Shown: one piece after another, positions 1-64,000 of the stretch
How positions within the stretch are numbered: position 1 is the first letter of the stretch
Layout of the letters: every line of letters starts with the position of its first letter
From: an uncultured Methanoregulaceae archaeon
Lineage (GTDB): Archaea; Halobacteriota; Methanomicrobia; Methanomicrobiales; Methanospirillaceae
DNA length: 64,000 nucleotides
Assembly (NCBI GenBank): GCA_963701095.1
Contig: OY969564.1
Coordinates: 448,001 to 512,000 of the forward strand
Direction: 5' to 3'
Notes under the pieces: model-generated
Database searches by the model: none
What the model was told of the DNA's origin: nothing
The model's input: only the letters and a program-made list of their open reading frames with translations
Position numbers and translations under genes: made by a program

Positions 1-252
1 GATATCGTTCATGAGATTCAAAGGAGATATAAAGTCCTCATTCCGCAGGCAAGAGTTTACACCATCCTTCATGATCTTTTGAAGGACGGTTATCTTGAAG
101 TTGAAGTTTCGGGAAAATCTAAATTGTTTTGTCTTACTGAAAAAGGAAAAAAACACGTCAGCCAGAGACTGAACGAGTTCAGGTTAGTTTTCTGGCATAT
201 TTTAGGAGATGGGAATGAAATAAACGCTGGGATTGAAAATCAAAATCAATGA
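1..252 (+). CDS. PadR-family winged-helix transcriptional regulator, 5' end outside the window
   Basis: Frame 1 translated by hand: DIVHEIQRRYKVLIPQARVYTILHDLLKDGYLEVEVSGKSKLFCLTEKGKK...NQ*, stop TGA at 250-252. The VYxxLxxLxxxG...LTEKG pattern is PadR-like. Confidence 0.75.
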   Translation, partial: DIVHEIQRRYKVLIPQARVYTILHDLLKDGYLEVEVSGKSKLFCLTEKGKKHVSQRLNEFRLVFWHILGDGNEINAGIENQNQ

Positions 253-400
253 AAAGGGCATTCATAAAAACCAGAATAAACGATAAATGGAAGTTTAGAA
301 TAATGCTAGCATCAAATCTCTTTTTCTCTTTTTTCTCTTGAAATGTCTCATTCTTAAAAACGTAGCAATATTTGCAATACCTCGTCAGGTATATCTTCTA

Positions 401-462
401 TCATAAAGATGTAGTCTCCGGGTATAGTGTTGCCCACGGGAGGTAGATTACCATCTTTATGA
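401..462. other. Long inverted repeat / candidate stem-loop
   Basis: TCATAAAGATG (401-411) is the exact reverse complement of CATCTTTATGA (452-462). The stem continues with TAGTCT/AGATTA (one G-U pair) and an inner GGGTA/TGCCC pair. Confidence 0.5.
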
Positions 463-789
463 GAAGAATGCCGAATTCAACTCAGTTGAGGCTGTTAATC
501 CTCATCTGAATAACGCATGCGGACAGACGATAGTGGAATCATAGGTAAAGGCCGCTTCGTTCGTTGCTGTCCATAAGAACCTCTAAATTACATCATAAAA
601 AGAGCCTTAAAAAATATGGCTCAAGAAAAATAGTGGCGTTGTGGCATTTAGAAGTCGAATTATAAGCCCGATAACTGATTGGGGTTATTTATACCCCTTT
701 TTCGAGCTTCAAACTGATGAAAACCAATTAAAAAATGGATGTTACCTAAAAAATATGTAGTCTATAAAAAGTTAACCGGGCGCAGGAAT

Positions 790-1086
790 ATGAAAACAGA
801 AAATTCTAAAAAAATCAAACCGGAAAAAACTACCGAACCAGAAACAACATTCATAGATGATGGAAAATTCCTCCGCATACGTACAGAACTGCCAGGCATT
901 GCCGAAGAAAAAATCAAAATCGCCCTTGAAAACCGTTCAACTTCAATAACTATTTTAGCTATTAACTCCGTGATACAATACAAAAAAGTAATTAATATCC
1001 CCGGTGAAGTAAGGTTTAGTAAAAAGCGTTTCGCAGAAGGTGTCTTGGAATTAACCCTGGAAAAAATTGATTCTAATATTCCCTGA
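790..1086 (+). CDS. Small heat-shock protein (Hsp20/alpha-crystallin-like)
   Basis: ELPGIAEEKIKI...F..GVLELTLEK pattern. ATG 790 preceded by AGGA is preferred over 739. Confidence 0.75.
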   Translation: MKTENSKKIKPEKTTEPETTFIDDGKFLRIRTELPGIAEEKIKIALENRSTSITILAINSVIQYKKVINIPGEVRFSKKRFAEGVLELTLEKIDSNIP

Positions 1087-1175
1087 GCCTTTATCCAAAA
1101 ATTCCCAAAACCTCTTAAAAAAGAAGGCATATTACTTAAAATTCGGATAGAATCTTGTCTGTAATAAATATTTGT

Positions 1176-1757
1176 TCACACGATTCGGGATAGAATACCG
1201 GTTCTCAGATCATAGTAAATTCCGTAGATTTTAATTTTCTCTTCATCTGTAGCTTTTTTTACGAAGGGATACGCGATTAGGTGCTCTATTTGGAGACGAA
1301 CATTTTCCATTTCGATCTGCTTCCATCGCTCTTCCATCTGTTCCTTCGTCCTTGGCGGCGCAATCCACGAATCCACGCGATTTTTCGCCTCGCGAGCTTC
1401 GTTAAGCCAGAGAGGGATGTATGCATCCTGCAGATTCTGGTCGAGAGCCCTGATTGCATCGCAATCTGAATGACCACAGACGACAATATCTTCGACGTTC
1501 AAATGGACAATCGCATATTCTAGTACGGATGCAAAGTTCCAGTCATGATTTGGGGCAATATTTCCCATATTGCGATGAATATAGAGTGTCCCGGGGGGTG
1601 CATCGGTTATATGCCCTGTCTGGATTCTCGCATCAGAACAACCGATCCAGAGAACTTTCGGTTTTTCGCCTTCTATGAGCTCACGATACTGAGAAATATT
1701 CTCTATAAAAAAGGTCTCCTGGAATCTTTTGTTTCCCTGAAATAGTTCTTCTATCAT
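1176..1757 (-). CDS. Beta-class carbonic anhydrase
   Basis: Zinc-binding motifs WIGCSDAR and CGHSDC, plus HRNMGN. Confidence 0.92.
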   Translation of the reverse strand: MIEELFQGNKRFQETFFIENISQYRELIEGEKPKVLWIGCSDARIQTGHITDAPPGTLYIHRNMGNIAPNHDWNFASVLEYAIVHLNVEDIVVCGHSDCDAIRALDQNLQDAYIPLWLNEAREAKNRVDSWIAPPRTKEQMEERWKQIEMENVRLQIEHLIAYPFVKKATDEEKIKIYGIYYDLRTGILSRIV

Positions 1758-1873
1758 ATTACAACCCCTTAATTTTCGATTGTTTCAGTAGGATAGGTGA
1801 TGATCGTACCTGACTAAAAGAGCTTCGCATATTACTTAATTCTTACAAGAGACCCCGGGACATTTTAAAAATA

Positions 1874-3064
1874 TTATTCGGCTCTCAGTGCATCGATCGG
1901 ATCCATATTCGAGGCAGCCCAGGCAGGGTACATTCCGGATACGACGCAGACCACGACCCCGATAATTATCCCGTAGGGGATATAAATCAGGCTTGCCGGT
2001 TGGAAAAAATACGCGGTGGAACCCGTCATGGCACCTACGACGGTATATCCGATGATAAAGCTCATAATGCCTCCTACCCCCGCACCGATAAGGCCAAGGA
2101 TAAGCGCCTCGTACAGGAACATCCTGCGAACCTCGCCTTTCTCAGTCCCGATAGAGAGGAGGATACCAATCTCCTGGACCCGCTCCTTAACCGACATCAT
2201 CATGACATTGAAGATACTTACGGCAGCGACGACAAGTGAGATTCCACCGATTGCCGTTATAAATGTGGTAATTGTTCCAAGGGTGCTTGTAATGCTTGAC
2301 AAACGGGAACTGGCATCGGTAACTCGTACCACGTCGCTGTTCCTGTTTACTTTTGCGTTAATTGCCGCTTCGGTAGTGTTGATGGTGGAAACATCTCCCA
2401 CAATCACGTTAACCTGATCATACTGGTCCAGACCCCCGAACTCATTTGTGTACCAGGAGTCATCGACGACCATACCATTATCGACATTGACGCCGTCTGT
2501 CGCAATCCCCCGTGCTACAAGAATACCAGCGACCCTGACAACCGGACGCGTAATGGTAGCACATTTCTCACCGATTTGAATGGTATCCCCGGGAACCAGG
2601 TTGAAGGTGGTGGCAAGGGTTGCACCTGCAAGAACGTCACTGCCCCGGATATTCGAACCTTGCGCTATGGTAAGGAATTTTGGGACGTCGGTGGGATTGA
2701 GCCCATAGATCGTTCCCCGACCATTCTGGTCGCCGATACTAAACTGGATACTCGTACGGTGAATCGGTATCACGGTATTCTGTCCAACGGAACTTCGGAT
2801 ATCGTTGAGGGTGCTCGAATCTATAGTACTTGACGGCGGTGCGGCTCCAAGACCGGTGCCCACTTTCACGACATCGGAAGTGAGGATAATCGTGTTGACA
2901 CCCGCCGATAGCTGATCCTTTACTGAGAGCGACAGGTTAGCCCCGAGCATGCCCATAGATGAGATAGCAACAACACCGATAACGATCCCGATAGAGGCAA
3001 GAATCGAACGCAGGAAATTCAGCCGGACACTTCTAACCGATAGATCGAAAAAAATGTCTCTCAT
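1874..3064 (-). CDS. ABC transporter permease, MacB/FtsX-like
   Basis: N-terminal RSILASIGIVIGV, a periplasmic domain, ISLVVAAVSIFNVMMMSVKERVQEIG, and C-terminal DPIDALRAE. Confidence 0.9.
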   Translation of the reverse strand: MRDIFFDLSVRSVRLNFLRSILASIGIVIGVVAISSMGMLGANLSLSVKDQLSAGVNTIILTSDVVKVGTGLGAAPPSSTIDSSTLNDIRSSVGQNTVIPIHRTSIQFSIGDQNGRGTIYGLNPTDVPKFLTIAQGSNIRGSDVLAGATLATTFNLVPGDTIQIGEKCATITRPVVRVAGILVARGIATDGVNVDNGMVVDDSWYTNEFGGLDQYDQVNVIVGDVSTINTTEAAINAKVNRNSDVVRVTDASSRLSSITSTLGTITTFITAIGGISLVVAAVSIFNVMMMSVKERVQEIGILLSIGTEKGEVRRMFLYEALILGLIGAGVGGIMSFIIGYTVVGAMTGSTAYFFQPASLIYIPYGIIIGVVVCVVSGMYPAWAASNMDPIDALRAE

Positions 3065-3741
3065 GATGCCACAATCCTTCCGTCAGCGAGCCGGATTATC
3101 CGCTGTGCGTTTGCTGCAATATTCGGATCATGCGTCACAATAATAACCGTCTTTCCCTTCCGGTGAAGGTCAGTCAGGATCTCCATAATCTGGAGCCCGG
3201 TCTTGCTATCAAGATTCCCGGTGGGTTCATCACAGATAAGGATCTTTGGCTCGTTTACTAGGGCTCGTGCAATGGCTACCCGCTGCTGCTGTCCTCCGGA
3301 TAGTTGATTAGGACGATGGGCACCCATGACAGGATCAATACCCACCGCTTTAAGGTATTCGGCTGCCTTTCCGGTCGTGTCCCTCTTTTTATACTTGAGT
3401 ATAAGAGGGTACTCCACGTTTTCGTATGCAGAAAGGAGAGGTATGAGATAAAATTTCTGGAAAACATATCCGATGACGTCCCGGCGCATGTGTGTCCGTT
3501 CGATGCTTGACATTTTCGCCACATTTCGACCAGCGATATAGAGTTCCCCGGAGGTAGGGACATCGAGAATACCCAACTGGTTCATCATCGTTGATTTGCC
3601 TGATCCGGAAGGTCCCATAATTGCCACAAATTCACCCTCCTCTATATCGAGAGATACGTGATCGAGCGCGGTAAAGTCGCCACTTTCCAGGTGATAGGTT
3701 TTTGTGACATCGGTAAGCCGGATGAGTGGCTCATCGGTCAT
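3061..3741 (-). CDS. ABC transporter ATP-binding protein (LolD/MacB-like)
   Basis: Walker [10 protein letters not shown], signature LSGGQQQR, Walker [11 protein letters not shown]-loop VTHD. Confidence 0.95.
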
Positions 3742-3751
3742 GTTTGCTTAC

Positions 3752-5125
3752 CTAGGTCTTTTTTCCTAATTTTCCCCATGATCCATTTCCTCTTCACATA
3801 GAGAATCACAACGACAACAAATACAATGCCCCCGATAATGATCGGGTAGAACGCACTCAGGCCACCGCCCCGGCCGCCACCAAACAGTCCGCCAACTCCC
3901 CCACCACCGCCGCCAGTGTAAGAGCCAGTCCCAGCCGTGGATCCTGTTCCTCCTGAACTGGTTCGTGTGCCAGAGGTGCCGGTGGTACCTGAAGATGTGA
4001 GCGAACGCAGGTCAAATGTCTGTACCTGAACTCAGATTGTTGCCACTATCATCCTTCCATACTGTTGTGATAGGAATGGCCGCGAGAGAGGATGCGGTAA
4101 AGGTGAGTGTAAAACTGGAGAAATCATTCGACGTCAATGAACCGACTGCATAATTGGAATATGGCTCCACCGGTGTTGCCGGTGCCCCAACAGACACTAC
4201 CACCCCGTTTGCATCGGTTATCCCCGTATTGGTCACGTCACCAGTCAAAGTGTATACGCCATTCGCGTTAGTGAGTGCCAGATCGTTTATATCAGTTGAC
4301 GCGGCGGTTAAGCTTGAACCGATATTGAGCGGAAGGACAACAGTATCCGAGTGTGGGTTCTGGACTATCTGCCCATTGCTGTATTGGATATTGAAAGTAA
4401 CATTAGACACCTGATAGGGCGTAATGGCAAACGGTACATTCATAGAACTGCCACCGGGTAACGAAGAGATAAAGGACTGGCGTGGGTCGATATCAAAACC
4501 TGAACCGGAAGGCGTTATTATGACATTACTGATGGCTCCTCCGCGAGGATTGGTGATGGTCAGGTTTACAGTATCCGGATTGTTGATGGCAAAATTACCT
4601 GGTCGCTGCGAAATCGCTTCTACAATTGGTGTTGAATCTTCCTGAACTTCTATGGGATAGGTTAAGTCTGTTGCCCCCGAGGGATGCCACACTGAATTCA
4701 GGGTAATATATTCCATCAGGCGGTTTTGCGACAACCTTAAATGTATAGGTAAATGAATTTCCGGGCCCGAGGTAGGTCTGACCCTGGTAGGGGTTGAGAG
4801 TTTCATCCGGGATATAGATATTCTGGGAGTTGAGAATGTCTGCGTGTTCAAATGCAACTTCCTGGGAACCGGAGTTTGTCAAGGTAACCGATATGATTCC
4901 CTGATCATAGGAGTAGAATTCCTGTGGATCTACGACTACAGAACTCACATAGACCTGGGAAAGGGCCTGATCTGGATTGAGTGTCGTTGTGGACGCACTG
5001 GCAGAACTTGTCCCGGAAGAACTGCTGGTACTTATCGATGAGCTGCCACCAGCTGCACTTACGGTACCAACCGTCAGGAAAATTATAAGAATACCAATTA
5101 TGGCAGTAAACGGTTTCATATACAC
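3752..5125 (-). CDS. COG1361-like S-layer-domain surface protein, first gene of the ABC operon; two apparent frameshifts
   Basis: Signal peptide ORF 4595-5125 continues in ORF 4012-4857 (extra base in the C5 run at 4674-4678). It then continues as QTFDLRS...Gly-rich linker...FYPIIIGGIVFVVVVILYVKRKW...KKT* (extra base near 4025; TAG at 3752-3754). Confidence 0.7.
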
Positions 5126-5270
5126 TCCGTCTCTAAATTGTCATCCTCGTATTACCGACTGTGAATATGAATGTCTGAATGTGATACAAATTCGTGAGTC
5201 TTGTGCCAATGCCATATTGAATCTCCAGCCCAGTATGAGAATAACCTCTTAATAGAAGATTTCACGAATA

Positions 5271-5302
5271 TCAGAAATTGCAACGTTTTTTGCAACAAAG
5301 GC
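5271..5302 (+). promoter_or_regulatory. TTGCAAC-N5-TTGCAAC repeat element, copy 1
   Basis: TCAGAAATTGCAACGTTTTTTGCAACAAAGGC matches the reverse complement of 8219-8250 at 28/32 positions and lies between divergent genes. Confidence 0.5.
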
Positions 5303-5374
5303 ACAGGATTATCTATCATAGTTCAATATGGTTACCTGATCTAGCAGAGGTAAAATTGGAAATTTATCGTTATC

Positions 5375-6271
5375 TTGTACAGAACAACATTTCCGGGGAC
5401 AGGCCTAATGGACAACAATTCAGGTGATGAACATATTTTTGAAACGGTAGGAAAATGCCGTATAAAGGTGCATAACGGGCAGGTGGTGGAGATCGGTGAA
5501 CCCCGGATAAAAGACTGTCCCCTGGCGAAACGGTTTGAAATTCCTGTTGATGAAATATCAAAAAAAGCGATAAAAAAAACTATTGAACAGAGGATCCGCT
5601 CATTTGGAATGTGTACGGCACGCCGGAAGGTGATCTCTGATCGAGAGTTCTTTGGATTTGCCCCTGCAGAGCTACTTGCATGTGGACTACGTAGCGGAAT
5701 GTTTGATGCCGCCATTTGCAATTGCGACGGGGCAGGAACACTCATTATCACTAATCCGGCTATGGTACTGGGGATAAGTGGCTTGTTGTCCGGGCTCATT
5801 TCGACGTCACCGATCCCCGAGGTAATAGATAGAATTGAGCAATATGGCGGCGTTGTTTTTGACCGGGTTGGCGCCAGCCTCGATCCTTTGGGAGCAACAA
5901 TTGTCGCACAAAAGATGGGTTTTTCCCGTATTGCTATCCCGGTCTCAGATCCTGATATTGCAGAAAATATCCGAACCTATTATCCCGGTGCTTTTATTTT
6001 CGGTGTTCATATGAGCGGGATTGCCGAAGAGGATGCCCAACGTATGGTAGGTGTTTCAGATCTCGTCACCGGTTGTGCATCGAAAACCATCAGGTCAATT
6101 GCCGGAAAAAAGGCACTCCTCCAGGTGGGAGCAGTTATACCTATTTTTGCTTTGACCCCTCTTGGAAAGGAGCTTATTATGAAAAGAGTCCTTGAAGCCG
6201 ATGAAAAATTTTTCCTTAAGCCCACTACCTTCCCGGTAGTATGCGACAATCAGCCAGAACCTCTTTTATGA
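5375..6271 (+). CDS. Methanogenesis marker 8 protein (DUF2099); start may be ATG 5408
   Basis: DEHIFETVGKCR...GEPRIKDCPLAKRF...RIRSFGMCT...CDGAGT...IFGVHMSG...CASK...QPEPLL, the typical marker-8 pattern. Confidence 0.8.
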   Translation: MYRTTFPGTGLMDNNSGDEHIFETVGKCRIKVHNGQVVEIGEPRIKDCPLAKRFEIPVDEISKKAIKKTIEQRIRSFGMCTARRKVISDREFFGFAPAELLACGLRSGMFDAAICNCDGAGTLIITNPAMVLGISGLLSGLISTSPIPEVIDRIEQYGGVVFDRVGASLDPLGATIVAQKMGFSRIAIPVSDPDIAENIRTYYPGAFIFGVHMSGIAEEDAQRMVGVSDLVTGCASKTIRSIAGKKALLQVGAVIPIFALTPLGKELIMKRVLEADEKFFLKPTTFPVVCDNQPEPLL

Positions 6272-6424
6272 CAAAGGTCTGCTCATGGTTCAAAACCAGT
6301 TTCGAAAATTAATTGCAATAAATGCAATAATCGGGATATTATATCACTTGACGGAAATCAATGCAGTTAAGAGCGGAATATAGACTGCTGCGTGTTCACG
6401 ATTGAAAGGAAGGGATAACTCCTC

Positions 6425-7411
6425 ATGACTATTGCACTTCATATCGATAACCTGACCAAGCGATTCAACGAACTGGTTGCTGTGGACAAAATATCACTTG
6501 ATATCGATCACGGAGAGATTTTTGGGCTGCTTGGTCCCAATGGCGCCGGGAAAACAACAACAATATCCATGCTGTCAACTATGCTCAAACCTACGTCCGG
6601 TTCAGCGACGGTTAATGGCATCGATATCGAACGTAACGAGGATGGAGTGAGAAAATCCATAGGGATCGTCTTCCAGGACCAGAGTCTCGATGAAGAACTG
6701 ACTGCCTGGGAAAATATGGATTTTCATGGACGTCTTTACCGTGTCCCCGCAGATCTACGTAAGCAACGGATTACAGAGCTACTCAACCTTGTCGAGTTGG
6801 AAAACCGGAAAGACGACATCGTAAAAACATTTTCCGGAGGAATGAGGCGTCGTCTGGAAATTGCCCGTGGACTTCTCCACCACCCTGCGGTCCTCTTCCT
6901 TGATGAACCTACGTTGGGCCTTGACCCTCAGACCCGAAATCATCTCTGGCAATACATTGCCACCTTGGCCAAAGAGAAGGGAATTACCATCATCCTGACG
7001 ACGCATTACATGGAAGAAGCCGACCAGTTATGCAACCGGGTTGCTATTATCGATCATGGTAAGATCATTGCTCTTGATGCTCCAAAAAACCTCAAAGATG
7101 GAATTGGCGGGGATGTAGTGACGATCAGATCACCAGACCCGGCTGCTGTGGTTGCAGCCCTGAGCGAACCTTGGATCACCCGCGTGGAACAGCATAATGA
7201 TGAAGTAGTTATCAACCTGAAAAATGCCGAACAGCACATTAGTGCTATCGTAACTCTGCTCAACTCAAAACAAGTCTCTATCGAATCCCTTGCCATCCAT
7301 AAACCAACTCTAGAAGACGTGTTTCTCTTTTTTACTGGAAAAACGATCCGTGATGAAGAGGCTGACCATAAAACCAACATGCGGATGTACCAGCGGATGG
7401 TGAGGCATTAA
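6425..7411 (+). CDS. ABC-2 exporter ATP-binding subunit (DrrA-like)
   Basis: GPNGAGKTT, FSGGMRRRLE, LFLDEPT, TTHYMEEA and C-terminal PTLEDVFL. Confidence 0.93.
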   Translation: MTIALHIDNLTKRFNELVAVDKISLDIDHGEIFGLLGPNGAGKTTTISMLSTMLKPTSGSATVNGIDIERNEDGVRKSIGIVFQDQSLDEELTAWENMDFHGRLYRVPADLRKQRITELLNLVELENRKDDIVKTFSGGMRRRLEIARGLLHHPAVLFLDEPTLGLDPQTRNHLWQYIATLAKEKGITIILTTHYMEEADQLCNRVAIIDHGKIIALDAPKNLKDGIGGDVVTIRSPDPAAVVAALSEPWITRVEQHNDEVVINLKNAEQHISAIVTLLNSKQVSIESLAIHKPTLEDVFLFFTGKTIRDEEADHKTNMRMYQRMVRH

Positions 7412-7413
7412 TC

Positions 7414-8163
7414 ATGGACATTGTATATGCCATCTGGCTCAGGAATATGAAACGCTATGTGCGATCCAAAAGTCGGATCATTGGCAGTATCAGTATGCCG
7501 CTCTTCTTCCTGCTCTTTTTGGGCTTTGGATTGAATTCCGTGGTGACATTGCCAGGAATCGGCGGAAACTACATCGTATTCCTGATACCCGGCATCGTAG
7601 CAATGAGTGTACTGTTCACCTCAGTTTTTTCCGGAATCCAAATTATATGGGATAAGCAATTCGGATTTTTGAAAGAAACCCTGGTTGCACCGGTCTCGCG
7701 ACTGGAGATCATGTTAGGCCAGACGCTGGGTGGAGCAACAACAGCAGTACTTCAGGGATTTATGATCCTCATCCTTTCATTATTTATCGGGCTTCACGTA
7801 TCAAATCCAGCTGGTTTTCTCGTGGCTCTTGGATTCATGATCCTTATCGGTATATCATTCACGGCGTTTGGCATTGCGATTGCATCACGTATGGATGACA
7901 TGACAGGTTTCCAGCTTATTATGAATTTTGTTGTTTTCCCCATATTCGGACTGTCTGGTGCTCTTTTTCCAATCAGCTCATTGCCGTCATGGATGGCTCC
8001 GATTACGCTGGTGGATCCGTTGACCTATGGCGTTGAAGGGATCCGTTACGGTCTCACCGGTTCTTCACAGGTTAATCCGCTGATCTGTGTGGCGGTTATC
8101 GGGGGTTTCACGATACTTATGACTATACTCGGGGCATTCCTGTTCAGAAAAATCAGGTTCTGA
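7414..8163 (+). CDS. ABC-2 exporter permease
   Basis: About six hydrophobic segments, GFLKETLVAPVSR and LSGALFPISSLPSW...PLTYGV; directly follows the ATPase gene. Confidence 0.92.
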   Translation: MDIVYAIWLRNMKRYVRSKSRIIGSISMPLFFLLFLGFGLNSVVTLPGIGGNYIVFLIPGIVAMSVLFTSVFSGIQIIWDKQFGFLKETLVAPVSRLEIMLGQTLGGATTAVLQGFMILILSLFIGLHVSNPAGFLVALGFMILIGISFTAFGIAIASRMDDMTGFQLIMNFVVFPIFGLSGALFPISSLPSWMAPITLVDPLTYGVEGIRYGLTGSSQVNPLICVAVIGGFTILMTILGAFLFRKIRF

Positions 8164-8218
8164 ATGAAAAGGATGATGTTTGAAAGAAACAGGAATACGG
8201 ATTAGGTAAAACGATATG

Positions 8219-8250
8219 GCCGTTGTTGCAAAAGATGTTGCAATTTTTGA
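8219..8250 (-). promoter_or_regulatory. TTGCAAC-N5-TTGCAAC repeat element, copy 2 (inverted relative to copy 1)
   Basis: Reverse complement reads TCAAAAATTGCAACATCTTTTGCAACAACGGC. Confidence 0.5.
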
Positions 8251-8344
8251 CTTTGTAGAATCAGCTATTATGTCCCCTCTTCACATGCTGTGCTGGTGAT
8301 CCATTATATCCATCACGAAAATATTTGAAACAAATAATGCATTC

Positions 8345-8750
8345 ATGATCGGGCAAGAAAATTTCCTCCCCATCTCTGGTAAACAGAAAACCCCTGGAAA
8401 TAATCTTTCTCCGACTTTCATGGATGAGGTAAACCTATCAGTACTGAACCGGTTTAAAGAAAAATTCCGATTAACCGGAATTGATGTCAGAACCTTCAGA
8501 ATTCGATGAATTAAAAGTCTTCGATGTATTGCTTGATGACCATGTGAACCTGTCCAAGATCTGCAATGTCCATTGTAAGTTCCTCTGGAGCGAATGGGTT
8601 CGGGCTTACCCGCGCCAGACGTTTCGCTTTCCAAAACTTATCCGCGAAAAAGAATTCAGTGCTATCATCACAGGTAAATAGGGAACAGAGGTTGTCATGT
8701 ATGACCCTTGGTGTGCAGTCGTCTATCCCGGTACAAAGTTCGTTCAGTAA
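8345..8750 (+). pseudogene. Degraded hypothetical gene (frameshift plus in-frame stop)
   Basis: The ATG 8345 frame ends near 8510. A second frame (8481-8681; LWSEWVR...FPKLIREKEF) reads past TAG 8679-8681 into ...AVVYPGTKFVQ* (TAA 8748-8750). Confidence 0.4.
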
Positions 8751-8903
8751 CTCTGATGCATCGAAAAACAATCCGGGAACAGATCTTCCTGATTTAACTC
8801 CCATTATTGAGACTCACCGGGGTTGCGAAGTATTTTGGAAAGCGAGTTTTCAGAGGTGACATCTGAAAGCATATTACGATCTTGAAGGAAAACAACAACG
8901 AGG

Positions 8904-9437
8904 TTGTGTATGACACCGACTGAAATTGCCAATATCAATGCTTATGCGATTATATTAACCGCTGTCTCCACGATTGTCCTTGCCGTGATAACGACGTTTT
9001 ATGCAACTGAAACGCATAAAATGCAAGTATGGGCAAAGAAACCCATTCTTACTATCCAATGTGATTTCGCTCCCGGAGAGACAGACCGGGCGAGAAAACT
9101 CTTTCTCAGCAACAACGGGCCGGTTGCTCAGGACATCTCAATCAATGTCGATGTAAAGTTGAAAGGCGAGACTGTGACCAAAAAGCTCTACCTTTATTCG
9201 ATGGCTCACAAGGAGCGTGTAGAGATTGTGGATAACATTTTCGAGATCAAGGACAATGGTGGTGAACTTACCGTTAGGATGCGATTTTATGACGCAGATA
9301 TGAAGCTCTATCGTTCGTCAATCGTTGTCGATTTCTCTGAGATGACTGCGGACAGGATTATCACCATACCGGAATCGGCATCCAAAGAGATGTCTGACAT
9401 CGGCGATGCCCTTCTAGAAATTTCCCGAAAACGATAA
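8904..9437 (+). CDS. Hypothetical protein with one N-terminal transmembrane helix
   Basis: Hydrophobic AIILTAVSTIVLAVITTFYA followed by a soluble beta-rich region. Confidence 0.65.
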   Translation: MCMTPTEIANINAYAIILTAVSTIVLAVITTFYATETHKMQVWAKKPILTIQCDFAPGETDRARKLFLSNNGPVAQDISINVDVKLKGETVTKKLYLYSMAHKERVEIVDNIFEIKDNGGELTVRMRFYDADMKLYRSSIVVDFSEMTADRIITIPESASKEMSDIGDALLEISRKR

Positions 9438-9613
9438 GAGAAAGGGGTTATATTTTTTCGTTAATGGAATTGTCCTTTACGATATTGCTGACAATCTTTG
9501 ACACATCACAACGATGTACTATGTAAACTCAAAGAGATGACCATTCCAACCAGATCAGACATTTAAGTCAACATATCCAAATCCAAAATCTTCTTTATTC
9601 AATTGTACTAAAG

Positions 9614-10117
9614 TCAGACCCCATTATTCCCTTTGCCTCCTGGGAATGGGTAATAGTTATCAATAATCGTATACTGTTGGCCCGAGGTCATAGTGACATA
9701 AACAATGACATGGTCGGTTGTTGTAGTCCCCAATAGTGTAACCTGTGCACCGGTTGTGGGGTTAGCTACGGATCCGGTTTCTTCTACTCCATCAGATCGG
9801 ATAACGGTGACGTCCATGTGCTCGACCATACCTAACCCCAAACCCCCGTTGAATGTTGTAATGATCGTTGGATTTTCCGAGATCGAATTACGGCTGACTC
9901 CTATATTGATTGATTCGAAGTCGGGAACGGTCTGGACAGGGCCGGGAGCAGCCGTCAAAGTAGGGGCTACCTCAGTTACTTGGGGGGCTGTGGGCATGGT
10001 AAGCGGCGGAGTAGGAGTTGTTGGTGGAATTACGGATTGATTAGTGCAACCCATGACAAGTGTCAAGGCTAATACGAAGATGATGAGTAAGAATAGTGCC
10101 GAAGCTGATTGTCTCAT
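9614..10117 (-). CDS. Putative lipoprotein with Pro/Thr-rich linker
   Basis: Signal peptide ending VMGC, then a PPTTPTPP...PT linker and a beta-rich domain. Confidence 0.75.
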   Translation of the reverse strand: MRQSASALFLLIIFVLALTLVMGCTNQSVIPPTTPTPPLTMPTAPQVTEVAPTLTAAPGPVQTVPDFESINIGVSRNSISENPTIITTFNGGLGLGMVEHMDVTVIRSDGVEETGSVANPTTGAQVTLLGTTTTDHVIVYVTMTSGQQYTIIDNYYPFPGGKGNNGV

Positions 10118-10596
10118 TGCAGCTCCCCGGTATCCCTTATATGAAACTTAGAGATCTCATCGCTCTTTTTCCTGATCATACCGGAGAATGTCCCGGTTTT
10201 TCTATAGTTTCTTTGATCGTTTTCGTGCATTTTCCTACCTCCGTGCTATTAGAGTGCTTTTTGCAAGAGTTTTCTGATGAATAATGATTCATAGATCCAT
10301 GCGAATAATGTGCATACATCAAGAAGATGTATATATCAAACTCGGTATTGCAAAATCTGAAACAATCTGAAAATTTTCAATATCAATTTTTGAGAAATAG
10401 TTCTATTGCTTAAAAGGGCAAAAAAAACTACCGTCTTAATCAATCTATATTAAAATATAAAGATCCCCAAACGAAGCATCGTTTATTTTTGATTCACATC
10501 CAGGCAGATCGATACGGAATTCCCGGTTACATAGAAAAATGTTTTAAATGAAAGTTTATGATATTTATTGATACGGTAACGGAGCGGTTTTTTACG

Positions 10597-10851
10597 TTAC
10601 TTTTTCTTCAGTCCTGATTGGGCTTCATGCATCGCTATTTTCGTATCAGCCTCATTTTTTGCGATCCGAATCTTTGCATCATCAGATGCTTTGTGGACAC
10701 TGGCCTTTGCCTGATCTGAGATTTTCTCAGTTTTGGTTTTTCCCTTAAGAGCATTGTGTGCGACTACCGATGCATTGTCATACGCAGAATGCGCAGATAC
10801 GCGAGCATCATCAACTGCTTTGTGAGCTTTAACTTTTAAATCGTCCGTCAT
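10597..10851 (-). CDS. Small Ala/Lys-rich hydrophilic protein (LEA/stress-protein-like)
   Basis: Repeating AHKAVDDA / AHSAYDNA / VHKASDDA units at about 11-residue periodicity; GGAG upstream. Confidence 0.6.
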   Translation of the reverse strand: MTDDLKVKAHKAVDDARVSAHSAYDNASVVAHNALKGKTKTEKISDQAKASVHKASDDAKIRIAKNEADTKIAMHEAQSGLKKK

Positions 10852-11156
10852 AACATTTCATCTCCGCTCCAAGATAGGGTTTTTCAATACCCCCAGAGCA
10901 TACTTGCATAGAACGACGTCCTTGATTAATTGCACTTTTATTTGCAAAATTTGGAAAATATTTTATTAAAAATTTTTTGGTTCTCAACCGTCGAAATCCT
11001 GTAAATCTGATGTAGGCACTTCTTATTGTGTTTTGGGGCTCGTCCTCTGCCATAAGAGATCTTTATCAGCCCAGGTATACAAACTTGAAATGTTTATACC
11101 GGTAATTTGGACTGAAAAACAAGCATTAATACCTTAACACAACAAAATTTTGGAAG

Positions 11157-11699
11157 ATGGCCGACACAATTCCAGCCGGTGGTCCGACTCAGGACGAAGT
11201 GATGGCACTTTCATTATTCAAAATGGGTCTTGAACCAGCTGACTGCATGCTGGATCTCGGATGTGGAACAGGTAAAGTCTCAATTGCCGCCGCAGGACAG
11301 GTTAAAAAAGTCTGGGCTGTTGATCGGCGTCTGGAAGCAGTTGCTTATGCAGAAGCTGCAGCAAAAACTGCCGGCCGGGAAAATATTGCATTTTTTTGCA
11401 GTGAAGGTCTTGATTTTCTCAAAACAGCTCCGGTATTCGATTGCGCATTCGTTGGCGGATCGCAACAGATTGAAAAGATTTTACCCATTCTTTCAAAGAA
11501 AGTCAGGCGGGGTATCGTAGTAAATGCTGTCCTTGTCAACACACTTGAAACGGTTATAACTACAATGCAGTCGCTGGGAATTTTCCAGGAGGTTGTGCAT
11601 GTACAGGTTTCCCGCTCGCATATACTTGGGAAAAGTCTGATGTTCAAACCTATCGACCCGGTGTACATTATCGTAGGAAAAGGTGCAGCATGCTCTTAG
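11157..11699 (+). CDS. cbiT: Cobalt-precorrin-6B C15-methyltransferase (decarboxylating)
   Basis: GGPTQDEV, SAM motif LDLGCGTG, AFVGGS; first gene of the cbi operon. Confidence 0.85.
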   Translation: MADTIPAGGPTQDEVMALSLFKMGLEPADCMLDLGCGTGKVSIAAAGQVKKVWAVDRRLEAVAYAEAAAKTAGRENIAFFCSEGLDFLKTAPVFDCAFVGGSQQIEKILPILSKKVRRGIVVNAVLVNTLETVITTMQSLGIFQEVVHVQVSRSHILGKSLMFKPIDPVYIIVGKGAACS

Positions 11700-12294
11700 G
11701 TCTGGGCCTTGGCCGGGAAACCCGGAACTCCTGACGATCCGGGCGGTCAGGCTTCTTAAAGAGGCAGATGCCGTTTTTGTTCCGGGGAGAATAGCTGCTG
11801 ATCTGGTTGCACCGTACCGCACACCAGTTATGCTTGATTTTCCCATGACTGATGATGAGCACCGGATCCGGGAATGTCTGGAATCAAATGCCGAAAAAAT
11901 TGCCCCGGTTGCGCTAAAAGGGCTTGCAGTTTTTGGCATTCTCGGTGATCCTAACTTTTTTTCTACGTTCTCGCGACTCTGTGAAATCATTACAGCCCAC
12001 CATCCCGTCATTGAGTTCCGAACAGAACCTGGGATCAGTTCGATAACGGCATTTGCTGCCGCTGCCAATATTCCCGTTGCGGGAGGGTTTGAAGTGACTG
12101 ATGGATCCAAATCATCCTCCCTTATCCGGCTTAAAGCCCGTCACCCGAAAAAGATCATCGCTAATCTGAAGGAGGAAGGGTACCGGGATTTTATCCTTGT
12201 CGAGCGGATGTTTTTTCCCGATATGAAAGTGTACCGGGGCGATGAGATCCCGGAAAAAAGCGATTACATGAGCGTCCTGTACGCGAGACGGTAA
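11690..12294 (+). CDS. cbiL: Cobalt-precorrin-2 (cobalt-factor II) C20-methyltransferase; apparent 1-nt deletion near the start
   Basis: ATG 11690 gives MLLGLGLG. Restoring one C at 11713 (GGCCCGGG) gives the canonical GPGNPELLT. Later GDPNFFSTF and PGISS. Confidence 0.85.
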
Positions 12295-12296
12295 CT

Positions 12297-13022
12297 ATGG
12301 TAGTCACACCTAAAATCTGGTTTGTTGGGGCAGGACCGGGCGATCCGGAGCTAATTACGGTCAAAGGAAAGGAGTTGGTTAACGCCGCTGACGTCCTGAT
12401 CTATGCAGGGTCACTCGTTAACCCGGTACTTGTTGAAGAATCTGGTGCCCGGATCAAACACGACAGCTGGGGCATGCATCTCAATGAGATTGTTGATGAA
12501 ATGGTTCAATATGCCGTAGCCGGGGAAAAAGTAGTAAGACTACATTCCGGCGATCCCTCGCTTTACGGTGCTATTGTCGAACAGATCGAAAAAATTGAAA
12601 AACGTGGCGTCGATGTTGAGATTGTGCCCGGTGTATCTTCGTTGTTTGCAGCTGCAGCGGCACTCAGGACTCAGCTTACCCTAAAGGGTGTTTCAGAATC
12701 TGTTATTATCACGCGCCCGTCAGGAAAAACTCTTGAAAAAGACCAGATAGAAGCGTTCTCACGCTTTGGCACAACAATGGTAATCTTTCTTGGCACAGAA
12801 AAGCTCAATGAGATCACCGCAAAACTGGCGTGCCCCGATGATACGCCAGCAGCTGTTGTCTATCATGCCTCATGGCCTGACCAGAAGATTGTCTTGGGTA
12901 CCGTAGCAGATATTGCGTCAAAGGCACATGATGCCGGCATAGAACACACGGCATTGCTTCTCATTGGGGACGTTGTTGGCGAACGAAAAGCGGGGCATAT
13001 AACCTCCTATCTTTACTCATGA
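12297..13022 (+). CDS. cbiF: Cobalt-precorrin-4 C11-methyltransferase
   Basis: FVGAGPGDPELITVKG, YAGSLVN, RLHSGDPSLYGA, ASWPDQ. Confidence 0.92.
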   Translation: MVVTPKIWFVGAGPGDPELITVKGKELVNAADVLIYAGSLVNPVLVEESGARIKHDSWGMHLNEIVDEMVQYAVAGEKVVRLHSGDPSLYGAIVEQIEKIEKRGVDVEIVPGVSSLFAAAAALRTQLTLKGVSESVIITRPSGKTLEKDQIEAFSRFGTTMVIFLGTEKLNEITAKLACPDDTPAAVVYHASWPDQKIVLGTVADIASKAHDAGIEHTALLLIGDVVGERKAGHITSYLYS

Positions 13023-13890
13023 CAGACACCGTCGTGATCTCACTCTCCCGATTTCTGCCGGACGCCCGGAGGATCGCGGCGTTCCTCGATGCAGATATAC
13101 GTGAATACCATGCCGGTATTTTTGCTGAAGTCTTTCCGGAGTTCCGGAGAATTGTCGCATTGATGTCCATGGGCATTGTTGTCCGATGTATCGCCCCGCA
13201 TTTTAAAGATAAATGGGTCGACCCGGCAATTGTCGTGGTGACTCCTGATTTTATATATGCTATTCCTGTACTTGGAGGTCATCATGGGGCAAACGACCTT
13301 GCAAAAGAACTTGCCGGACTCGGGCTTACGCCAGTAATCTCGACAGCGACAGAATCTACAGGACGGGATTCAGTAGAATCTATTGCCTGTCGCAGTGACT
13401 GTGATATAATCAACCGGGATTCGACCGGGTAGTTAATGCAGGAATACTGGACGGAAAAACGAAAATTTATACTGTTCCGGGCCCTGGGATCATCCTTGCA
13501 GGTCCAGACGTATCAATACTCGTGCATAAGGGTGAATACACTATCGGGATAGGTTGCCGGAAAGATGTATCTGCTGAAGAGGTAACTCAGGCAATACATG
13601 AAGCACTGTCGCATGCCGGTATTACCTTGAAGGAGGTTATGATCTTTGCAACTACCGCAAAAAAATCTGACGAGGGCGGTCTTCGCGAAGCTATTGCCGC
13701 AATCCCTGCCAATTTAATATTCCTTGACGATGACATTATTAATGCTGAAGTACCCTCAACACCGTCTAAGGCAAAAAAGATAGGCCTTGTCGGTGTTGCA
13801 GAACCGTGTGCACTTGCAGTTTCTAAACACCGGGATATGATCATGAAAAAGAAAGTTTTCGGGAAGGTGACCATTGCAATTGCCCGCTGA
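13019..13890 (+). CDS. cbiG: Cobalt-precorrin-5A hydrolase; apparent 1-nt deletion at about 13425
   Basis: N-terminal part has GIVVR..DKWVDPAIV..LGGHHGAN..ISTATE. Restoring one C (ACCCGGG) gives DSTRVVNAG...LVHKGEY, joining the C-terminal GIGCRK...GVAEPCAL...KVTIAIAR. Confidence 0.88.
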
Positions 13891-14662
13891 ATATTCGTCA
13901 CATGGTCTCTGGATTGTAGGGTTAGGCCCTGGAAGATCAGAGTACATGACCAGCCGGGCTGTCGAAGTACTTTCCCATGTGGAATATGTGATTGGAAATG
14001 ACAGTTATCTCGATGCGATCGAACCGCTTCTTGAAGGAAAGCAGGTTATCCGGAGTTCCATGGGAAAAGAAGTGGATCGGGCCAAAAAAGCTATCCAGCT
14101 CGCCCAAGTTCATCCGGTAGCTATTGTTTCTGGCGGTGATGCTGGTGTTTACGGAATGGCCGGTATCGTCCTTGAGGTTCTCGAACACGAAGGTGCAATA
14201 ATTCCGGTAGAAATCGTCCCTGGAGTGACTGCTGCAAATGCGGCCGCTTCCGTTGTAGGATCTCCCTTATCAGGGGATTTTGCGGTAATAAGTCTCTCCG
14301 ACATTCTCACTCCTCTTGAGGTAATAGAAAAAAGGCTCGACGCCGTTTTTTCTGTCGGTATTCCGGTGGTTATCTATAACCCACGAAGCCACGGCCGGCC
14401 GGATAATTTCGCGCTTGCAATGGAGCATGCCAGAAAATATTACCCGCCCAGTGTTCCGATCGCGATTATAAAAAATGCCCTTCGCAACCAAGGAAGCGAC
14501 CCGGTTACAACGACTCTTGGGGAGATCGGGAATTGTATCGAGGAAATCGATATGCACACGACCGTCATTATTGGCGGCACAGAGAGTAGGATATGGAGGA
14601 TGGGAAATAATGTCAAAGGAATCATCACGCCACGCGGGTACCACCGAAAATACGTATATTGA
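13874..14662 (+). CDS. cbiH: Cobalt-precorrin-3 (factor III) C17-methyltransferase
   Basis: VGLGPG, VSGGDAGVYGMAG, PGVTA, ISLSDILTP, YNPRS and C-terminal TPRGY. Confidence 0.92.
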   Translation: MQLPAEYSSHGLWIVGLGPGRSEYMTSRAVEVLSHVEYVIGNDSYLDAIEPLLEGKQVIRSSMGKEVDRAKKAIQLAQVHPVAIVSGGDAGVYGMAGIVLEVLEHEGAIIPVEIVPGVTAANAAASVVGSPLSGDFAVISLSDILTPLEVIEKRLDAVFSVGIPVVIYNPRSHGRPDNFALAMEHARKYYPPSVPIAIIKNALRNQGSDPVTTTLGEIGNCIEEIDMHTTVIIGGTESRIWRMGNNVKGIITPRGYHRKYVY

Positions 14663-15275
14663 TCCAGGTGCAACGACGCCGGAAGCATACGAGATCTCGA
14701 AAACATCCCGTACGCTTGCCAGGAAGATGGTCGGGAATGTGACGACAGAAGACCGCGTACGTCAGCGGTGTTCGGTAGCCGTGGGGGATTTTGCGATGGC
14801 AGACCTTTTGAGATTCAATAGCGATCCGGTAGAAGCAACGGTCGAGGCTCTCAGGAACGTTGCAGTGATCATCACTGACATTCGCATGGTCCATGTCGGT
14901 ATCCAGAAAAAGGGACATCGTTCTGAGATACTATGTGCCCTCGATTATGGTAGTGAAATCGCTCAGAAGCGTGGCATTACAAGAAGCTCTGCAGGTTTTA
15001 TCGCACTCCGCGACAGGCTTCCAGGATCCATTGTTGTTATTGGTAACGCACCTTCTGCCCTTCTCACGGTGTGCGATATGGTAAAAGAAGGCATTCATCC
15101 GGCGGTCATTATCGGGGCTCCTGTCGGCTTTGTTAACGCGGCGGAATCAAAAGCCCTCCTGCGGACGTTAGATGTACCCTCTGTTTCCACAGAAGGGACC
15201 CGGGGAGGGACACCGGTAGCGGTCGCGGCGATCAATGAATGTATTACCCTTTTGATCGAGGAATTGACTGCATGA
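14610..15275 (+). CDS. cbiC: Cobalt-precorrin-8 methylmutase
   Basis: TRSSAG, IGNAPSAL, PVGFVNAAESK, GTRGGTPVAVA. Start placed at ATG 14610, overlapping cbiH. Confidence 0.88.
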   Translation: MSKESSRHAGTTENTYIDPGATTPEAYEISKTSRTLARKMVGNVTTEDRVRQRCSVAVGDFAMADLLRFNSDPVEATVEALRNVAVIITDIRMVHVGIQKKGHRSEILCALDYGSEIAQKRGITRSSAGFIALRDRLPGSIVVIGNAPSALLTVCDMVKEGIHPAVIIGAPVGFVNAAESKALLRTLDVPSVSTEGTRGGTPVAVAAINECITLLIEELTA

Positions 15276-16276
15276 GGGACCCGGTCACCGGTTTTATCTA
15301 TCCCAAAGACTGGGTGGAAAAGGTCACCGATTCTCAATCACTTGAACTCGTTGAGCACGGATTTGCAGTGCTGACTGCATCGGGTATGTTCCTCAGGCGA
15401 GGATTCACCACCGGGACCACTGCGGCTGCCGCATGTAAGGCTGCTATCCTCTCTCTCTCCGGTGACGTGTCACAGGTAACTGTAAAACTTCCCTGCAGCC
15501 TCGTGGCGGATCTTCCTGTTACAACACACGCCGGGAGGTCATCATGCAGGAAATACGCGGGAGATTATCCTTCGGACGTGACTGCAGGTATTGAGTTTGT
15601 GGCAGAAGCCGTTATTTCCGAAAATGACCTCTCCCTTGTTCCGGGCACAGGTATTGGTAGGTTTGTAAGAGATACTCCTCGGTACCGCAAAGGTGCGCCG
15701 GCTATAAGTGAAATCCCCTTGGCCTGCATCCTGTCTTCTATGCAGGAAGCACTGAGGGAGACCGGTCTTACTGGAGTTACAGTTACGCTCTCAATACCTG
15801 ACGGCGAATGTATTGGAAAAAAAACGCTTAATCCCCGGATCGGCATTGAAGGCGGGATCTCGGTGCTGGGGTCAACCGGGCTTGTCGAACCATGGGACGA
15901 TCATCTCGAAGAGTCTGTTCTTTCCCGGATAGCCGCTGCAACCCATGTGGTCATTACTACTGGCCGGATCGGTCTTCGCTACGCCCGTCTTCTTTTCCCG
16001 GATTCTGAAGTTGTGCTCGCCGGAGGAAAAATCGGAGAAGCATTATCGGTTGCGAAAGGGGATATAATCCTCTGCGGTCTTCCGGCCCTGATCTTAAAAT
16101 ATTTAGACCCGCATATCTTGGATGGAACAGGGTTTGAAACTGTGGAAGAACTGGCAGCATCGGGAATTTTCCTGAATGTTGTGGATCCAATCCTTGGAGC
16201 TTTCAGGAAAAAATATCCTAAAATCCGGGTAGTCCTGATTAACAGGGAAGGAAAAATTATTGCGGAGAGTCCATGA
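15272..16276 (+). CDS. cbiD: Cobalt-precorrin-5B C1-methyltransferase
   Basis: LRRGFTTGTTAAAACKAA, KTLNPRIGIEGGISVLGSTG; ATGA overlap with cbiC. Confidence 0.92.
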   Translation: MRDPVTGFIYPKDWVEKVTDSQSLELVEHGFAVLTASGMFLRRGFTTGTTAAAACKAAILSLSGDVSQVTVKLPCSLVADLPVTTHAGRSSCRKYAGDYPSDVTAGIEFVAEAVISENDLSLVPGTGIGRFVRDTPRYRKGAPAISEIPLACILSSMQEALRETGLTGVTVTLSIPDGECIGKKTLNPRIGIEGGISVLGSTGLVEPWDDHLEESVLSRIAAATHVVITTGRIGLRYARLLFPDSEVVLAGGKIGEALSVAKGDIILCGLPALILKYLDPHILDGTGFETVEELAASGIFLNVVDPILGAFRKKYPKIRVVLINREGKIIAESP

Positions 16277-16878
16277 AAATCGTTGGTGTCGGGTGCGGCC
16301 CGGGAATGCTTACCGAACAAGCGACTCAGGTTATCCGGTCGGCCAGGTTTATTTACGGGTCAAGTCGGGCTATCGATATGGTACAAAAACTTATCCCGAA
16401 GAACTGTACTGTGCGGTCTATCATCGATTACCGGAACCTTTCCCAGATTCCTGAAAATGCGGTGATCCTCTCAACAGGCGATCCCATGCTTGCAGGTCTT
16501 GGATATCTGGCCGGTGAAGTGATACCCGGTATCTCATCACTCCAGGTTGCAGCTGCCCGGTTGCATATCCCACTTTCCCGGGTAGCAGTCATTGTTGCCC
16601 ACGGCAGAGGACATGACCGGGCAATGGAAGAAACCATTGAAGAACTCCGAAGAGAAAAAATCGTTTTTTTGATCTCAGATCCCAAGTTTGACGTTAGAGA
16701 ATTATATCGGCGTCTTGGATCTATGGGTCTTTCTATTCCGGTCAGGATTGCGGTCTGCGAAAATCTCGGATACCCGGACGAACAGATTTTAACCGGCGAT
16801 ATTGTTTCTCCACCCTTTCCTGATGCAGATCTCTATTCAATGGTTCTCGGTCAGTTTGAGGTATCTGGTAAGCGGTGA
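16273..16878 (+). CDS. cbiE: Cobalt-precorrin-7 C5-methyltransferase
   Basis: IVGVGCGPG, STGDPMLAG, PGISSLQVAAARL, ENLGYPDE. Confidence 0.88.
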   Translation: MKIVGVGCGPGMLTEQATQVIRSARFIYGSSRAIDMVQKLIPKNCTVRSIIDYRNLSQIPENAVILSTGDPMLAGLGYLAGEVIPGISSLQVAAARLHIPLSRVAVIVAHGRGHDRAMEETIEELRREKIVFLISDPKFDVRELYRRLGSMGLSIPVRIAVCENLGYPDEQILTGDIVSPPFPDADLYSMVLGQFEVSGKR

Positions 16879-16940
16879 CCGGTGAAAGATTATGCTTTGG
16901 CAGTGATGGCTATTTATCTTTAATAAAAATAAGAAAAGAT

Positions 16941-17132
16941 ATGAATGTTCAGAACCTCAGAAGCCCGAAGGTTAAGGCAGTATTACTTGGAATCATTGTT
17001 GCATTCATTGTAACCGAGATAGGTACTCCTCTTGGGTTTGCTCTTGTTGTAGGCATTATTTTTGGCCTGATTGCCTATATTATCCTGAATGATTCAAATA
17101 AGATCGGAAAATTTGGGAAAAAATCTATGTGA
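16941..17132 (+). CDS. Small two-TM membrane protein
   Basis: Two hydrophobic segments with basic ends; ATG 16941. Confidence 0.5.
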   Translation: MNVQNLRSPKVKAVLLGIIVAFIVTEIGTPLGFALVVGIIFGLIAYIILNDSNKIGKFGKKSM

Positions 17133-17285
17133 AAGGGACATTTTCATTGATATTCTGATCTTTCAGGGACTCAAATTGTTATCTCAGAACTCGAAAATAG
17201 CATAAATAATACAATTGGCCTTTCAAATTCAAGCCAAAAACTCTTTTACGGGAGGGAATCAAATGAATTGTTTAAGGAGATTTTG

Positions 17286-17480
17286 ATGAGTTCACAAAAA
17301 TCGTCGTCTTCCATCTCTAAATCGCAGTTGAGCTATCTTTTTTTTATCCTTGGTATAGTCCTGTTAATTATCCCGGAACTTAATGGTCTGGATTTTCTCC
17401 CATCAGAAATCCGTTCAATTTTTTCCGTATTGTTTTATCCGGGATTATTATGTGTTATTATCGGTTTCCTGCTTAAATAA
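17286..17480 (+). CDS. Small two-TM membrane protein
   Basis: AAGGAG before ATG 17286; two hydrophobic segments. Confidence 0.5.
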   Translation: MSSQKSSSSISKSQLSYLFFILGIVLLIIPELNGLDFLPSEIRSIFSVLFYPGLLCVIIGFLLK

Positions 17481-17500
17481 GAACCGGGAAAACAAGTTTT

Positions 17501-18037
17501 TTACTTTTTGGAAGACGATTTCTCTCCCTCTTTTTCCTTGGATGCCTGCTTTTTCTCAATCTTTAATTCGCATTGCCTTTCACCGGTGCACATTGTGCGG
17601 ACGTACCGTGCCGTGTAGTTTGTGTTTAGAAGAGGAACCGTCGTGAGGGTCAGAGCCATACAACGGGAAAACGTATGTTCGTGATCGACGGCAAGTGAAT
17701 GACTATGAACCAGGAACGGGCAGCGTTTAATAAGTAATACAGCACCATCATCAGCAAGTTCAATGATCTCCCCGCCATATTCAGGACCGAAAAGGATGAT
17801 CGTTGCCTGCTGGATACTACGGGCGATCTCCGGGGCAGTTTTCACTGGGAGGGAACAAATCTGTACGATCTCCCGGACCATCCGGGCGACCTCCATCCAG
17901 ATTTCGCGTTCTAATGCATCGTATTTGTTTCCGAGCACTTCTCGGAACGCGATCTCATAAAGCGCCGGGAGTTTTGCGGCACATTCAGCGGCAAATTTCC
18001 AACGAACTGCATCTGGAACGTCCTTTAAATCTGGCAT
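17501..18037 (-). CDS. Conserved hypothetical Cys-containing protein (V4R / ATC-hydrolase-like fold suspected)
   Basis: IKRCPF...C...MCTGERQCE pattern. Confidence 0.6.
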   Translation of the reverse strand: MPDLKDVPDAVRWKFAAECAAKLPALYEIAFREVLGNKYDALEREIWMEVARMVREIVQICSLPVKTAPEIARSIQQATIILFGPEYGGEIIELADDGAVLLIKRCPFLVHSHSLAVDHEHTFSRCMALTLTTVPLLNTNYTARYVRTMCTGERQCELKIEKKQASKEKEGEKSSSKK

Positions 18038-18195
18038 GATTTTCCTACGGAGGTATAGGAAAGGGGGTCATATCAATTTGGCGATGGGCAGATAACTGTT
18101 TAGTACCTGTGTATAGCACGACTGAAAAGAAGATGAAATTGTTATAAAAGAGATTGAGAAAACTGCCACGGCTAAAGATCCTTTGACGGTTTTTT

Positions 18196-18504
18196 TTATT
18201 GAACAATAGAAGGAATGACATCATCTGAAATGATATCTTGTCCAATTATCGCATCAGACACTTGTTCGCTTCCATAACGCCAGGAAAACCAGTTCTGCTC
18301 CCATTCGGGATTTCTTGATTTAAGCAAAAGCAAAAGTTGCACTTTAATATCCTGTGTTGTCATCCCATCATGTATATCGCCCGAAATTTGCTCTGCAATA
18401 TCCCTTGCGATATTCAGAGGAGCTCCACTTTTTATGGCGCTCACGATGACCTTTTCTGGAATAAATGCCTCCATTTGACCGTTCATTTTCTCAATCATCA
18501 CCAT
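18196..18504 (-). CDS. Stand-alone ATP-cone domain protein
   Basis: MVMIEKMNGQMEAFIPEKVIVSAIKSGA...GMTTQDIK; start at 18504 preferred. Confidence 0.7.
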   Translation of the reverse strand: MVMIEKMNGQMEAFIPEKVIVSAIKSGAPLNIARDIAEQISGDIHDGMTTQDIKVQLLLLLKSRNPEWEQNWFSWRYGSEQVSDAIIGQDIISDDVIPSIVQ

Positions 18505-18625
18505 AAAATTGACCCCTTTTGTCGGACATAGGATGAAAAATGATATATAATTACGTTTACTCTTCAGATTTTGAGACAAAAAATGAAACGCCCGGGATAC
18601 CAAATGGCTGAATTTTAATCGCACG

Positions 18626-18640
18626 GCAATGCTGCATTGC
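18626..18640. promoter_or_regulatory. Perfect palindrome between divergent genes
   Basis: GCAATGC-T-GCATTGC. Confidence 0.35.
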
Positions 18641-18691
18641 ATTGCTTCATAGAGTACCTACCGTTAATTGCCATTGTCAAGGAGGAGATTT

Positions 18692-18862
18692 ATGGTATCA
18701 TTCAAATGTTCAGAAATAGGACTTGATTGTCAATACGAAATTATGAGTGAGAGGGAGAATGATTTGCGAAGAAAGATTCTGGATCATATCCATGATTCAC
18801 ATCATGAAGGGGCTTGTCCTCCCGAGGTTTTAATGAAGATACAGACCGTTATTCATCAATGA
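18692..18862 (+). CDS. DUF1059-like small metal-binding protein
   Basis: FKCSEIGLDC...DHIHDSH; GGAGG ribosome-binding site before ATG 18692. Confidence 0.8.
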   Translation: MVSFKCSEIGLDCQYEIMSERENDLRRKILDHIHDSHHEGACPPEVLMKIQTVIHQ

Positions 18863-18966
18863 ATTACGATTTCCTTTTTTTATATTTTCCTCATAAATGT
18901 CAGTATATCTTTTCCGGATAAAAAAGTCCTCACGTAACAAATTGTAAAAAATAATACTCTGCTAAA

Positions 18967-19911
18967 TTATGCAGCTGAAGGAATTCTATGAATATAATTT
19001 TCAAATTTTTGCTGAGACCGGATATTTTCACATATCTGCAGATTTTTCAAGGCCTGTTCGGCAGTAATGGGGAACTGACGTTCATCGGATACACAACTGA
19101 CAAATGTATTTAATTCATCTTTTAGGGATTCTGACTTATTGATCAGTACTTTCTCTATAACGTTATCCTGGACATACCGGCAATTTTCCATTGAATACTG
19201 ATCTGGTTTCCGGTAGATGGAAATTTCCTGTGTCATGAGATCTGCTTCAATGGTATAATTCTCCTCTTCGACATAAATCATTCTTATCTTCTTGGAAGAT
19301 TTCCTGCTTGCCGAAAGGTACACCGGTGTTTCATCGAAATTAAAAAGGGCTGTGCATACGTCCTGGTTTCCAGCACTATATAAAGTTGGTTGACCCGTAA
19401 AAAGGAGATTGAAAATAATATCAATATCATGGATCATAAGGTCTTCGACGACCGAACCGTCTACAACTCTTGCCGATGCCGGATTATGCCGTTTAATCTC
19501 AACATACAGAGGTTTTTTTAAGATCTTGGCAATTTCTTTAACGACCGGATTGAATCGTTCTATATGGCCTACTCCAACAATAGCATTTTCTGGTATAATA
19601 TTGACCAGTTTTTGCGCTTCATCAACAGTCTGGCAGATCGGTTTTTCGATAAGGATTGGTATGTTATGGTCGATTAAATTTTTCGCAATATCAAAATGAT
19701 ATTTGGTAGGAACGCACAGGCTCACTGCATCAACACAGGATTCAAGTTCTGCAAGAGTATCGCAGGCAAATGCATTATTCATTTTAGCCACGTTTTCTGT
19801 TGCAGCCCGGTTTGAATCAAACAATGATACAGAATCTACCGATTTCATTTCTGAATAGATTCTGGCATGATTCATCCCCATGGCTCCTACACCGATTACA
19901 CCAATATGCAA
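18967..19911 (-). CDS. Gfo/Idh/MocA oxidoreductase (WbpB/WlbA-like nucleotide-sugar 3-dehydrogenase)
   Basis: GVIGVGAMGMNHAR, LIEKPI, VGHIERFNP, DLMIHDID. Confidence 0.85.
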   Translation of the reverse strand: MHIGVIGVGAMGMNHARIYSEMKSVDSVSLFDSNRAATENVAKMNNAFACDTLAELESCVDAVSLCVPTKYHFDIAKNLIDHNIPILIEKPICQTVDEAQKLVNIIPENAIVGVGHIERFNPVVKEIAKILKKPLYVEIKRHNPASARVVDGSVVEDLMIHDIDIIFNLLFTGQPTLYSAGNQDVCTALFNFDETPVYLSASRKSSKKIRMIYVEEENYTIEADLMTQEISIYRKPDQYSMENCRYVQDNVIEKVLINKSESLKDELNTFVSCVSDERQFPITAEQALKNLQICENIRSQQKFENYIHRIPSAA

Positions 19912-20203
19912 TCTTTCACGCTCCTTTGAAAATACTTCATATAATCAGAGCCGGATTGTTCTCCGCCAGATATGTCATTCATCGTCTCCCCCTTCTTTTG
20001 ATAAACATTATTTTAAGATATGCCTTGCTCCGGTGCATGGCAAATTATTATATATGGAATTAAAGTCTGCCAAGCAAAAGAAAAGTCTGCAACATATAAA
20101 ATTTTAAATATTACAGAGTTGAAGGATGCTTTGCATTGCGACACCCTTCTCATAAGAGAAGGAATCAGTGCGGATGTAATATTCCCGATTTCGAATTTAA
20201 AGA

Positions 20204-22930
20204 GTGACGAACCAAACTATGATAAATGAATCATATAGTCAGGAACTGAAAAAAATCCGGGGTCTTTTAGTCGGACTTAACAAAGGACTTACGGTTACTG
20301 AAATTTCCCGGAAGATTGGGATCAACCGAAATTCTGTTTCAAAATACCTTGATATTCTTCTGACATCCGGAATCGTGGAAATGAAAGTTGTCGGGTCGGC
20401 GAAGCTGTTCACAATCTCAAAACGGATGCCTTTTACTTCAATTATTAACGTTTCTTCTGATTATATTCTGGTTCTTGACGATGATTCCCGCGTCAGTTAT
20501 GCTAATGAAAATATGCTATCCTTTGAAAAAAAAACACTTGACCAGATCACCGGAATGCAATCTGGTGACCTGGAAGTGACCCGGCTTGCTGATCCTGATA
20601 TCAGGAAATTTATTGAAGAAAGCCTCCAGGGGAAGGAATTTGGAACAGAGTTTGAGATAAGTGGAGGCCCGACACCTTTCTTTTTCAAAGCAAAATTTGT
20701 ACCCGGGATGCTTGAGAATAGCAAGAAAGGGGTCATAATTATCCTTAATAATATTGCTAATATTAATCAACCGGCAAAAACACGTAATTCAGATATAATA
20801 ACTATTCCTGCAGCAGCAAGTCCTGATTTCAACCCTCCCTTGGATGGAGATGGAGCCACCGCTATTAACTATGAAAAAGCATCTCTTTTAGAGAAAAACA
20901 TAACCAATTATCAAAAATATCTTGAACTCGCCACGCAGGGGATCTGGGCAATTGACGAAACATTCCGGACTTCCTTTGCCAATGCATGGATGGCAGGAAT
21001 GCTTGGATATTCTGTTAATGAAATGATCGGGAAATCCGTTTACGATTTTGTCTCACCGATAAAAAAAGAACATGTCGAAAAATATCTGCAAAATCTCCGT
21101 GATAATAAAGATGTGCCGGATAATTTTGAGTTTGAATTTATCCGTAAAGATGGTATCAGAATATTTACTCTTGTGGGGCTCTCTCCATTTATCAGTGAAA
21201 CTGGCAAATTTATCGGTGCACTAGCCACCATATCCGATATAACCGATAGGAAAAGAGCGGAAGATGCCTTACGCAATAGCGAGAAGTACTATCGCACTAT
21301 TATTGAAACATCACCAAACGGGATCTTAATTTTCGATAATTCGGGTCTTCTTAAAATGACAAATATGCAGACTGCAAAATATCTGGGGTATGTCGATCCA
21401 AAAGATCTGGAAGGAAAAAATATCTTCGATTTTATTTCACCTAACGATTTGGAAAAATGTGAAAATTTCTTCAACAAAGCAATAGAAAATCAGGATAGTT
21501 CAACATTAACATGCACGCTCATTAAGAAAGACGGCACGGGATTCTGTGCCGATCTGACTGTCTCACTCTTCAATATATCACTTGAAACTGAGAATTTCTT
21601 TATTGGTATAATCACTGACATTTCAGAACACCGTAAAGCTGTCAACCAGATTAAAAAATCGGAACTCAAATATCGTTCTCTTGTAGAGGAAATCGGATCT
21701 GTCATTTTTACAACTGATATAAGGGGAAAAATTACATATATCAGTCCCGTTATTCAAAAAGTCCTTGGATACTCACCGGACGAATTATTGGGTAAACATT
21801 TTTATGCCTTGGTTGATTCATTTTCACGTCACTCTCTTGGCGTCAAACTCAAGGAGGCCCAGACCGTAAAATTACAGCCTTCTGATTTCCAGATGATTGA
21901 CAAATCGGGTAATTCGCGCTGGGTTAGGATTATAACACAGCCTCTGGTTCATGAAGGTCGGCTTCAGGGGATTTCAGGAATCATTGAAGATATCAATGAC
22001 TGGAAAAAAACAGAAAATGCACTTTTACAATGTGAGATCAAATATAAGATTGTGGTCGAGGACCAGATCGATCTTATTTGCCGCTTCTCCCCGGATTATG
22101 GTATTCTTTTTATCAATCCGGCGTTCTGGAAATTCTTCAACAAAACAGAAAATGAAATACTCGGAACTAGTTTTCTTGATTTTATACCTTCGGATTTTCA
22201 TCAGATACTTATGACCAGTATCGAAAAGATGGATACAAAGAATTTTGTAAAAACCATAGAACTTAATCTTGTCACCCCTAAAGGAAACACATACTCATTC
22301 CATGCGACAATTCGGGCAGTGTTAAATGCCGAAGGAAAATCTGCGGAATACCAGATAATTTGCCGGGATATCACAGATTTAAAAGCATATTTTGAACGAT
22401 CTCAGTCCCTTCTTAAAGAGATCCAGACGAGAGAAATTAAACTCAACGCACAAAATGAAGAATTAAGGAAACTTCAGAGATATACTGAAATTTCTGAAAT
22501 GCGATATCGCGATCTCTACGATAAGGTTCCCGCGGGTATTTTGACCCTTGATATGGAGGGCAGGATTATCTCGTTGAATCTGACTGCAACTCAGTTTATT
22601 GGCAGACCAAGAAAATACCTGATCGGACAGGTTTTTTCGAATTTTATTTCCCATAAAGACTTGGAAACATTCTCCGATTTTCTCACCTCCCTGTTCCGTA
22701 TGCATAAAAAACAGACTTGTGAAATTTGCCTGAACGGGTCCGGTGATTTGCCCCTTATGATTAAAATTGACGGCTATGTCACTGATGACATCATTGGTGG
22801 ATCCCCCCAGTGTCAGATGGTATTCACGGATATTTCAGAATTTAATTTACTGGAGAACAGAATTAAAAATAATAAAATCTCTTTTGACGCAAAAACGGAT
22901 CAGTTTGAGGAATTAGAGATTCCAAGGTGA
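20204..22930 (+). CDS. Winged-HTH plus about six PAS domains, one-component regulator with no kinase domain
   Basis: GLTVTEISRKIGINRNSVSKYL helix-turn-helix followed by repeated PAS/PAC units (DITDRKRAE-type linkers); no H-box or HATPase. Confidence 0.85.
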   Translation: MTNQTMINESYSQELKKIRGLLVGLNKGLTVTEISRKIGINRNSVSKYLDILLTSGIVEMKVVGSAKLFTISKRMPFTSIINVSSDYILVLDDDSRVSYANENMLSFEKKTLDQITGMQSGDLEVTRLADPDIRKFIEESLQGKEFGTEFEISGGPTPFFFKAKFVPGMLENSKKGVIIILNNIANINQPAKTRNSDIITIPAAASPDFNPPLDGDGATAINYEKASLLEKNITNYQKYLELATQGIWAIDETFRTSFANAWMAGMLGYSVNEMIGKSVYDFVSPIKKEHVEKYLQNLRDNKDVPDNFEFEFIRKDGIRIFTLVGLSPFISETGKFIGALATISDITDRKRAEDALRNSEKYYRTIIETSPNGILIFDNSGLLKMTNMQTAKYLGYVDPKDLEGKNIFDFISPNDLEKCENFFNKAIENQDSSTLTCTLIKKDGTGFCADLTVSLFNISLETENFFIGIITDISEHRKAVNQIKKSELKYRSLVEEIGSVIFTTDIRGKITYISPVIQKVLGYSPDELLGKHFYALVDSFSRHSLGVKLKEAQTVKLQPSDFQMIDKSGNSRWVRIITQPLVHEGRLQGISGIIEDINDWKKTENALLQCEIKYKIVVEDQIDLICRFSPDYGILFINPAFWKFFNKTENEILGTSFLDFIPSDFHQILMTSIEKMDTKNFVKTIELNLVTPKGNTYSFHATIRAVLNAEGKSAEYQIICRDITDLKAYFERSQSLLKEIQTREIKLNAQNEELRKLQRYTEISEMRYRDLYDKVPAGILTLDMEGRIISLNLTATQFIGRPRKYLIGQVFSNFISHKDLETFSDFLTSLFRMHKKQTCEICLNGSGDLPLMIKIDGYVTDDIIGGSPQCQMVFTDISEFNLLENRIKNNKISFDAKTDQFEELEIPR

Positions 22931-22937
22931 TGAAATT

Positions 22938-24263
22938 TTGAAGACAGCCAAAATCAAATATCCGTCAACCAACTTTGTGCTGTGGATATCACTTATTTTA
23001 CTTGTCGCTCCTACTATGGCCATGACTCCCGTCTGGACGTATTCATATCCTTCCGCGAAAATCGGGAGTGTTGCCATTTCTTCGGATGGAAATTCTATTG
23101 TTGTGGGTTCTGGGCTTTTGTATATCCTTTCTCATGATGGTCAGCTTCAGGCAACTCAACCGTACGGCGATAACGTTGCTATGACTCCTGATGGCTCAAC
23201 AATCGTTTCGTCGTTTGGTCCTACAGTTTATTTATTTAAGCAAAATTTTACAAGAAATCCCAAGATATTTTCAAGTATTCACGAAATCTGGGAGACACAA
23301 CTCCTGAATCCCATATCTTCTTTAAGTATATCCGATAATGGAAAAATGGTAACTCTTTCCACGCAAGGATCTGGCCTTCTGGAGGTTTATTCCTCTAAAG
23401 GCGGTCTTATCGGTTACAATAATCAGAGTTACTATCCTGTCGTCAAGATTTCATCTGACGGGCAGGTTATTGTCGGACTCTCCCAAACGGCAATGACCGT
23501 TGTCGACAAATACGGGCGTTCTAAAGTGTACTTCAATTTATCTGTCGTTTCCGATCCGACGGTAATGGCCTTGACATCCGATGGAGATGCAGTTTTCTTC
23601 AATGATGATCAACGAGTCTGGTGTGCATCGACAAAATCGAACGGATCAGCAATCTGGTCTTCGTTGCTACCCGGGGATATAAACGCTCTCGCTGTAACAC
23701 CAAGCGGATCGGATATTTTCATTGGAACCGATAATGGATATGTGGACCATTTTGACAAAAATGGAAACCTTACCTGGGAATATAACATAAATCAGAATGG
23801 AACTCGTGGATCCATGGTTCAAAGTGTAGCTGTGTCGGATAATGGTGCGAACGTTATTGCCGGAACGTATGATGGTAAAACGCTCATGTTTTCTTCGGAT
23901 GGTGATCTGTTATGGTCCAACCAGACAAACGATCATATCCATCACGTAGTATTAACCGGGGACGGCTCTTTTGCAATAGCAACCGGTGATTACACGGTGT
24001 ATGCCTATCAATCGGTAAGTTCAGGAGCGAGCCCCTCAACGGCCTCGACTGTGGTCTCGACCCTAACACCTGGTGAAGATAATCCGCCTGTATCTGATTA
24101 CGGTTCAGGACCTGCGGATAATAGCACAGTGGTCCCTACGCCGGTTTCACAGGATCTATCACAGTATTCTACTATTCAGACTGCACAGGGAAGTCCCTTG
24201 TCCCCCGTGACTGGATACATTGCGATCATAGTCATAATAGTATTAATTCGGAGAAAGGGGTAA
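22938..24263 (+). CDS. Secreted WD40/PQQ-type beta-propeller surface protein with C-terminal anchor
   Basis: Signal peptide; repeats VAISSDG / VAMTPDG / AVTPSG; Ser/Thr linker; SPLSP-TM-RRKG tail. Confidence 0.8.
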   Translation: MKTAKIKYPSTNFVLWISLILLVAPTMAMTPVWTYSYPSAKIGSVAISSDGNSIVVGSGLLYILSHDGQLQATQPYGDNVAMTPDGSTIVSSFGPTVYLFKQNFTRNPKIFSSIHEIWETQLLNPISSLSISDNGKMVTLSTQGSGLLEVYSSKGGLIGYNNQSYYPVVKISSDGQVIVGLSQTAMTVVDKYGRSKVYFNLSVVSDPTVMALTSDGDAVFFNDDQRVWCASTKSNGSAIWSSLLPGDINALAVTPSGSDIFIGTDNGYVDHFDKNGNLTWEYNINQNGTRGSMVQSVAVSDNGANVIAGTYDGKTLMFSSDGDLLWSNQTNDHIHHVVLTGDGSFAIATGDYTVYAYQSVSSGASPSTASTVVSTLTPGEDNPPVSDYGSGPADNSTVVPTPVSQDLSQYSTIQTAQGSPLSPVTGYIAIIVIIVLIRRKG

Positions 24264-24391
24264 CAGGTCTCTAAATTGGAAATTATTAATGCGATTTAAT
24301 TCTATAATGGTGATTATTCAGAAATGATTGTTTCAAAAATAAAATAGTTTAATTGACTTTTATTACCTGTGTAAGCCAGGCATTTTTCTGA

Positions 24392-24898
24392 TTATGAACT
24401 ACCAGAAGTATTACTAATATTCCTCATGACGATGTTCAGGTTTGATTGAGCATCGGAATATTCAGGGGCAATTTGGAGGGCCTTTTCGAAGGAATCACGA
24501 GCTCCCGTATAATTTCCCATGTCCATTAATGCAACACCCCTGCTGTTCCATACATCCGCAAGATCACTTTCTATGGCAAGAGCAGAGTTAAACGATGATA
24601 CCGCAGCGGATGTTTGGTTCAATGCCATAAAGGCATTTCCTTGGTCTACCCATGTTCGTGCGTTCGTTGGATCTAACGCAAGGGATTGATTGTAGAATCC
24701 AATTGCAGTAGCGTAATCTCCCATGACGTATGCATTAAAACCGCTGGTGTGCAGGGTGACAGCGTCTGAAACGGCCGGCGTCGTCGGTTGAGTCATCTGT
24801 TGGGTTTCTTGTGATACCGAATTGTTGTTTACGCAGCCGCACACTATAACCACAACAAGGATTAGCGCCGTAATTACCACGAATCTTTTAAAGGACAT
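24392..24898 (-). CDS. TPR-repeat lipoprotein
   Basis: Lipobox VCGC and three TPR units (e.g. WNSRGVALMDMGNYTGARDSFEKALQIAP). Confidence 0.85.
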   Translation of the reverse strand: MSFKRFVVITALILVVVIVCGCVNNNSVSQETQQMTQPTTPAVSDAVTLHTSGFNAYVMGDYATAIGFYNQSLALDPTNARTWVDQGNAFMALNQTSAAVSSFNSALAIESDLADVWNSRGVALMDMGNYTGARDSFEKALQIAPEYSDAQSNLNIVMRNISNTSGSS

Positions 24899-25046
24899 AG
24901 TAGTTTCAATTCATCGCAAAAATGATAAAGTTTTGTATGGAAAGGAAATATATTTCAAACAACTTGAAAAATATCTTCTAATCACAAAATTTTTTTATTT
25001 TCGAAAATGCATCAAGATGATCGAACGTTGAATAATTTAAAAAAAT

Positions 25047-25712
25047 TTAGTATTCACTCCGCCGCTTTAAGACGTAGACTATGAACACCATGCCTAAGAC
25101 CATAGCTATTGGCAAGCCTACGGTGGGGAATTCAGGCACATACGGTATTTGCCGGACCGGGATAAGGCTGTCTTGATAACTAACTGAATCCCAGAGGATT
25201 ACACCGTACCACTGTCCCGCACTTGGAACGAATGACGAGTGCGATATTGCGTTGGTCACCAATGTGCTAACGGCGCTCTTTTCTCCGGGTGAAACAGGAC
25301 CTCCAGAAATTGATGTCCAATAAGCATTAGGTCCACCATTACCGAGTTGCCATATTGCACTCTGGATGGTATACTTGTCATTTGATCCCTCATTGTTCAG
25401 AATCCAGTTAATAGCCCCCCAATTGGCAGTAGGTACCTGAGATGGAACTAAACCTAATGTTGAATAAACATTCCATGTTTCTTTGTCCCCGTTTTGCAGG
25501 ACGTCTACCCTATCACTGCACCACGAGACGTATAGCGGCGGTGAATTGGGAAGATCTCCAGTTCCTCCTGATATGATGTTAACTTGCGCGTATCCAAAGA
25601 GTGATGTAGGATACGTCACCATACCGTACACCGTTGTTGGTAACGCTGCCGAGGCTACAGAAACCAAGGCAACTAATCCAACAAGCATAGCCAAGATAAG
25701 GACTTTTCTCAT
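25047..25712 (-). CDS. PEF-CTERM surface protein with thioester-domain-like motifs (paralog 1)
   Basis: Signal peptide; single Cys in WCSD; IQSAIW; YQDSLI; VPEFP-TM-KRR tail. Confidence 0.85.
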   Translation of the reverse strand: MRKVLILAMLVGLVALVSVASAALPTTVYGMVTYPTSLFGYAQVNIISGGTGDLPNSPPLYVSWCSDRVDVLQNGDKETWNVYSTLGLVPSQVPTANWGAINWILNNEGSNDKYTIQSAIWQLGNGGPNAYWTSISGGPVSPGEKSAVSTLVTNAISHSSFVPSAGQWYGVILWDSVSYQDSLIPVRQIPYVPEFPTVGLPIAMVLGMVFIVYVLKRRSEY

Positions 25713-25841
25713 ACAAGCATTCCTCCTTTTTTCAAAATGATATCCAGTCGGGAGATATTATAAATAAATGCGAAGCACAGAAGCAATGCAGATCTTTTTT
25801 GTGATTTGAAAATTGTTCAGAACCATTAAAAGAGAAAAAAA

Positions 25842-26503
25842 TTAGATTTCACTCCGCCGCTTTGCGACGTACACTGTGAATACCATGCCCAACACCATAG
25901 CTCACCGGCAATCCGACGGTTGGGAATTCAGGGTACTGGCGGTGGTGTTTTTGGGACCGGGAGAGGGATAAGAATATCTTGAGTGGTTTTTGAATCCCAG
26001 AGGATTACACCGTACCACTGTCCCGCACTTGGAACGAATGAAGCATGTGATAATGCAGTGGTTACCAATGTGCTTACAGCAGCCTTTTCAGCGGGAGTAA
26101 CTGGAGACCAATAGGCGTGAGGTCCACCATTACCAAGTTGCCATATTGCGCTCTGGACGACGTGCTCGTCGTTCGACCCTTCGTTGTTCAGTATCCAGTT
26201 AATAGCGCCCCAATTGGCAGTAGGTACCTGAGATGGAACGACACCCAATGTTGAATAAACATTCCATGTTTCAACCTTTGCATTTTGCAGGACACCTTCT
26301 TTGTCAACGCACCAGCCAGGGTATAGTGGCGGTGAATTGGCAAGATCTGCATTTCCTCCTGATATAACATCAAATTTCACATACCCAAAGAGTGATGAAG
26401 GGTACGTTGCTTTACCAGTCACAGTCGTTGGTAACGCTGCCGAGGCTACAGAAACCAAGGCAACTAAGCCAACGAGAATGGCCAAAATAAGGACTTTCCT
26501 CAT
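25842..26503 (-). CDS. PEF-CTERM surface protein with thioester-domain-like motifs (paralog 2); sorting signal interrupted by two +1 bases
   Basis: MRKVLIL start at 26503; WCVD, VQSAIW, TQDILI. Removing one base at 25931-25933 and one near 25902 restores VPEFPTVGLPVAMVLGMVFTVYVAKRRSEI* (TAA 25842-25844). Confidence 0.8.
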
Positions 26504-26792
26504 ATAAGCATACCTCCTTTTAACAAATTGATAACCTTCCGGAGATATTATAAATAAATGCGATGCAGCGATGCATGGCATCTGGTTCCATGAATGTAAT
26601 TTATATGCTCCTTGAGGGAAGACGGCATGTTTGTAAAGGAAATAAAGGCGATATAAACGATTACTTCAGCCGGTCGACAAGCGAGTGAAAGCGAAGATAG
26701 TATTGCTTGCCCGGCTCTCTTCAGTTTTTTCGCTACACTAGGCGAGTCATTCTATAATAAAAATATTTTTCAAATAACCGAAGATTTCGATC

Positions 26793-27830
26793 TTACGATA
26801 AATCAAGCTCGTTATTTTGCTTCAATGCATGGTATATACTTGACATAAGATTATTTATTGGTGACAACCACTTCAACTGATAATAGGGAACGGTAGTTCC
26901 GTTGAATTTTCTTTTGAAAGGAAACAGGGAATAATCATCGGCACCCAGGATCTGAAAGACCTTATAGTGATTATCCGCACTCCACCGTATTGCTTCCCAG
27001 AGGAGCAATTCATTGGGACTCAGCCCTTTGAATAAACATTTCGGAGCGCCAATCCAGAAACTCACCATATCTTTATATGCAATTGTTATTATTCCACTGA
27101 GACGTTCTGATCCAGCTCGTGCAATGAATACTTTTATATGGTCCGGTGAAAAAAAAGTAAAAAGTTCGGAAAGGTAGTCTTCTGGAGAATGGATTCTGTT
27201 TCTTTTTGCGAGCATATCACGGATGAAGAACGCATCTTCTCTTGTTCCATCAGAAACGGTAATTCCTTCTTTTTTTGCTTTTTCAATATAATATCTCAGA
27301 CTTCTGTTGAAATTTTTTAAAATATTGTCTGATCCGCACGTAAGATCGATATGATAGGTGTATCGTGGGGTTGCAGAATACCCGCCCCATTTGAATAATC
27401 TGCAATCACTAAACCCCGGGGGAGTATTAATCTGAATATAATTCGCTTTCAGATTTTTTTTAATGAATCTGTCTGCCTGTATCTGCAAATCCTGGAGGAA
27501 CATTTGTTTCTTTTCTTGTTTCATGGTTTCAAGATCGGGGATAAGAGGACCGAGGTATAACAAGTCTATATTCGAAGGAGGGGAATAACAAAAGGTGCTC
27601 ATGGGAGTTTTAAAAAGATACAGTGGATAAATCCCTACAATTATTTCGTTTTGTGTGATAAACAAGGGAAAAAATTGAGCATTGAACTTGAAACCGGCAA
27701 TTTTTATAACCGAATATTTTTCCAGAAGTTTCAGCCATTTCCATGTATAAAATAATGTACCGTTTGGGGACCTGTCAACTATTGTGTCCCACTGTTGAGA
27801 ATCATTTTCTTCACCAATTATTAATTTCAT
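26793..27830 (-). CDS. FemAB-like GNAT family protein (paralog 1)
   Basis: WDTIVDRSPNGTLFYTWKWL, SPP..YLGP, YIEKAKKEGITV, SPNELLLWEAIRW, FKRKF. Confidence 0.85.
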   Translation of the reverse strand: MKLIIGEENDSQQWDTIVDRSPNGTLFYTWKWLKLLEKYSVIKIAGFKFNAQFFPLFITQNEIIVGIYPLYLFKTPMSTFCYSPPSNIDLLYLGPLIPDLETMKQEKKQMFLQDLQIQADRFIKKNLKANYIQINTPPGFSDCRLFKWGGYSATPRYTYHIDLTCGSDNILKNFNRSLRYYIEKAKKEGITVSDGTREDAFFIRDMLAKRNRIHSPEDYLSELFTFFSPDHIKVFIARAGSERLSGIITIAYKDMVSFWIGAPKCLFKGLSPNELLLWEAIRWSADNHYKVFQILGADDYSLFPFKRKFNGTTVPYYQLKWLSPINNLMSSIYHALKQNNELDLS

Positions 27831-27944
27831 GTCCGTGTATGTTATGCAATTAGATATTAATTTATTGTCATCCTGTAATCCAAGTTTTATAATACGACAA
27901 TCAATTGAAATAAAAATAATTACATATCTTTATTCCGGCGACGA

Positions 27945-29405
27945 TTACTTTGAAATAATTCTATTCACAAATTTTAGCAATCCGTTCCTTAGACTTATAT
28001 CCTGGTAAAGAATGACCGCATAGTAAACAACGGATACGATTACAATAATAATCATGATAATCACAGAGGAAAGAGAAAGAAGCATCGCAACGAATAGGGG
28101 TATGCAAACGATCGATCCAAACAATAGATAATACCCTATATCATACAACATATCTCTCCACGAAACCTCGGCAATATTTAACGAATATATGTTCATCCAT
28201 CCTCCGAGAGCGGTTCCCGCGAGTGAAAGAAGTATCATGCTCATAATTGGACTATGCATTACCCCTCCTATAATAAGAGCGGAAGCACTCAAAACAAGGA
28301 GTGAAAGATTAAACCATAGAGTAACGGCCTGCTTTCCGAGAACCTGATAAATATAATACAGGGGAATCGAAACAAAGCTCATAAAAAAACTCGGCGCTAA
28401 AATTTGTGCGTACTGTCCTGCAGTAGCCCATCGCGTTCCCAAGACAAATGAGAAAATCACCGGTCCTGCTATAACCAGAATCAGGCAGATGAATATGCCA
28501 AAAGAGATCAACCTTTTGAGTACCGCTTTCACGACGTTTTTAATCCCTCCTGTAAGATTTTTCTCGAGGCATGCCTGCTGGAAAAAAACGGTACCGATTG
28601 AAGTTCCAACTAGTTTGGAAGGTAATCTTAATGCTATATAGGACATGGCATAATATCCGACTATTTCCGGAGAAAAATTAAGAGCGAGCAAAAAAGGAAT
28701 AAATTGAATTACGACGTTTGCTGCCAGATCTGATCCAAAACTGTATTGAGGAAATTTTTTATAATATATCATTAATTTTTTTATCTTCTGGAAAGATGTA
28801 TGATAGAAGAGAGAGAAATCTTCACTGATTTTTTTCAACAGCATAATAGCTATTGTCGCATCATTAATCATCGATCCAAGAATAAGGCCAAAAGGGGTTG
28901 ATTTCAGAATCCCATAACCGATTGAAAACCCCTTACCTGTAAATGAACTTACTACATTCGCGGAAGCAAGGGCATTATATTGTTCCTGTCTTGAGATCCA
29001 AAAACCAAGTACATAGGCATAACCGCTGAAAATGATTGCAAACGGCAGAAGTGGTAGATAACGAGATAATGTAGGGGCGTTTAATTCTTTTTCTATAGTG
29101 CCGGAAAAGAGAAAGAAGCAAAGCGTGGTAATAAATGATATAATTGTAATAAGAGACAAACATAAGATGACGACGTTTGCTGCATCCTCCTTTTTTTCCG
29201 GTAAAACTATTGCATAATAATAGGAAAAACATGCAAGAGGCGCTATAAGGCTGACAATGGAGAGAAATATCTGGAATATTCCAAAATCTGATGGGGAGTA
29301 AATCCGTGCAAGGATCGGAGTCGCTATTAACCCGAGTATCTGCCCCACAAGAGTTGATGAAGATAATTTTAACATGTTTGAAAGAAATTTTGACATCGGA
29401 CCCAA
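27945..29405 (-). CDS. Wzx-like oligosaccharide flippase (MOP superfamily)
   Basis: PILARIYSPSDFG, about 12-14 TM segments, EIVGYYAMS, WATAGQYAQIL. Confidence 0.88.
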   Translation of the reverse strand: MGPMSKFLSNMLKLSSSTLVGQILGLIATPILARIYSPSDFGIFQIFLSIVSLIAPLACFSYYYAIVLPEKKEDAANVVILCLSLITIISFITTLCFFLFSGTIEKELNAPTLSRYLPLLPFAIIFSGYAYVLGFWISRQEQYNALASANVVSSFTGKGFSIGYGILKSTPFGLILGSMINDATIAIMLLKKISEDFSLFYHTSFQKIKKLMIYYKKFPQYSFGSDLAANVVIQFIPFLLALNFSPEIVGYYAMSYIALRLPSKLVGTSIGTVFFQQACLEKNLTGGIKNVVKAVLKRLISFGIFICLILVIAGPVIFSFVLGTRWATAGQYAQILAPSFFMSFVSIPLYYIYQVLGKQAVTLWFNLSLLVLSASALIIGGVMHSPIMSMILLSLAGTALGGWMNIYSLNIAEVSWRDMLYDIGYYLLFGSIVCIPLFVAMLLSLSSVIIMIIIVIVSVVYYAVILYQDISLRNGLLKFVNRIISK

Positions 29406-29603
29406 TCTTATAATATTACTCAGGAATAAAAATATTATGGAATGCCATAGATCGGAGCGAAAGAGTCAACCCCGATGATATTCTGCAAACACTATATCTT
29501 AGGTACCTCGGCGGTTACATAATTGGGATAGATGAATATAATTTTTTATAATTGTGTCCTTCCGGTTTACTAACTATTAAATAAATTCAAGTGATAATAA
29601 GGA

Positions 29604-30605
29604 TTGACTCGTAATATGGTGCTATTTGATCTAAGTCCTGATGATTATTGGTATCTGATGATTTTTATTTTTTTTATAGTTCCGTTTTTTTTCACGGTCG
29701 CGGCGCTACCCTATATCATAAAAAAACTCCGGCTTAACGGACACGTGGTCCGGGATATGTACAAGCCTGATCAGCCTGAAATTCCTACCCAGGGTGGTAT
29801 TCCCATTCTTCTCATCTCTATTTTTTCCCTTTCAATTCTAACTTTATTTTATAGTAAAATGGTTACGCCAATTAATTACACCATTATTGTAGTAGTAATT
29901 CTTTTTGCCCTTTTCGGCTTGTTAGACGATCTCGTTAACATAGGCAGACCCGTAAAACTGGTGTTATTGTACTATTGTTCCTATCCCCTCATTCCCTTCA
30001 TTACGACCACTGCATTCTTTATTCCCTTTTTGGGTCATGCAGATTTATCTATTATTTATCTCCAACTTATCATCCCAACATATGTACCCGTGGTTTCAAA
30101 TCTTGTAAATATGCATTCTGGATTTAATGGGCTTGCGCCGGGTCTTTCCCTCATCGTCCTCATTTCCCTTGTCATAAAAACCTATATTTACGGTAACATT
30201 TCAAACGCCCTTTTTATTGTCTGCCTTACCGGGGCCCTCGCCGGTTATTTTCTGTTTGAAAAGTACCCCTCGAAAATATTCTGGGGAAATATCGGGGCTC
30301 TTGCTATCGGAGCTGCTATCGGCGCTATAATTGTGTCCCAAGGATTTATTATCGGTGGTTTTATTATGCTTATTCCCCATATAGTGAATTTCCTTCAGTA
30401 TGTATTTTGGCGGGTGAATAAAGATAAATATCCGATCGCAAAATTTGGAAAAGTTCGAGAAGATGGAACACTTGAAGTACCGAACCCTCTCACCCTTAAA
30501 TGGGTTCTGCCGTATTATTTCCGTATGACAGAAAAAACGGCGGTGTACGCCATGTTTGCTGTAACCGGTATTTTTTGTCTGATCGGGATATTTATACCTT
30601 GGTGA
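29604..30605 (+). CDS. Polyprenyl-phosphate HexNAc-1-phosphate transferase (MraY/WecA/AglH family)
   Basis: RDMYKP..IPTQGGI, GLLDD, NLVNMHSGFNGL, KIFWGNIG. Confidence 0.88.
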   Translation: MTRNMVLFDLSPDDYWYLMIFIFFIVPFFFTVAALPYIIKKLRLNGHVVRDMYKPDQPEIPTQGGIPILLISIFSLSILTLFYSKMVTPINYTIIVVVILFALFGLLDDLVNIGRPVKLVLLYYCSYPLIPFITTTAFFIPFLGHADLSIIYLQLIIPTYVPVVSNLVNMHSGFNGLAPGLSLIVLISLVIKTYIYGNISNALFIVCLTGALAGYFLFEKYPSKIFWGNIGALAIGAAIGAIIVSQGFIIGGFIMLIPHIVNFLQYVFWRVNKDKYPIAKFGKVREDGTLEVPNPLTLKWVLPYYFRMTEKTAVYAMFAVTGIFCLIGIFIPW

Positions 30606-30635
30606 TATAAAGAAGACCTATTTCGGTGATAATCT

Positions 30636-30998
30636 GTGATAGATGTTATAAGTGTCATAATCGCGTTTTTAAGAGTCCTGCTAGGTTTTGTACTTGTATT
30701 GTTCATACCCGGTTTTTTCCTGACCTTGGTTTTTTTCCCCAAAATCTCAGAGATTCAGATTTTTGAACGACTGGTGTATTCAGTGGTTCTTAGCATCGGA
30801 ACGGTAATTGCATCAGTTCTTTTCATGGATGTCGCATTAGGGGTCAATACTACCCCCTTGAATATTGTCTTTGGAATTTTGTCGGTTTCATTTGTTTTTA
30901 TTATAATTTGGATTCTGCGATTGTATTTTCCGGAAACCTTTATGCGAATAAAAAAGTTTTTCATTTTAAAATTTTACACGTTAAAGATGAAAAAATGA
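30636..30998 (+). CDS. DUF1616-like membrane protein
   Basis: LFIPGFFLTLVFFP...FERLVYSVVLSI. Confidence 0.75.
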   Translation: MIDVISVIIAFLRVLLGFVLVLFIPGFFLTLVFFPKISEIQIFERLVYSVVLSIGTVIASVLFMDVALGVNTTPLNIVFGILSVSFVFIIIWILRLYFPETFMRIKKFFILKFYTLKMKK

Positions 30999-31004
30999 GG
31001 GTAT

Positions 31005-32570
31005 TTGATGAATGAAATATTTATTAGATCTCTCAGAAACTATCACCATCTCAATCACCAACAACAAGAGAACGTTATACAGTTAGTTGATATATCAAAA
31101 AAATTTTTCCAAAAAAAGAATCTGGAGCCCTATGAGGGAAGCTCAATCGAATCTGAACATACACTTATTGTGGAATGCGGCCATCAACCTAATTTTCTTC
31201 CTCATTCAGCAACGTGGAAAAAAGCTTTTTTCATGAGTTGGTTATGCAAGAAATTGGAAAAGGGCGGATCAACCCCTCTTGCTTTTTTTGGCTTGGCAGA
31301 TCAGAATATTTCGACTGCGAGACTATTATCGAAGAATCAGGTTCCAGATCTGAATAAAGATGGATTCATAAAAATTGGATTTAAAATTAGCAGTAAGGAC
31401 CGGTTGCGATCCTTTGCCTGCATTGAAAAACCTCCTGCTGAAGAATGGGAAAAGGAGATTGACCGAATTCGGCGGCATTATAAAGATATTTCAGAGAAAA
31501 CCAGATTTGGGGATGAAAATGTTAAAAACCAGTGGACCCGGATTCTCGATATTCTTTGGTCAAGCTATAATTGTGCTGACAATTTTCCAGAACTCAATTC
31601 CCTGGTTTTCGTAAGAATCTGCAGGGAAATTTTAGGCGTTAACCTTTTCTTTTTCTTGTACTCCGATATGCACAACGCCGGCATGTTCCTTGAAGAATCA
31701 AAAAAAATTCTAAAAAATCTCCCCCGTTTTAATCATATTTACAATCAGGAGATTGCAAGAGACGGTCTGAATATACCGTCGGTTTTACCAAACCACATGC
31801 CGTTCTGGTATGAGTGTGAGTGTGGAGCAAAACTTGATCTCTTTCTTGATTCCGATGCAAGCTGCAAACCGGTCTGCCCGGGTTGCAAGAAGGAATATCA
31901 TCTCGCCTTAAAACCTGATTTTGAGAATCTGGAAAAATATTATTGGAAAATGGATTTTAACGCAGTATCGAGAAATATTATTATGGCTCAAGGATTAGGA
32001 GATACCATTTTTGTCTCCGGATCCGGGGGATCTTCGATCTATGGGTGTATCTCGGATAGAATCTCCAAGGACCTAGAATTTCATCGTCCTATTACTCTCG
32101 CATGGCAATCGAAAGATCGCTATCTGGGAATGGCACATAAAATTATCCTCCGGGACTTAATGAAAACATTTTCCCTTATTTCCGAAGATTTTTCCTCTGG
32201 ATTTCTGAAAGAAAAGATCGAAAAAAAGTTCAATGAGTTATCAGCAAACCTTAAGGATTCTAAGGAGCGGGATTTGAGAGAAGATCTCGAATATTGGAGC
32301 GGCTTGCAGAATTCCGCAAAAAATCTTCTGGTATTCTCTAGAAATTTATTTGCCACGACGCCGTCTTTTATCGATCTTCTCGCAAATTACCGGTCAGATA
32401 CAACTATTAAAATATGGGAAAATGCATTAGATACTCAAGAGGTTCATGAATATGGTTATATGTACCAGATTCGTAGCGATATCAATTATCCCGGAATTTT
32501 CTTTCCGGAGATAGATCCGGCCTCGTTTCCTGAACTGTATACAGCAATAGATAATGTTGGAGTTAACTGA
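31005..32570 (+). CDS. Hypothetical protein, BshC-like ligase candidate with Cys-rich insert
   Basis: IVECGHQPNFLP..WKKA, FFGLADQN, CECG...CPGC, FVSGSGGSSIY and a C-terminal coiled region. The ORF is clear; the family call is tentative. Confidence 0.55.
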   Translation: MMNEIFIRSLRNYHHLNHQQQENVIQLVDISKKFFQKKNLEPYEGSSIESEHTLIVECGHQPNFLPHSATWKKAFFMSWLCKKLEKGGSTPLAFFGLADQNISTARLLSKNQVPDLNKDGFIKIGFKISSKDRLRSFACIEKPPAEEWEKEIDRIRRHYKDISEKTRFGDENVKNQWTRILDILWSSYNCADNFPELNSLVFVRICREILGVNLFFFLYSDMHNAGMFLEESKKILKNLPRFNHIYNQEIARDGLNIPSVLPNHMPFWYECECGAKLDLFLDSDASCKPVCPGCKKEYHLALKPDFENLEKYYWKMDFNAVSRNIIMAQGLGDTIFVSGSGGSSIYGCISDRISKDLEFHRPITLAWQSKDRYLGMAHKIILRDLMKTFSLISEDFSSGFLKEKIEKKFNELSANLKDSKERDLREDLEYWSGLQNSAKNLLVFSRNLFATTPSFIDLLANYRSDTTIKIWENALDTQEVHEYGYMYQIRSDINYPGIFFPEIDPASFPELYTAIDNVGVN

Positions 32571-33193
32571 TGACAACAAAGGTTCTGGTTATCAGCCCCC
32601 ACACCGATGATGGTGAACTAGGGTGTGGAGGTTCTATAGCAAAATTCATTGAAGAAGGGTATGAAGTGACGTACGTCGCTCTTTCTTGCTGTGAAAAATC
32701 TATCCCTCCCCAGTATCCGAAAGATATTCTTTCTCGAGAAGTAAAATCTGCGACCAAGATCCTTGGAATAACTGATCTGGTATTATTCAGTTTTGAGGTT
32801 CGGGAATTTCCAAGGTTGCGTCAGGAAATCCTCGACACGTTAATCCGGCTGCGGAATAAAATCCAGCCCGACATGGTTTTTACTCCATCGAGAAATGACA
32901 CTCACCAGGATCATAAGATCACGGTCGAAGAAACGATGAGAGCTTTCAAGAAATGTACCCTTCTCGGATATGAACAGCCTTGGAACAATATCACGTTCAA
33001 TACCTTGGCATTTATCCCACTTACGGAGAACTACATTCAGAAAAAAATAGATGCACTTTCATGTTATGAGACGCAGAAAGGAAAGGCCTATCTCAATCAT
33101 GAGTTCGTACGGGGTCTTGCCCTGACACGAGGTACACAGATTGAAGAAAAATATGCGGAAGCGTTCGAAGTGATCAAATGGGTTATTCATTAG
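32570..33193 (+). CDS. PIG-L/LmbE (BshB/MshB-like) N-deacetylase
   Basis: SPHTDDGELGCGG and DTHQDH. Confidence 0.9.
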   Translation: MTTKVLVISPHTDDGELGCGGSIAKFIEEGYEVTYVALSCCEKSIPPQYPKDILSREVKSATKILGITDLVLFSFEVREFPRLRQEILDTLIRLRNKIQPDMVFTPSRNDTHQDHKITVEETMRAFKKCTLLGYEQPWNNITFNTLAFIPLTENYIQKKIDALSCYETQKGKAYLNHEFVRGLALTRGTQIEEKYAEAFEVIKWVIH

Positions 33194-33202
33194 GGCGAGA
33201 AT

Positions 33203-34294
33203 ATGCGTATTTTATTTGATATGGGACATCCGGCACATGTTCATTTTTTTAAAAATACTATCATAAATTTAAAAAAAGATGGACATGAAGTGAAAATTAC
33301 AGCACGGAATAAAGAGGTTACCCTTGCTTTGTTAAAAGCGTATGGTTTTGATTATGAAAACAGAGGGGAAATGTACACCGGAATGCTTACTAAAGCATTT
33401 GGGATGATTAAAATTGACCTGAAATTACTTAATATTGCCAGAAAATTTAAACCTGACATCCTTGTTGGCGTTCATAACCCCTATGTGGCACATGTCGGGA
33501 CGGTTCTCAGAAAACCTGTAATTATTTTTACGGATACTGAAAATGTAAAGATTGCCAGTTATCTTACATATCCGTTTGTTCAGGCAATTGTAACACCTGT
33601 TTTTTTCAAAGAACCGATAAATCTCAAGAAACACGTAATGATCCATGGAATAAAAGAAATAGCCTATCTTCACCCGAAATATTTTACTCCGGATCCCAAG
33701 GTACTTGAAGATCTTGGATTATTGCCCGGGGAAAAATTTATCATTTTGAGGTTTATCTCATGGGGGGCCTCTCATGATACAGATCTGCATGGTATACGGA
33801 AAGGTTCTGAAAAGGAATTAATCCAGAAGCTGGCCCCCTATGGAAAAATCTTTATTACCTCTGAAAAACCTCTTGTCGGTGACCTCGATAAATACCGAGT
33901 GAATTTATCGCCGGAAAAAATTCATTCCCTCCTATATTATGCTCATATGTACATAGGAGAAGGGGGAACCATGGCGGCAGAGGGTGGAATATTAGGAACA
34001 CCGGCAATTCACATAGAGTCCAATTCAGCCGGCATAGCCACCGGAGAAACTTGTGGTAATTTTCTCATGCTCAGAGATATCTACGATCTGATTTATTTTT
34101 ACCCCACACAGGAAATGGCGTTAAATAAGGCTGTCGAGATTCTAAATAGACCCCATGCAAAGGAAGATTGGAGGAAAAAACAAGAAAAACTCTGGTCAGA
34201 TATGATCGATGTTACTTCATGGTTAACTGATTTCATCGAACGATATCCAGACAGTCTCCGAGGAAATAAAAATAAGAATTCCGATCTACAATGA
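33203..34294 (+). CDS. DUF354 GT-B-fold glycosyltransferase-like protein
   Basis: DMGHPAHVHFFK, FTDTE, AYLHP, SWGASHD, GEGGTMAAE..ILGTP. Confidence 0.88.
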   Translation: MRILFDMGHPAHVHFFKNTIINLKKDGHEVKITARNKEVTLALLKAYGFDYENRGEMYTGMLTKAFGMIKIDLKLLNIARKFKPDILVGVHNPYVAHVGTVLRKPVIIFTDTENVKIASYLTYPFVQAIVTPVFFKEPINLKKHVMIHGIKEIAYLHPKYFTPDPKVLEDLGLLPGEKFIILRFISWGASHDTDLHGIRKGSEKELIQKLAPYGKIFITSEKPLVGDLDKYRVNLSPEKIHSLLYYAHMYIGEGGTMAAEGGILGTPAIHIESNSAGIATGETCGNFLMLRDIYDLIYFYPTQEMALNKAVEILNRPHAKEDWRKKQEKLWSDMIDVTSWLTDFIERYPDSLRGNKNKNSDLQ

Positions 34295-35919
34295 TATCCT
34301 TATATCATCAAACCTTGGATAAGTTCGGTCTGTACGGAATAAACCATTTTATAGAAAAATTCGGAATTCCTATAGCAATCAACGAATCTTCGCAATCAGG
34401 TATTATTATTTCCTATGGTTGCCCTGTCCGGGGTAATTTTGTAATCAGTATTGATCGAAATGAGATCCAGAATGCAATTTGCGGACAGGTTACTACACCT
34501 TTGGAAAAGGTTTCCATTTGTGAAATTCCCCATAATTCCGGCTTCGGTGATGAAGTAATTGCAAACTTTGAAAACGGTATTCAAAAATATCCATGCGTTG
34601 TTAGAAAAAAAAATAGTATTTCCATTGGTATCGATATATTCGAAGAAACCGGTTATATCCTATCAGGTCATCTTGACGCAATCCAATCTTCACATGACCA
34701 ATCTATAAAAACCGAAATTGCTACTCAGCCATCTGTAGATTTTCTCGAAAACATCCTGTTCGAGGCAATACTTTCAGGGTGTCAATACCAGAAAATTCCT
34801 TTGGTCCAGAAATCATACTGGCCTGAAGGAAAGACGTTTGCAGTCTGTCTGACCCATGATGTTGATGAGATAAAAAAGACATATCAGTGGATCAGTCGGC
34901 CCCTGAAATTTATTTTGAGAAAGAATTTAACTGGATTGGAAGGTCAGATCAAATCATTTGCCCAAAAATTCAGAGGAATCGAACCATATTATACCTATGA
35001 GGATATCATAAAAATTGAACGTGAACTGAGCGCAAAATCTACCTATTTTATTCTTAAGGAAAGCGGAAAAGTAAATCCATTTTTCATAAAAACATGGTAC
35101 CTGTACGGAAGAAATCGAAGCCTGCAGAGTTCTAAAATGCAGGCTCTCATCCGGAAATTGCTTGAAAACGGGGATGAGGTAGCAATCCATGGATCCTATT
35201 TTTCTTTTAAGAATCCTCGTTTACTCCAAGAGGAAGTTCAAGAACTCGAACAATTGATCAATGAAAAAATACTCGGTACCCGTCAACATAATCTTAATCT
35301 TGAGATCCCCACGACATGGCACTATCAGATAGATGCAGGTTTGAAGTATGACACTACGTTGGGATTTAAAGATCGTATCGGTTTCCGGTGGGGGACATCG
35401 TTTCCATTTTACCCAAATTCTAGGGGAGAACCGATATCTATGCTTGAAATCCCCACCATAATTATGGACATCTGTCTTGAATCCAGCAACAATAAAGAAT
35501 CAGATTGTCTTCAACTCGCAGCAGAAGTTGAACGCTATCATGGTGTTCTTAATCTGTTGTGGCACCCCCCTATTTTCAACGAACTAGAATATCCGGAAGC
35601 ACGAAGTATCTATATAAAAATCAATACTCATTGCAAAACTAAAGAAGCCTGGATAACGAATGCGTGCAACATTTACAAATGGATTGCGTTGCGAAACCAG
35701 TTTTCTGTTAGCTATAACTTTGATCCCGTGAATAAAACGCTGAGAATTCATGTCGATCCTGAAATCGGTGAGCAGTTTCTAACGCTGTATCTCCCAAATC
35801 AAACAACTTGCCATATAGGGTCTAACAACGCTAAGATTATAAAAGCTGACGATAATTGTGTGTTCATCAAAATTAATCCATCGCCGGATGAGAAAGAAAT
35901 ATTTGTGGGACTAGTATGA
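34291..35919 (+). CDS. Polysaccharide deacetylase (NodB-like) family protein
   Basis: VCLTHDVD, EVAIHGSY, GTRQHNL, YDTTLGF, LLWHP. Confidence 0.85.
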   Translation: MISLYHQTLDKFGLYGINHFIEKFGIPIAINESSQSGIIISYGCPVRGNFVISIDRNEIQNAICGQVTTPLEKVSICEIPHNSGFGDEVIANFENGIQKYPCVVRKKNSISIGIDIFEETGYILSGHLDAIQSSHDQSIKTEIATQPSVDFLENILFEAILSGCQYQKIPLVQKSYWPEGKTFAVCLTHDVDEIKKTYQWISRPLKFILRKNLTGLEGQIKSFAQKFRGIEPYYTYEDIIKIERELSAKSTYFILKESGKVNPFFIKTWYLYGRNRSLQSSKMQALIRKLLENGDEVAIHGSYFSFKNPRLLQEEVQELEQLINEKILGTRQHNLNLEIPTTWHYQIDAGLKYDTTLGFKDRIGFRWGTSFPFYPNSRGEPISMLEIPTIIMDICLESSNNKESDCLQLAAEVERYHGVLNLLWHPPIFNELEYPEARSIYIKINTHCKTKEAWITNACNIYKWIALRNQFSVSYNFDPVNKTLRIHVDPEIGEQFLTLYLPNQTTCHIGSNNAKIIKADDNCVFIKINPSPDEKEIFVGLV

Positions 35920-36968
35920 CGATTGAACTTCGAGTTGCGCAAAACAACGATAAAGAAGAATGGGATTCGATGGTATCGCAATCCTCCCAGGGAACTTTAT
36001 TTCATCAGTGGGAGTGGTTGAAGATTGTTGAACGGAATTCCGGTTCACGGCTGTACCCCCTAATTGGTATGAACAAAGGGTCCCCTATAGGTTTAATCCC
36101 TCTTTTTCTCCAGAAAATAGGGCCGTTAAAAATGGTTTTTTCCCCTCCTCCCCATGTGGTGATATTTTATTTGGGTCCCATATTTCTGAAAACCGATTCC
36201 TTAAAGCAGGAAAAAATTGAATCCCAGTATCTCGAATTTCAGAAACAATTTGAAGACTTTATAAATACTGATTTACATGCCCAATATACGTTTATCTCGC
36301 TTCCGCCCGCCCTTCATGATCCTCGACCTTTCAAATGGTCCGGATATCATATCCAACTCAATTTTGATTACTCTACGGACCTTTCAATAGGTGCTGATTC
36401 CCTTTTTTCCTCCCTTGATAAAAGACAACGCCAAGATATTAAACGGGCAAAAGAGAGGAACATGACCTTTGAGATAGGTGGAGAAAACGAATATAAATAT
36501 ATTCTTGATTTGATGGATCTTCGTTACGCTCAACAGGGGAAAATCGTTAAAGTGCCCAGATCGTATTTTGTCGATCTATTCAAAGCATATAAAGACAATA
36601 TATTGGTCTCGACGGTTAAAGTCGACGAGGAAGTTGTAACAGGCACTATTCATCTGAAATATCGGGATTCGGTCTATAGCTGGGTTGGGAATCCAAAACC
36701 GATCAAATCCCTGTCTCCTTCACCAAATGATCTTCTCATTTGGGAAAGTATTCGTTATGCTACCGAGAATGGCTATCGTTATTACACAGCCTTAAGTGCA
36801 GCAGGCAATAAACGCCTTCATTTATATTATGCCGGCAAATGCAATCCGGCATTAAATATTCGATACACAGCCACAAAAAAATCAATTCCGGCTGATCTTG
36901 TTGAAAGAGGCTATCTTAATATACTACAACCGGTGCTTCAGAAGGTTCGTACGATGAGCCATAGCTGA
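35916..36968 (+). CDS. FemAB-like GNAT family protein (paralog 2)
   Basis: WDSMVSQSSQGTLFHQWEWL, SPPP..YLGP, SPNDLLIWESIRY. Confidence 0.85.
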   Translation: MTIELRVAQNNDKEEWDSMVSQSSQGTLFHQWEWLKIVERNSGSRLYPLIGMNKGSPIGLIPLFLQKIGPLKMVFSPPPHVVIFYLGPIFLKTDSLKQEKIESQYLEFQKQFEDFINTDLHAQYTFISLPPALHDPRPFKWSGYHIQLNFDYSTDLSIGADSLFSSLDKRQRQDIKRAKERNMTFEIGGENEYKYILDLMDLRYAQQGKIVKVPRSYFVDLFKAYKDNILVSTVKVDEEVVTGTIHLKYRDSVYSWVGNPKPIKSLSPSPNDLLIWESIRYATENGYRYYTALSAAGNKRLHLYYAGKCNPALNIRYTATKKSIPADLVERGYLNILQPVLQKVRTMSHS

Positions 36969-37008
36969 ATTTTGGTGTCAAATGCCATGAGATTGAGTAA
37001 AATCATAA

Positions 37009-38046
37009 TTGTTTATCATGCCTGTGGAAATTAAAATAGCAAACGATGGTGATGCGAAAGAATGGGATGAGCTTGTCTCTCTCTCTGTTCAAGGTACCAT
37101 CTTTCATACATGGACATGGCTAAAAATCGTGGAAACGCATACCAAAATGAAGTTATTCCCTCTTATAGGGATGATGAATAATAAGCCAATTGGTATTTTT
37201 CCTTTGTTTTTTCAGAAAAAAGGGCCCATAAGGCTGGTTTTTTCACCACCTCCACAGACAGTTCAATTTTATCTTGGGCCTGTTATTTCTGAGTATCATA
37301 CAATGAAACAGGAAAAACGAGAGAAATTATTGCAGGATTTTCAAACATCTGTCGATACTTTTCTGAAGGACACCCTGAATCCCCAGTATATCAGCATCTC
37401 ACTCGGACCTAATTTTCAGGATCCTCGTTCATTTATCTGGGCCGGTTACAGCATCGACACACATTATGATTATACGATCGATCTTGACTGTCCGACAGAA
37501 ATTTTGTTCAATCGTCTTACAAGAAAGCAGCACCAGAATGTTCACCGTGCAAAAAAAAGAGGAATTTCTGTGGATTTAGGAGGAAAGCAGGAATACGAAG
37601 AAGTTCTCAATCTTCTGGAAATCCGGTATGCGGATCAGGGAAAAAATGATATACGCGCCCCTCGAGAATATTTGTCGGATGTTTACGATGCATATAAGGA
37701 CTTTATCAAAGTTTTTATTGCAACATCAAATGACGAAATTGTTTCGGGAACGATCGATATCCAATATAAGGATATACATTATAGTTGGATTGGAAACCCG
37801 AAACCACAAAAGCACATCAGTCCTTCACCCAACGATGTCATTATGTGTGAATCGATCCGTTTTGCACAGAAAACGGGCATGAAGTATTATGTAACAATGA
37901 ATGCAGCGGGGAATGAACGGTTGCATTCATATTATGCTTCAAAATTTGATCCAGACCTAAATGTTCATTTCTCTCTGAAAAAATCAACGGGTTTAATGAA
38001 TCTCATGGAAAAAGGGTATTCCGGCGTTTTTCGTTCACTATTGTGA
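37009..38046 (+). CDS. FemAB-like GNAT family protein (paralog 3)
   Basis: WDELVSLSVQGTIFHTWTWL, SPPP..YLGP, SPNDVIM; likely start ATG 37018. Confidence 0.85.
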   Translation: MFIMPVEIKIANDGDAKEWDELVSLSVQGTIFHTWTWLKIVETHTKMKLFPLIGMMNNKPIGIFPLFFQKKGPIRLVFSPPPQTVQFYLGPVISEYHTMKQEKREKLLQDFQTSVDTFLKDTLNPQYISISLGPNFQDPRSFIWAGYSIDTHYDYTIDLDCPTEILFNRLTRKQHQNVHRAKKRGISVDLGGKQEYEEVLNLLEIRYADQGKNDIRAPREYLSDVYDAYKDFIKVFIATSNDEIVSGTIDIQYKDIHYSWIGNPKPQKHISPSPNDVIMCESIRFAQKTGMKYYVTMNAAGNERLHSYYASKFDPDLNVHFSLKKSTGLMNLMEKGYSGVFRSLL

Positions 38047-38082
38047 GATTTCTTTCGGGTTAATAGTGGAAACATTCCCATA

Positions 38083-38985
38083 TTATTTTTCGGAATTTGG
38101 TGAAACGGTCTTCCTTTTTGCAAATGAAATGCCAATCTGGTGTGTAAAATAATAATACCAGAAGATAATCAACCAGAGAGTAAAACAAATCCATCCGATG
38201 TAGATATGCACCTGTTCCATGATTCCAACAGGGCCAAAGAAATACCCACTAAGTGCTATTAGCAGTATCCGTGCAAAATTGGCGCAAACCGTTCCCAGAT
38301 ATCCTATTCCGATAAGAATGGCACTTTTTTTCGAAATACTTTCAGGAAAACTTGCAAGAACTATTATAACCGAAACAGTGAAAGTACCCAACGACCAGAT
38401 ACCTGTGCAATCTGATATAATAGCGAGGGAAATTGGTGCACCTGTTTGGGACATGAACGATATGATATTACCATTGAAAGTGGATTGAATTCCTAAAAAA
38501 TTTAATAAATCCGTGGTAAATAAAACGATATACGGGATAATTGGCGCTGTTATCCAATCCTGGTTTCGAATAAAAAGGCCATATACTCCATAACCTACTA
38601 CTGCTATATAGGGGATAGAGACGGGAAGTACTAACGATCTGAAATTTAGCAGACCAAATAAAATGACTCCAATACCAGAGAGCACCAATATTAATTCTCC
38701 GATTGAAGTTGGGCTTTTTGCTATCCCCATAGGAATGCTGATTATACTTAAAAAACACATGAGAATTCCCACGGCAATAATAATTTTTTGTTGTCGCTGT
38801 GAAAAACTACTTGTGGTGTTTCTTGAAATATAAAGAATCCCGATGCAAGATAGAATCCATATCCCTAAAGCATCGATTTCCATATAGGTAGCTTTTTGAT
38901 AAAACAAAAGACATACTGCGAGTAAAACCAATGTAATAACTACCCAGATCTTTGAAACACTAAATGCATTATCGGGCAGCTTCAT
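38083..38985 (-). CDS. artC: Archaeosortase C (PEF-CTERM-associated exosortase/archaeosortase family)
   Basis: Multi-TM protein with the Cys-Arg-His triad pattern (ISDCTGIWS, ANFARILLI, QVHIYIGW). Three PEF-CTERM genes lie in the window. Confidence 0.82.
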   Translation of the reverse strand: MKLPDNAFSVSKIWVVITLVLLAVCLLFYQKATYMEIDALGIWILSCIGILYISRNTTSSFSQRQQKIIIAVGILMCFLSIISIPMGIAKSPTSIGELILVLSGIGVILFGLLNFRSLVLPVSIPYIAVVGYGVYGLFIRNQDWITAPIIPYIVLFTTDLLNFLGIQSTFNGNIISFMSQTGAPISLAIISDCTGIWSLGTFTVSVIIVLASFPESISKKSAILIGIGYLGTVCANFARILLIALSGYFFGPVGIMEQVHIYIGWICFTLWLIIFWYYYFTHQIGISFAKRKTVSPNSEK

Positions 38986-39029
38986 TCAACAAATCCGTTT
39001 AGATAATAATAGCTAATCATAATTGAAAT

Positions 39030-39440
39030 TTATGATCCTACCCAGAAATGAACCTCTTCTTGTTCTTTTTTTGTCGTTAATATCAAACTGACTTTGGAAG
39101 GATACGTAATATTAAGCGGAAGGGATATCATGTCTCGTTCATTAAGGCTTTCTCCTTTATTTAAGGTGAATTTTTTTGTTTTTATAAGTGTACTATTAAG
39201 GTATTCACTAAGAACGTAGTCAATTGATCCTGATTCCGAAGATTGTACTCCATAGGTATAGAACACTGAATTATTATTGGAGTCATGAACTATACTATCG
39301 GGTATTATATAGAGGGAAGAATATGAATCCATATTAGTCCATAAGAAAAAAATCGTTGTCCCCAGTCCAATAATAACAGAAATAATAATCGCTACCATTA
39401 TTATCCCATATTTTTTGTTCAATCCGAACTGGCTTATCAT
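39030..39440 (-). CDS. Membrane-anchored hypothetical protein (resembles the soluble C-terminal part of DUF1616 proteins)
   Basis: N-terminal TM, YSSLYI, C-terminal EEVHFWV. Confidence 0.6.
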   Translation of the reverse strand: MISQFGLNKKYGIIMVAIIISVIIGLGTTIFFLWTNMDSYSSLYIIPDSIVHDSNNNSVFYTYGVQSSESGSIDYVLSEYLNSTLIKTKKFTLNKGESLNERDMISLPLNITYPSKVSLILTTKKEQEEVHFWVGS

Positions 39441-39539
39441 ATATTTCTATATCGTATAGTGATGATAAATTATTAAATTTAGTGTTAGTACCCGAATCTT
39501 CAAAAAAAAAAATTGTTTATTTTAAAATTCTTTTCGTGA

Positions 39540-40697
39540 TTAAGGATAAAATTGATCTTGGATACCAGATTTTAGTTTTTGCCCTTCGCCCATTTCACTG
39601 ACAATTTTTTGTGTTCTTTCAACATACATTTTCAATATTGTAATATCCATTCCGATGATAAGAAATTCGCGGAAATTCTCCTTGATATCATATAATTCCT
39701 TGATCGTCCACGCAACCCAGGATTTCTCACCATTTTTCCGGATGACTTCAGTTTCCTTAAACATCATATGTTTCGCGGGAGAAAGGAATTCACGATTGAG
39801 TTCTGCCTGGTTTTTTGATGTATTTGAAGGAAGCGTAACGATTGTCCCGACAAAGTATTTTCCTACAATATCAGATTCTGAGAACCCGAAAAATTGTTCG
39901 GCAACCTCGCTGATGAAGGTGATTCGTCCTTCTCCATCAGTTCGCAGGATAAAACTGTTGGCGTTTTCCAGCAGATCTTTGTATTTCTTTTCGCTCTGTT
40001 CAAGAGCACTGATTGTGTTTTGGTGCCCTTTAATCTCTTCAAGTAGCCGCTCGTTTGTTGTTCTGAGTTCGCTGGTTCTTGCTTCAACAAGTTGTTCCAG
40101 ATGATCTTGGTATTGTTTAAGCTCCGTGAGGTCTTCAAGAATTATCACCAGTCCTTTCCCGCCGTGGTCAAAGACACTGGGTATAAATTTTATTCTGAAG
40201 AAACCGGGTTTTCCTCTATTATCGACACTATCAAGTTTGATCGATTCCTTACCATATGAGGATTCTTGGATCTGACGTAATGTTTGAGATGTAAAACAAG
40301 AAATTAAAGGGGATTGATCTATCCTTTTTCCTATCAGATCATTTCGGGCTATCCCAAAATGCTGAACGAGAGGTTCATTGACCTGGTTAATGACAAGTTC
40401 ATCGTCAAGCACTAGCATCAGGTCTGATGAAAGATTAAGCATCTGGGAGAAAGGGATACGTCTGGAAAGAGTGAACACTTTCGCTCGACCAAATATTTCC
40501 ATATCCGCTTGTCCGGAAATAAGAAGTGTATTGAGATATTTTGCCGTTGACGTTCGGTTAAGTGGAATCATTTTGGCAACATCTTCAATAGTCAATCCTC
40601 TGGGATGCTCCTTGAGTATTTCCCGGATCCGGGATATTTCTTTAGCCTGATCCAAAATCAAATCCATAATTGTTGCTACTTTATTAATGCAAATCAT
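39540..40697 (-). CDS. Winged-HTH plus two PAS domains, one-component regulator (start may be 40667)
   Basis: HPRGLTIEDVAKMIPLNRTSTAKYL, paralogous to the N-terminus of 20204-22930; coiled coil LEQLVEARTSEL; no kinase domain. Confidence 0.85.
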   Translation of the reverse strand: MICINKVATIMDLILDQAKEISRIREILKEHPRGLTIEDVAKMIPLNRTSTAKYLNTLLISGQADMEIFGRAKVFTLSRRIPFSQMLNLSSDLMLVLDDELVINQVNEPLVQHFGIARNDLIGKRIDQSPLISCFTSQTLRQIQESSYGKESIKLDSVDNRGKPGFFRIKFIPSVFDHGGKGLVIILEDLTELKQYQDHLEQLVEARTSELRTTNERLLEEIKGHQNTISALEQSEKKYKDLLENANSFILRTDGEGRITFISEVAEQFFGFSESDIVGKYFVGTIVTLPSNTSKNQAELNREFLSPAKHMMFKETEVIRKNGEKSWVAWTIKELYDIKENFREFLIIGMDITILKMYVERTQKIVSEMGEGQKLKSGIQDQFYP

Positions 40698-40715
40698 CTA
40701 TTAGTATCTTTCGTC

Positions 40716-40867
40716 ATTACATAGTACCAATGTAATTCAAAAGTATAATCCATTATACAACATAAGAGGATTTTTTTAGGTCAGATGATATCTCATTACA
40801 ATTTAGCATTGCAGTCATATTTTTATACTTTACAGTAATATCATACATTATTGTAATGCGTTACAAT
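40716..40867. promoter_or_regulatory. Cluster of ATTACA/TGTAAT palindromic sites in a divergent promoter
   Basis: ATTACAT-N7-ATGTAAT (40716-40736), CATTACAAT near 40794, ATTGTAA-TGCG-TTACAAT (40850-40867). Confidence 0.55.
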
Positions 40868-40878
40868 GGAGTAGCATT

Positions 40879-43800
40879 ATGACTTCGGTTTCCCACCATT
40901 TTCTATTCTTCGCAGGTATACTTTTGGGATGCATTATCCTCCCGGGTATATGCTCTGCAGGCACGGTTACGACAATTACGAATGTTCACCCTTATTTGTT
41001 GTTCACTAGCATTTCACAGACTCCTGGGTACCAATACCAGGCACAGAGTCCTTGGAATACATGGCAAAGTGAAATTCTTACCGCCTCAAATAGTTATCTA
41101 AGTTTAAATTTTTCAGGCAATCTTGGTTCATATAATAGGATATCTTATCGCGGAGGATATGCTTCATATCTTGGATTGTCTTACCAAATCACGAAAAATC
41201 CGAAATATGCTAAGAAAGGAGAAGAAGCTCTTCTCAACATGAGTGTCGGTTCAGTCGCAGAAACCGCTGATTATGGCCTTGCCCTTGAAAGTTATTCATT
41301 AGCTTATGACTGGATCCAACCTACTCTTGATGCCTCTTCTGATCTCAAAATTCGCGATAATTTGGCCACTCTTGCGGATAAAGTTTACCAAGCTACTAAC
41401 TCGAATGGCACACAGAAAAATTATATTGATTTCCCCGATTTAGGTGGACACCTTTACCCCGCATTAGGTATAGCGTCGGCAGCACTTTCTGATTACACCA
41501 ACCCAAATAATCTTCCGCTCCATTCTAGCCCGTCTGATTGGTATCATGCCGGTACAGATTACTTATTTGTTAATGATAAACTGCACTCTTTAGGTACGTC
41601 ATTATTTTCGCAAGAATTTGATCCTACTGGAACAGATCTATTAGCAGGATACAAAGATTATACTGTCAATGATTTGTCGGAGTGGTACCAGGTCTGCAAT
41701 TCGAGCTTTGGCATTAACCTCATGAGCACATATCCTGTTGCGGAAAAGGCTTATACATCAGAAACATGGGAATCGATGCCAAACGAATATAGTACTAATT
41801 TTGTAACATATGGAAATACTCTCTGGGACTATCAGATGGGAACGGTAAGTCTTATGTCCCCACAGGACAAGGCTACTGTTATCAATCATATCAATCTTGT
41901 GTCTAATGATGAGAAGAATTCGATTCTGCCAAAAAGCATGGACTTTAATCAAATAGACACTGATCTTCTTTACTGCGTCTTCGGGAATTATAATTCGGCC
42001 CCAACCACCTACCCAACTGCAACCAGCCATTTGGATCCAACTGGCGTTCTTCAGGTTATCCGGGCAAACTGGAGTAAAACCTCAGACTGGCTTTCTTTTA
42101 CTACATGGAACATCGCTGCGGATAGTAACAGGAACATGATGCACAATGACCAGCAGGGATTTGAATATTACAGCCGGGGCAACCTCCTCCTTGCTGATGC
42201 GGGTGAGCCCAAACATATTCTTGATACCAATTATGGTACAACAGAAGTTGATCACAATGTGATTGCTATTGATAACCCAAGAACCTCCTTCCCGCTTTCC
42301 TCTTGGTCAGACAGTACATCAGCCGGCCTGACAAAAGGTACTGCTAACAACCTGATTACTCCGGCAAGTATAGGATCAATGTTCCAATTACCATGGATGC
42401 AACTGATTCAGTCCAGCGTAACTGCGACTAAAGTGACCACCGGTGCACTAACATCGACCCAAACGCTTTCAAGCCCCATCAAATGGCAGAGAACCGTATT
42501 ATACCCTGAATCGGACTATTTCATTATTGTTGATCGGTTTCAGGGAACTGAAACATGGGGATACCGCAACATATTCCGGCCTTCGAGTCTCATGGTGACA
42601 CCAAGTACAGGAACGACCAATCCAAATGTCGGATACGACAACGTGAATTTGTCAGTTGGATCGACATCCTATAATTGGCAATCATTAGCTTATAAGAAAG
42701 AAATTAATACGGGAATTACCACAAACTCCCTTACATGGCAGACAACCAATCCTTACGGCAAAACCGTTCTAGCAAATCTTGTAACCTCCCCGAAGTCAAA
42801 TGTTCTGATTGAAAAGAACGATGGAAGGATTGGCGGGTATGACCAGTCATCGGAAGTCTACACACCAGTAGTATATTTTGAGCCGGCTAATGCTACATCA
42901 GTATTTCGGGTCACAGCACTATTAGCCAATTACCCGACAGAAACAGCGAAGACAGGGACTGAAATTGTCGTGAATGGAACAGGACATGCCCTAGACGTCC
43001 ATGCACCCACTTATGACGATTATATCTATACCGGGACCGGTGCGGCCAGTTTCGGAATGTTTGGGACCAATGCTGACACTGTCTATATCCGGTCTTCTGG
43101 GGCTGTCCTCACTGATTTCACCCTGTTGAACGGATCTTCTCTCACTTCATCCGGAAGTCCTGTGGTTTCAATTTCCAGTCCTGTTAATTATTTGACTGCA
43201 AAGCGTGCCGGAAATACCTTGACCTTCCAAATCGGTGGCCAAGGAAATAATGCAAATATTCTCTTCAACGGAATTTCAGCGACTAGTGTAACAAGAGATG
43301 GAATCTCGTACTCTGGCTGGACAAACCAAAATGGATCTTTATTGAATATATCAACGGATCTCGGCCTTCACCAGTTTGTTATAAATATTGGGAATGCATT
43401 GACCGTCAATCCGATTGGAACGGTGAATGCAACTGTTAGCACCCCCGTTTCTTTAGTAGTTAACGCGGCGTACAGTGGTAAGGGAACTCTAACTTATACA
43501 GCGACAAACTTACCGGTCAATGCTACCTTTAACGGAGGAACACGTACTTTTACATGGATCCCCTGCGCAAACCAGACCGGGGCCCATAACGTTACCTTTA
43601 CTGTTTCTGACGGCTCCCTTTCTGCAAGCGCCGTCGCGAACATCATCGTTGGTGCCCCAACAGTCGCCCAGACCCCACCTGCTGCAGGATCCGTCTCTAT
43701 GAAATCGGTTTATGATGGGGATTTGTGGAGTTATGAAGGAACTGCAAATTCCACATTCAGCACCCTTATCTCAGGAACCGCCGCCCATATTGATCATACT

Positions 43801-44289
43801 ACCTATGCGAACACGGTTCTCAAGTCCGTGGCCTCCTCGACAAATGGGACATTTTATTCCCTTGGCGCAACGGTCTGGACATTCGATACTTCCAGCGTAC
43901 CAAAAGGTTCGACCATCACGAGTGCAACCCTGTCCCTTTTCCTGATTCAAAAGGGATCCGGTCTTGGCCAAACTAATTACGTAATTGTACCTTTCTCCCC
44001 GGCAAATTCAAGGAATTATAGTACTAGTGACTGGCAGAAATTCGGAACCAGTACGCTTGGAAGCATCTCAACATCGTCGTGGGTTCAGGGAAATTATTAT
44101 AATATCAGCTTATCTCCTTCAGCTATCAATGTGAACGGGGGAGACACAACACTTGCAGGATTACTCTCTTGGCACCAGATGAAATCCTTTTCAGGGACCT
44201 GGGTTCCAGGAGGAATGACGTGGTATGAAACAAATACGAGCGTTGCAGCTGCAAATCAGCCCGTTCTATACGTATACTATATCCAATAA
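40879..44289 (+). CDS. Secreted heparinase II/III-like polysaccharide lyase with Ig-like (He_PIG) and DNRLRE/CBM96-like C-terminal domains
   Basis: Signal peptide; helical N-terminal region (YSLAYDWI); HNDQQGFEYYSRGNLLLADAG...DHN; LTYTATNLP...FTW.P...NVTFTVSDG; FDTSSVPKGSTITSATLSL. Confidence 0.72.
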   Translation: MTSVSHHFLFFAGILLGCIILPGICSAGTVTTITNVHPYLLFTSISQTPGYQYQAQSPWNTWQSEILTASNSYLSLNFSGNLGSYNRISYRGGYASYLGLSYQITKNPKYAKKGEEALLNMSVGSVAETADYGLALESYSLAYDWIQPTLDASSDLKIRDNLATLADKVYQATNSNGTQKNYIDFPDLGGHLYPALGIASAALSDYTNPNNLPLHSSPSDWYHAGTDYLFVNDKLHSLGTSLFSQEFDPTGTDLLAGYKDYTVNDLSEWYQVCNSSFGINLMSTYPVAEKAYTSETWESMPNEYSTNFVTYGNTLWDYQMGTVSLMSPQDKATVINHINLVSNDEKNSILPKSMDFNQIDTDLLYCVFGNYNSAPTTYPTATSHLDPTGVLQVIRANWSKTSDWLSFTTWNIAADSNRNMMHNDQQGFEYYSRGNLLLADAGEPKHILDTNYGTTEVDHNVIAIDNPRTSFPLSSWSDSTSAGLTKGTANNLITPASIGSMFQLPWMQLIQSSVTATKVTTGALTSTQTLSSPIKWQRTVLYPESDYFIIVDRFQGTETWGYRNIFRPSSLMVTPSTGTTNPNVGYDNVNLSVGSTSYNWQSLAYKKEINTGITTNSLTWQTTNPYGKTVLANLVTSPKSNVLIEKNDGRIGGYDQSSEVYTPVVYFEPANATSVFRVTALLANYPTETAKTGTEIVVNGTGHALDVHAPTYDDYIYTGTGAASFGMFGTNADTVYIRSSGAVLTDFTLLNGSSLTSSGSPVVSISSPVNYLTAKRAGNTLTFQIGGQGNNANILFNGISATSVTRDGISYSGWTNQNGSLLNISTDLGLHQFVINIGNALTVNPIGTVNATVSTPVSLVVNAAYSGKGTLTYTATNLPVNATFNGGTRTFTWIPCANQTGAHNVTFTVSDGSLSASAVANIIVGAPTVAQTPPAAGSVSMKSVYDGDLWSYEGTANSTFSTLISGTAAHIDHTTYANTVLKSVASSTNGTFYSLGATVWTFDTSSVPKGSTITSATLSLFLIQKGSGLGQTNYVIVPFSPANSRNYSTSDWQKFGTSTLGSISTSSWVQGNYYNISLSPSAINVNGGDTTLAGLLSWHQMKSFSGTWVPGGMTWYETNTSVAAANQPVLYVYYIQ

Positions 44290-44416
44290 TTTTTTTTAAA
44301 CATCATCATTTGGATATTTAGAAATCTTTTCTTTAGTGATCATCGATATTTTATTATTTAAAGAAAATTTTGCCAACGTAAGTAATATATCGTAATAGCC
44401 ATAGTATTGTTGGACT

Positions 44417-45457
44417 ATGGTTCTGACTTTAAAAATTCTCGACATTTCGAAAGAAAAAGATTGGGATGAATTAGTCAGTTCCTCTAAACATGGTACTATT
44501 TTTCACTTGATTTCATGGTTAAGGATTGCAGCAGAACAATCAGGGACAGAATTAATGCCATGTATGTTCTACAAAGGAACACAGCTTGTCGCAATATATC
44601 CGATATTTATTCAGAAACATGGATTAGCTCGGGTGGCTTTGTCACCTCCTCCACGATCCTATATGATATATCTGGGGCCGGTAATTTCAGATTATGATTC
44701 CTTAAAGCAGGATAAAAAAGAAAGATTATATTTTCAGATTCAACAGGAAATGGATAAGTTCATATTTAATATTAAAAAATGCAAATACGCAAGAATTCAA
44801 TCCTCTCCGGGAATTCTTGACTCCAGGCCTTTAAACTGGTTGGATTACGATATCGAGCCATATTATACCTACCGCATCGATTTGTCCGGAGGCGTAGATC
44901 GGGTCTGGAATAAGTTCAACAGAAAACTCCGGGTTGAAATTAACAAAGCTGTCCGAGACGGAGTCACTGTCCGAAATGGCGGCAGTGATGACCTTATATA
45001 TATTCATGATGCCCTCTCTACTAGATATCAGCAGCAAGGACTTAAATCCATTAATTACAAAAATTATTTACAATCTCTTTATAAGGAATTTCAGAAGAAT
45101 ATGAAAATATTTGTGGCGGAGTACCAGGGCCAACGAGTTGGGGGAACCATCAATCTTTTTTTCAAAGATGTCATGTATCTCTGGGTAGGGATTCCGAAGA
45201 GTGATCTTGTCGGGATCTCTCCTAACGCAGTGATTCAGTGGGAAGCAATTAAATGGGCACATGCGAATGGGATCGGGATCTATGAAGAAATGGATGCAGG
45301 TCATGATCCTCGTTTACGATATTTTAAATCAAAATTCAATCCAGATTTGGAGATCTGGTATTCTGCGACCAAATATTCGTCATTTAGCTACAGGATCGGA
45401 AAAGAATTATTCGATCTTGCACGAAAAATTAATTTCCAAAAAATTCGATCGAGGTAA
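44417..45457 (+). CDS. FemAB-like GNAT family protein (paralog 4)
   Basis: WDELVSSSKHGTIFHLISWL, SPPP..YLGP, SPNAVIQWEAIKW, FKSKFNP. Confidence 0.85.
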   Translation: MVLTLKILDISKEKDWDELVSSSKHGTIFHLISWLRIAAEQSGTELMPCMFYKGTQLVAIYPIFIQKHGLARVALSPPPRSYMIYLGPVISDYDSLKQDKKERLYFQIQQEMDKFIFNIKKCKYARIQSSPGILDSRPLNWLDYDIEPYYTYRIDLSGGVDRVWNKFNRKLRVEINKAVRDGVTVRNGGSDDLIYIHDALSTRYQQQGLKSINYKNYLQSLYKEFQKNMKIFVAEYQGQRVGGTINLFFKDVMYLWVGIPKSDLVGISPNAVIQWEAIKWAHANGIGIYEEMDAGHDPRLRYFKSKFNPDLEIWYSATKYSSFSYRIGKELFDLARKINFQKIRSR

Positions 45458-45472
45458 CCACAATAAGATACC

Positions 45473-46468
45473 ATGTCGTTAATAAAATTTATTAAAAAAA
45501 TGATATTTGCCGGTTTTTCTTATCTTCCGGGTACGATAAAAATCATCTCTTATAGGGCATTAGGTGCAAATATTGGAAAAAATGTTGAATTGGGCATGGG
45601 ATCGATAATTAAGCCGTTTGACGGCGATTTTAAAAAAATCCAAATATCCGACGGTGTCATTATTGGGGATGATGTAAAAATTCTCGCAAAATACCTTATC
45701 CTTGGTGAAGGTTCACAGATTAAGGCTTCGACACGCATCTGGGGACAATCATCATTTTCTCTGGGTCCTTTGGGTTATATCGATAGGGAATGTCATTTTG
45801 ATTTACGGAAGGATATCACGCTCGGAAAAGAAACAACAATTAGCGGGGGAAGCTGGTTCTACACTCACATGGTATTTCTTTCTGTTCTTGATGGGGCTCC
45901 GTTCACATTATCTTCAATAAGAGTTGGTGACCGGACATATCTGGGTGCAAATGCGTTTGTTCTACCCGGAGTTACTATTGGTCATGATGCGGTGGTGGGT
46001 GCGCGATCCGTAGTTACACGGGATGTCGAATCAAATGCGGTTGTAGTGGGTAACCCGGCACGTCAGATCGGAAAGACTCCAGAACGATTCAAAAAATTAG
46101 TATTTGCTGATAAGGAACTTTTAGTAAAAGAGATCCTTGATCAGTTCATTGAAGTGTATGATAAAAATACAAAGGTGGTTGGGGACGCAACTAATAAGAG
46201 TTACCGTTTCGTGCATGGTAATCATTTCATCTATTATCAATCTCTCATCACCGATCTAACGATGATAGAAGATTTTGTTAAACGAGACCAGCCGCCTAAT
46301 GTAATAATATCTTTCGGGATTTCCGATAAAATTAAAGAATATTGCCTGCGGCACAAAATTGAATGGATTGATCTGGAATCAGGGAAGCATTCCAAAAAAA
46401 TCTCTGCTGCAGGTCTGACTATTGAGAACTTCTTTAGTAATTATGGTATCAGATTTCAACCTGAATAA
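45473..46468 (+). CDS. Hexapeptide-repeat (LbH) acyltransferase with C-terminal extension
   Basis: VGDRTYLGANAFVLPGVTIGHDAVVGARSVVTRDV..NAVVVGNPAR. Confidence 0.88.
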   Translation: MSLIKFIKKMIFAGFSYLPGTIKIISYRALGANIGKNVELGMGSIIKPFDGDFKKIQISDGVIIGDDVKILAKYLILGEGSQIKASTRIWGQSSFSLGPLGYIDRECHFDLRKDITLGKETTISGGSWFYTHMVFLSVLDGAPFTLSSIRVGDRTYLGANAFVLPGVTIGHDAVVGARSVVTRDVESNAVVVGNPARQIGKTPERFKKLVFADKELLVKEILDQFIEVYDKNTKVVGDATNKSYRFVHGNHFIYYQSLITDLTMIEDFVKRDQPPNVIISFGISDKIKEYCLRHKIEWIDLESGKHSKKISAAGLTIENFFSNYGIRFQPE

Positions 46469-46534
46469 TATCTAAAACCGACGCAACTGGTACTGCAATC
46501 TGCGCCGGAAAGAAATCCAAGACTTGTATATATT

Positions 46535-49500
46535 TTAAAGACTTCTTATTTCGTCAATGATCCCAAATAAACGTCCTTTTACATCCAGGTTTGATTGGTA
46601 GGTTTCAAACCCCGGGCATTGGATTTTTATTGTATGTATACCGCGGTTTAAATTTACGTCCACTTCGCCTTGCGCGTTAGCGAGGTAATATTTTGTATCG
46701 ATAATAACTTCGGCATTTCTCAAAGGTTCTCCTGCTTCGTCTTGTAATTTGATATTAAGGAGCCCCTCAGTCATATGTTTAGGCAGATTTACAATGATTT
46801 TTCCTCTGGGTTCCATTGGTTGGACGAGAATTTCTTGTGTTTGATATGCGGGAATGTCTGTACTGATATCAAGGATAACATTTCCGTTATCCTGTGTCAT
46901 TCTTACAATTTTTCCTTTGCTGACATAATATTCTCCGGATTCCAATGTCGGCAATATTACTTGGAAGGCAACTTGTGTTGCACTCTTGTTGTTTTTATTA
47001 GTCATATTAATCATAGCCACATCATTTAGCACAGTCCCATTATACTGAATGTTTTGGATCTCTTTGTAATGCTCCGCTATGACATCTGGCGTCGTAAACG
47101 TCAGACCATTATTATTAGCATACGAGATTAGTGATTGGATATAATCGGTATATGCCGGATTGCCAATATCACCAGATCGAATGATAAACAGAGCCATTTC
47201 ATTCATAGCTACAGATTCATCTATGGTCGCTTTCCAGGCGGAAAGGGTTGTAAATGGATCTATCTGGCTTGAAAGTTCGGAACTCGTCGGAGCAGATACA
47301 GGAAGCAAAGCGATATTTGTGGGACTATTATGATACATCGCTAACTCCGGGTCTCTTATTTGCTGCCCTATTATTCCATAATATGGTGGAGATACATATG
47401 TTGGAAGCATGAGGGAGAAATGGTCGTCTGATATTATTTTAAGCGTATCAAGATTATACTCTAGCATGCTTGGCATGTAGCCGATGAGCGGGATATGGCT
47501 TTCGCTTGCAGCGCTTATCACCGCTTCTATATCACTTGCCTGAGTACTATAATTGTTAAACGTATTCGCTACACCAGTTGAGCTTGAACCGATTATTTTA
47601 ATTCCTCTACTATTTATTGAGCTCAAATCCACAGTTCCGATTTTTGTCGTGTTCTGAATTGTGACATTCCCTCCCTCCGATATTGATGAATTTTGGGACA
47701 TGATTATATTCTGCTGAGGAAGCACACCTTCAGTATAAGGGACACTATCGTTAAGGAGGATGTTGTAGCCCTCATTTACATAATCAGAAGAACCGAGATC
47801 CGAGGTTGGAGTGCGATACCCCACAAGCATTATCGGGACTATGCCATCAGGATAGTCCAAAAGGCTGATCCCATCCTGTGAATGGATATTGTTTTCAGCA
47901 GTTATTTGATCTCCCGGTGAAAGGAATTGGGTGATATGCAATGTTGCTCCCGGCTCGAGAGAATCGGTCTGGGAAAAACTGACACTGCTCATATTGTAAA
48001 TGGTGGATCCTCTGTATGTTAACACATTAGGACTTGGGGCAGTAGGTTCGTTTTTAAGACAGATTCCACTATCCCTATCATAAATGTACAATTCATCAAA
48101 ATTATTATTCAATTTCACATTGTCTTGTGACGGGTAGATATGTCTTGTCACAGCAGTCTGATTACCTGTAATAATAAAATCATTCAGAGGTACAAAAAGA
48201 TCCGTTGAGACTTCGGTATTCATCTGTGAAGGCGCCGTTGATGTCACCCAATCGTTAGATATCAGAAATTCCCGTTTGATTGATGTCGGATAAAATGTAT
48301 ACTGTATAACTAATGATGCTTCGTTATTGCCATTTGGATCTTTGAGAATTGTCTGATAACGAAGTTGATTGTTATTCATCTGAGGGACTATAGATATATT
48401 GTTCAGCATAAAAGCATCAACAGTACTATTTTGTTCTGAGGTCTCATTTAAGGGAGTAAATGGGTTGACATATCCCTTCCTGAGCCCTGAGATCTGAATA
48501 CTATCAAGGAAAAATCCTTCGCCAAGAGAATTATCCGTGGGAGTCCCGAATTGTTCGATAACCGGATAATTTCCGTTTAATACAATTTTATAGGCGTCCG
48601 TTTGGACTTGGATAGAAGTTGTTGTCTTCTCAACGGTGATATTTCCTGCAAGAACTTTTTTCTCACTAGGTATTTCTGAAGAAATGATATCATAAATACC
48701 ATAATCTTTGCTTGAATAGATTTTATTCAGCGCTGTATCATTATCAATTTCAAGCATCGACCCTGTTTCACCAAGATTTGCAACAATCTTATCCGATATC
48801 ATGATATATTTTAAATTAAACAGCTGTTGCAGATCTCCGGCAGGAATTGTATCAGGGTCGAGAAGGGTACTTCTCAAAAGACCCAAGAATGTTCTTGTCT
48901 CATAACCATTCTGTAGTCCATACGTTACGTCAGTCATATTTGTGTAAATTGGAACCTGTCGTAACCCATACCCGACAACTACGTCAGACGGATTGCCTTG
49001 CTGACTAAGCCATTGCATACCATTAACAACATAATCTTCACCGGCAACTTGAGGCAGATAATAGCTTGTTGCAAGTGAAGCTGTAAGAATCACGGTAAGC
49101 AAAACAACTAACCAAACAATGAATGTTGCTTTTTTATTCTGCGGATTTCTGGTTTCCAGATAGGAAATAACCTGCCAAAAGCCGAGCGCAGAGGTAATCG
49201 GAATTATTATAACCAGAAAACTGATCTCTCTAAGTGCTCCTGTTGATATAGCGTTAAGAAAGAGTATATCCGGCAAGACTGCCACAATTAACACTGTCAG
49301 AAGGGTGCACTGTCCTTTGCTATCCAACCGGAAAAGACCTATAAATGAAAAAACGATCTGGAGGGGACCCGACCATAATGGTGTCGCAGCTACAGAATGT
49401 GAGATATTACTGATGGGAAGTGTAAGCGGAAACTGGTTTTTGGAATGCTTGACCGACTCTGCCACCTTTCTGTGGATATAAAGGAAAATTTTTCCAAGAA

Positions 49501-50446
49501 CAAAAATGAATGCACCAAGAATAATCGCATACACAAGCTCTTGGTTGAGAATAACATTCTGGTAGAATACGTTCCCTAATTGCAATGGTAAATCGAAATT
49601 GAATTTATCAGCAAGATAGTTACCGGGTGATAAGAACAACGTCGATTTTTCCGTGTACTGATTCTGGATCTGGGGGAACCATGTAAGTGACAATATATAG
49701 ATGACAAATGTACTGATAATGACAAGATACATCGGTAACGATGACTTTCCCCAGATCAGGCAGTACAAAAGATAGAATATTATTGAAAATGAAACCAGAA
49801 AAATAAATGTTCCTGTATGACTAATAATAATGACAAAACTTGATAACCATATTATCGGAAGCAATTTCCACTGGAATGGTTCCTTAATTGCTATATAAAT
49901 CAGAATAAACAAGAAGGGAAGAATAAAAATTGAAGGTCGGTATGAAAGAAGAAGAAGCGTTACATTGGGCATCGAGATAAGAAAAAGGAGAGCAAAAATT
50001 TTTTGATCTTTTATCTCTAGGAACGCATCTGAGTATATATAAAAAGATCCAATGATAATCAATAAAAAAATAATGTTCAATATGAATACGCCGCTTGTAA
50101 CAGATAATCCTGTAATTTTTGCAATAATACTCCCAAAAAGCCATAAACCGAAAGGATAATTATACTGATTGTCTCCACTTGATGGATCTGTCACAAAATT
50201 TCCCATTTTCTCATAAAAATCTGAAATTCCTGACGATATTGCCATCTGTTGGGTCTGAAACAGATGTGTATAATCGTCAGTTCCGAAAAAACGTCCATAA
50301 TGAAGAACTGGTATAATGAATGAGATAAGAAGAACTGCCACTAAGAACAATGTGAGCAAGAAAACAGGATCTAATGCTTCATTTTGACCAGCTGATCGTA
50401 GCGCTTTAAACGAGAATTTATCCTTCAACCATTTTCCTGGCTTCAT
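46535..50446 (-). CDS. Large multi-TM GT-C-like membrane glycosyltransferase fused to extracellular domains
   Basis: FFGTDDYTH after TM1, YPFG, about 13 TM segments, NGMQWL...YIMISD...IYSSKDYGIYDI; later a degenerate NodB-like segment and a carboxypeptidase-regulatory-like beta tail. Confidence 0.6.
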   Translation of the reverse strand: MKPGKWLKDKFSFKALRSAGQNEALDPVFLLTLFLVAVLLISFIIPVLHYGRFFGTDDYTHLFQTQQMAISSGISDFYEKMGNFVTDPSSGDNQYNYPFGLWLFGSIIAKITGLSVTSGVFILNIIFLLIIIGSFYIYSDAFLEIKDQKIFALLFLISMPNVTLLLLSYRPSIFILPFLFILIYIAIKEPFQWKLLPIIWLSSFVIIISHTGTFIFLVSFSIIFYLLYCLIWGKSSLPMYLVIISTFVIYILSLTWFPQIQNQYTEKSTLFLSPGNYLADKFNFDLPLQLGNVFYQNVILNQELVYAIILGAFIFVLGKIFLYIHRKVAESVKHSKNQFPLTLPISNISHSVAATPLWSGPLQIVFSFIGLFRLDSKGQCTLLTVLIVAVLPDILFLNAISTGALREISFLVIIIPITSALGFWQVISYLETRNPQNKKATFIVWLVVLLTVILTASLATSYYLPQVAGEDYVVNGMQWLSQQGNPSDVVVGYGLRQVPIYTNMTDVTYGLQNGYETRTFLGLLRSTLLDPDTIPAGDLQQLFNLKYIMISDKIVANLGETGSMLEIDNDTALNKIYSSKDYGIYDIISSEIPSEKKVLAGNITVEKTTTSIQVQTDAYKIVLNGNYPVIEQFGTPTDNSLGEGFFLDSIQISGLRKGYVNPFTPLNETSEQNSTVDAFMLNNISIVPQMNNNQLRYQTILKDPNGNNEASLVIQYTFYPTSIKREFLISNDWVTSTAPSQMNTEVSTDLFVPLNDFIITGNQTAVTRHIYPSQDNVKLNNNFDELYIYDRDSGICLKNEPTAPSPNVLTYRGSTIYNMSSVSFSQTDSLEPGATLHITQFLSPGDQITAENNIHSQDGISLLDYPDGIVPIMLVGYRTPTSDLGSSDYVNEGYNILLNDSVPYTEGVLPQQNIIMSQNSSISEGGNVTIQNTTKIGTVDLSSINSRGIKIIGSSSTGVANTFNNYSTQASDIEAVISAASESHIPLIGYMPSMLEYNLDTLKIISDDHFSLMLPTYVSPPYYGIIGQQIRDPELAMYHNSPTNIALLPVSAPTSSELSSQIDPFTTLSAWKATIDESVAMNEMALFIIRSGDIGNPAYTDYIQSLISYANNNGLTFTTPDVIAEHYKEIQNIQYNGTVLNDVAMINMTNKNNKSATQVAFQVILPTLESGEYYVSKGKIVRMTQDNGNVILDISTDIPAYQTQEILVQPMEPRGKIIVNLPKHMTEGLLNIKLQDEAGEPLRNAEVIIDTKYYLANAQGEVDVNLNRGIHTIKIQCPGFETYQSNLDVKGRLFGIIDEIRSL

Positions 50447-50606
50447 TCACTCACTCAAATATTATTAATTTAATTTTCGGGAAATTAACTCCTATTATCG
50501 CATTTATTTAATAATCGAATTTTGCGAGCACGAAATATATTCGATTTTCAGTTTGTTTGTAGACAAGCATATATATTTTTGATCATAGTTACACAAATGT
50601 TGTTTT

Positions 50607-53204
50607 GTGAAATCTATGAACTCTGCTCGTTGGATAGGTTTTCTTATAATTCTTGCAGCACTGATTCCAGTTGTATCGGCAAATACCCCGACGACCGGGC
50701 ATCCGTTCCTGTTATTTCATGATATCAGTCAAACTCCAGGTTACCAATATCAGAACATGGATCCATGGAATACATGGCAGAATTCCATACTATCCGGTGC
50801 TGATAGATCGCTTGCTTTGGACTTCTCCGGAAATCTCGGAGCGTATGATCGGGTCCAGTATAGAGCAGGTTATGCGCGAGATCTTGGATTAGCCTACCAA
50901 ATAACCAAAAAGCCGCAATACGCCACCAAAGCCAAAGAAGCACTCTTAAATTTATCTGTTGGGACAATAAGTGAAAAAGTGGACAAAGCTAATGCTTTAG
51001 GTGAATATTGTCTTGCGTATGATTTTATCCAACCCACATTGGATCCCGCAACCGATACTATTATCCGAGATAAACTGGCCACACTTGCCGATATGGTATA
51101 TGGTGATCTTAACGGTAACGGCACCACTCGTAATTATGTATCATTTGCCGATTATCATGGTCAAGCTTATCCTATGATGGGTATTGCCGGTGCAGCTCTT
51201 TATGATTACACCAACCCGAATCATTTCCCTCTGACGTCCACACCTGCAGACTGGCAAAAAGTTGGAACTGACTACCTGTTTGTTAACGATCAGCTGCATT
51301 CATATAATCGCTCTCTTTTTAGTTTCGGTTTTGACGAAACTTCGGGAAAGTACCTGAATGGGGCCTATAAATTTTATGTGTATGATGACCTTGATTTATG
51401 GCTCCAAGTCGCGTATCATGCATATGGCGAAAACCTGCTGGATATCTATCCGGCGGCTAAAAAAGGCGTTACCACTGAGATTTGGGATTCGCTTCCCAAC
51501 AACTATGCCAGCAATTATGTCACAAACGGAAATACAGGCTGGGCCTATCAGACCGCCATTATAAGCCTCCTCTCTGACAGCGAGAAAGGACCGGTTCTGA
51601 ACCATATTGACCTGATAGAAAATTCGACCGTCCTGCCTTTCAGCAGATTCTACCAGGCTGGTCCGCCAGCACTTCTCTATTGTGTGTACGGGAATTATGC
51701 ATCAATCCCCCGGTCGTTCCCTACCAACACAAGTTATCTTGATCCTAACAGCATCTTCCAAGTTTTCCGCGGGAGCTGGAATGACGACGCTGACTGGTTA
51801 TCGTTAGTAACCTTCAATGTCGCTTCCCATAGCAATCGGGACTCACTACATGGTGATCAGCTTGCTTTTGAATACTACAGCCGAGGCGATCTCCTTCTTG
51901 CCGATGCAGGTGAAAATAAGTATGTTCTCGACAGGGACTACGGCTATTATGATATCGATCATAATACCCTATCCCTCGAAGACCCGCGGACGCCGTTCCC
52001 GGTCTCACCTTGGTCCAACAGTGCATCTGCAGGAATATTCAAAGGAAACGCTTCTGGCATCGCTACCCCGGTTACAGTTAGTGCAATCGCCCAAGTGCCA
52101 TGGATGCAGCTCGAGCAGGCAAATGCACAGATTACCAGCGTTATGACCCAAACGCTCGGGAATTCCCAGACCCTTTCCAGTCCAATTCAATATGAGAGGA
52201 CGATCTTATACCCGGTATCGACTTCGGATCCAAAATCGAATTATTTCATTGTTGTCGATCGCATGGAAGGAACTGAATCGTGGGTATTCCGTAACATTTT
52301 CCGGCCAACCAGTCTGATGGTAACACCCACTACGAATGCCAATAAAGATAATTACAAATCCCAGTCTGAAGTCGGCCATGTCAACGGCGCCTTATCGATC
52401 GGGACGACACCTTACAATTGGCAGACACTCCCTTACAAGGCGGAGACTGATACCGGATTAACTACAGATTCTTTTTCCTGGGCAACGACCAATCCCTATG
52501 GCAATGACGTCAATTTTAACCTTGTTTCTTCTCCCGCTTCAGATATCCTGATCGAGAAAAATGTCGGCAGAATTGGCGGATATGAAGCTGAATCCGAAGT
52601 TTTTAATCCTATCGTGTATTTTAGGAGCCCCGATACCACATCACTGTACCGGGTCACCGTACTCCTCTCCAGCTATTCGAATGAAACACCTAAGACTGCT
52701 TCTGAGATCCAAGTGAATGGAAACGGTCATGCATTACAGGTTCACTCTTCCTCGTACGATGATTATATCTATACCGGTGAAGGCGTATCTTCATTTGCAG
52801 GATTTTCTACGGATGCTGATACTGTCTTTATCCGGAAAGGGGGAGATACTGAAGAGATAACCCTACTGAATGGATCTTATCTTGATGACCAGAATGATCG
52901 TATTATTAGTCTATCAAAGAATGTCGATATTCTCACGTTAAGTAAAGTAGGCGATCAGATTGACTACCGGATAAGCGGTAACGAAAACGTCGGAGGTTCA
53001 CTTTTTGCCAATACTACAAATACAGCCCAGAGTATCAGTGAAGGCATATATACGCAAGATAATATGCTAGAATCAAGTGCTTTAGCTTCAAATGTGGAAT
53101 CGACTTTGGGATCAACCTTAGAACCCATTACGAACCAGGAGGATTTTATTTCCCGTTTATATTCATTCGTTTCAAAGGTAATAGATACAATTAAAAAATT
53201 GTAA
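50607..53204 (+). CDS. Secreted heparinase II/III-like polysaccharide lyase (paralog of 40879-44289)
   Basis: HPFLLFHDISQTPGYQYQ, YCLAYDFI, HGDQLAFEYYSRGDLLLADAG...DHNTL. Confidence 0.72.
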   Translation: MKSMNSARWIGFLIILAALIPVVSANTPTTGHPFLLFHDISQTPGYQYQNMDPWNTWQNSILSGADRSLALDFSGNLGAYDRVQYRAGYARDLGLAYQITKKPQYATKAKEALLNLSVGTISEKVDKANALGEYCLAYDFIQPTLDPATDTIIRDKLATLADMVYGDLNGNGTTRNYVSFADYHGQAYPMMGIAGAALYDYTNPNHFPLTSTPADWQKVGTDYLFVNDQLHSYNRSLFSFGFDETSGKYLNGAYKFYVYDDLDLWLQVAYHAYGENLLDIYPAAKKGVTTEIWDSLPNNYASNYVTNGNTGWAYQTAIISLLSDSEKGPVLNHIDLIENSTVLPFSRFYQAGPPALLYCVYGNYASIPRSFPTNTSYLDPNSIFQVFRGSWNDDADWLSLVTFNVASHSNRDSLHGDQLAFEYYSRGDLLLADAGENKYVLDRDYGYYDIDHNTLSLEDPRTPFPVSPWSNSASAGIFKGNASGIATPVTVSAIAQVPWMQLEQANAQITSVMTQTLGNSQTLSSPIQYERTILYPVSTSDPKSNYFIVVDRMEGTESWVFRNIFRPTSLMVTPTTNANKDNYKSQSEVGHVNGALSIGTTPYNWQTLPYKAETDTGLTTDSFSWATTNPYGNDVNFNLVSSPASDILIEKNVGRIGGYEAESEVFNPIVYFRSPDTTSLYRVTVLLSSYSNETPKTASEIQVNGNGHALQVHSSSYDDYIYTGEGVSSFAGFSTDADTVFIRKGGDTEEITLLNGSYLDDQNDRIISLSKNVDILTLSKVGDQIDYRISGNENVGGSLFANTTNTAQSISEGIYTQDNMLESSALASNVESTLGSTLEPITNQEDFISRLYSFVSKVIDTIKKL

Positions 53205-53241
53205 CTACTGGAATTTCCTCATAAACAAAATTAGATCTTTT

Positions 53242-54121
53242 TTATTCTGCGAGATAGTAAATTTCACTTTCTTTCCGGAGAAAACCTTCTCGTTCCAGTG
53301 CGGCGAGAATCAGTCGTACACGATCCGACTTTTCGCGTACAAGTCCGGTGATCTCTTCCTCTCTCAGCTGTATGCTTTATAAGAAGGTATTTTAAAATAA
53401 TGCCTCTTATACGACGGTCAGATCCCGCAAATGGCGCCTGTTTGACATAGGCAGTGCTCTTGTAGTTGGGATTTGGAACGCTCTTTTTAAGTTCAGCTCC
53501 AAAATCCATCAGTGCCCAATACCATATCCGGGGGTTATCCCGGTCAAGCATCCGTTCCACAACGGAAAGAATATCGGCGTCGGTAATGCTCTCCCTACCA
53601 GAAAAGAAGAAATGGATAAAAACACGACGGATATTGGTTTCTATAAATACAACCGGCATATTAAACGCAAAGGCACAGATAGATGATGCAGTGGCCGGTC
53701 CAATCCCCGGAAATGTTGCCAACACATGAGGATCTGACGGGAGAATTCCGCAAAATTCTTTTTCCATTTTTTCAGCGCTTTTTTTCAGAGATATTGCTCG
53801 CCGGTTATAACCCATTCCCTGCCATACCTTTAGGACATCAGTGAGCGGAGCACGGGCAAGTGAGGCAAAATCCGGGAACGCATCGATAAATTCCGGGTAT
53901 TTTACTGCTACCCGTTCTACCTGTGTCTGCTGGAGCATAATTTCTGAAACAAAAATCCTATAGGGATCATCCGTGTGGCGCCAGAGCATGTCGTGCCGTC
54001 CATAGCGGTTATAAAAAGTTAAAACCATTCTTCGGAACTCTTTTGCAGCTTCATCAGTGAGGTTATCGAAAGAAAAAACCTGGCTGGAACTGTCAAGAAA
54101 AGTCTGCATTGTTTTTTTCAT
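53242..54121 (-). CDS. mutY: MutY-like A/G-specific adenine glycosylase (HhH-GPD); frameshift in a GA repeat near the 3' end
   Basis: WR.TDDPY.IFVSEIMLQQTQV, WQGMGYNRRA, PGIGPATA. An alternative frame after about 53360 gives EEEITGLV...LEREGFL...YYLAE* (TAA 53242-53244). Confidence 0.8.
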
Positions 54122-54200
54122 GATACCGCCGTAATGAGGATACGTATCTCATAACAAATCTTTTCTTAATAATTCGGTAATTATAGTGCGTGATAATCAT

Positions 54201-56051
54201 CTATGTCCGCCCGAACATTTCGTCGAGTTTTGCACGGGTGAACCGGATCATGGTAGGCCTGCCATGAGGACAGGTGAAGGGCGTGTGCATCGCCCGGAGC
54301 TGATTGACGATCCGCTGGCTCTGCTCATAGGTACAGACTGTACCGGCCTTTATCGCACTCCGGCAGGCTATAATCCGGGTAATCCGTTCCCTGTCGCTCA
54401 ACGGTCGTTCCAGATCGGTGTTCATAAGATCACTGACAAGATCATCGATTATTTCCTGACCTTCGCATTTACCCATTATAGCAGGGACCGCCCTGACCAA
54501 AAAGGCATCACTTCCAAATTCTTCGATAATTATACCTTCCTTTGCAAGGGCTGGGATCAGGTCACGAAGAATTGCTGCATCTTTTGGTGATCGATGGATA
54601 ACAATGGGGATAAGTAATTCCTGTGCATTTTTGGTAGAAACGATCCGACGAATCTTTTCATAGAAGATTCGTTCATGGGCAGCATGCTGATCGATAATAA
54701 TAAGCTCACCATCTGGCGCCGCAGCGAGGATATAGATGCCCCCAACCTGCCCGATAACTTCCATCGGCGGAACACTCCCAGAAACCGGTGAATCCATAAC
54801 GGGAACTTCGGTCTGGCGGAGCCGGTGGTCCGTCGACAGGGTTCCTGCATGGGTCGGTTCTGTTGACAAAAAATGATGTGTTTCTGACACTGCCGGCGCT
54901 GCAATCTTCCCGAATCCCGAAATTTTAACCTCATATCGTGAGGAAGTTTCTGCAACACCTGGCACAACAGGAGATTCCGAGGCCTCAGTAAACGTGTGTT
55001 CTTGTCGGGAGATAGTGCCATCAGGAATCAGGTTGTTGTGTCGAAGAATTCCAAAGACCGTATCGCGTAAAGATTCTGCAATCTCTTTTTCCTTGGTAAG
55101 TCGAACTTCCTTTTTTGTAGGGTGCACATTGACATCAACAAGGTGGGTATCCAGGGAAAGGGAAAGGAATGCGACAGGGAACCGGCCCCGGGGAAGGAGT
55201 GACCGGTATCCCTCTCTGATTGCCGCAGTCAGTGAAGTGGATGTAATATACCGTCCGTTAATAGAAACAAGGATCTGCCCGTGATCTTTGCGCGAGAGTG
55301 CAGGGCGTGAAATATAACCTGAAATACGCAGGATGGGCAGATCCGCAGAAACCGGTAACAACTCCCGGGCATATTCATTGCCGAATATCCGGGTAATGGT
55401 GTTAAGCAATTGAGAGGTCCTTTCGGTGGCAAGCTGTTCACGATTGTTATAAAAAAGTCTAAATGATATACTGGGGTAGGCTAAACAGAGACCTTCGAGT
55501 ATTCCGTGTATACGGGCAAGTTCGGTGTTAAGGCTTTTCTGGAATTTTTTCCTTGCTGGTGTATTAAAAAAAAGTTCCTCGACCAAAACATTTGTGCCTT
55601 CCGGAGCTCCGGTTGCTCTCTTTTCATGTAAAATACCGCCGATAACAACAAGCCGGGTTCCGGCAGTCCCTGTACTGCTCCGGGCTTTTGTTACGAGAGT
55701 CACTTTAGCAACAGCAGCAATACTCGCAAGTGCTTCTCCCCTGAACCCCAAGGAGTGAAGAGAAAACAAATCGTCAAGTTTTGTGATCTTACTTGTTGCA
55801 TGCGGGGCAAATGCAAGTTCAGCATCGGCAGGTGACATGCCACATCCGTCATCGGTAACCCTTATGGTGGATATGCCTCCCTGAACAGATGTAATATCGA
55901 TCCTGATCGTGTTGGCGCTGGCATCAATGGCATTTTCGACAAGTTCCTTGACTACAGACGCCGGCCGCTCAACAACCTCTCCAGCTGCAATCTGGTTGAC
56001 TGTCGCAGGATCAAGGATCTGGATAGTCTTGTAGTTCCCATCCTGTGTCAA
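54201..56051 (-). CDS. mutL: DNA mismatch repair protein MutL
   Basis: NQIAAGEVVERPASVVKELVENAIDA, GFRGEALASI, DVNVHPTK, endonuclease motif DQHAAHER, ACRSAIK, CPHGRP. Confidence 0.97.
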   Translation of the reverse strand: MTQDGNYKTIQILDPATVNQIAAGEVVERPASVVKELVENAIDASANTIRIDITSVQGGISTIRVTDDGCGMSPADAELAFAPHATSKITKLDDLFSLHSLGFRGEALASIAAVAKVTLVTKARSSTGTAGTRLVVIGGILHEKRATGAPEGTNVLVEELFFNTPARKKFQKSLNTELARIHGILEGLCLAYPSISFRLFYNNREQLATERTSQLLNTITRIFGNEYARELLPVSADLPILRISGYISRPALSRKDHGQILVSINGRYITSTSLTAAIREGYRSLLPRGRFPVAFLSLSLDTHLVDVNVHPTKKEVRLTKEKEIAESLRDTVFGILRHNNLIPDGTISRQEHTFTEASESPVVPGVAETSSRYEVKISGFGKIAAPAVSETHHFLSTEPTHAGTLSTDHRLRQTEVPVMDSPVSGSVPPMEVIGQVGGIYILAAAPDGELIIIDQHAAHERIFYEKIRRIVSTKNAQELLIPIVIHRSPKDAAILRDLIPALAKEGIIIEEFGSDAFLVRAVPAIMGKCEGQEIIDDLVSDLMNTDLERPLSDRERITRIIACRSAIKAGTVCTYEQSQRIVNQLRAMHTPFTCPHGRPTMIRFTRAKLDEMFGRT

Positions 56052-58761
56052 CGATCGCCCTCCCTCTGATTGGGTGTATCCTGTTTTCTGATCAGCTGTT
56101 TGAGTTCAACCAGTTTTGCAAGTGCCTGCATTGGGGTCATGGTATCAGGATTGAGAGTCGACAGTGCCGTGATCACCGGATCCGTAGTCGGCTCTTCCAG
56201 TGCAGGTATGCTGTTATCAACAAGAAGCAGCTGGGTATACCGCTGAATCTTGGATCCACCAGTAAAATCACGATTGAGAGATTCGGCGAGGATCACATCA
56301 GCACGGTCAGTCACTTTTTTTGGGATACCGGCAAGACGTGCCACATGGATTCCATAGCTCTTGTCAGTTGCACCCGGAATAAGTTTACGTAAGAAAACGA
56401 TCTCCTTTTTCGTTTCCTGTACTGCAAAATGATAATTTTTCACCCTTTTCAATTCAGTCTCCATGCCGATAAGTTCATGGAAATGCGTTGCAAAGAGTGT
56501 CTTTGGACCGTTAGTGGATTTTCCATGCAGGTATTCGAGAACTGCCCGGGCAATTGAACATCCGTCAGCTGTGCTGGTGCCCCGTCCAATTTCGTCAAGA
56601 ATGATTAGACTTTTTTCGGTCATATTATTGAGGATGTTGGCCAGTTCAAGCATTTCAACAAAAAACGTGCTTTGACCGCTTGCAAGGTCATCAAATGCAC
56701 CAACCCGGTGAAAATCCGGTCTATAACGCCGATACGGATAAACCGTGCAGGAACAAAGCTTCCCGCCTGGGCCATAATGCAGCAAAGTGCGACTGAGCGC
56801 ATATATGTAGACTTTCCCGCCATATTTGCGCCGGTAATAATCATTATCTGCGTTTTTGATCCCGATACATCGACATCATTGGGAACAAAAGATCCCGGAA
56901 GACTCCGTTCTACTACCGGGTGTCGCATATCCCGGCACATTATCGAATCTCCATCATCGAGCTGAGGACGGACATAATCGTAGTCCTGTGCAATTTCAGC
57001 AAGCGCTGAAGCAACATCCAGCATGGCAATGCTGGAAGAGATCTTTTGAAGAATGGGGATCTTTTTCCGGATCTCATCAATAAGGCCGGTGAATAAAGTA
57101 CGCTCTAGAGCAAGCACTTTTTCATCGGCATCAGTGATAACAGCCTCCTTTTCTCTCAATTCGGGGATCGTATACCGTTCACCGGTTGCAGTTGTCTGAC
57201 GCCGTTCATAACGGGCTGGGACAAGGTTAATGTTGGTTTTACTCACGTCAATATAATAACCAAAAACCCGGTTATAGCCGATCTTGAGTGACCGGATTCC
57301 GGTTTTCTCACGTTCTTGTTGCTGGAGTTCCACAATCCAGTTCTTTCCCGAGTGCAGGACACCCGTCATACCATCAAGCTCAACGGAATAGCCAGGTCTG
57401 ATCATTCCCCCATTTTTTGGGGTTGCCGGCGGATCATCAATAATGGCATTCCGAATAAGATCGATAATTTCCGGCATTTCAATAAGCCCGTCTCGTGCCG
57501 CTGCAACCAGAGTTGGTGCTGGACAGGATACATCCTGAGTTGAAGACTGTTCTACAAGCAGGTTCCTGATTGCTGGAATAGTTTCAAGAGAATCTGCAAG
57601 GGCAATAAGATCGCGTGGGCCGGCGTTTCCGTATGCAATTCGGGCAGTAATTCGTTCTATATCTGCATGACGGGAAAGAAGATCCTGCAGTGATATACGC
57701 AGTAAAGCAGATGAGGTAAAGTATTCAACGGAATCGAGCCGCTCCCCTATTTGCTTAAGATCCGTGAGGGGCCGGGTTAACTGCCCACGCAGGAGACGAC
57801 CGCCCATAGGTGTCTTTGTCCGATCAAGGGTGGAAAAAAGGGTTGCGTTTTTGCTCCCGTCGCGTATGCTCTCGTGGATTTCAAGATTGCGCAGTGTTAT
57901 CGAATCAAGCATCATGCCTTGTGTGGATATGCGAGTTGAAAGGCCACTAACATGAGGAAGCTTTGATTGTTGCGTTTCCTCCGCATAGGCAAGTGCGGCT
58001 CCGGCAGCACCAACTACAGCCGGCATCGCTTCGCAACCATAGCCGGCAAGTGTTGTTACCCCAAAATGATCACAAAGAGTACGAAATGCCCGTTCCGGGA
58101 GGAATTGATCATCTGTATAGGGTGTTACTACCACACCGTCGCGGCGGACGAGATCACGTAGATCTTCATCAATTCCTGAAGGGACAATACATTCTGCGGG
58201 ACGGTACCGTGCTATTTCCGAACGAATACTTCCCGGGATTCCCCCGGAGGGAAGTGCAGAAACAAAAAATTCGCCCGTTGAGATATCAAGAAGAGCCATT
58301 CCCCAATCCGCACCCTTTGAGCCAGGAGCAAGAGCCATCAGGTAGGCAGCTGCTGATGATGTGAGCATTACCGGATCAATCACGGTGCCAGGAGTGATAA
58401 CCCGTACCACTTCTCGTTTTACAAGCCCTTTTGCAACTTTTGGATCTTCAGCCTGCTCACAGATAGCCACTTTGTATCCTTTTGCAACAAGGCGGGCTAT
58501 GTATCCCTCACCGGCATGATGAGGAACTCCGGCGAGCGGTATACGCTGGTCGCCATTTTTGGAGCGAGAGGTCAGGACAAGATCAAGTTCTTTTGAAACT
58601 ATCTCCGCATCACCTTCAAGAGTCTCAAAAAAGTCTCCGATATGAAAAAAAAGGATAGCATCGGGATACTGAGCCTTAATCTCCCGGTATTGACGCATAC
58701 CCGGGGTAAGGTTTTTCCCTTCATTGGTCACCATAGCGCCGGAACCAGGCTCAGGTTTCAT
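56048..58761 (-). CDS. mutS: DNA mismatch repair protein MutS1; apparent 1-nt deletion at about 56706
   Basis: TPGMRQY..GDFFE, TGANMAGKSTYMR. Restoring one base (ACCCGGG) gives IFTRVGAFDDLASGQSTFFVEM, joining ORF 56048-56785 (LDEIGRGTST, FATHFHEL, SYGIHVA). Confidence 0.95.
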
Positions 58762-58851
58762 TTGCAGTACTGTTTTACCGGCAGAAGATTAAACCGTACG
58801 GATCAAACAAGAAACACTCTTTTAATTGTATTTAATCGGGTCTGGTTCTAG

Positions 58852-59595
58852 TTAACGGTTGTACCAATACATGAAAATGACAGGCAGTGATACAAAAAGT
58901 GCTATTAATTCAAACATAAGCCCAATCACAAGCCCGGTACCCAACAGGTCTATAACGGCAAGAAAAACGCTGGTAATTGTAGGAATATTAACAAAAATGA
59001 TACAAATACATACACAGGAAAGAAGGAGTATCCCAATAAAGGCATTTTTTAGGTCCCGGGCACTTGGGGAAAAAGAGAGCGTAAGACTGATAACAAGATA
59101 TAGGTAAAGGATAAACCAACCGTTGAAGTCAGCTATAAGATTGTAGTACAATGTTTGACCAATCGCAGGAATAAGGGAGTACACAGATACGGAAGTATCC
59201 GGGACAAGCATCAGTGATGGATATGTACAGCCAGTGTACGTACCAAAAAACCATGTTACTCCGGCAAGCACAAGCGGCAGGATAAAAAGTGGTGCACTAC
59301 TTATGATAACATTCCCAAGAACAGGAATAGCAGGAGCACCGTATGAGACCATGCCACCCTCTTTTGATAACAAAACGACTTTTTTTATCTTCGCGCCGGT
59401 AATGAGGCATCCGATTATATGAGCACATTCATGAATAGCTATACCGGGGGCACTTATGAAAAGATAGAGCCAAAGCTGCCTCAGCGATTTTGCCCAGATA
59501 TGATCGAGAATAAAGGAAAGGGTCATAACGAGAAGGCCGGTAGCAATGACAATGCTGAACGCTTCCATTGCCGTTGAAAAGGCATAACTCATCAA
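58852..59595 (-). CDS. Membrane zinc-metalloprotease-like protein (HExxH, M50-like)
   Basis: PGIAIHECAH, multiple TM segments, SPSARD. Confidence 0.7.
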   Translation of the reverse strand: MMSYAFSTAMEAFSIVIATGLLVMTLSFILDHIWAKSLRQLWLYLFISAPGIAIHECAHIIGCLITGAKIKKVVLLSKEGGMVSYGAPAIPVLGNVIISSAPLFILPLVLAGVTWFFGTYTGCTYPSLMLVPDTSVSVYSLIPAIGQTLYYNLIADFNGWFILYLYLVISLTLSFSPSARDLKNAFIGILLLSCVCICIIFVNIPTITSVFLAVIDLLGTGLVIGLMFELIALFVSLPVIFMYWYNR

Positions 59596-59674
59596 AACAA
59601 TAAATCCGGTGGCTCTGCTAAAAAGAGTACGCTGTTCTTAAAATAGAAAAATTCTGATCTTAAAAAGAAAAAAA

Positions 59675-61105
59675 TTATTCTTTCCTGTTCTTCAGGCCAT
59701 AAATAACCAATACTACTCCAATAAGGAGACCTGCTGGCAGAATAAGGCTCGGGAATTCCGGAACCGAACTGCCGGTAGTCCATGTCTTTGTTGCGGTATT
59801 GGAGGTAATAGTTGCACCGCTGTTTGGATCTATGAAACTAGCCTGGATTGTATCTGTTCCCGTTTTTGTGCTCGTGTAACTCCATGTCGCAACTCCTTTG
59901 GCGTTCGTGACATTCGTACCACTTAAACCGGCGTTGGGCCCGGATGTAATGGTAAATGTAATCGTTAATCCACTAAGTGGATTGCCATTGGAATCTTGTG
60001 CCTTTGCTGTCAGAGTGTGGATTGTATTAATGGGATTTGTTGCTGTTGCCGGAGTGAGAACAACACCTTCTCCAACTACTGCCGAGGTGGATTTCAGGTA
60101 AAGTGTTGCTGCCATGATGTTGTCGTTATCCGACGGATTGAGCGTGAAGAACTGGATGTTGGTGTCACCATTAGCGACAAATGGAGCAAGATCATAGAGT
60201 TCTTCATCATACCGGAAGTTTCCTATTGGAGTCAGGTAAGGATCTGGCGGATTACCTACGGTATCGTTATAGCCACCGACAGTGAACAGGGCTCCATCTG
60301 ATTCATCATGATTCAGCTCGTTGTCTTCTCCTCCCGCCCAGGTTGTCAAGCGCTGCTGCGGCAGGGAGTTGGTTGAGACATTAATGATGCTGTATTGAGC
60401 ACTAGATAGCTGATAACTAAACGTATCTGTCAGTCCCAATTGAATGCCGAAATTTGGCAACGTCTTGTTGATGGGATTCGCGAGGCCTATGTTGAATTGG
60501 TCTCCAAGTGCATCTAGTGCACCCCATTCAATAATGACAGTGTTGTCAGCGGTCTGGCTGGGGTCATTGGCGATAATATACAGGGCTTCTCCATCGATAC
60601 TATACGTCTGCGCCCCTTCATTTATGTCAAATGAAACGGTTCCGGCGGGAGCGCTGTCAAACTTGCTCTTAACAAGGGATGTGACGTTCCCCCAGTAATT
60701 TTGACAGCCGAAATTCCCTTCTACATTATTGGTAAAGAAAACAGGCTGGCCGTCAATCTGGACAATTCCCGGTGTTTCAGAACTGCCGGGGGTTGTTGCA
60801 GATGACATAAATGCTGCAAGGACTGTTTCTCCTGGCATCTTCCAAACCCTAATCGGACCGTTCTCGGCGACCGTTCCTATTCCGCCCACCGAGAGGTTAA
60901 CCTTGCCAATAACGGTAACCATTGGCGTTAACCCGGACGAAGGTGCAGTAAGTGAATGGAAACGAACAGCATTGCTTTTTGCAATGGTTGCGGTTCCAGG
61001 AACCGTCCCAGGAATACTTGATCCCAAAACGGGTTGAATAGCTATACATGCTATAACAAAAACCAATAGGACTGTTAATGGAATAGAGTATTTTCGCTTC
61101 ATCAA
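59675..61105 (-). CDS. PEF-CTERM surface protein with Big_1-type Ig-like domain
   Basis: Signal peptide; LTAKAQDSNGNPLSGLTITF...TNAKGVATWSYT; VPEFPS-TM-KNRKE tail. Confidence 0.85.
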   Translation of the reverse strand: MMKRKYSIPLTVLLVFVIACIAIQPVLGSSIPGTVPGTATIAKSNAVRFHSLTAPSSGLTPMVTVIGKVNLSVGGIGTVAENGPIRVWKMPGETVLAAFMSSATTPGSSETPGIVQIDGQPVFFTNNVEGNFGCQNYWGNVTSLVKSKFDSAPAGTVSFDINEGAQTYSIDGEALYIIANDPSQTADNTVIIEWGALDALGDQFNIGLANPINKTLPNFGIQLGLTDTFSYQLSSAQYSIINVSTNSLPQQRLTTWAGGEDNELNHDESDGALFTVGGYNDTVGNPPDPYLTPIGNFRYDEELYDLAPFVANGDTNIQFFTLNPSDNDNIMAATLYLKSTSAVVGEGVVLTPATATNPINTIHTLTAKAQDSNGNPLSGLTITFTITSGPNAGLSGTNVTNAKGVATWSYTSTKTGTDTIQASFIDPNSGATITSNTATKTWTTGSSVPEFPSLILPAGLLIGVVLVIYGLKNRKE

Positions 61106-61308
61106 ATACCTCCTCTGTTGTAAGAGGCTCCTTGTTGGAAAAGATTAATCGTCAACAATGAACCCCGTAAAACTCCTTTCACAACTTTCTTTTAAAATAA
61201 ATATGCAAAGCATTGGTGCCTAGCAAATCGTCTCATCGAAATCTGTTAAAAAAAAACCTAAGCGCAATCACAATATTTTTATATTTGAATGAATTTTAGG
61301 AATACTGG

Positions 61309-62718
61309 TTGAGATTCAATATGGTCGGGAATGGTTTATCCAAACCGCATCAAATAAAGCTATTAAAAAAGATTTTTCGTGTTAATATTTTTATATTTAT
61401 CTTTATATCGTTAATAATTTATACAGTTAATGCAGCTGTTCCGCTCTCACTTTTTAATGCCACTCCACGATCCGGGATGGAACCGCTTGCTGTATCATTT
61501 TCTGATCTTTCAAAAGGTCATCCAACTGGCTTGGCCTGGTTCTTTGGAGATGAAAATTTTTCAGAACCATGGACAGAGATGAACGTTAGTCCCGGATGGG
61601 CCGCAAGATGGGGTCAGGCAAGTGTCGTCATGCCAGATGGGAATATCGTTCTCATGGGAGGTTTCATCGGGAATGGCCAGGTAGTTGGCAGTGATCGATA
61701 TACGAACGATACGTGGCGATCGACCGATGAGGGTGCTTCTTGGGAACTAATGAATACAAGCCCCGGATGGTCAATACGGGGATACGAAAACGGTGTTGCA
61801 ATGCCAGATGGAAAAATTATTTTAATGGGGGGATATGGTCCTTATGGCTATTTTAATGACGTTTGGCGATCTAGCGACGAAGGAACAACATGGGACATAG
61901 TAAATGCAAGTCCCGGGTGGTCTCCTAGGTTTGGCCAAAGCAGTGTTGTCATGCCAGATGGAACTATCGTCATCATGGGGGGATACGGCTTTTATGATTT
62001 TGATAATGATGTCTGGAAATCTTCCAATGAAGGCGCAACCTGGATGGAGGTAAACGCGAGTCCGGGGTGGTCAAAACGCTATTCGCAAAGCAGCATTGTA
62101 ACCCCGGATGGCGATATAATTCTTTTCGGCGGTTATGATTCCGGTAAAAACTACATGAACGATGTCTGGCGTTCAACTGATGAAGGCGCAACCTGGACGG
62201 AGGAAAACACAAGCGCCAGCTGGTCGCCGCGACATGGACAATGTAGTGTTATGATTCCCGATGGCAGTATCATCATGATGGGTGGAAGAATTAGTACTGG
62301 CGGTTATAAGAATGATATTTGGAGATCTACGGATAAGGGAGAAACGTGGACACAAATCAATGAAAGTGCCGGCTGGCCGGAGAGAGCTGCTTTTAGCTGC
62401 GTGGCAATACCCAATGGCAATATTGTCTTGATGGGAGGGTACGATCTTAGTTCTTTCAAGAATGACGTGTGGCGAGTCGGTACAGCCGGATCATTCGAAG
62501 AAAATCCGATTCACATTTACAATGTACCAGGAATATATCAGGTATCCTTGGTTGTTTACAATTCAGATGGTTTCAACACTTTGCTAAAGCCTGAATATAT
62601 CTCGGTTACCGGATTCTGCGATTCCTGCAAAGCAGATACATATCCAGCGTTTTCTATCGCAGTGATAGGTAGTATTGTTCTTGTCGTATCCTTTGTATGG
62701 TGGCGAAAAAATCGTTGA
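61309..62718 (+). CDS. Membrane-anchored Kelch/Asp-box propeller protein inside a split PKD domain
   Basis: Six ~50-aa repeats (PGW..R....V.MPDG.I.LMGG...NDVWRSTDEG..W) flanked by PKD halves; C-terminal TM plus WWRKNR. Confidence 0.85.
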   Translation: MRFNMVGNGLSKPHQIKLLKKIFRVNIFIFIFISLIIYTVNAAVPLSLFNATPRSGMEPLAVSFSDLSKGHPTGLAWFFGDENFSEPWTEMNVSPGWAARWGQASVVMPDGNIVLMGGFIGNGQVVGSDRYTNDTWRSTDEGASWELMNTSPGWSIRGYENGVAMPDGKIILMGGYGPYGYFNDVWRSSDEGTTWDIVNASPGWSPRFGQSSVVMPDGTIVIMGGYGFYDFDNDVWKSSNEGATWMEVNASPGWSKRYSQSSIVTPDGDIILFGGYDSGKNYMNDVWRSTDEGATWTEENTSASWSPRHGQCSVMIPDGSIIMMGGRISTGGYKNDIWRSTDKGETWTQINESAGWPERAAFSCVAIPNGNIVLMGGYDLSSFKNDVWRVGTAGSFEENPIHIYNVPGIYQVSLVVYNSDGFNTLLKPEYISVTGFCDSCKADTYPAFSIAVIGSIVLVVSFVWWRKNR

Positions 62719-62806
62719 CCATGCAGATGGAAATTAATTAGGGATCATTTCAAGTGGCCCTTAGGGCGGCCAGAAAGTGACGTACCAGAAAATTGTATAA
62801 AAATCT

Positions 62807-63283
62807 CTACAAATTTTTCAGGGCCACGAGGTCGCGGACTCCTACCAGTTTCCAGACAAGCGATCGTTCCTCTTCTGCTATTTTTGCCGGGGGATCAGTT
62901 GGTGAGTGACCGAGTGCAGCAAGGATATTGCAGGAGAGCTTGCGTTCCACGATCAGATCAACAAATTTTTCCCGGATAATCTTCTTTTCAATGGAGTCAT
63001 TTACCTCTTCAAGATATCCCTGTAATGTAACAAAGGTATATGACGAGAGATCTTTTGTGTATTTTTCTATCTCCACTGAAGCATGAGGACTTTTCTTGAA
63101 ATATTCCTGCTTCTTTCCGTATTTGGTGGATAAAAAATACATAAAAGATCCATCGAATACGTACAGGAATGGCGCTATGTAAGGGTATTTCTCTCCCTGA
63201 AATGCAATCCGGCACACATATCCCTTTTCGATCAACCGGTCATATTCCTGCTTTTCCATACGGGGGATCTTAACGACATCCAT
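62807..63283 (-). CDS. Pyridoxamine 5'-phosphate oxidase-like (NimA-type) flavin-binding protein
   Basis: VCRIAFQGEKYPYIAPFLY...YFLST.YGKK; start MDVVKIP at 63283. Confidence 0.8.
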   Translation of the reverse strand: MDVVKIPRMEKQEYDRLIEKGYVCRIAFQGEKYPYIAPFLYVFDGSFMYFLSTKYGKKQEYFKKSPHASVEIEKYTKDLSSYTFVTLQGYLEEVNDSIEKKIIREKFVDLIVERKLSCNILAALGHSPTDPPAKIAEEERSLVWKLVGVRDLVALKNL

Positions 63284-63394
63284 ATATCCGCACCAATTTG
63301 GATTCTGACGGGGAGCTGATAAATCTTCGTAAATCTGCTTGAAGCACAACTCACCTTCCGAATGTATTTTTTTTATTTTTCAAAGATTCAGTTT

Positions 63395-64000
63395 TTAATC
63401 TACGTACGAGTAACGGAGAAACAGAGGTTTTCCCGAGGGTAATATCCTTTCCCGGATGGTTTGGCAAATCTCTTTCAGGCTCACCGGGCAATATCCTATA
63501 ACCTCGACACTGACGTTAATCCTTTTTGAAATGGGATCGATAAACGGGAACGCGCAGAGATCATTATTATGATGGTGTCCATGTATGATCCAGCCGGAAA
63601 AACCGGCGGAGCGTCGTTCGGATCGTGCAAAAGAAGAAATTCCCGTCCTTCATAGGTCAAATGCACTGATTGAACTGCTGATTCTGTATTTCTGTCGTCG
63701 TTCCCGGCAACAAACGTAATAGTGCCATTAAGGAGAGCGCGATACTCTGATTCGAGGCATGCTTCTCTTCCATGTCGAAGATCACCAATGAAATATACAT
63801 GATCGCCCTGAGAAACAGAATAATTCCAGTTTGTTATAAGTGTTCGATCCATTTCGATAACGTCAGACGGGACAAACGGACGTGAACAGTAACGGATTAT
63901 ATTGGTATGGCCCAGATGAAGATCTGAGATAAGGTAAATTTCACCGGGGTCGTGATCTAACGGTCCTTTGAGTTCAAATCCTGCATATCGGCGGTATAAT
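63395..64000 (-). CDS. Calcineurin-like metallophosphoesterase, 5' end outside the window; apparent 1-nt deletion near 63600
   Basis: Translated by hand: ISDLHLGHTNII.YC.RPF, FIGDL, AGNDD, LLHDP; then in a shifted frame WIIHGHHHNN...INVSVE...LRYSYVD* (TAA 63395-63397). Confidence 0.8.

Follow-up and report, generated by a model that had tools for sequence, protein, structure and literature searches.

The genes at positions 25047-53204 of the window, meaning the whole 64,000-nucleotide stretch of archaeal DNA that was analysed, are inherited together as a single surface module, whose likely product is a uronate glycan that is lipid-linked and decorated with amino acids. The favoured explanation, which is held tentatively and at somewhat under an even chance, is that the sortase is supplied with a lipid-linked amine acceptor by two enzyme pairs, each of which deacetylates and then aminoacylates, in a pathway that would be the archaeal equivalent of the Wbp/Vim linker. 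All ORFs listed by an earlier, sequence-only reading of this DNA are present in the block, which is a low-GC island (GC 39.7% compared with 48.1 +/- 1.9% in 28-kb windows, 2 of 520 of which are equally low); the left edge of the module lies further out, at a WbpB-like gene at 18967. That reading had proposed an integrated module making an amino-acid-decorated uronate glycan, together with a cross-link-and-cut aggregation switch; the former is supported, whereas the switch is not.

The window-type sortase was found in 15 of 150 genomes sampled from the order (some counts are over 151 genomes), and this and the other co-occurrence counts include related genomes, kin that are not independent. The BshC-like gene (10 genomes), the full-length VimE-like gene (11) and the lyase-like genes (9) all fall within these 15, the sole exception to sortase linkage in the order sample being one contig-edge fragment in G133. 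Five long loci (G009, G025, G039, G045 and G063) retain the sortase, initiator, BshC-like, PIG-L, DUF354 and VimE-like genes along with 2-5 GNATs, the GT-C-like gene and both DUF1616 halves; BacA/UppP is present, by sequence, in three of the five, and extra modifiers vary between loci (ATP-grasp, acyl-CoA-ligase-like, formyltransferase, methyltransferase and radical SAM). In another lineage (G215, G192, G280 and G264), a TIGR03762-positive ArtC lies directly behind the BshC-like and PIG-L genes in a run that also holds DUF354, VimE-like and GNAT genes, and in G198 ArtC is two ORFs away from the BshC-like gene.

A rather unlikely alternative is that PEF proteins end up on a plain lipid amine, archaetidylethanolamine, to which the sortase attaches them, and that the aminoacylated glycan is a separate product put on surface proteins or lipids by the GT-C-like enzyme, clustering arising only from the same surface being served. 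Such a lipid amine has been modelled as the acceptor for ArtA, as excerpted from PMC7157517, and sortase or PEF genes do turn up in genomes that lack the glycan core. In G106 (96% complete), which has both the sortase and PEF genes, BshC-like, long VimE-like and lyase-like genes are all missing, and a GNAT, a flippase, DUF354 and a short VimE-like gene are found 40-70 kb away; G147 (98%, 60 contigs) has at least four PEF genes and ArtA only, with no DUF354, VimE-like or BshC-like match; and G027 (99%) has PEF genes and a single sortase match. Short VimE-like genes (65/151 genomes have a VimE-like match of any kind) and DUF354 (53/151) are both common without the window-type sortase, and the two lyase-like proteins of the block carry 9 and 20 N-glycosylation sequons. 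This alternative is opposed by the sortase gene being wedged directly behind PIG-L in the four genomes of the other lineage, by the restriction of BshC-like, long VimE-like and lyase-like genes to sortase genomes, save the G133 fragment, and by PEF1 and PEF2, in which no N-glycosylation sequon was found. Other loci also depart from the common arrangement: none of the module genes was found within 20 kb in G227, the module in G153 has no sortase on the same contig, and the BshC-like gene is missing in 3/3 high-scoring ArtC loci (set f7).

Family matches confirm the initiator, flippase, DUF354, PIG-L, four FemAB-like GNATs, LbH acyltransferase and regulator named by the sequence-only reading. 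A tightly spaced gene run (29604-38046) begins with the initiating polyprenol-phosphate HexNAc-1-P transferase (Glycos_transf_4; 29604..30605, + strand), whose family suggests that it would put HexNAc-1-P on polyprenol phosphate. The DUF354 protein (33203..34294, +), which is presumably a glycosyltransferase, would then add a Wbp-type diacetamido-uronate, a step proposed because of the WbpB-like neighbour and a WbpE-WbpB-WbpA-like operon elsewhere in the genome. The neighbour, a Gfo/Idh/MocA dehydrogenase gene (18967..19911, -), is the second genome copy and adjoins the module in four of the five long loci; the first copy lies at G000:2295741-2299238, where DegT-type aminotransferase, Gfo/Idh/MocA and NDP-sugar dehydrogenase genes (family matches with candidate Wbp roles) stand in one run. 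The hexapeptide (LbH) acyltransferase (45473..46468, +) is a candidate WbpD-like enzyme or O-acetyltransferase. Export would be carried out by the MOP/Wzx flippase (27945..29405, -), and the GT-C-like protein (46535..50446, -) may polymerise or transfer the glycan; this protein has an extracellular degenerate CE4-like domain and an Ig end, and its label is a lead from 10 predicted TM segments and from Atlas, where PMT_2 falls on 12% of one cluster. The degenerate deacetylase-like domain, also noted at first reading, is hinted at by hhalign, which aligns it with the VimE-like family over 202 columns (E 4e-4, probability 35%), the catalytic residues being lost. The two DUF1616-like ORFs are corrected to halves of one split DUF1616, an N-terminal membrane half (30636..30998, +; family match and orthologues) and a C-terminal half (39030..39440, -; orthologues). 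A TPR protein with an N-terminal hydrophobic segment (24392..24898, -), taken as accessory, has a 41% orthologue beside the G106 sortase.

Amines would be exposed by two deacetylases with intact sites, a PIG-L/BshB-type de-N-acetylase (32570..33193, +) with its PHTDD and HQDH motifs and a long VimE-like CE4 deacetylase (34291..35919, +) with invariant catalytic motifs LTHDxD, HG, RQH and LWH. Both had been called deacetylases from the outset; the first is secured by its family match, while the second matches VimE NF053580 only below the cut-off (86 bits, E 1e-24, against 440 bits). The BshC/WbqC-like ligase next to them, together with the FemX-like GNATs, would then add amino acids, a chemistry suggested by homology. 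The four FemAB/VimA-like GNATs (26793..27830, -; 35916..36968, +; 37009..38046, +; 44417..45457, +) are Acetyltransf_6 family matches; their profile finds FemX structures at E 5e-12, and its best structures are tRNA-dependent aminoacyl transferases. Two XrtA/PEP-CTERM accessory families are matched below their cut-offs, TIGR03019 at 36-57 bits (cut-off 260) and TIGR03006 at 16 bits (cut-off 276). The predicted ligase, a BshC/WbqC/class I LysRS-like protein (31005..32570, +), has an invariant HQP motif and a Cys4 zinc ribbon. Its BshC label is a lead from Atlas clusters, with PF10079 on 15% and 49% of members; PF10079 gave no match at E<=1 among eight members of the family, and a PDB search with the protein gave none, while homologues match WbqC (E 1e-4, above cut-off in 2/8) and class I LysRS (E 2e-4).

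The intact CE4 deacetylase adjoins a VimA/FemAB-like GNAT, the order of VimE-like and VimA-like genes described for the Wbp/Vim linker of Porphyromonas gingivalis and Tannerella forsythia in excerpts of PMC7468200 and PMC13086638. There, type IX cargo is anchored by the linker sugar, the choice of amino acid on the linker is set by VimA, deacetylation is proposed to fall to VimE, and the authors speculate that an amino-acid-modified sugar serves likewise for PEP-CTERM loci (PMC7468200). The two systems are also alike in having genes in the genome that are WbpA/B/E-like, as candidates in the archaeon, and a C-terminal sorting protease, whose cargo would in the block likewise need an amine. In the block, by contrast, the lipid carrier is archaeal and LPS is lacking, the place of the T9SS sortase is taken by an exosortase-family enzyme, and a second PIG-L and BshC/WbqC-like pair and up to five GNATs are added; the VimE match is far below its cut-off, and no WbpS-like amidotransferase gene was found in the locus. 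In weighing the linker reading, co-occurrence, synteny, GNAT and BshC-like homology, BacA/UppP and the sequon-less PEF1 and PEF2 were counted for it, and the exceptions G106, G147, G027, G153 and G227, the ArtC loci lacking the BshC-like gene, the frequency of short VimE-like and DUF354 genes in genomes lacking the sortase and the missed curated cut-offs (VimE, TIGR03019 and TIGR03006) against it.

The sortase (38083..38985, -) is a multi-TM protein with a Cys-Arg-His triad (C193, N236/R239 and H260) and scores above cut-off on PF09721/TIGR04178, placing it in the exosortase/archaeosortase family as a PEF-type archaeosortase of an unnamed subfamily. It had been called ArtC, a label now rejected although the Cys, Arg and His are kept: the TIGR03762 profile gave no match to it at E<=0.01, its orthologues score 52 bits at best where the cut-off is 100, and in a tree that leaves out four low-scoring ArtC loci (not extracted), 16 ArtC rows stand alone on one side of a 99/100 branch with 15 window-type rows on the other. 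The ArtC/PEF-CTERM system (TIGR03762/TIGR03024) is nonetheless alike in its PEF-CTERM cargo, its Cys, N..R and HxHxGW motifs and its DUF354, GNAT and DUF1616 neighbours; it differs in sequence, with 22-31% identity over ~90 residues. PEF proteins are present in 16/16 sortase genomes, and PEF-tailed proteins in 15/15 sortase-bearing relatives (11 by TIGR03024, 4 by motif in the locus); the converse fails, as G147, G027 and the fragmented G133 have PEF genes without the window-type sortase. The source genome also encodes ArtA elsewhere (311 bits). ArtA/PGF-CTERM with PssA/PssD involves the same protease family, and the acceptor-making genes, found via synteny with artA, adjoin the sortase; it differs in the acceptor proposed, archaetidylethanolamine (excerpts of PMC7157517). 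Under the linker reading, PEF cargo would be cut by the sortase and transpeptidated onto the free amine, a one-step transpeptidation that is unproven even for ArtA in the excerpt of 10.1101/2023.06.07.544157.

In the exosortase A/PEP-CTERM EPS loci (PMC1569441; TIGR03019, TIGR03006), too, the sortase gene lies among glycan genes, FemAB-like and deacetylase genes included; a TPR protein is encoded nearby, and the cargo genes are dispersed but have a DNA motif in common upstream. The block differs in being archaeal, in missing the family cut-offs, in having a palindrome and TATA-like stretch instead of a sigma-54 enhancer, and in HTH-PAS proteins taking the place of PrsK/PrsR.

Two secreted proteins that had been read as a plain lyase pair are corrected to PL39-related (heparinase II/III-like) proteins: one (40879..44289, +; profile match) has Ig and further C-terminal domains, and the other lies at 50607..53204 (+). 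The profile matches the PL39 alginate lyase Dp0100 (6JPN) at E 3.5e-36 over ~800 residues, and Y254 of the protein at 50607..53204, the Dp0100 catalytic Tyr position, is kept in 38/38 sequences. The catalytic His of the ADNH motif, whose roles in PL39 lyase are given in an excerpt of PMC10056287, is missing (M, S, T, N and Q are the five commonest residues at aligned position 413), while R411, two residues before the lost His, is invariant in 38/38. The block proteins differ from Dp0100 in that neither the His base nor the second neutralising His is conserved, and they sit in a biosynthetic locus. They may trim or bind the uronate glycan and, if catalytic, would use a Tyr-only route.

PL39-related genes mostly occur in pairs, of which one product often has a membrane anchor at its C-terminus and the other PKD/Ig arrays. 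This pairing lends itself to an improbable alternative in which the product of the block is a secreted uronate polymer, a capsule or matrix decorated with acyl or aminoacyl groups. Acyl-CoA may then serve as substrate for the GNATs, the PL39-related proteins would be synthase-associated trimmers and the PEF proteins would be bound non-covalently. The variation in extra modifiers and the presence of BacA/UppP, which suggests carrier recycling, are in keeping with a polymer, but the block holds only one soluble GT candidate, the aminoacyl transferase structures matched by the GNAT profile argue against it, and the tight sortase linkage is left unexplained.

PEF-CTERM protein 1 (25047..25712, -) has a signal peptide, a class I TED fold (C65, Q117/W121 and Q180) and a PEF tail, and protein 2 (25842..26503, -) is its tandem paralogue (76%). 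The tail of the latter is out of frame in the window because two extra bases, missing from contigs of three runs, are assembly errors; at 37500-53204, the contigs of four runs show no indels. Protein 3, with an Ig domain (59675..61105, -), lies outside the block. The earlier claim of TED-like PEF-CTERM proteins is borne out, and a predicted class I thioester-domain fold in those of the block is confirmed. By the motif definitions excerpted from PMC4450167, C65 and Q180 are invariant (12/12) and Q117/W121 occur in 11/12, with one deviation, a W directly before the Cys. Strands are placed at 61-65 and 180-187 (Cys and Gln motifs) and a helix at 113-126 (TQxxhW), and Foldseek with the model ranks Cpa, CpTIE or SfbI TEDs at all of positions 1-10 (E 5e-5 to 4e-4, probability 1.0, TM 0.43-0.47). 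The fold, the three motifs and their secondary-structure placement are thus those of class I TEDs as excerpted (PMC4450167); the differences are a stand-alone archaeal domain directly on the PEF tail with no stalk, WC rather than [YFL]C, and 12-15% identity.

A palindromic box (TGC-N3-GCA-N4-TGC-N3-GCA beside a TATA-like stretch) lies upstream of 11/15 PEF-CTERM genes, including those for PEF proteins 1 (25769..25790, -; one mismatch), 2 (26559..26580, -; exact) and 3 (61204..61225, -; exact), and is absent before the glycan operon and the sortase, GT-C-like and lyase-like genes. Another copy (20021..20042, +; one mismatch), abutting an AT-rich TATA-like stretch, lies between the WbpB-like gene and that of an HTH and multi-PAS regulator (20204..22930, +), which has an orthologue near the sortase in G106 and is a candidate binder of the box; most cargo genes may thereby be regulated together. 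A second HTH-PAS regulator (39540..40697, -) has matches in three of five long loci at E<1e-10, plus G009.

The aggregation switch, in which thioester adhesins would aggregate cells by cross-linking to glycan amines and lyases would disperse them by cutting the matrix, all under a single regulator, is very unlikely. Although the TED fold appears real by predicted-structure match, HTH-PAS genes travel with the block, the box is common to most PEF genes and Zoogloea floc formation needs PEP-CTERM proteins (excerpt of 10.1101/2023.06.07.544157), PEF proteins with both Cys and QxAIW motifs occur in the loci of only 3/15 relatives (G045, G063 and G106), lyase-like genes are absent from G009 (99%-complete, single contig) despite its core, the His base is lost, and the box does not extend to the glycan, sortase, GT-C or lyase-like genes. 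Glycan amines are better explained as the sortase acceptor than as thioester-adhesin targets, and TED proteins are predicted to be optional cargo of the sortase module and putative covalent adhesins.

A more far-reaching and doubtful form of the linker reading is a GPI-like archaeal anchor, in which a new archaeosortase subfamily would join PEF-CTERM proteins, TED "harpoon" adhesins included, to a lipid bearing an aminoacylated amino sugar, the product of the PIG-L/BshC-like and VimE/VimA-like pairs. The coat would be edited or shed by a PL39-related family that has Tyr and Arg but no His, and the HTH-PAS regulator would control cargo via its own box. If true, this would reveal what the PEF/PEP-CTERM sortases use as their acceptor, which has long been sought. 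As the candidate acceptor pathway, sortase and cargo lie in one island in single-contig genomes, there are specific knock-outs to make and a mass to look for. Three testable objects are also provided: an archaeal class I TED, a lyase-like family whose catalytic residues are changed, and a regulator box belonging to sorted proteins of archaea. Surface attachment is relevant to how methanogens form granules and biofilms.

The block at window positions 25047-53204 very probably forms one surface glycan and sorting module, and its sortase passes the PF09721 and TIGR04178 models but not TIGR03762, the ArtC model. Orthologues of this sortase, 42-58% identical, are present in 15 of the 150 order-sample genomes; against 16 ArtC sequences extracted of 20 loci the block protein reaches 22-31% over about 90 residues. 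In the tree, ArtC makes up one side of a 99/100 branch with the block-type sortases apart, and the assignment to ArtC made in the sequence-only reading was rejected on these grounds. As the active-site residues C193, N236/R239 and H260 are kept, yet TIGR03762 is unmatched and the branch is separate, the protein is, judging from its sequence, an unnamed subfamily predicted to work like ArtC; the ArtC account of Haft 2012 is taken here from PMC6098224, PMC9723798 and PMC5244752. The other sortase of the source genome, G000 (position 636829), is ArtA, and a second module there was rejected. In all three loci with a high-scoring ArtC (L101, L102-L103 and L104, from G294, G274 and G235), an HtpX-like metalloprotease gene faces artC, with a large membrane protein and PEF genes beyond it.

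The sequence-only reading is borne out by family scans for the initiator and the flippase, for DUF354, PIG-L and LbH, for the four FemAB-like GNATs, and for the exosortase-family protein and the HTH-PAS regulator; gaps within the tightly spaced run 29604-38046 are -4 to 40 bases. The two DUF1616-like proteins of that reading do match DUF1616, but they are not two copies, as the 120-aa and 136-aa ORFs are each one half of it. The 542-aa CE4 deacetylase matches VimE (E 1e-24, 86/440 bits) and all of its CE4 motifs are kept in 14/14 aligned homologues; for a 25-sequence GNAT profile, FemX structures rank first (E 5e-12). The 521-aa BshC-like protein has no Pfam match of its own, and PDB profile searches of its family gave none; its Atlas neighbours are clusters with Rossmann-like_BshC on 15% and 49% of members, its homologues weakly match class I LysRS and WbqC, a putative glycyl transferase, and HQP and four Cys are invariant in 17/17 sequences. 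The BshC-like gene stands directly before PIG-L in five long loci of the order, as it does in six genomes from other orders, and no PIG-L match follows it in G031, G061 and G013. Ten TM segments are predicted in the 1303-aa GT-C-like protein, for which PMT_2 is a weak lead and a PDB profile search of the family found no match; its C-terminal region aligns with the VimE-like domain, catalytic residues missing. A second BshC-like copy (39% identity; G000:C1:623332-624921, L078:16332-17921) lies near an MJ1255-type glycosyltransferase, about 12 kb from ArtA, and is a lone paralogue, so a second module at this site was also rejected. Five genomes have a BacA/UppP-like gene within the module or next to it (L025, L029, L033, L090, L092); the window has none, and two copies lie elsewhere in G000.

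In Porphyromonas and Tannerella, the amino acid of a linker sugar is fixed by VimA, with VimE proposed as the deacetylase (PMC7468200; PMC13086638), and the authors of the former paper speculate the same for PEP-CTERM systems. The block likewise pairs a VimE-like deacetylase with a VimA/FemAB-like GNAT. ArtA acceptor genes were found through synteny with the sortase, as PMC7157517 describes. Because the block combines two pairs of a deacetylase and a ligase with a lipid-carrier initiator, a flippase and a cysteine sortase, and given the Vim and ArtA precedents, an aminoacyl-sugar lipid that would be the acceptor for the block sortase is tentatively favoured over all rivals. An ArtA-like lipid anchor for the PEF proteins, with glycosylation as a separate matter, is less likely, and it is unlikely that the block instead makes a decorated free polymer.

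The candidate cargo consists of 15 PEF-tailed genes in G000, out-of-frame tails included; a protein with a PEY-type tail and no upstream box (G000:C1:2553286-2554299) was left out of this count. The tandem PEF1 (25047..25712, minus strand) and PEF2 (25842..26503, minus strand) proteins keep the three thioester domain (TED) motifs, C65, Q117/W121 and Q180, as defined in PMC4450167. These motifs fall on the expected strands and helix in the model (pLDDT 76), and class I TEDs fill Foldseek ranks 1-10 for the modelled protein, bearing out the earlier description of the pair as TED-like. The Cys and QxAIW motifs occur together only in PEF1 and PEF2 among the G000 cargo, and in 3/15 relatives' loci; a Pfam scan of the TED alignment gave a best TED E of 0.15, counted as no result. 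No paper on archaeal TEDs was found among the matches listed in one literature search, which does not prove absence.

The two lyase-like proteins of the block belong to a family whose 38-sequence profile first finds PL39 Dp0100, at E 3.5e-36 and along some 800 residues, and then PL17, PL35, heparinases and dermatan-sulfate epimerase; a single-sequence PDB search gave no match. Y254 is invariant and corresponds in the alignment to the Tyr within the REGAHY motif, so that the catalytic Tyr position is shared with Dp0100; the pair differs in that the ADNH His, which serves as the base in PL39 (PMC10056287), is not conserved, and R411 is invariant. The two secreted lyases first proposed are therefore PL39-related with the Tyr kept, but lack the PL39 base. 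A syn-elimination by Tyr alone, acting on a uronate of gluco or manno configuration, would be a fitting candidate route, by analogy with PL5, PL8 and heparinase II, or the pair may have a binding or epimerase role instead. Orthologues carry a C-terminal membrane anchor or PKD/Ig arrays, and in G009 the lyase-like genes are missing, with LVIVD proteins in the locus instead. The sequence-only reading had joined adhesins and lyases into an aggregation/disaggregation switch, which is quite improbable as an account of the block.

The window is G000:C1:448001-512000; G000 is an archaeal assembly in one contig of 2.63 Mb, 86% complete, and its gene content points to a Methanomicrobiales-like methanogen. 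GC of the block is 39.7% against 48.1 +/- 1.9% in equal-sized windows (as low in 2/520), the window-type sortase is found in just 1/12 other genomes of the genus, and the BshC-like and lyase-like genes in 0/12; its behaviour is that of an island. Contigs from the runs of a single study agree with the window at almost every base, with no indels seen in 37500-53204. They lack two extra bases of the window's PEF2 gene, so its tail loss is an assembly error and a truncated pseudogene was rejected. The MutY/MutS breaks (53264-58761) are likewise assembly errors, single-base differences being present there in contigs of four runs.

Across the order sample, PEF-tailed proteins occur in 15/15 sortase genomes, and the BshC-like (10/150), full-length VimE-like (11/150) and lyase-like (9/150) genes only among these 15, apart from a 2.6-kb contig of G133 that bears a VimE/GNAT fragment. 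The full core is kept in five long loci, most others being on short contigs. The BshC-like family reaches 28 genomes of a 200-genome phylum sample; BshC-like, PIG-L and ArtC follow one another in this order in G215, G192, G280 and G264, in one run with DUF354, VimE-like and GNAT genes, and in G198 two ORFs separate ArtC from the BshC-like gene. Several exceptions count against obligate coupling: the core is missing beside the sortase of G106; the PEF genes of G147 and G027 are accompanied by just an ArtA-type or single sortase match; the three high-scoring ArtC loci hold DUF354 in 3/3, GNAT in 2/3 and the BshC-like gene in 0/3; G227 shows none of the three within 20 kb; G153 has the module with no sortase on its contig; 21 genomes belonging to family f10 carry a distant BshC-like gene, the one locus read (G271) being without the module; and short VimE-like genes are common, as is DUF354. 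Possible binning loss of low-GC islands can weaken these exceptions, not remove them. A TIGR03024 match in G035, with no PEF-tailed ORF at that place, was treated as chance. Locus L182 (G027:C23:1-21000) holds two PEF genes, PKD proteins, a close HTH-PAS orthologue, DUF1616 and DUF354 from the contig edge; no PEF-type sortase was found, and one may lie past that edge.

G000 has 10 exact copies of the palindromic box TGC-N3-GCA-N4-TGC-N3-GCA, where shuffles give 0.2 and a reversed-control pattern 0; every other genome of the 150 has at most four. Exact copies precede 7/15 PEF genes versus 3/2588 other ORFs (11/15 versus 41/2588 at up to 2 mismatches), counts that are partly circular as the pattern was drawn from these same regions; AT-rich TATA-like stretches abut the sites. 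Independently, the box precedes both PEF genes of the G106 locus, and in G147 4/5 sites picked out of 19 precede PEF genes; most G106 sites read stand before other genes. The box has a parallel in the motif that precedes PEP-CTERM genes of bacteria (PMC1569441). Within the block it precedes PEF1, PEF2 and lies in the WbpB-like/HTH-PAS intergenic region; as it was not found before the glycan run, sortase, GT-C or lyase-like genes, a module-wide signal was rejected, as was an order-wide one, with 0/14 PEF-pattern ORFs of other genera preceded at up to 1 mismatch. The divergent gap 40698-40878, between the HTH-PAS and 1136-aa lyase-like genes, has the box only as a 4-mismatch version, and short inverted repeats TTGTAA-N4-TTACAA there are possibly a second regulator site. 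A 1-mismatch copy (18620-18641, minus strand) precedes a small ORF (18196-18642, minus strand) without Pfam match that resembles an ATP-cone protein. Six HTH-PAS paralogues are candidate binders. As the exact box occurs in 56/151 order-sample genomes versus 2 for the reversed control, its regulator is likely wider than the module.

The box is found upstream of large secreted proteins lacking a PEF tail as well (G000:C1:1126193 and 962616; G106 L155 and L162), which have repeats resembling IPT/TIG, and the regulon therefore covers more surface proteins than sortase cargo. Bacterial analogues exist for the parts of the module, and for bacteria the linker idea has already been published as speculation; the module itself is undescribed in the accessible portions of the literature found on archaeosortase/PEF-CTERM, ArtC glycosylation and BshC in archaeal glycans, a scope that excludes Haft 2012. 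New here are a non-ArtC sortase subfamily, an archaeal TED supported by a predicted structure, an altered PL39-related family and a cargo box.
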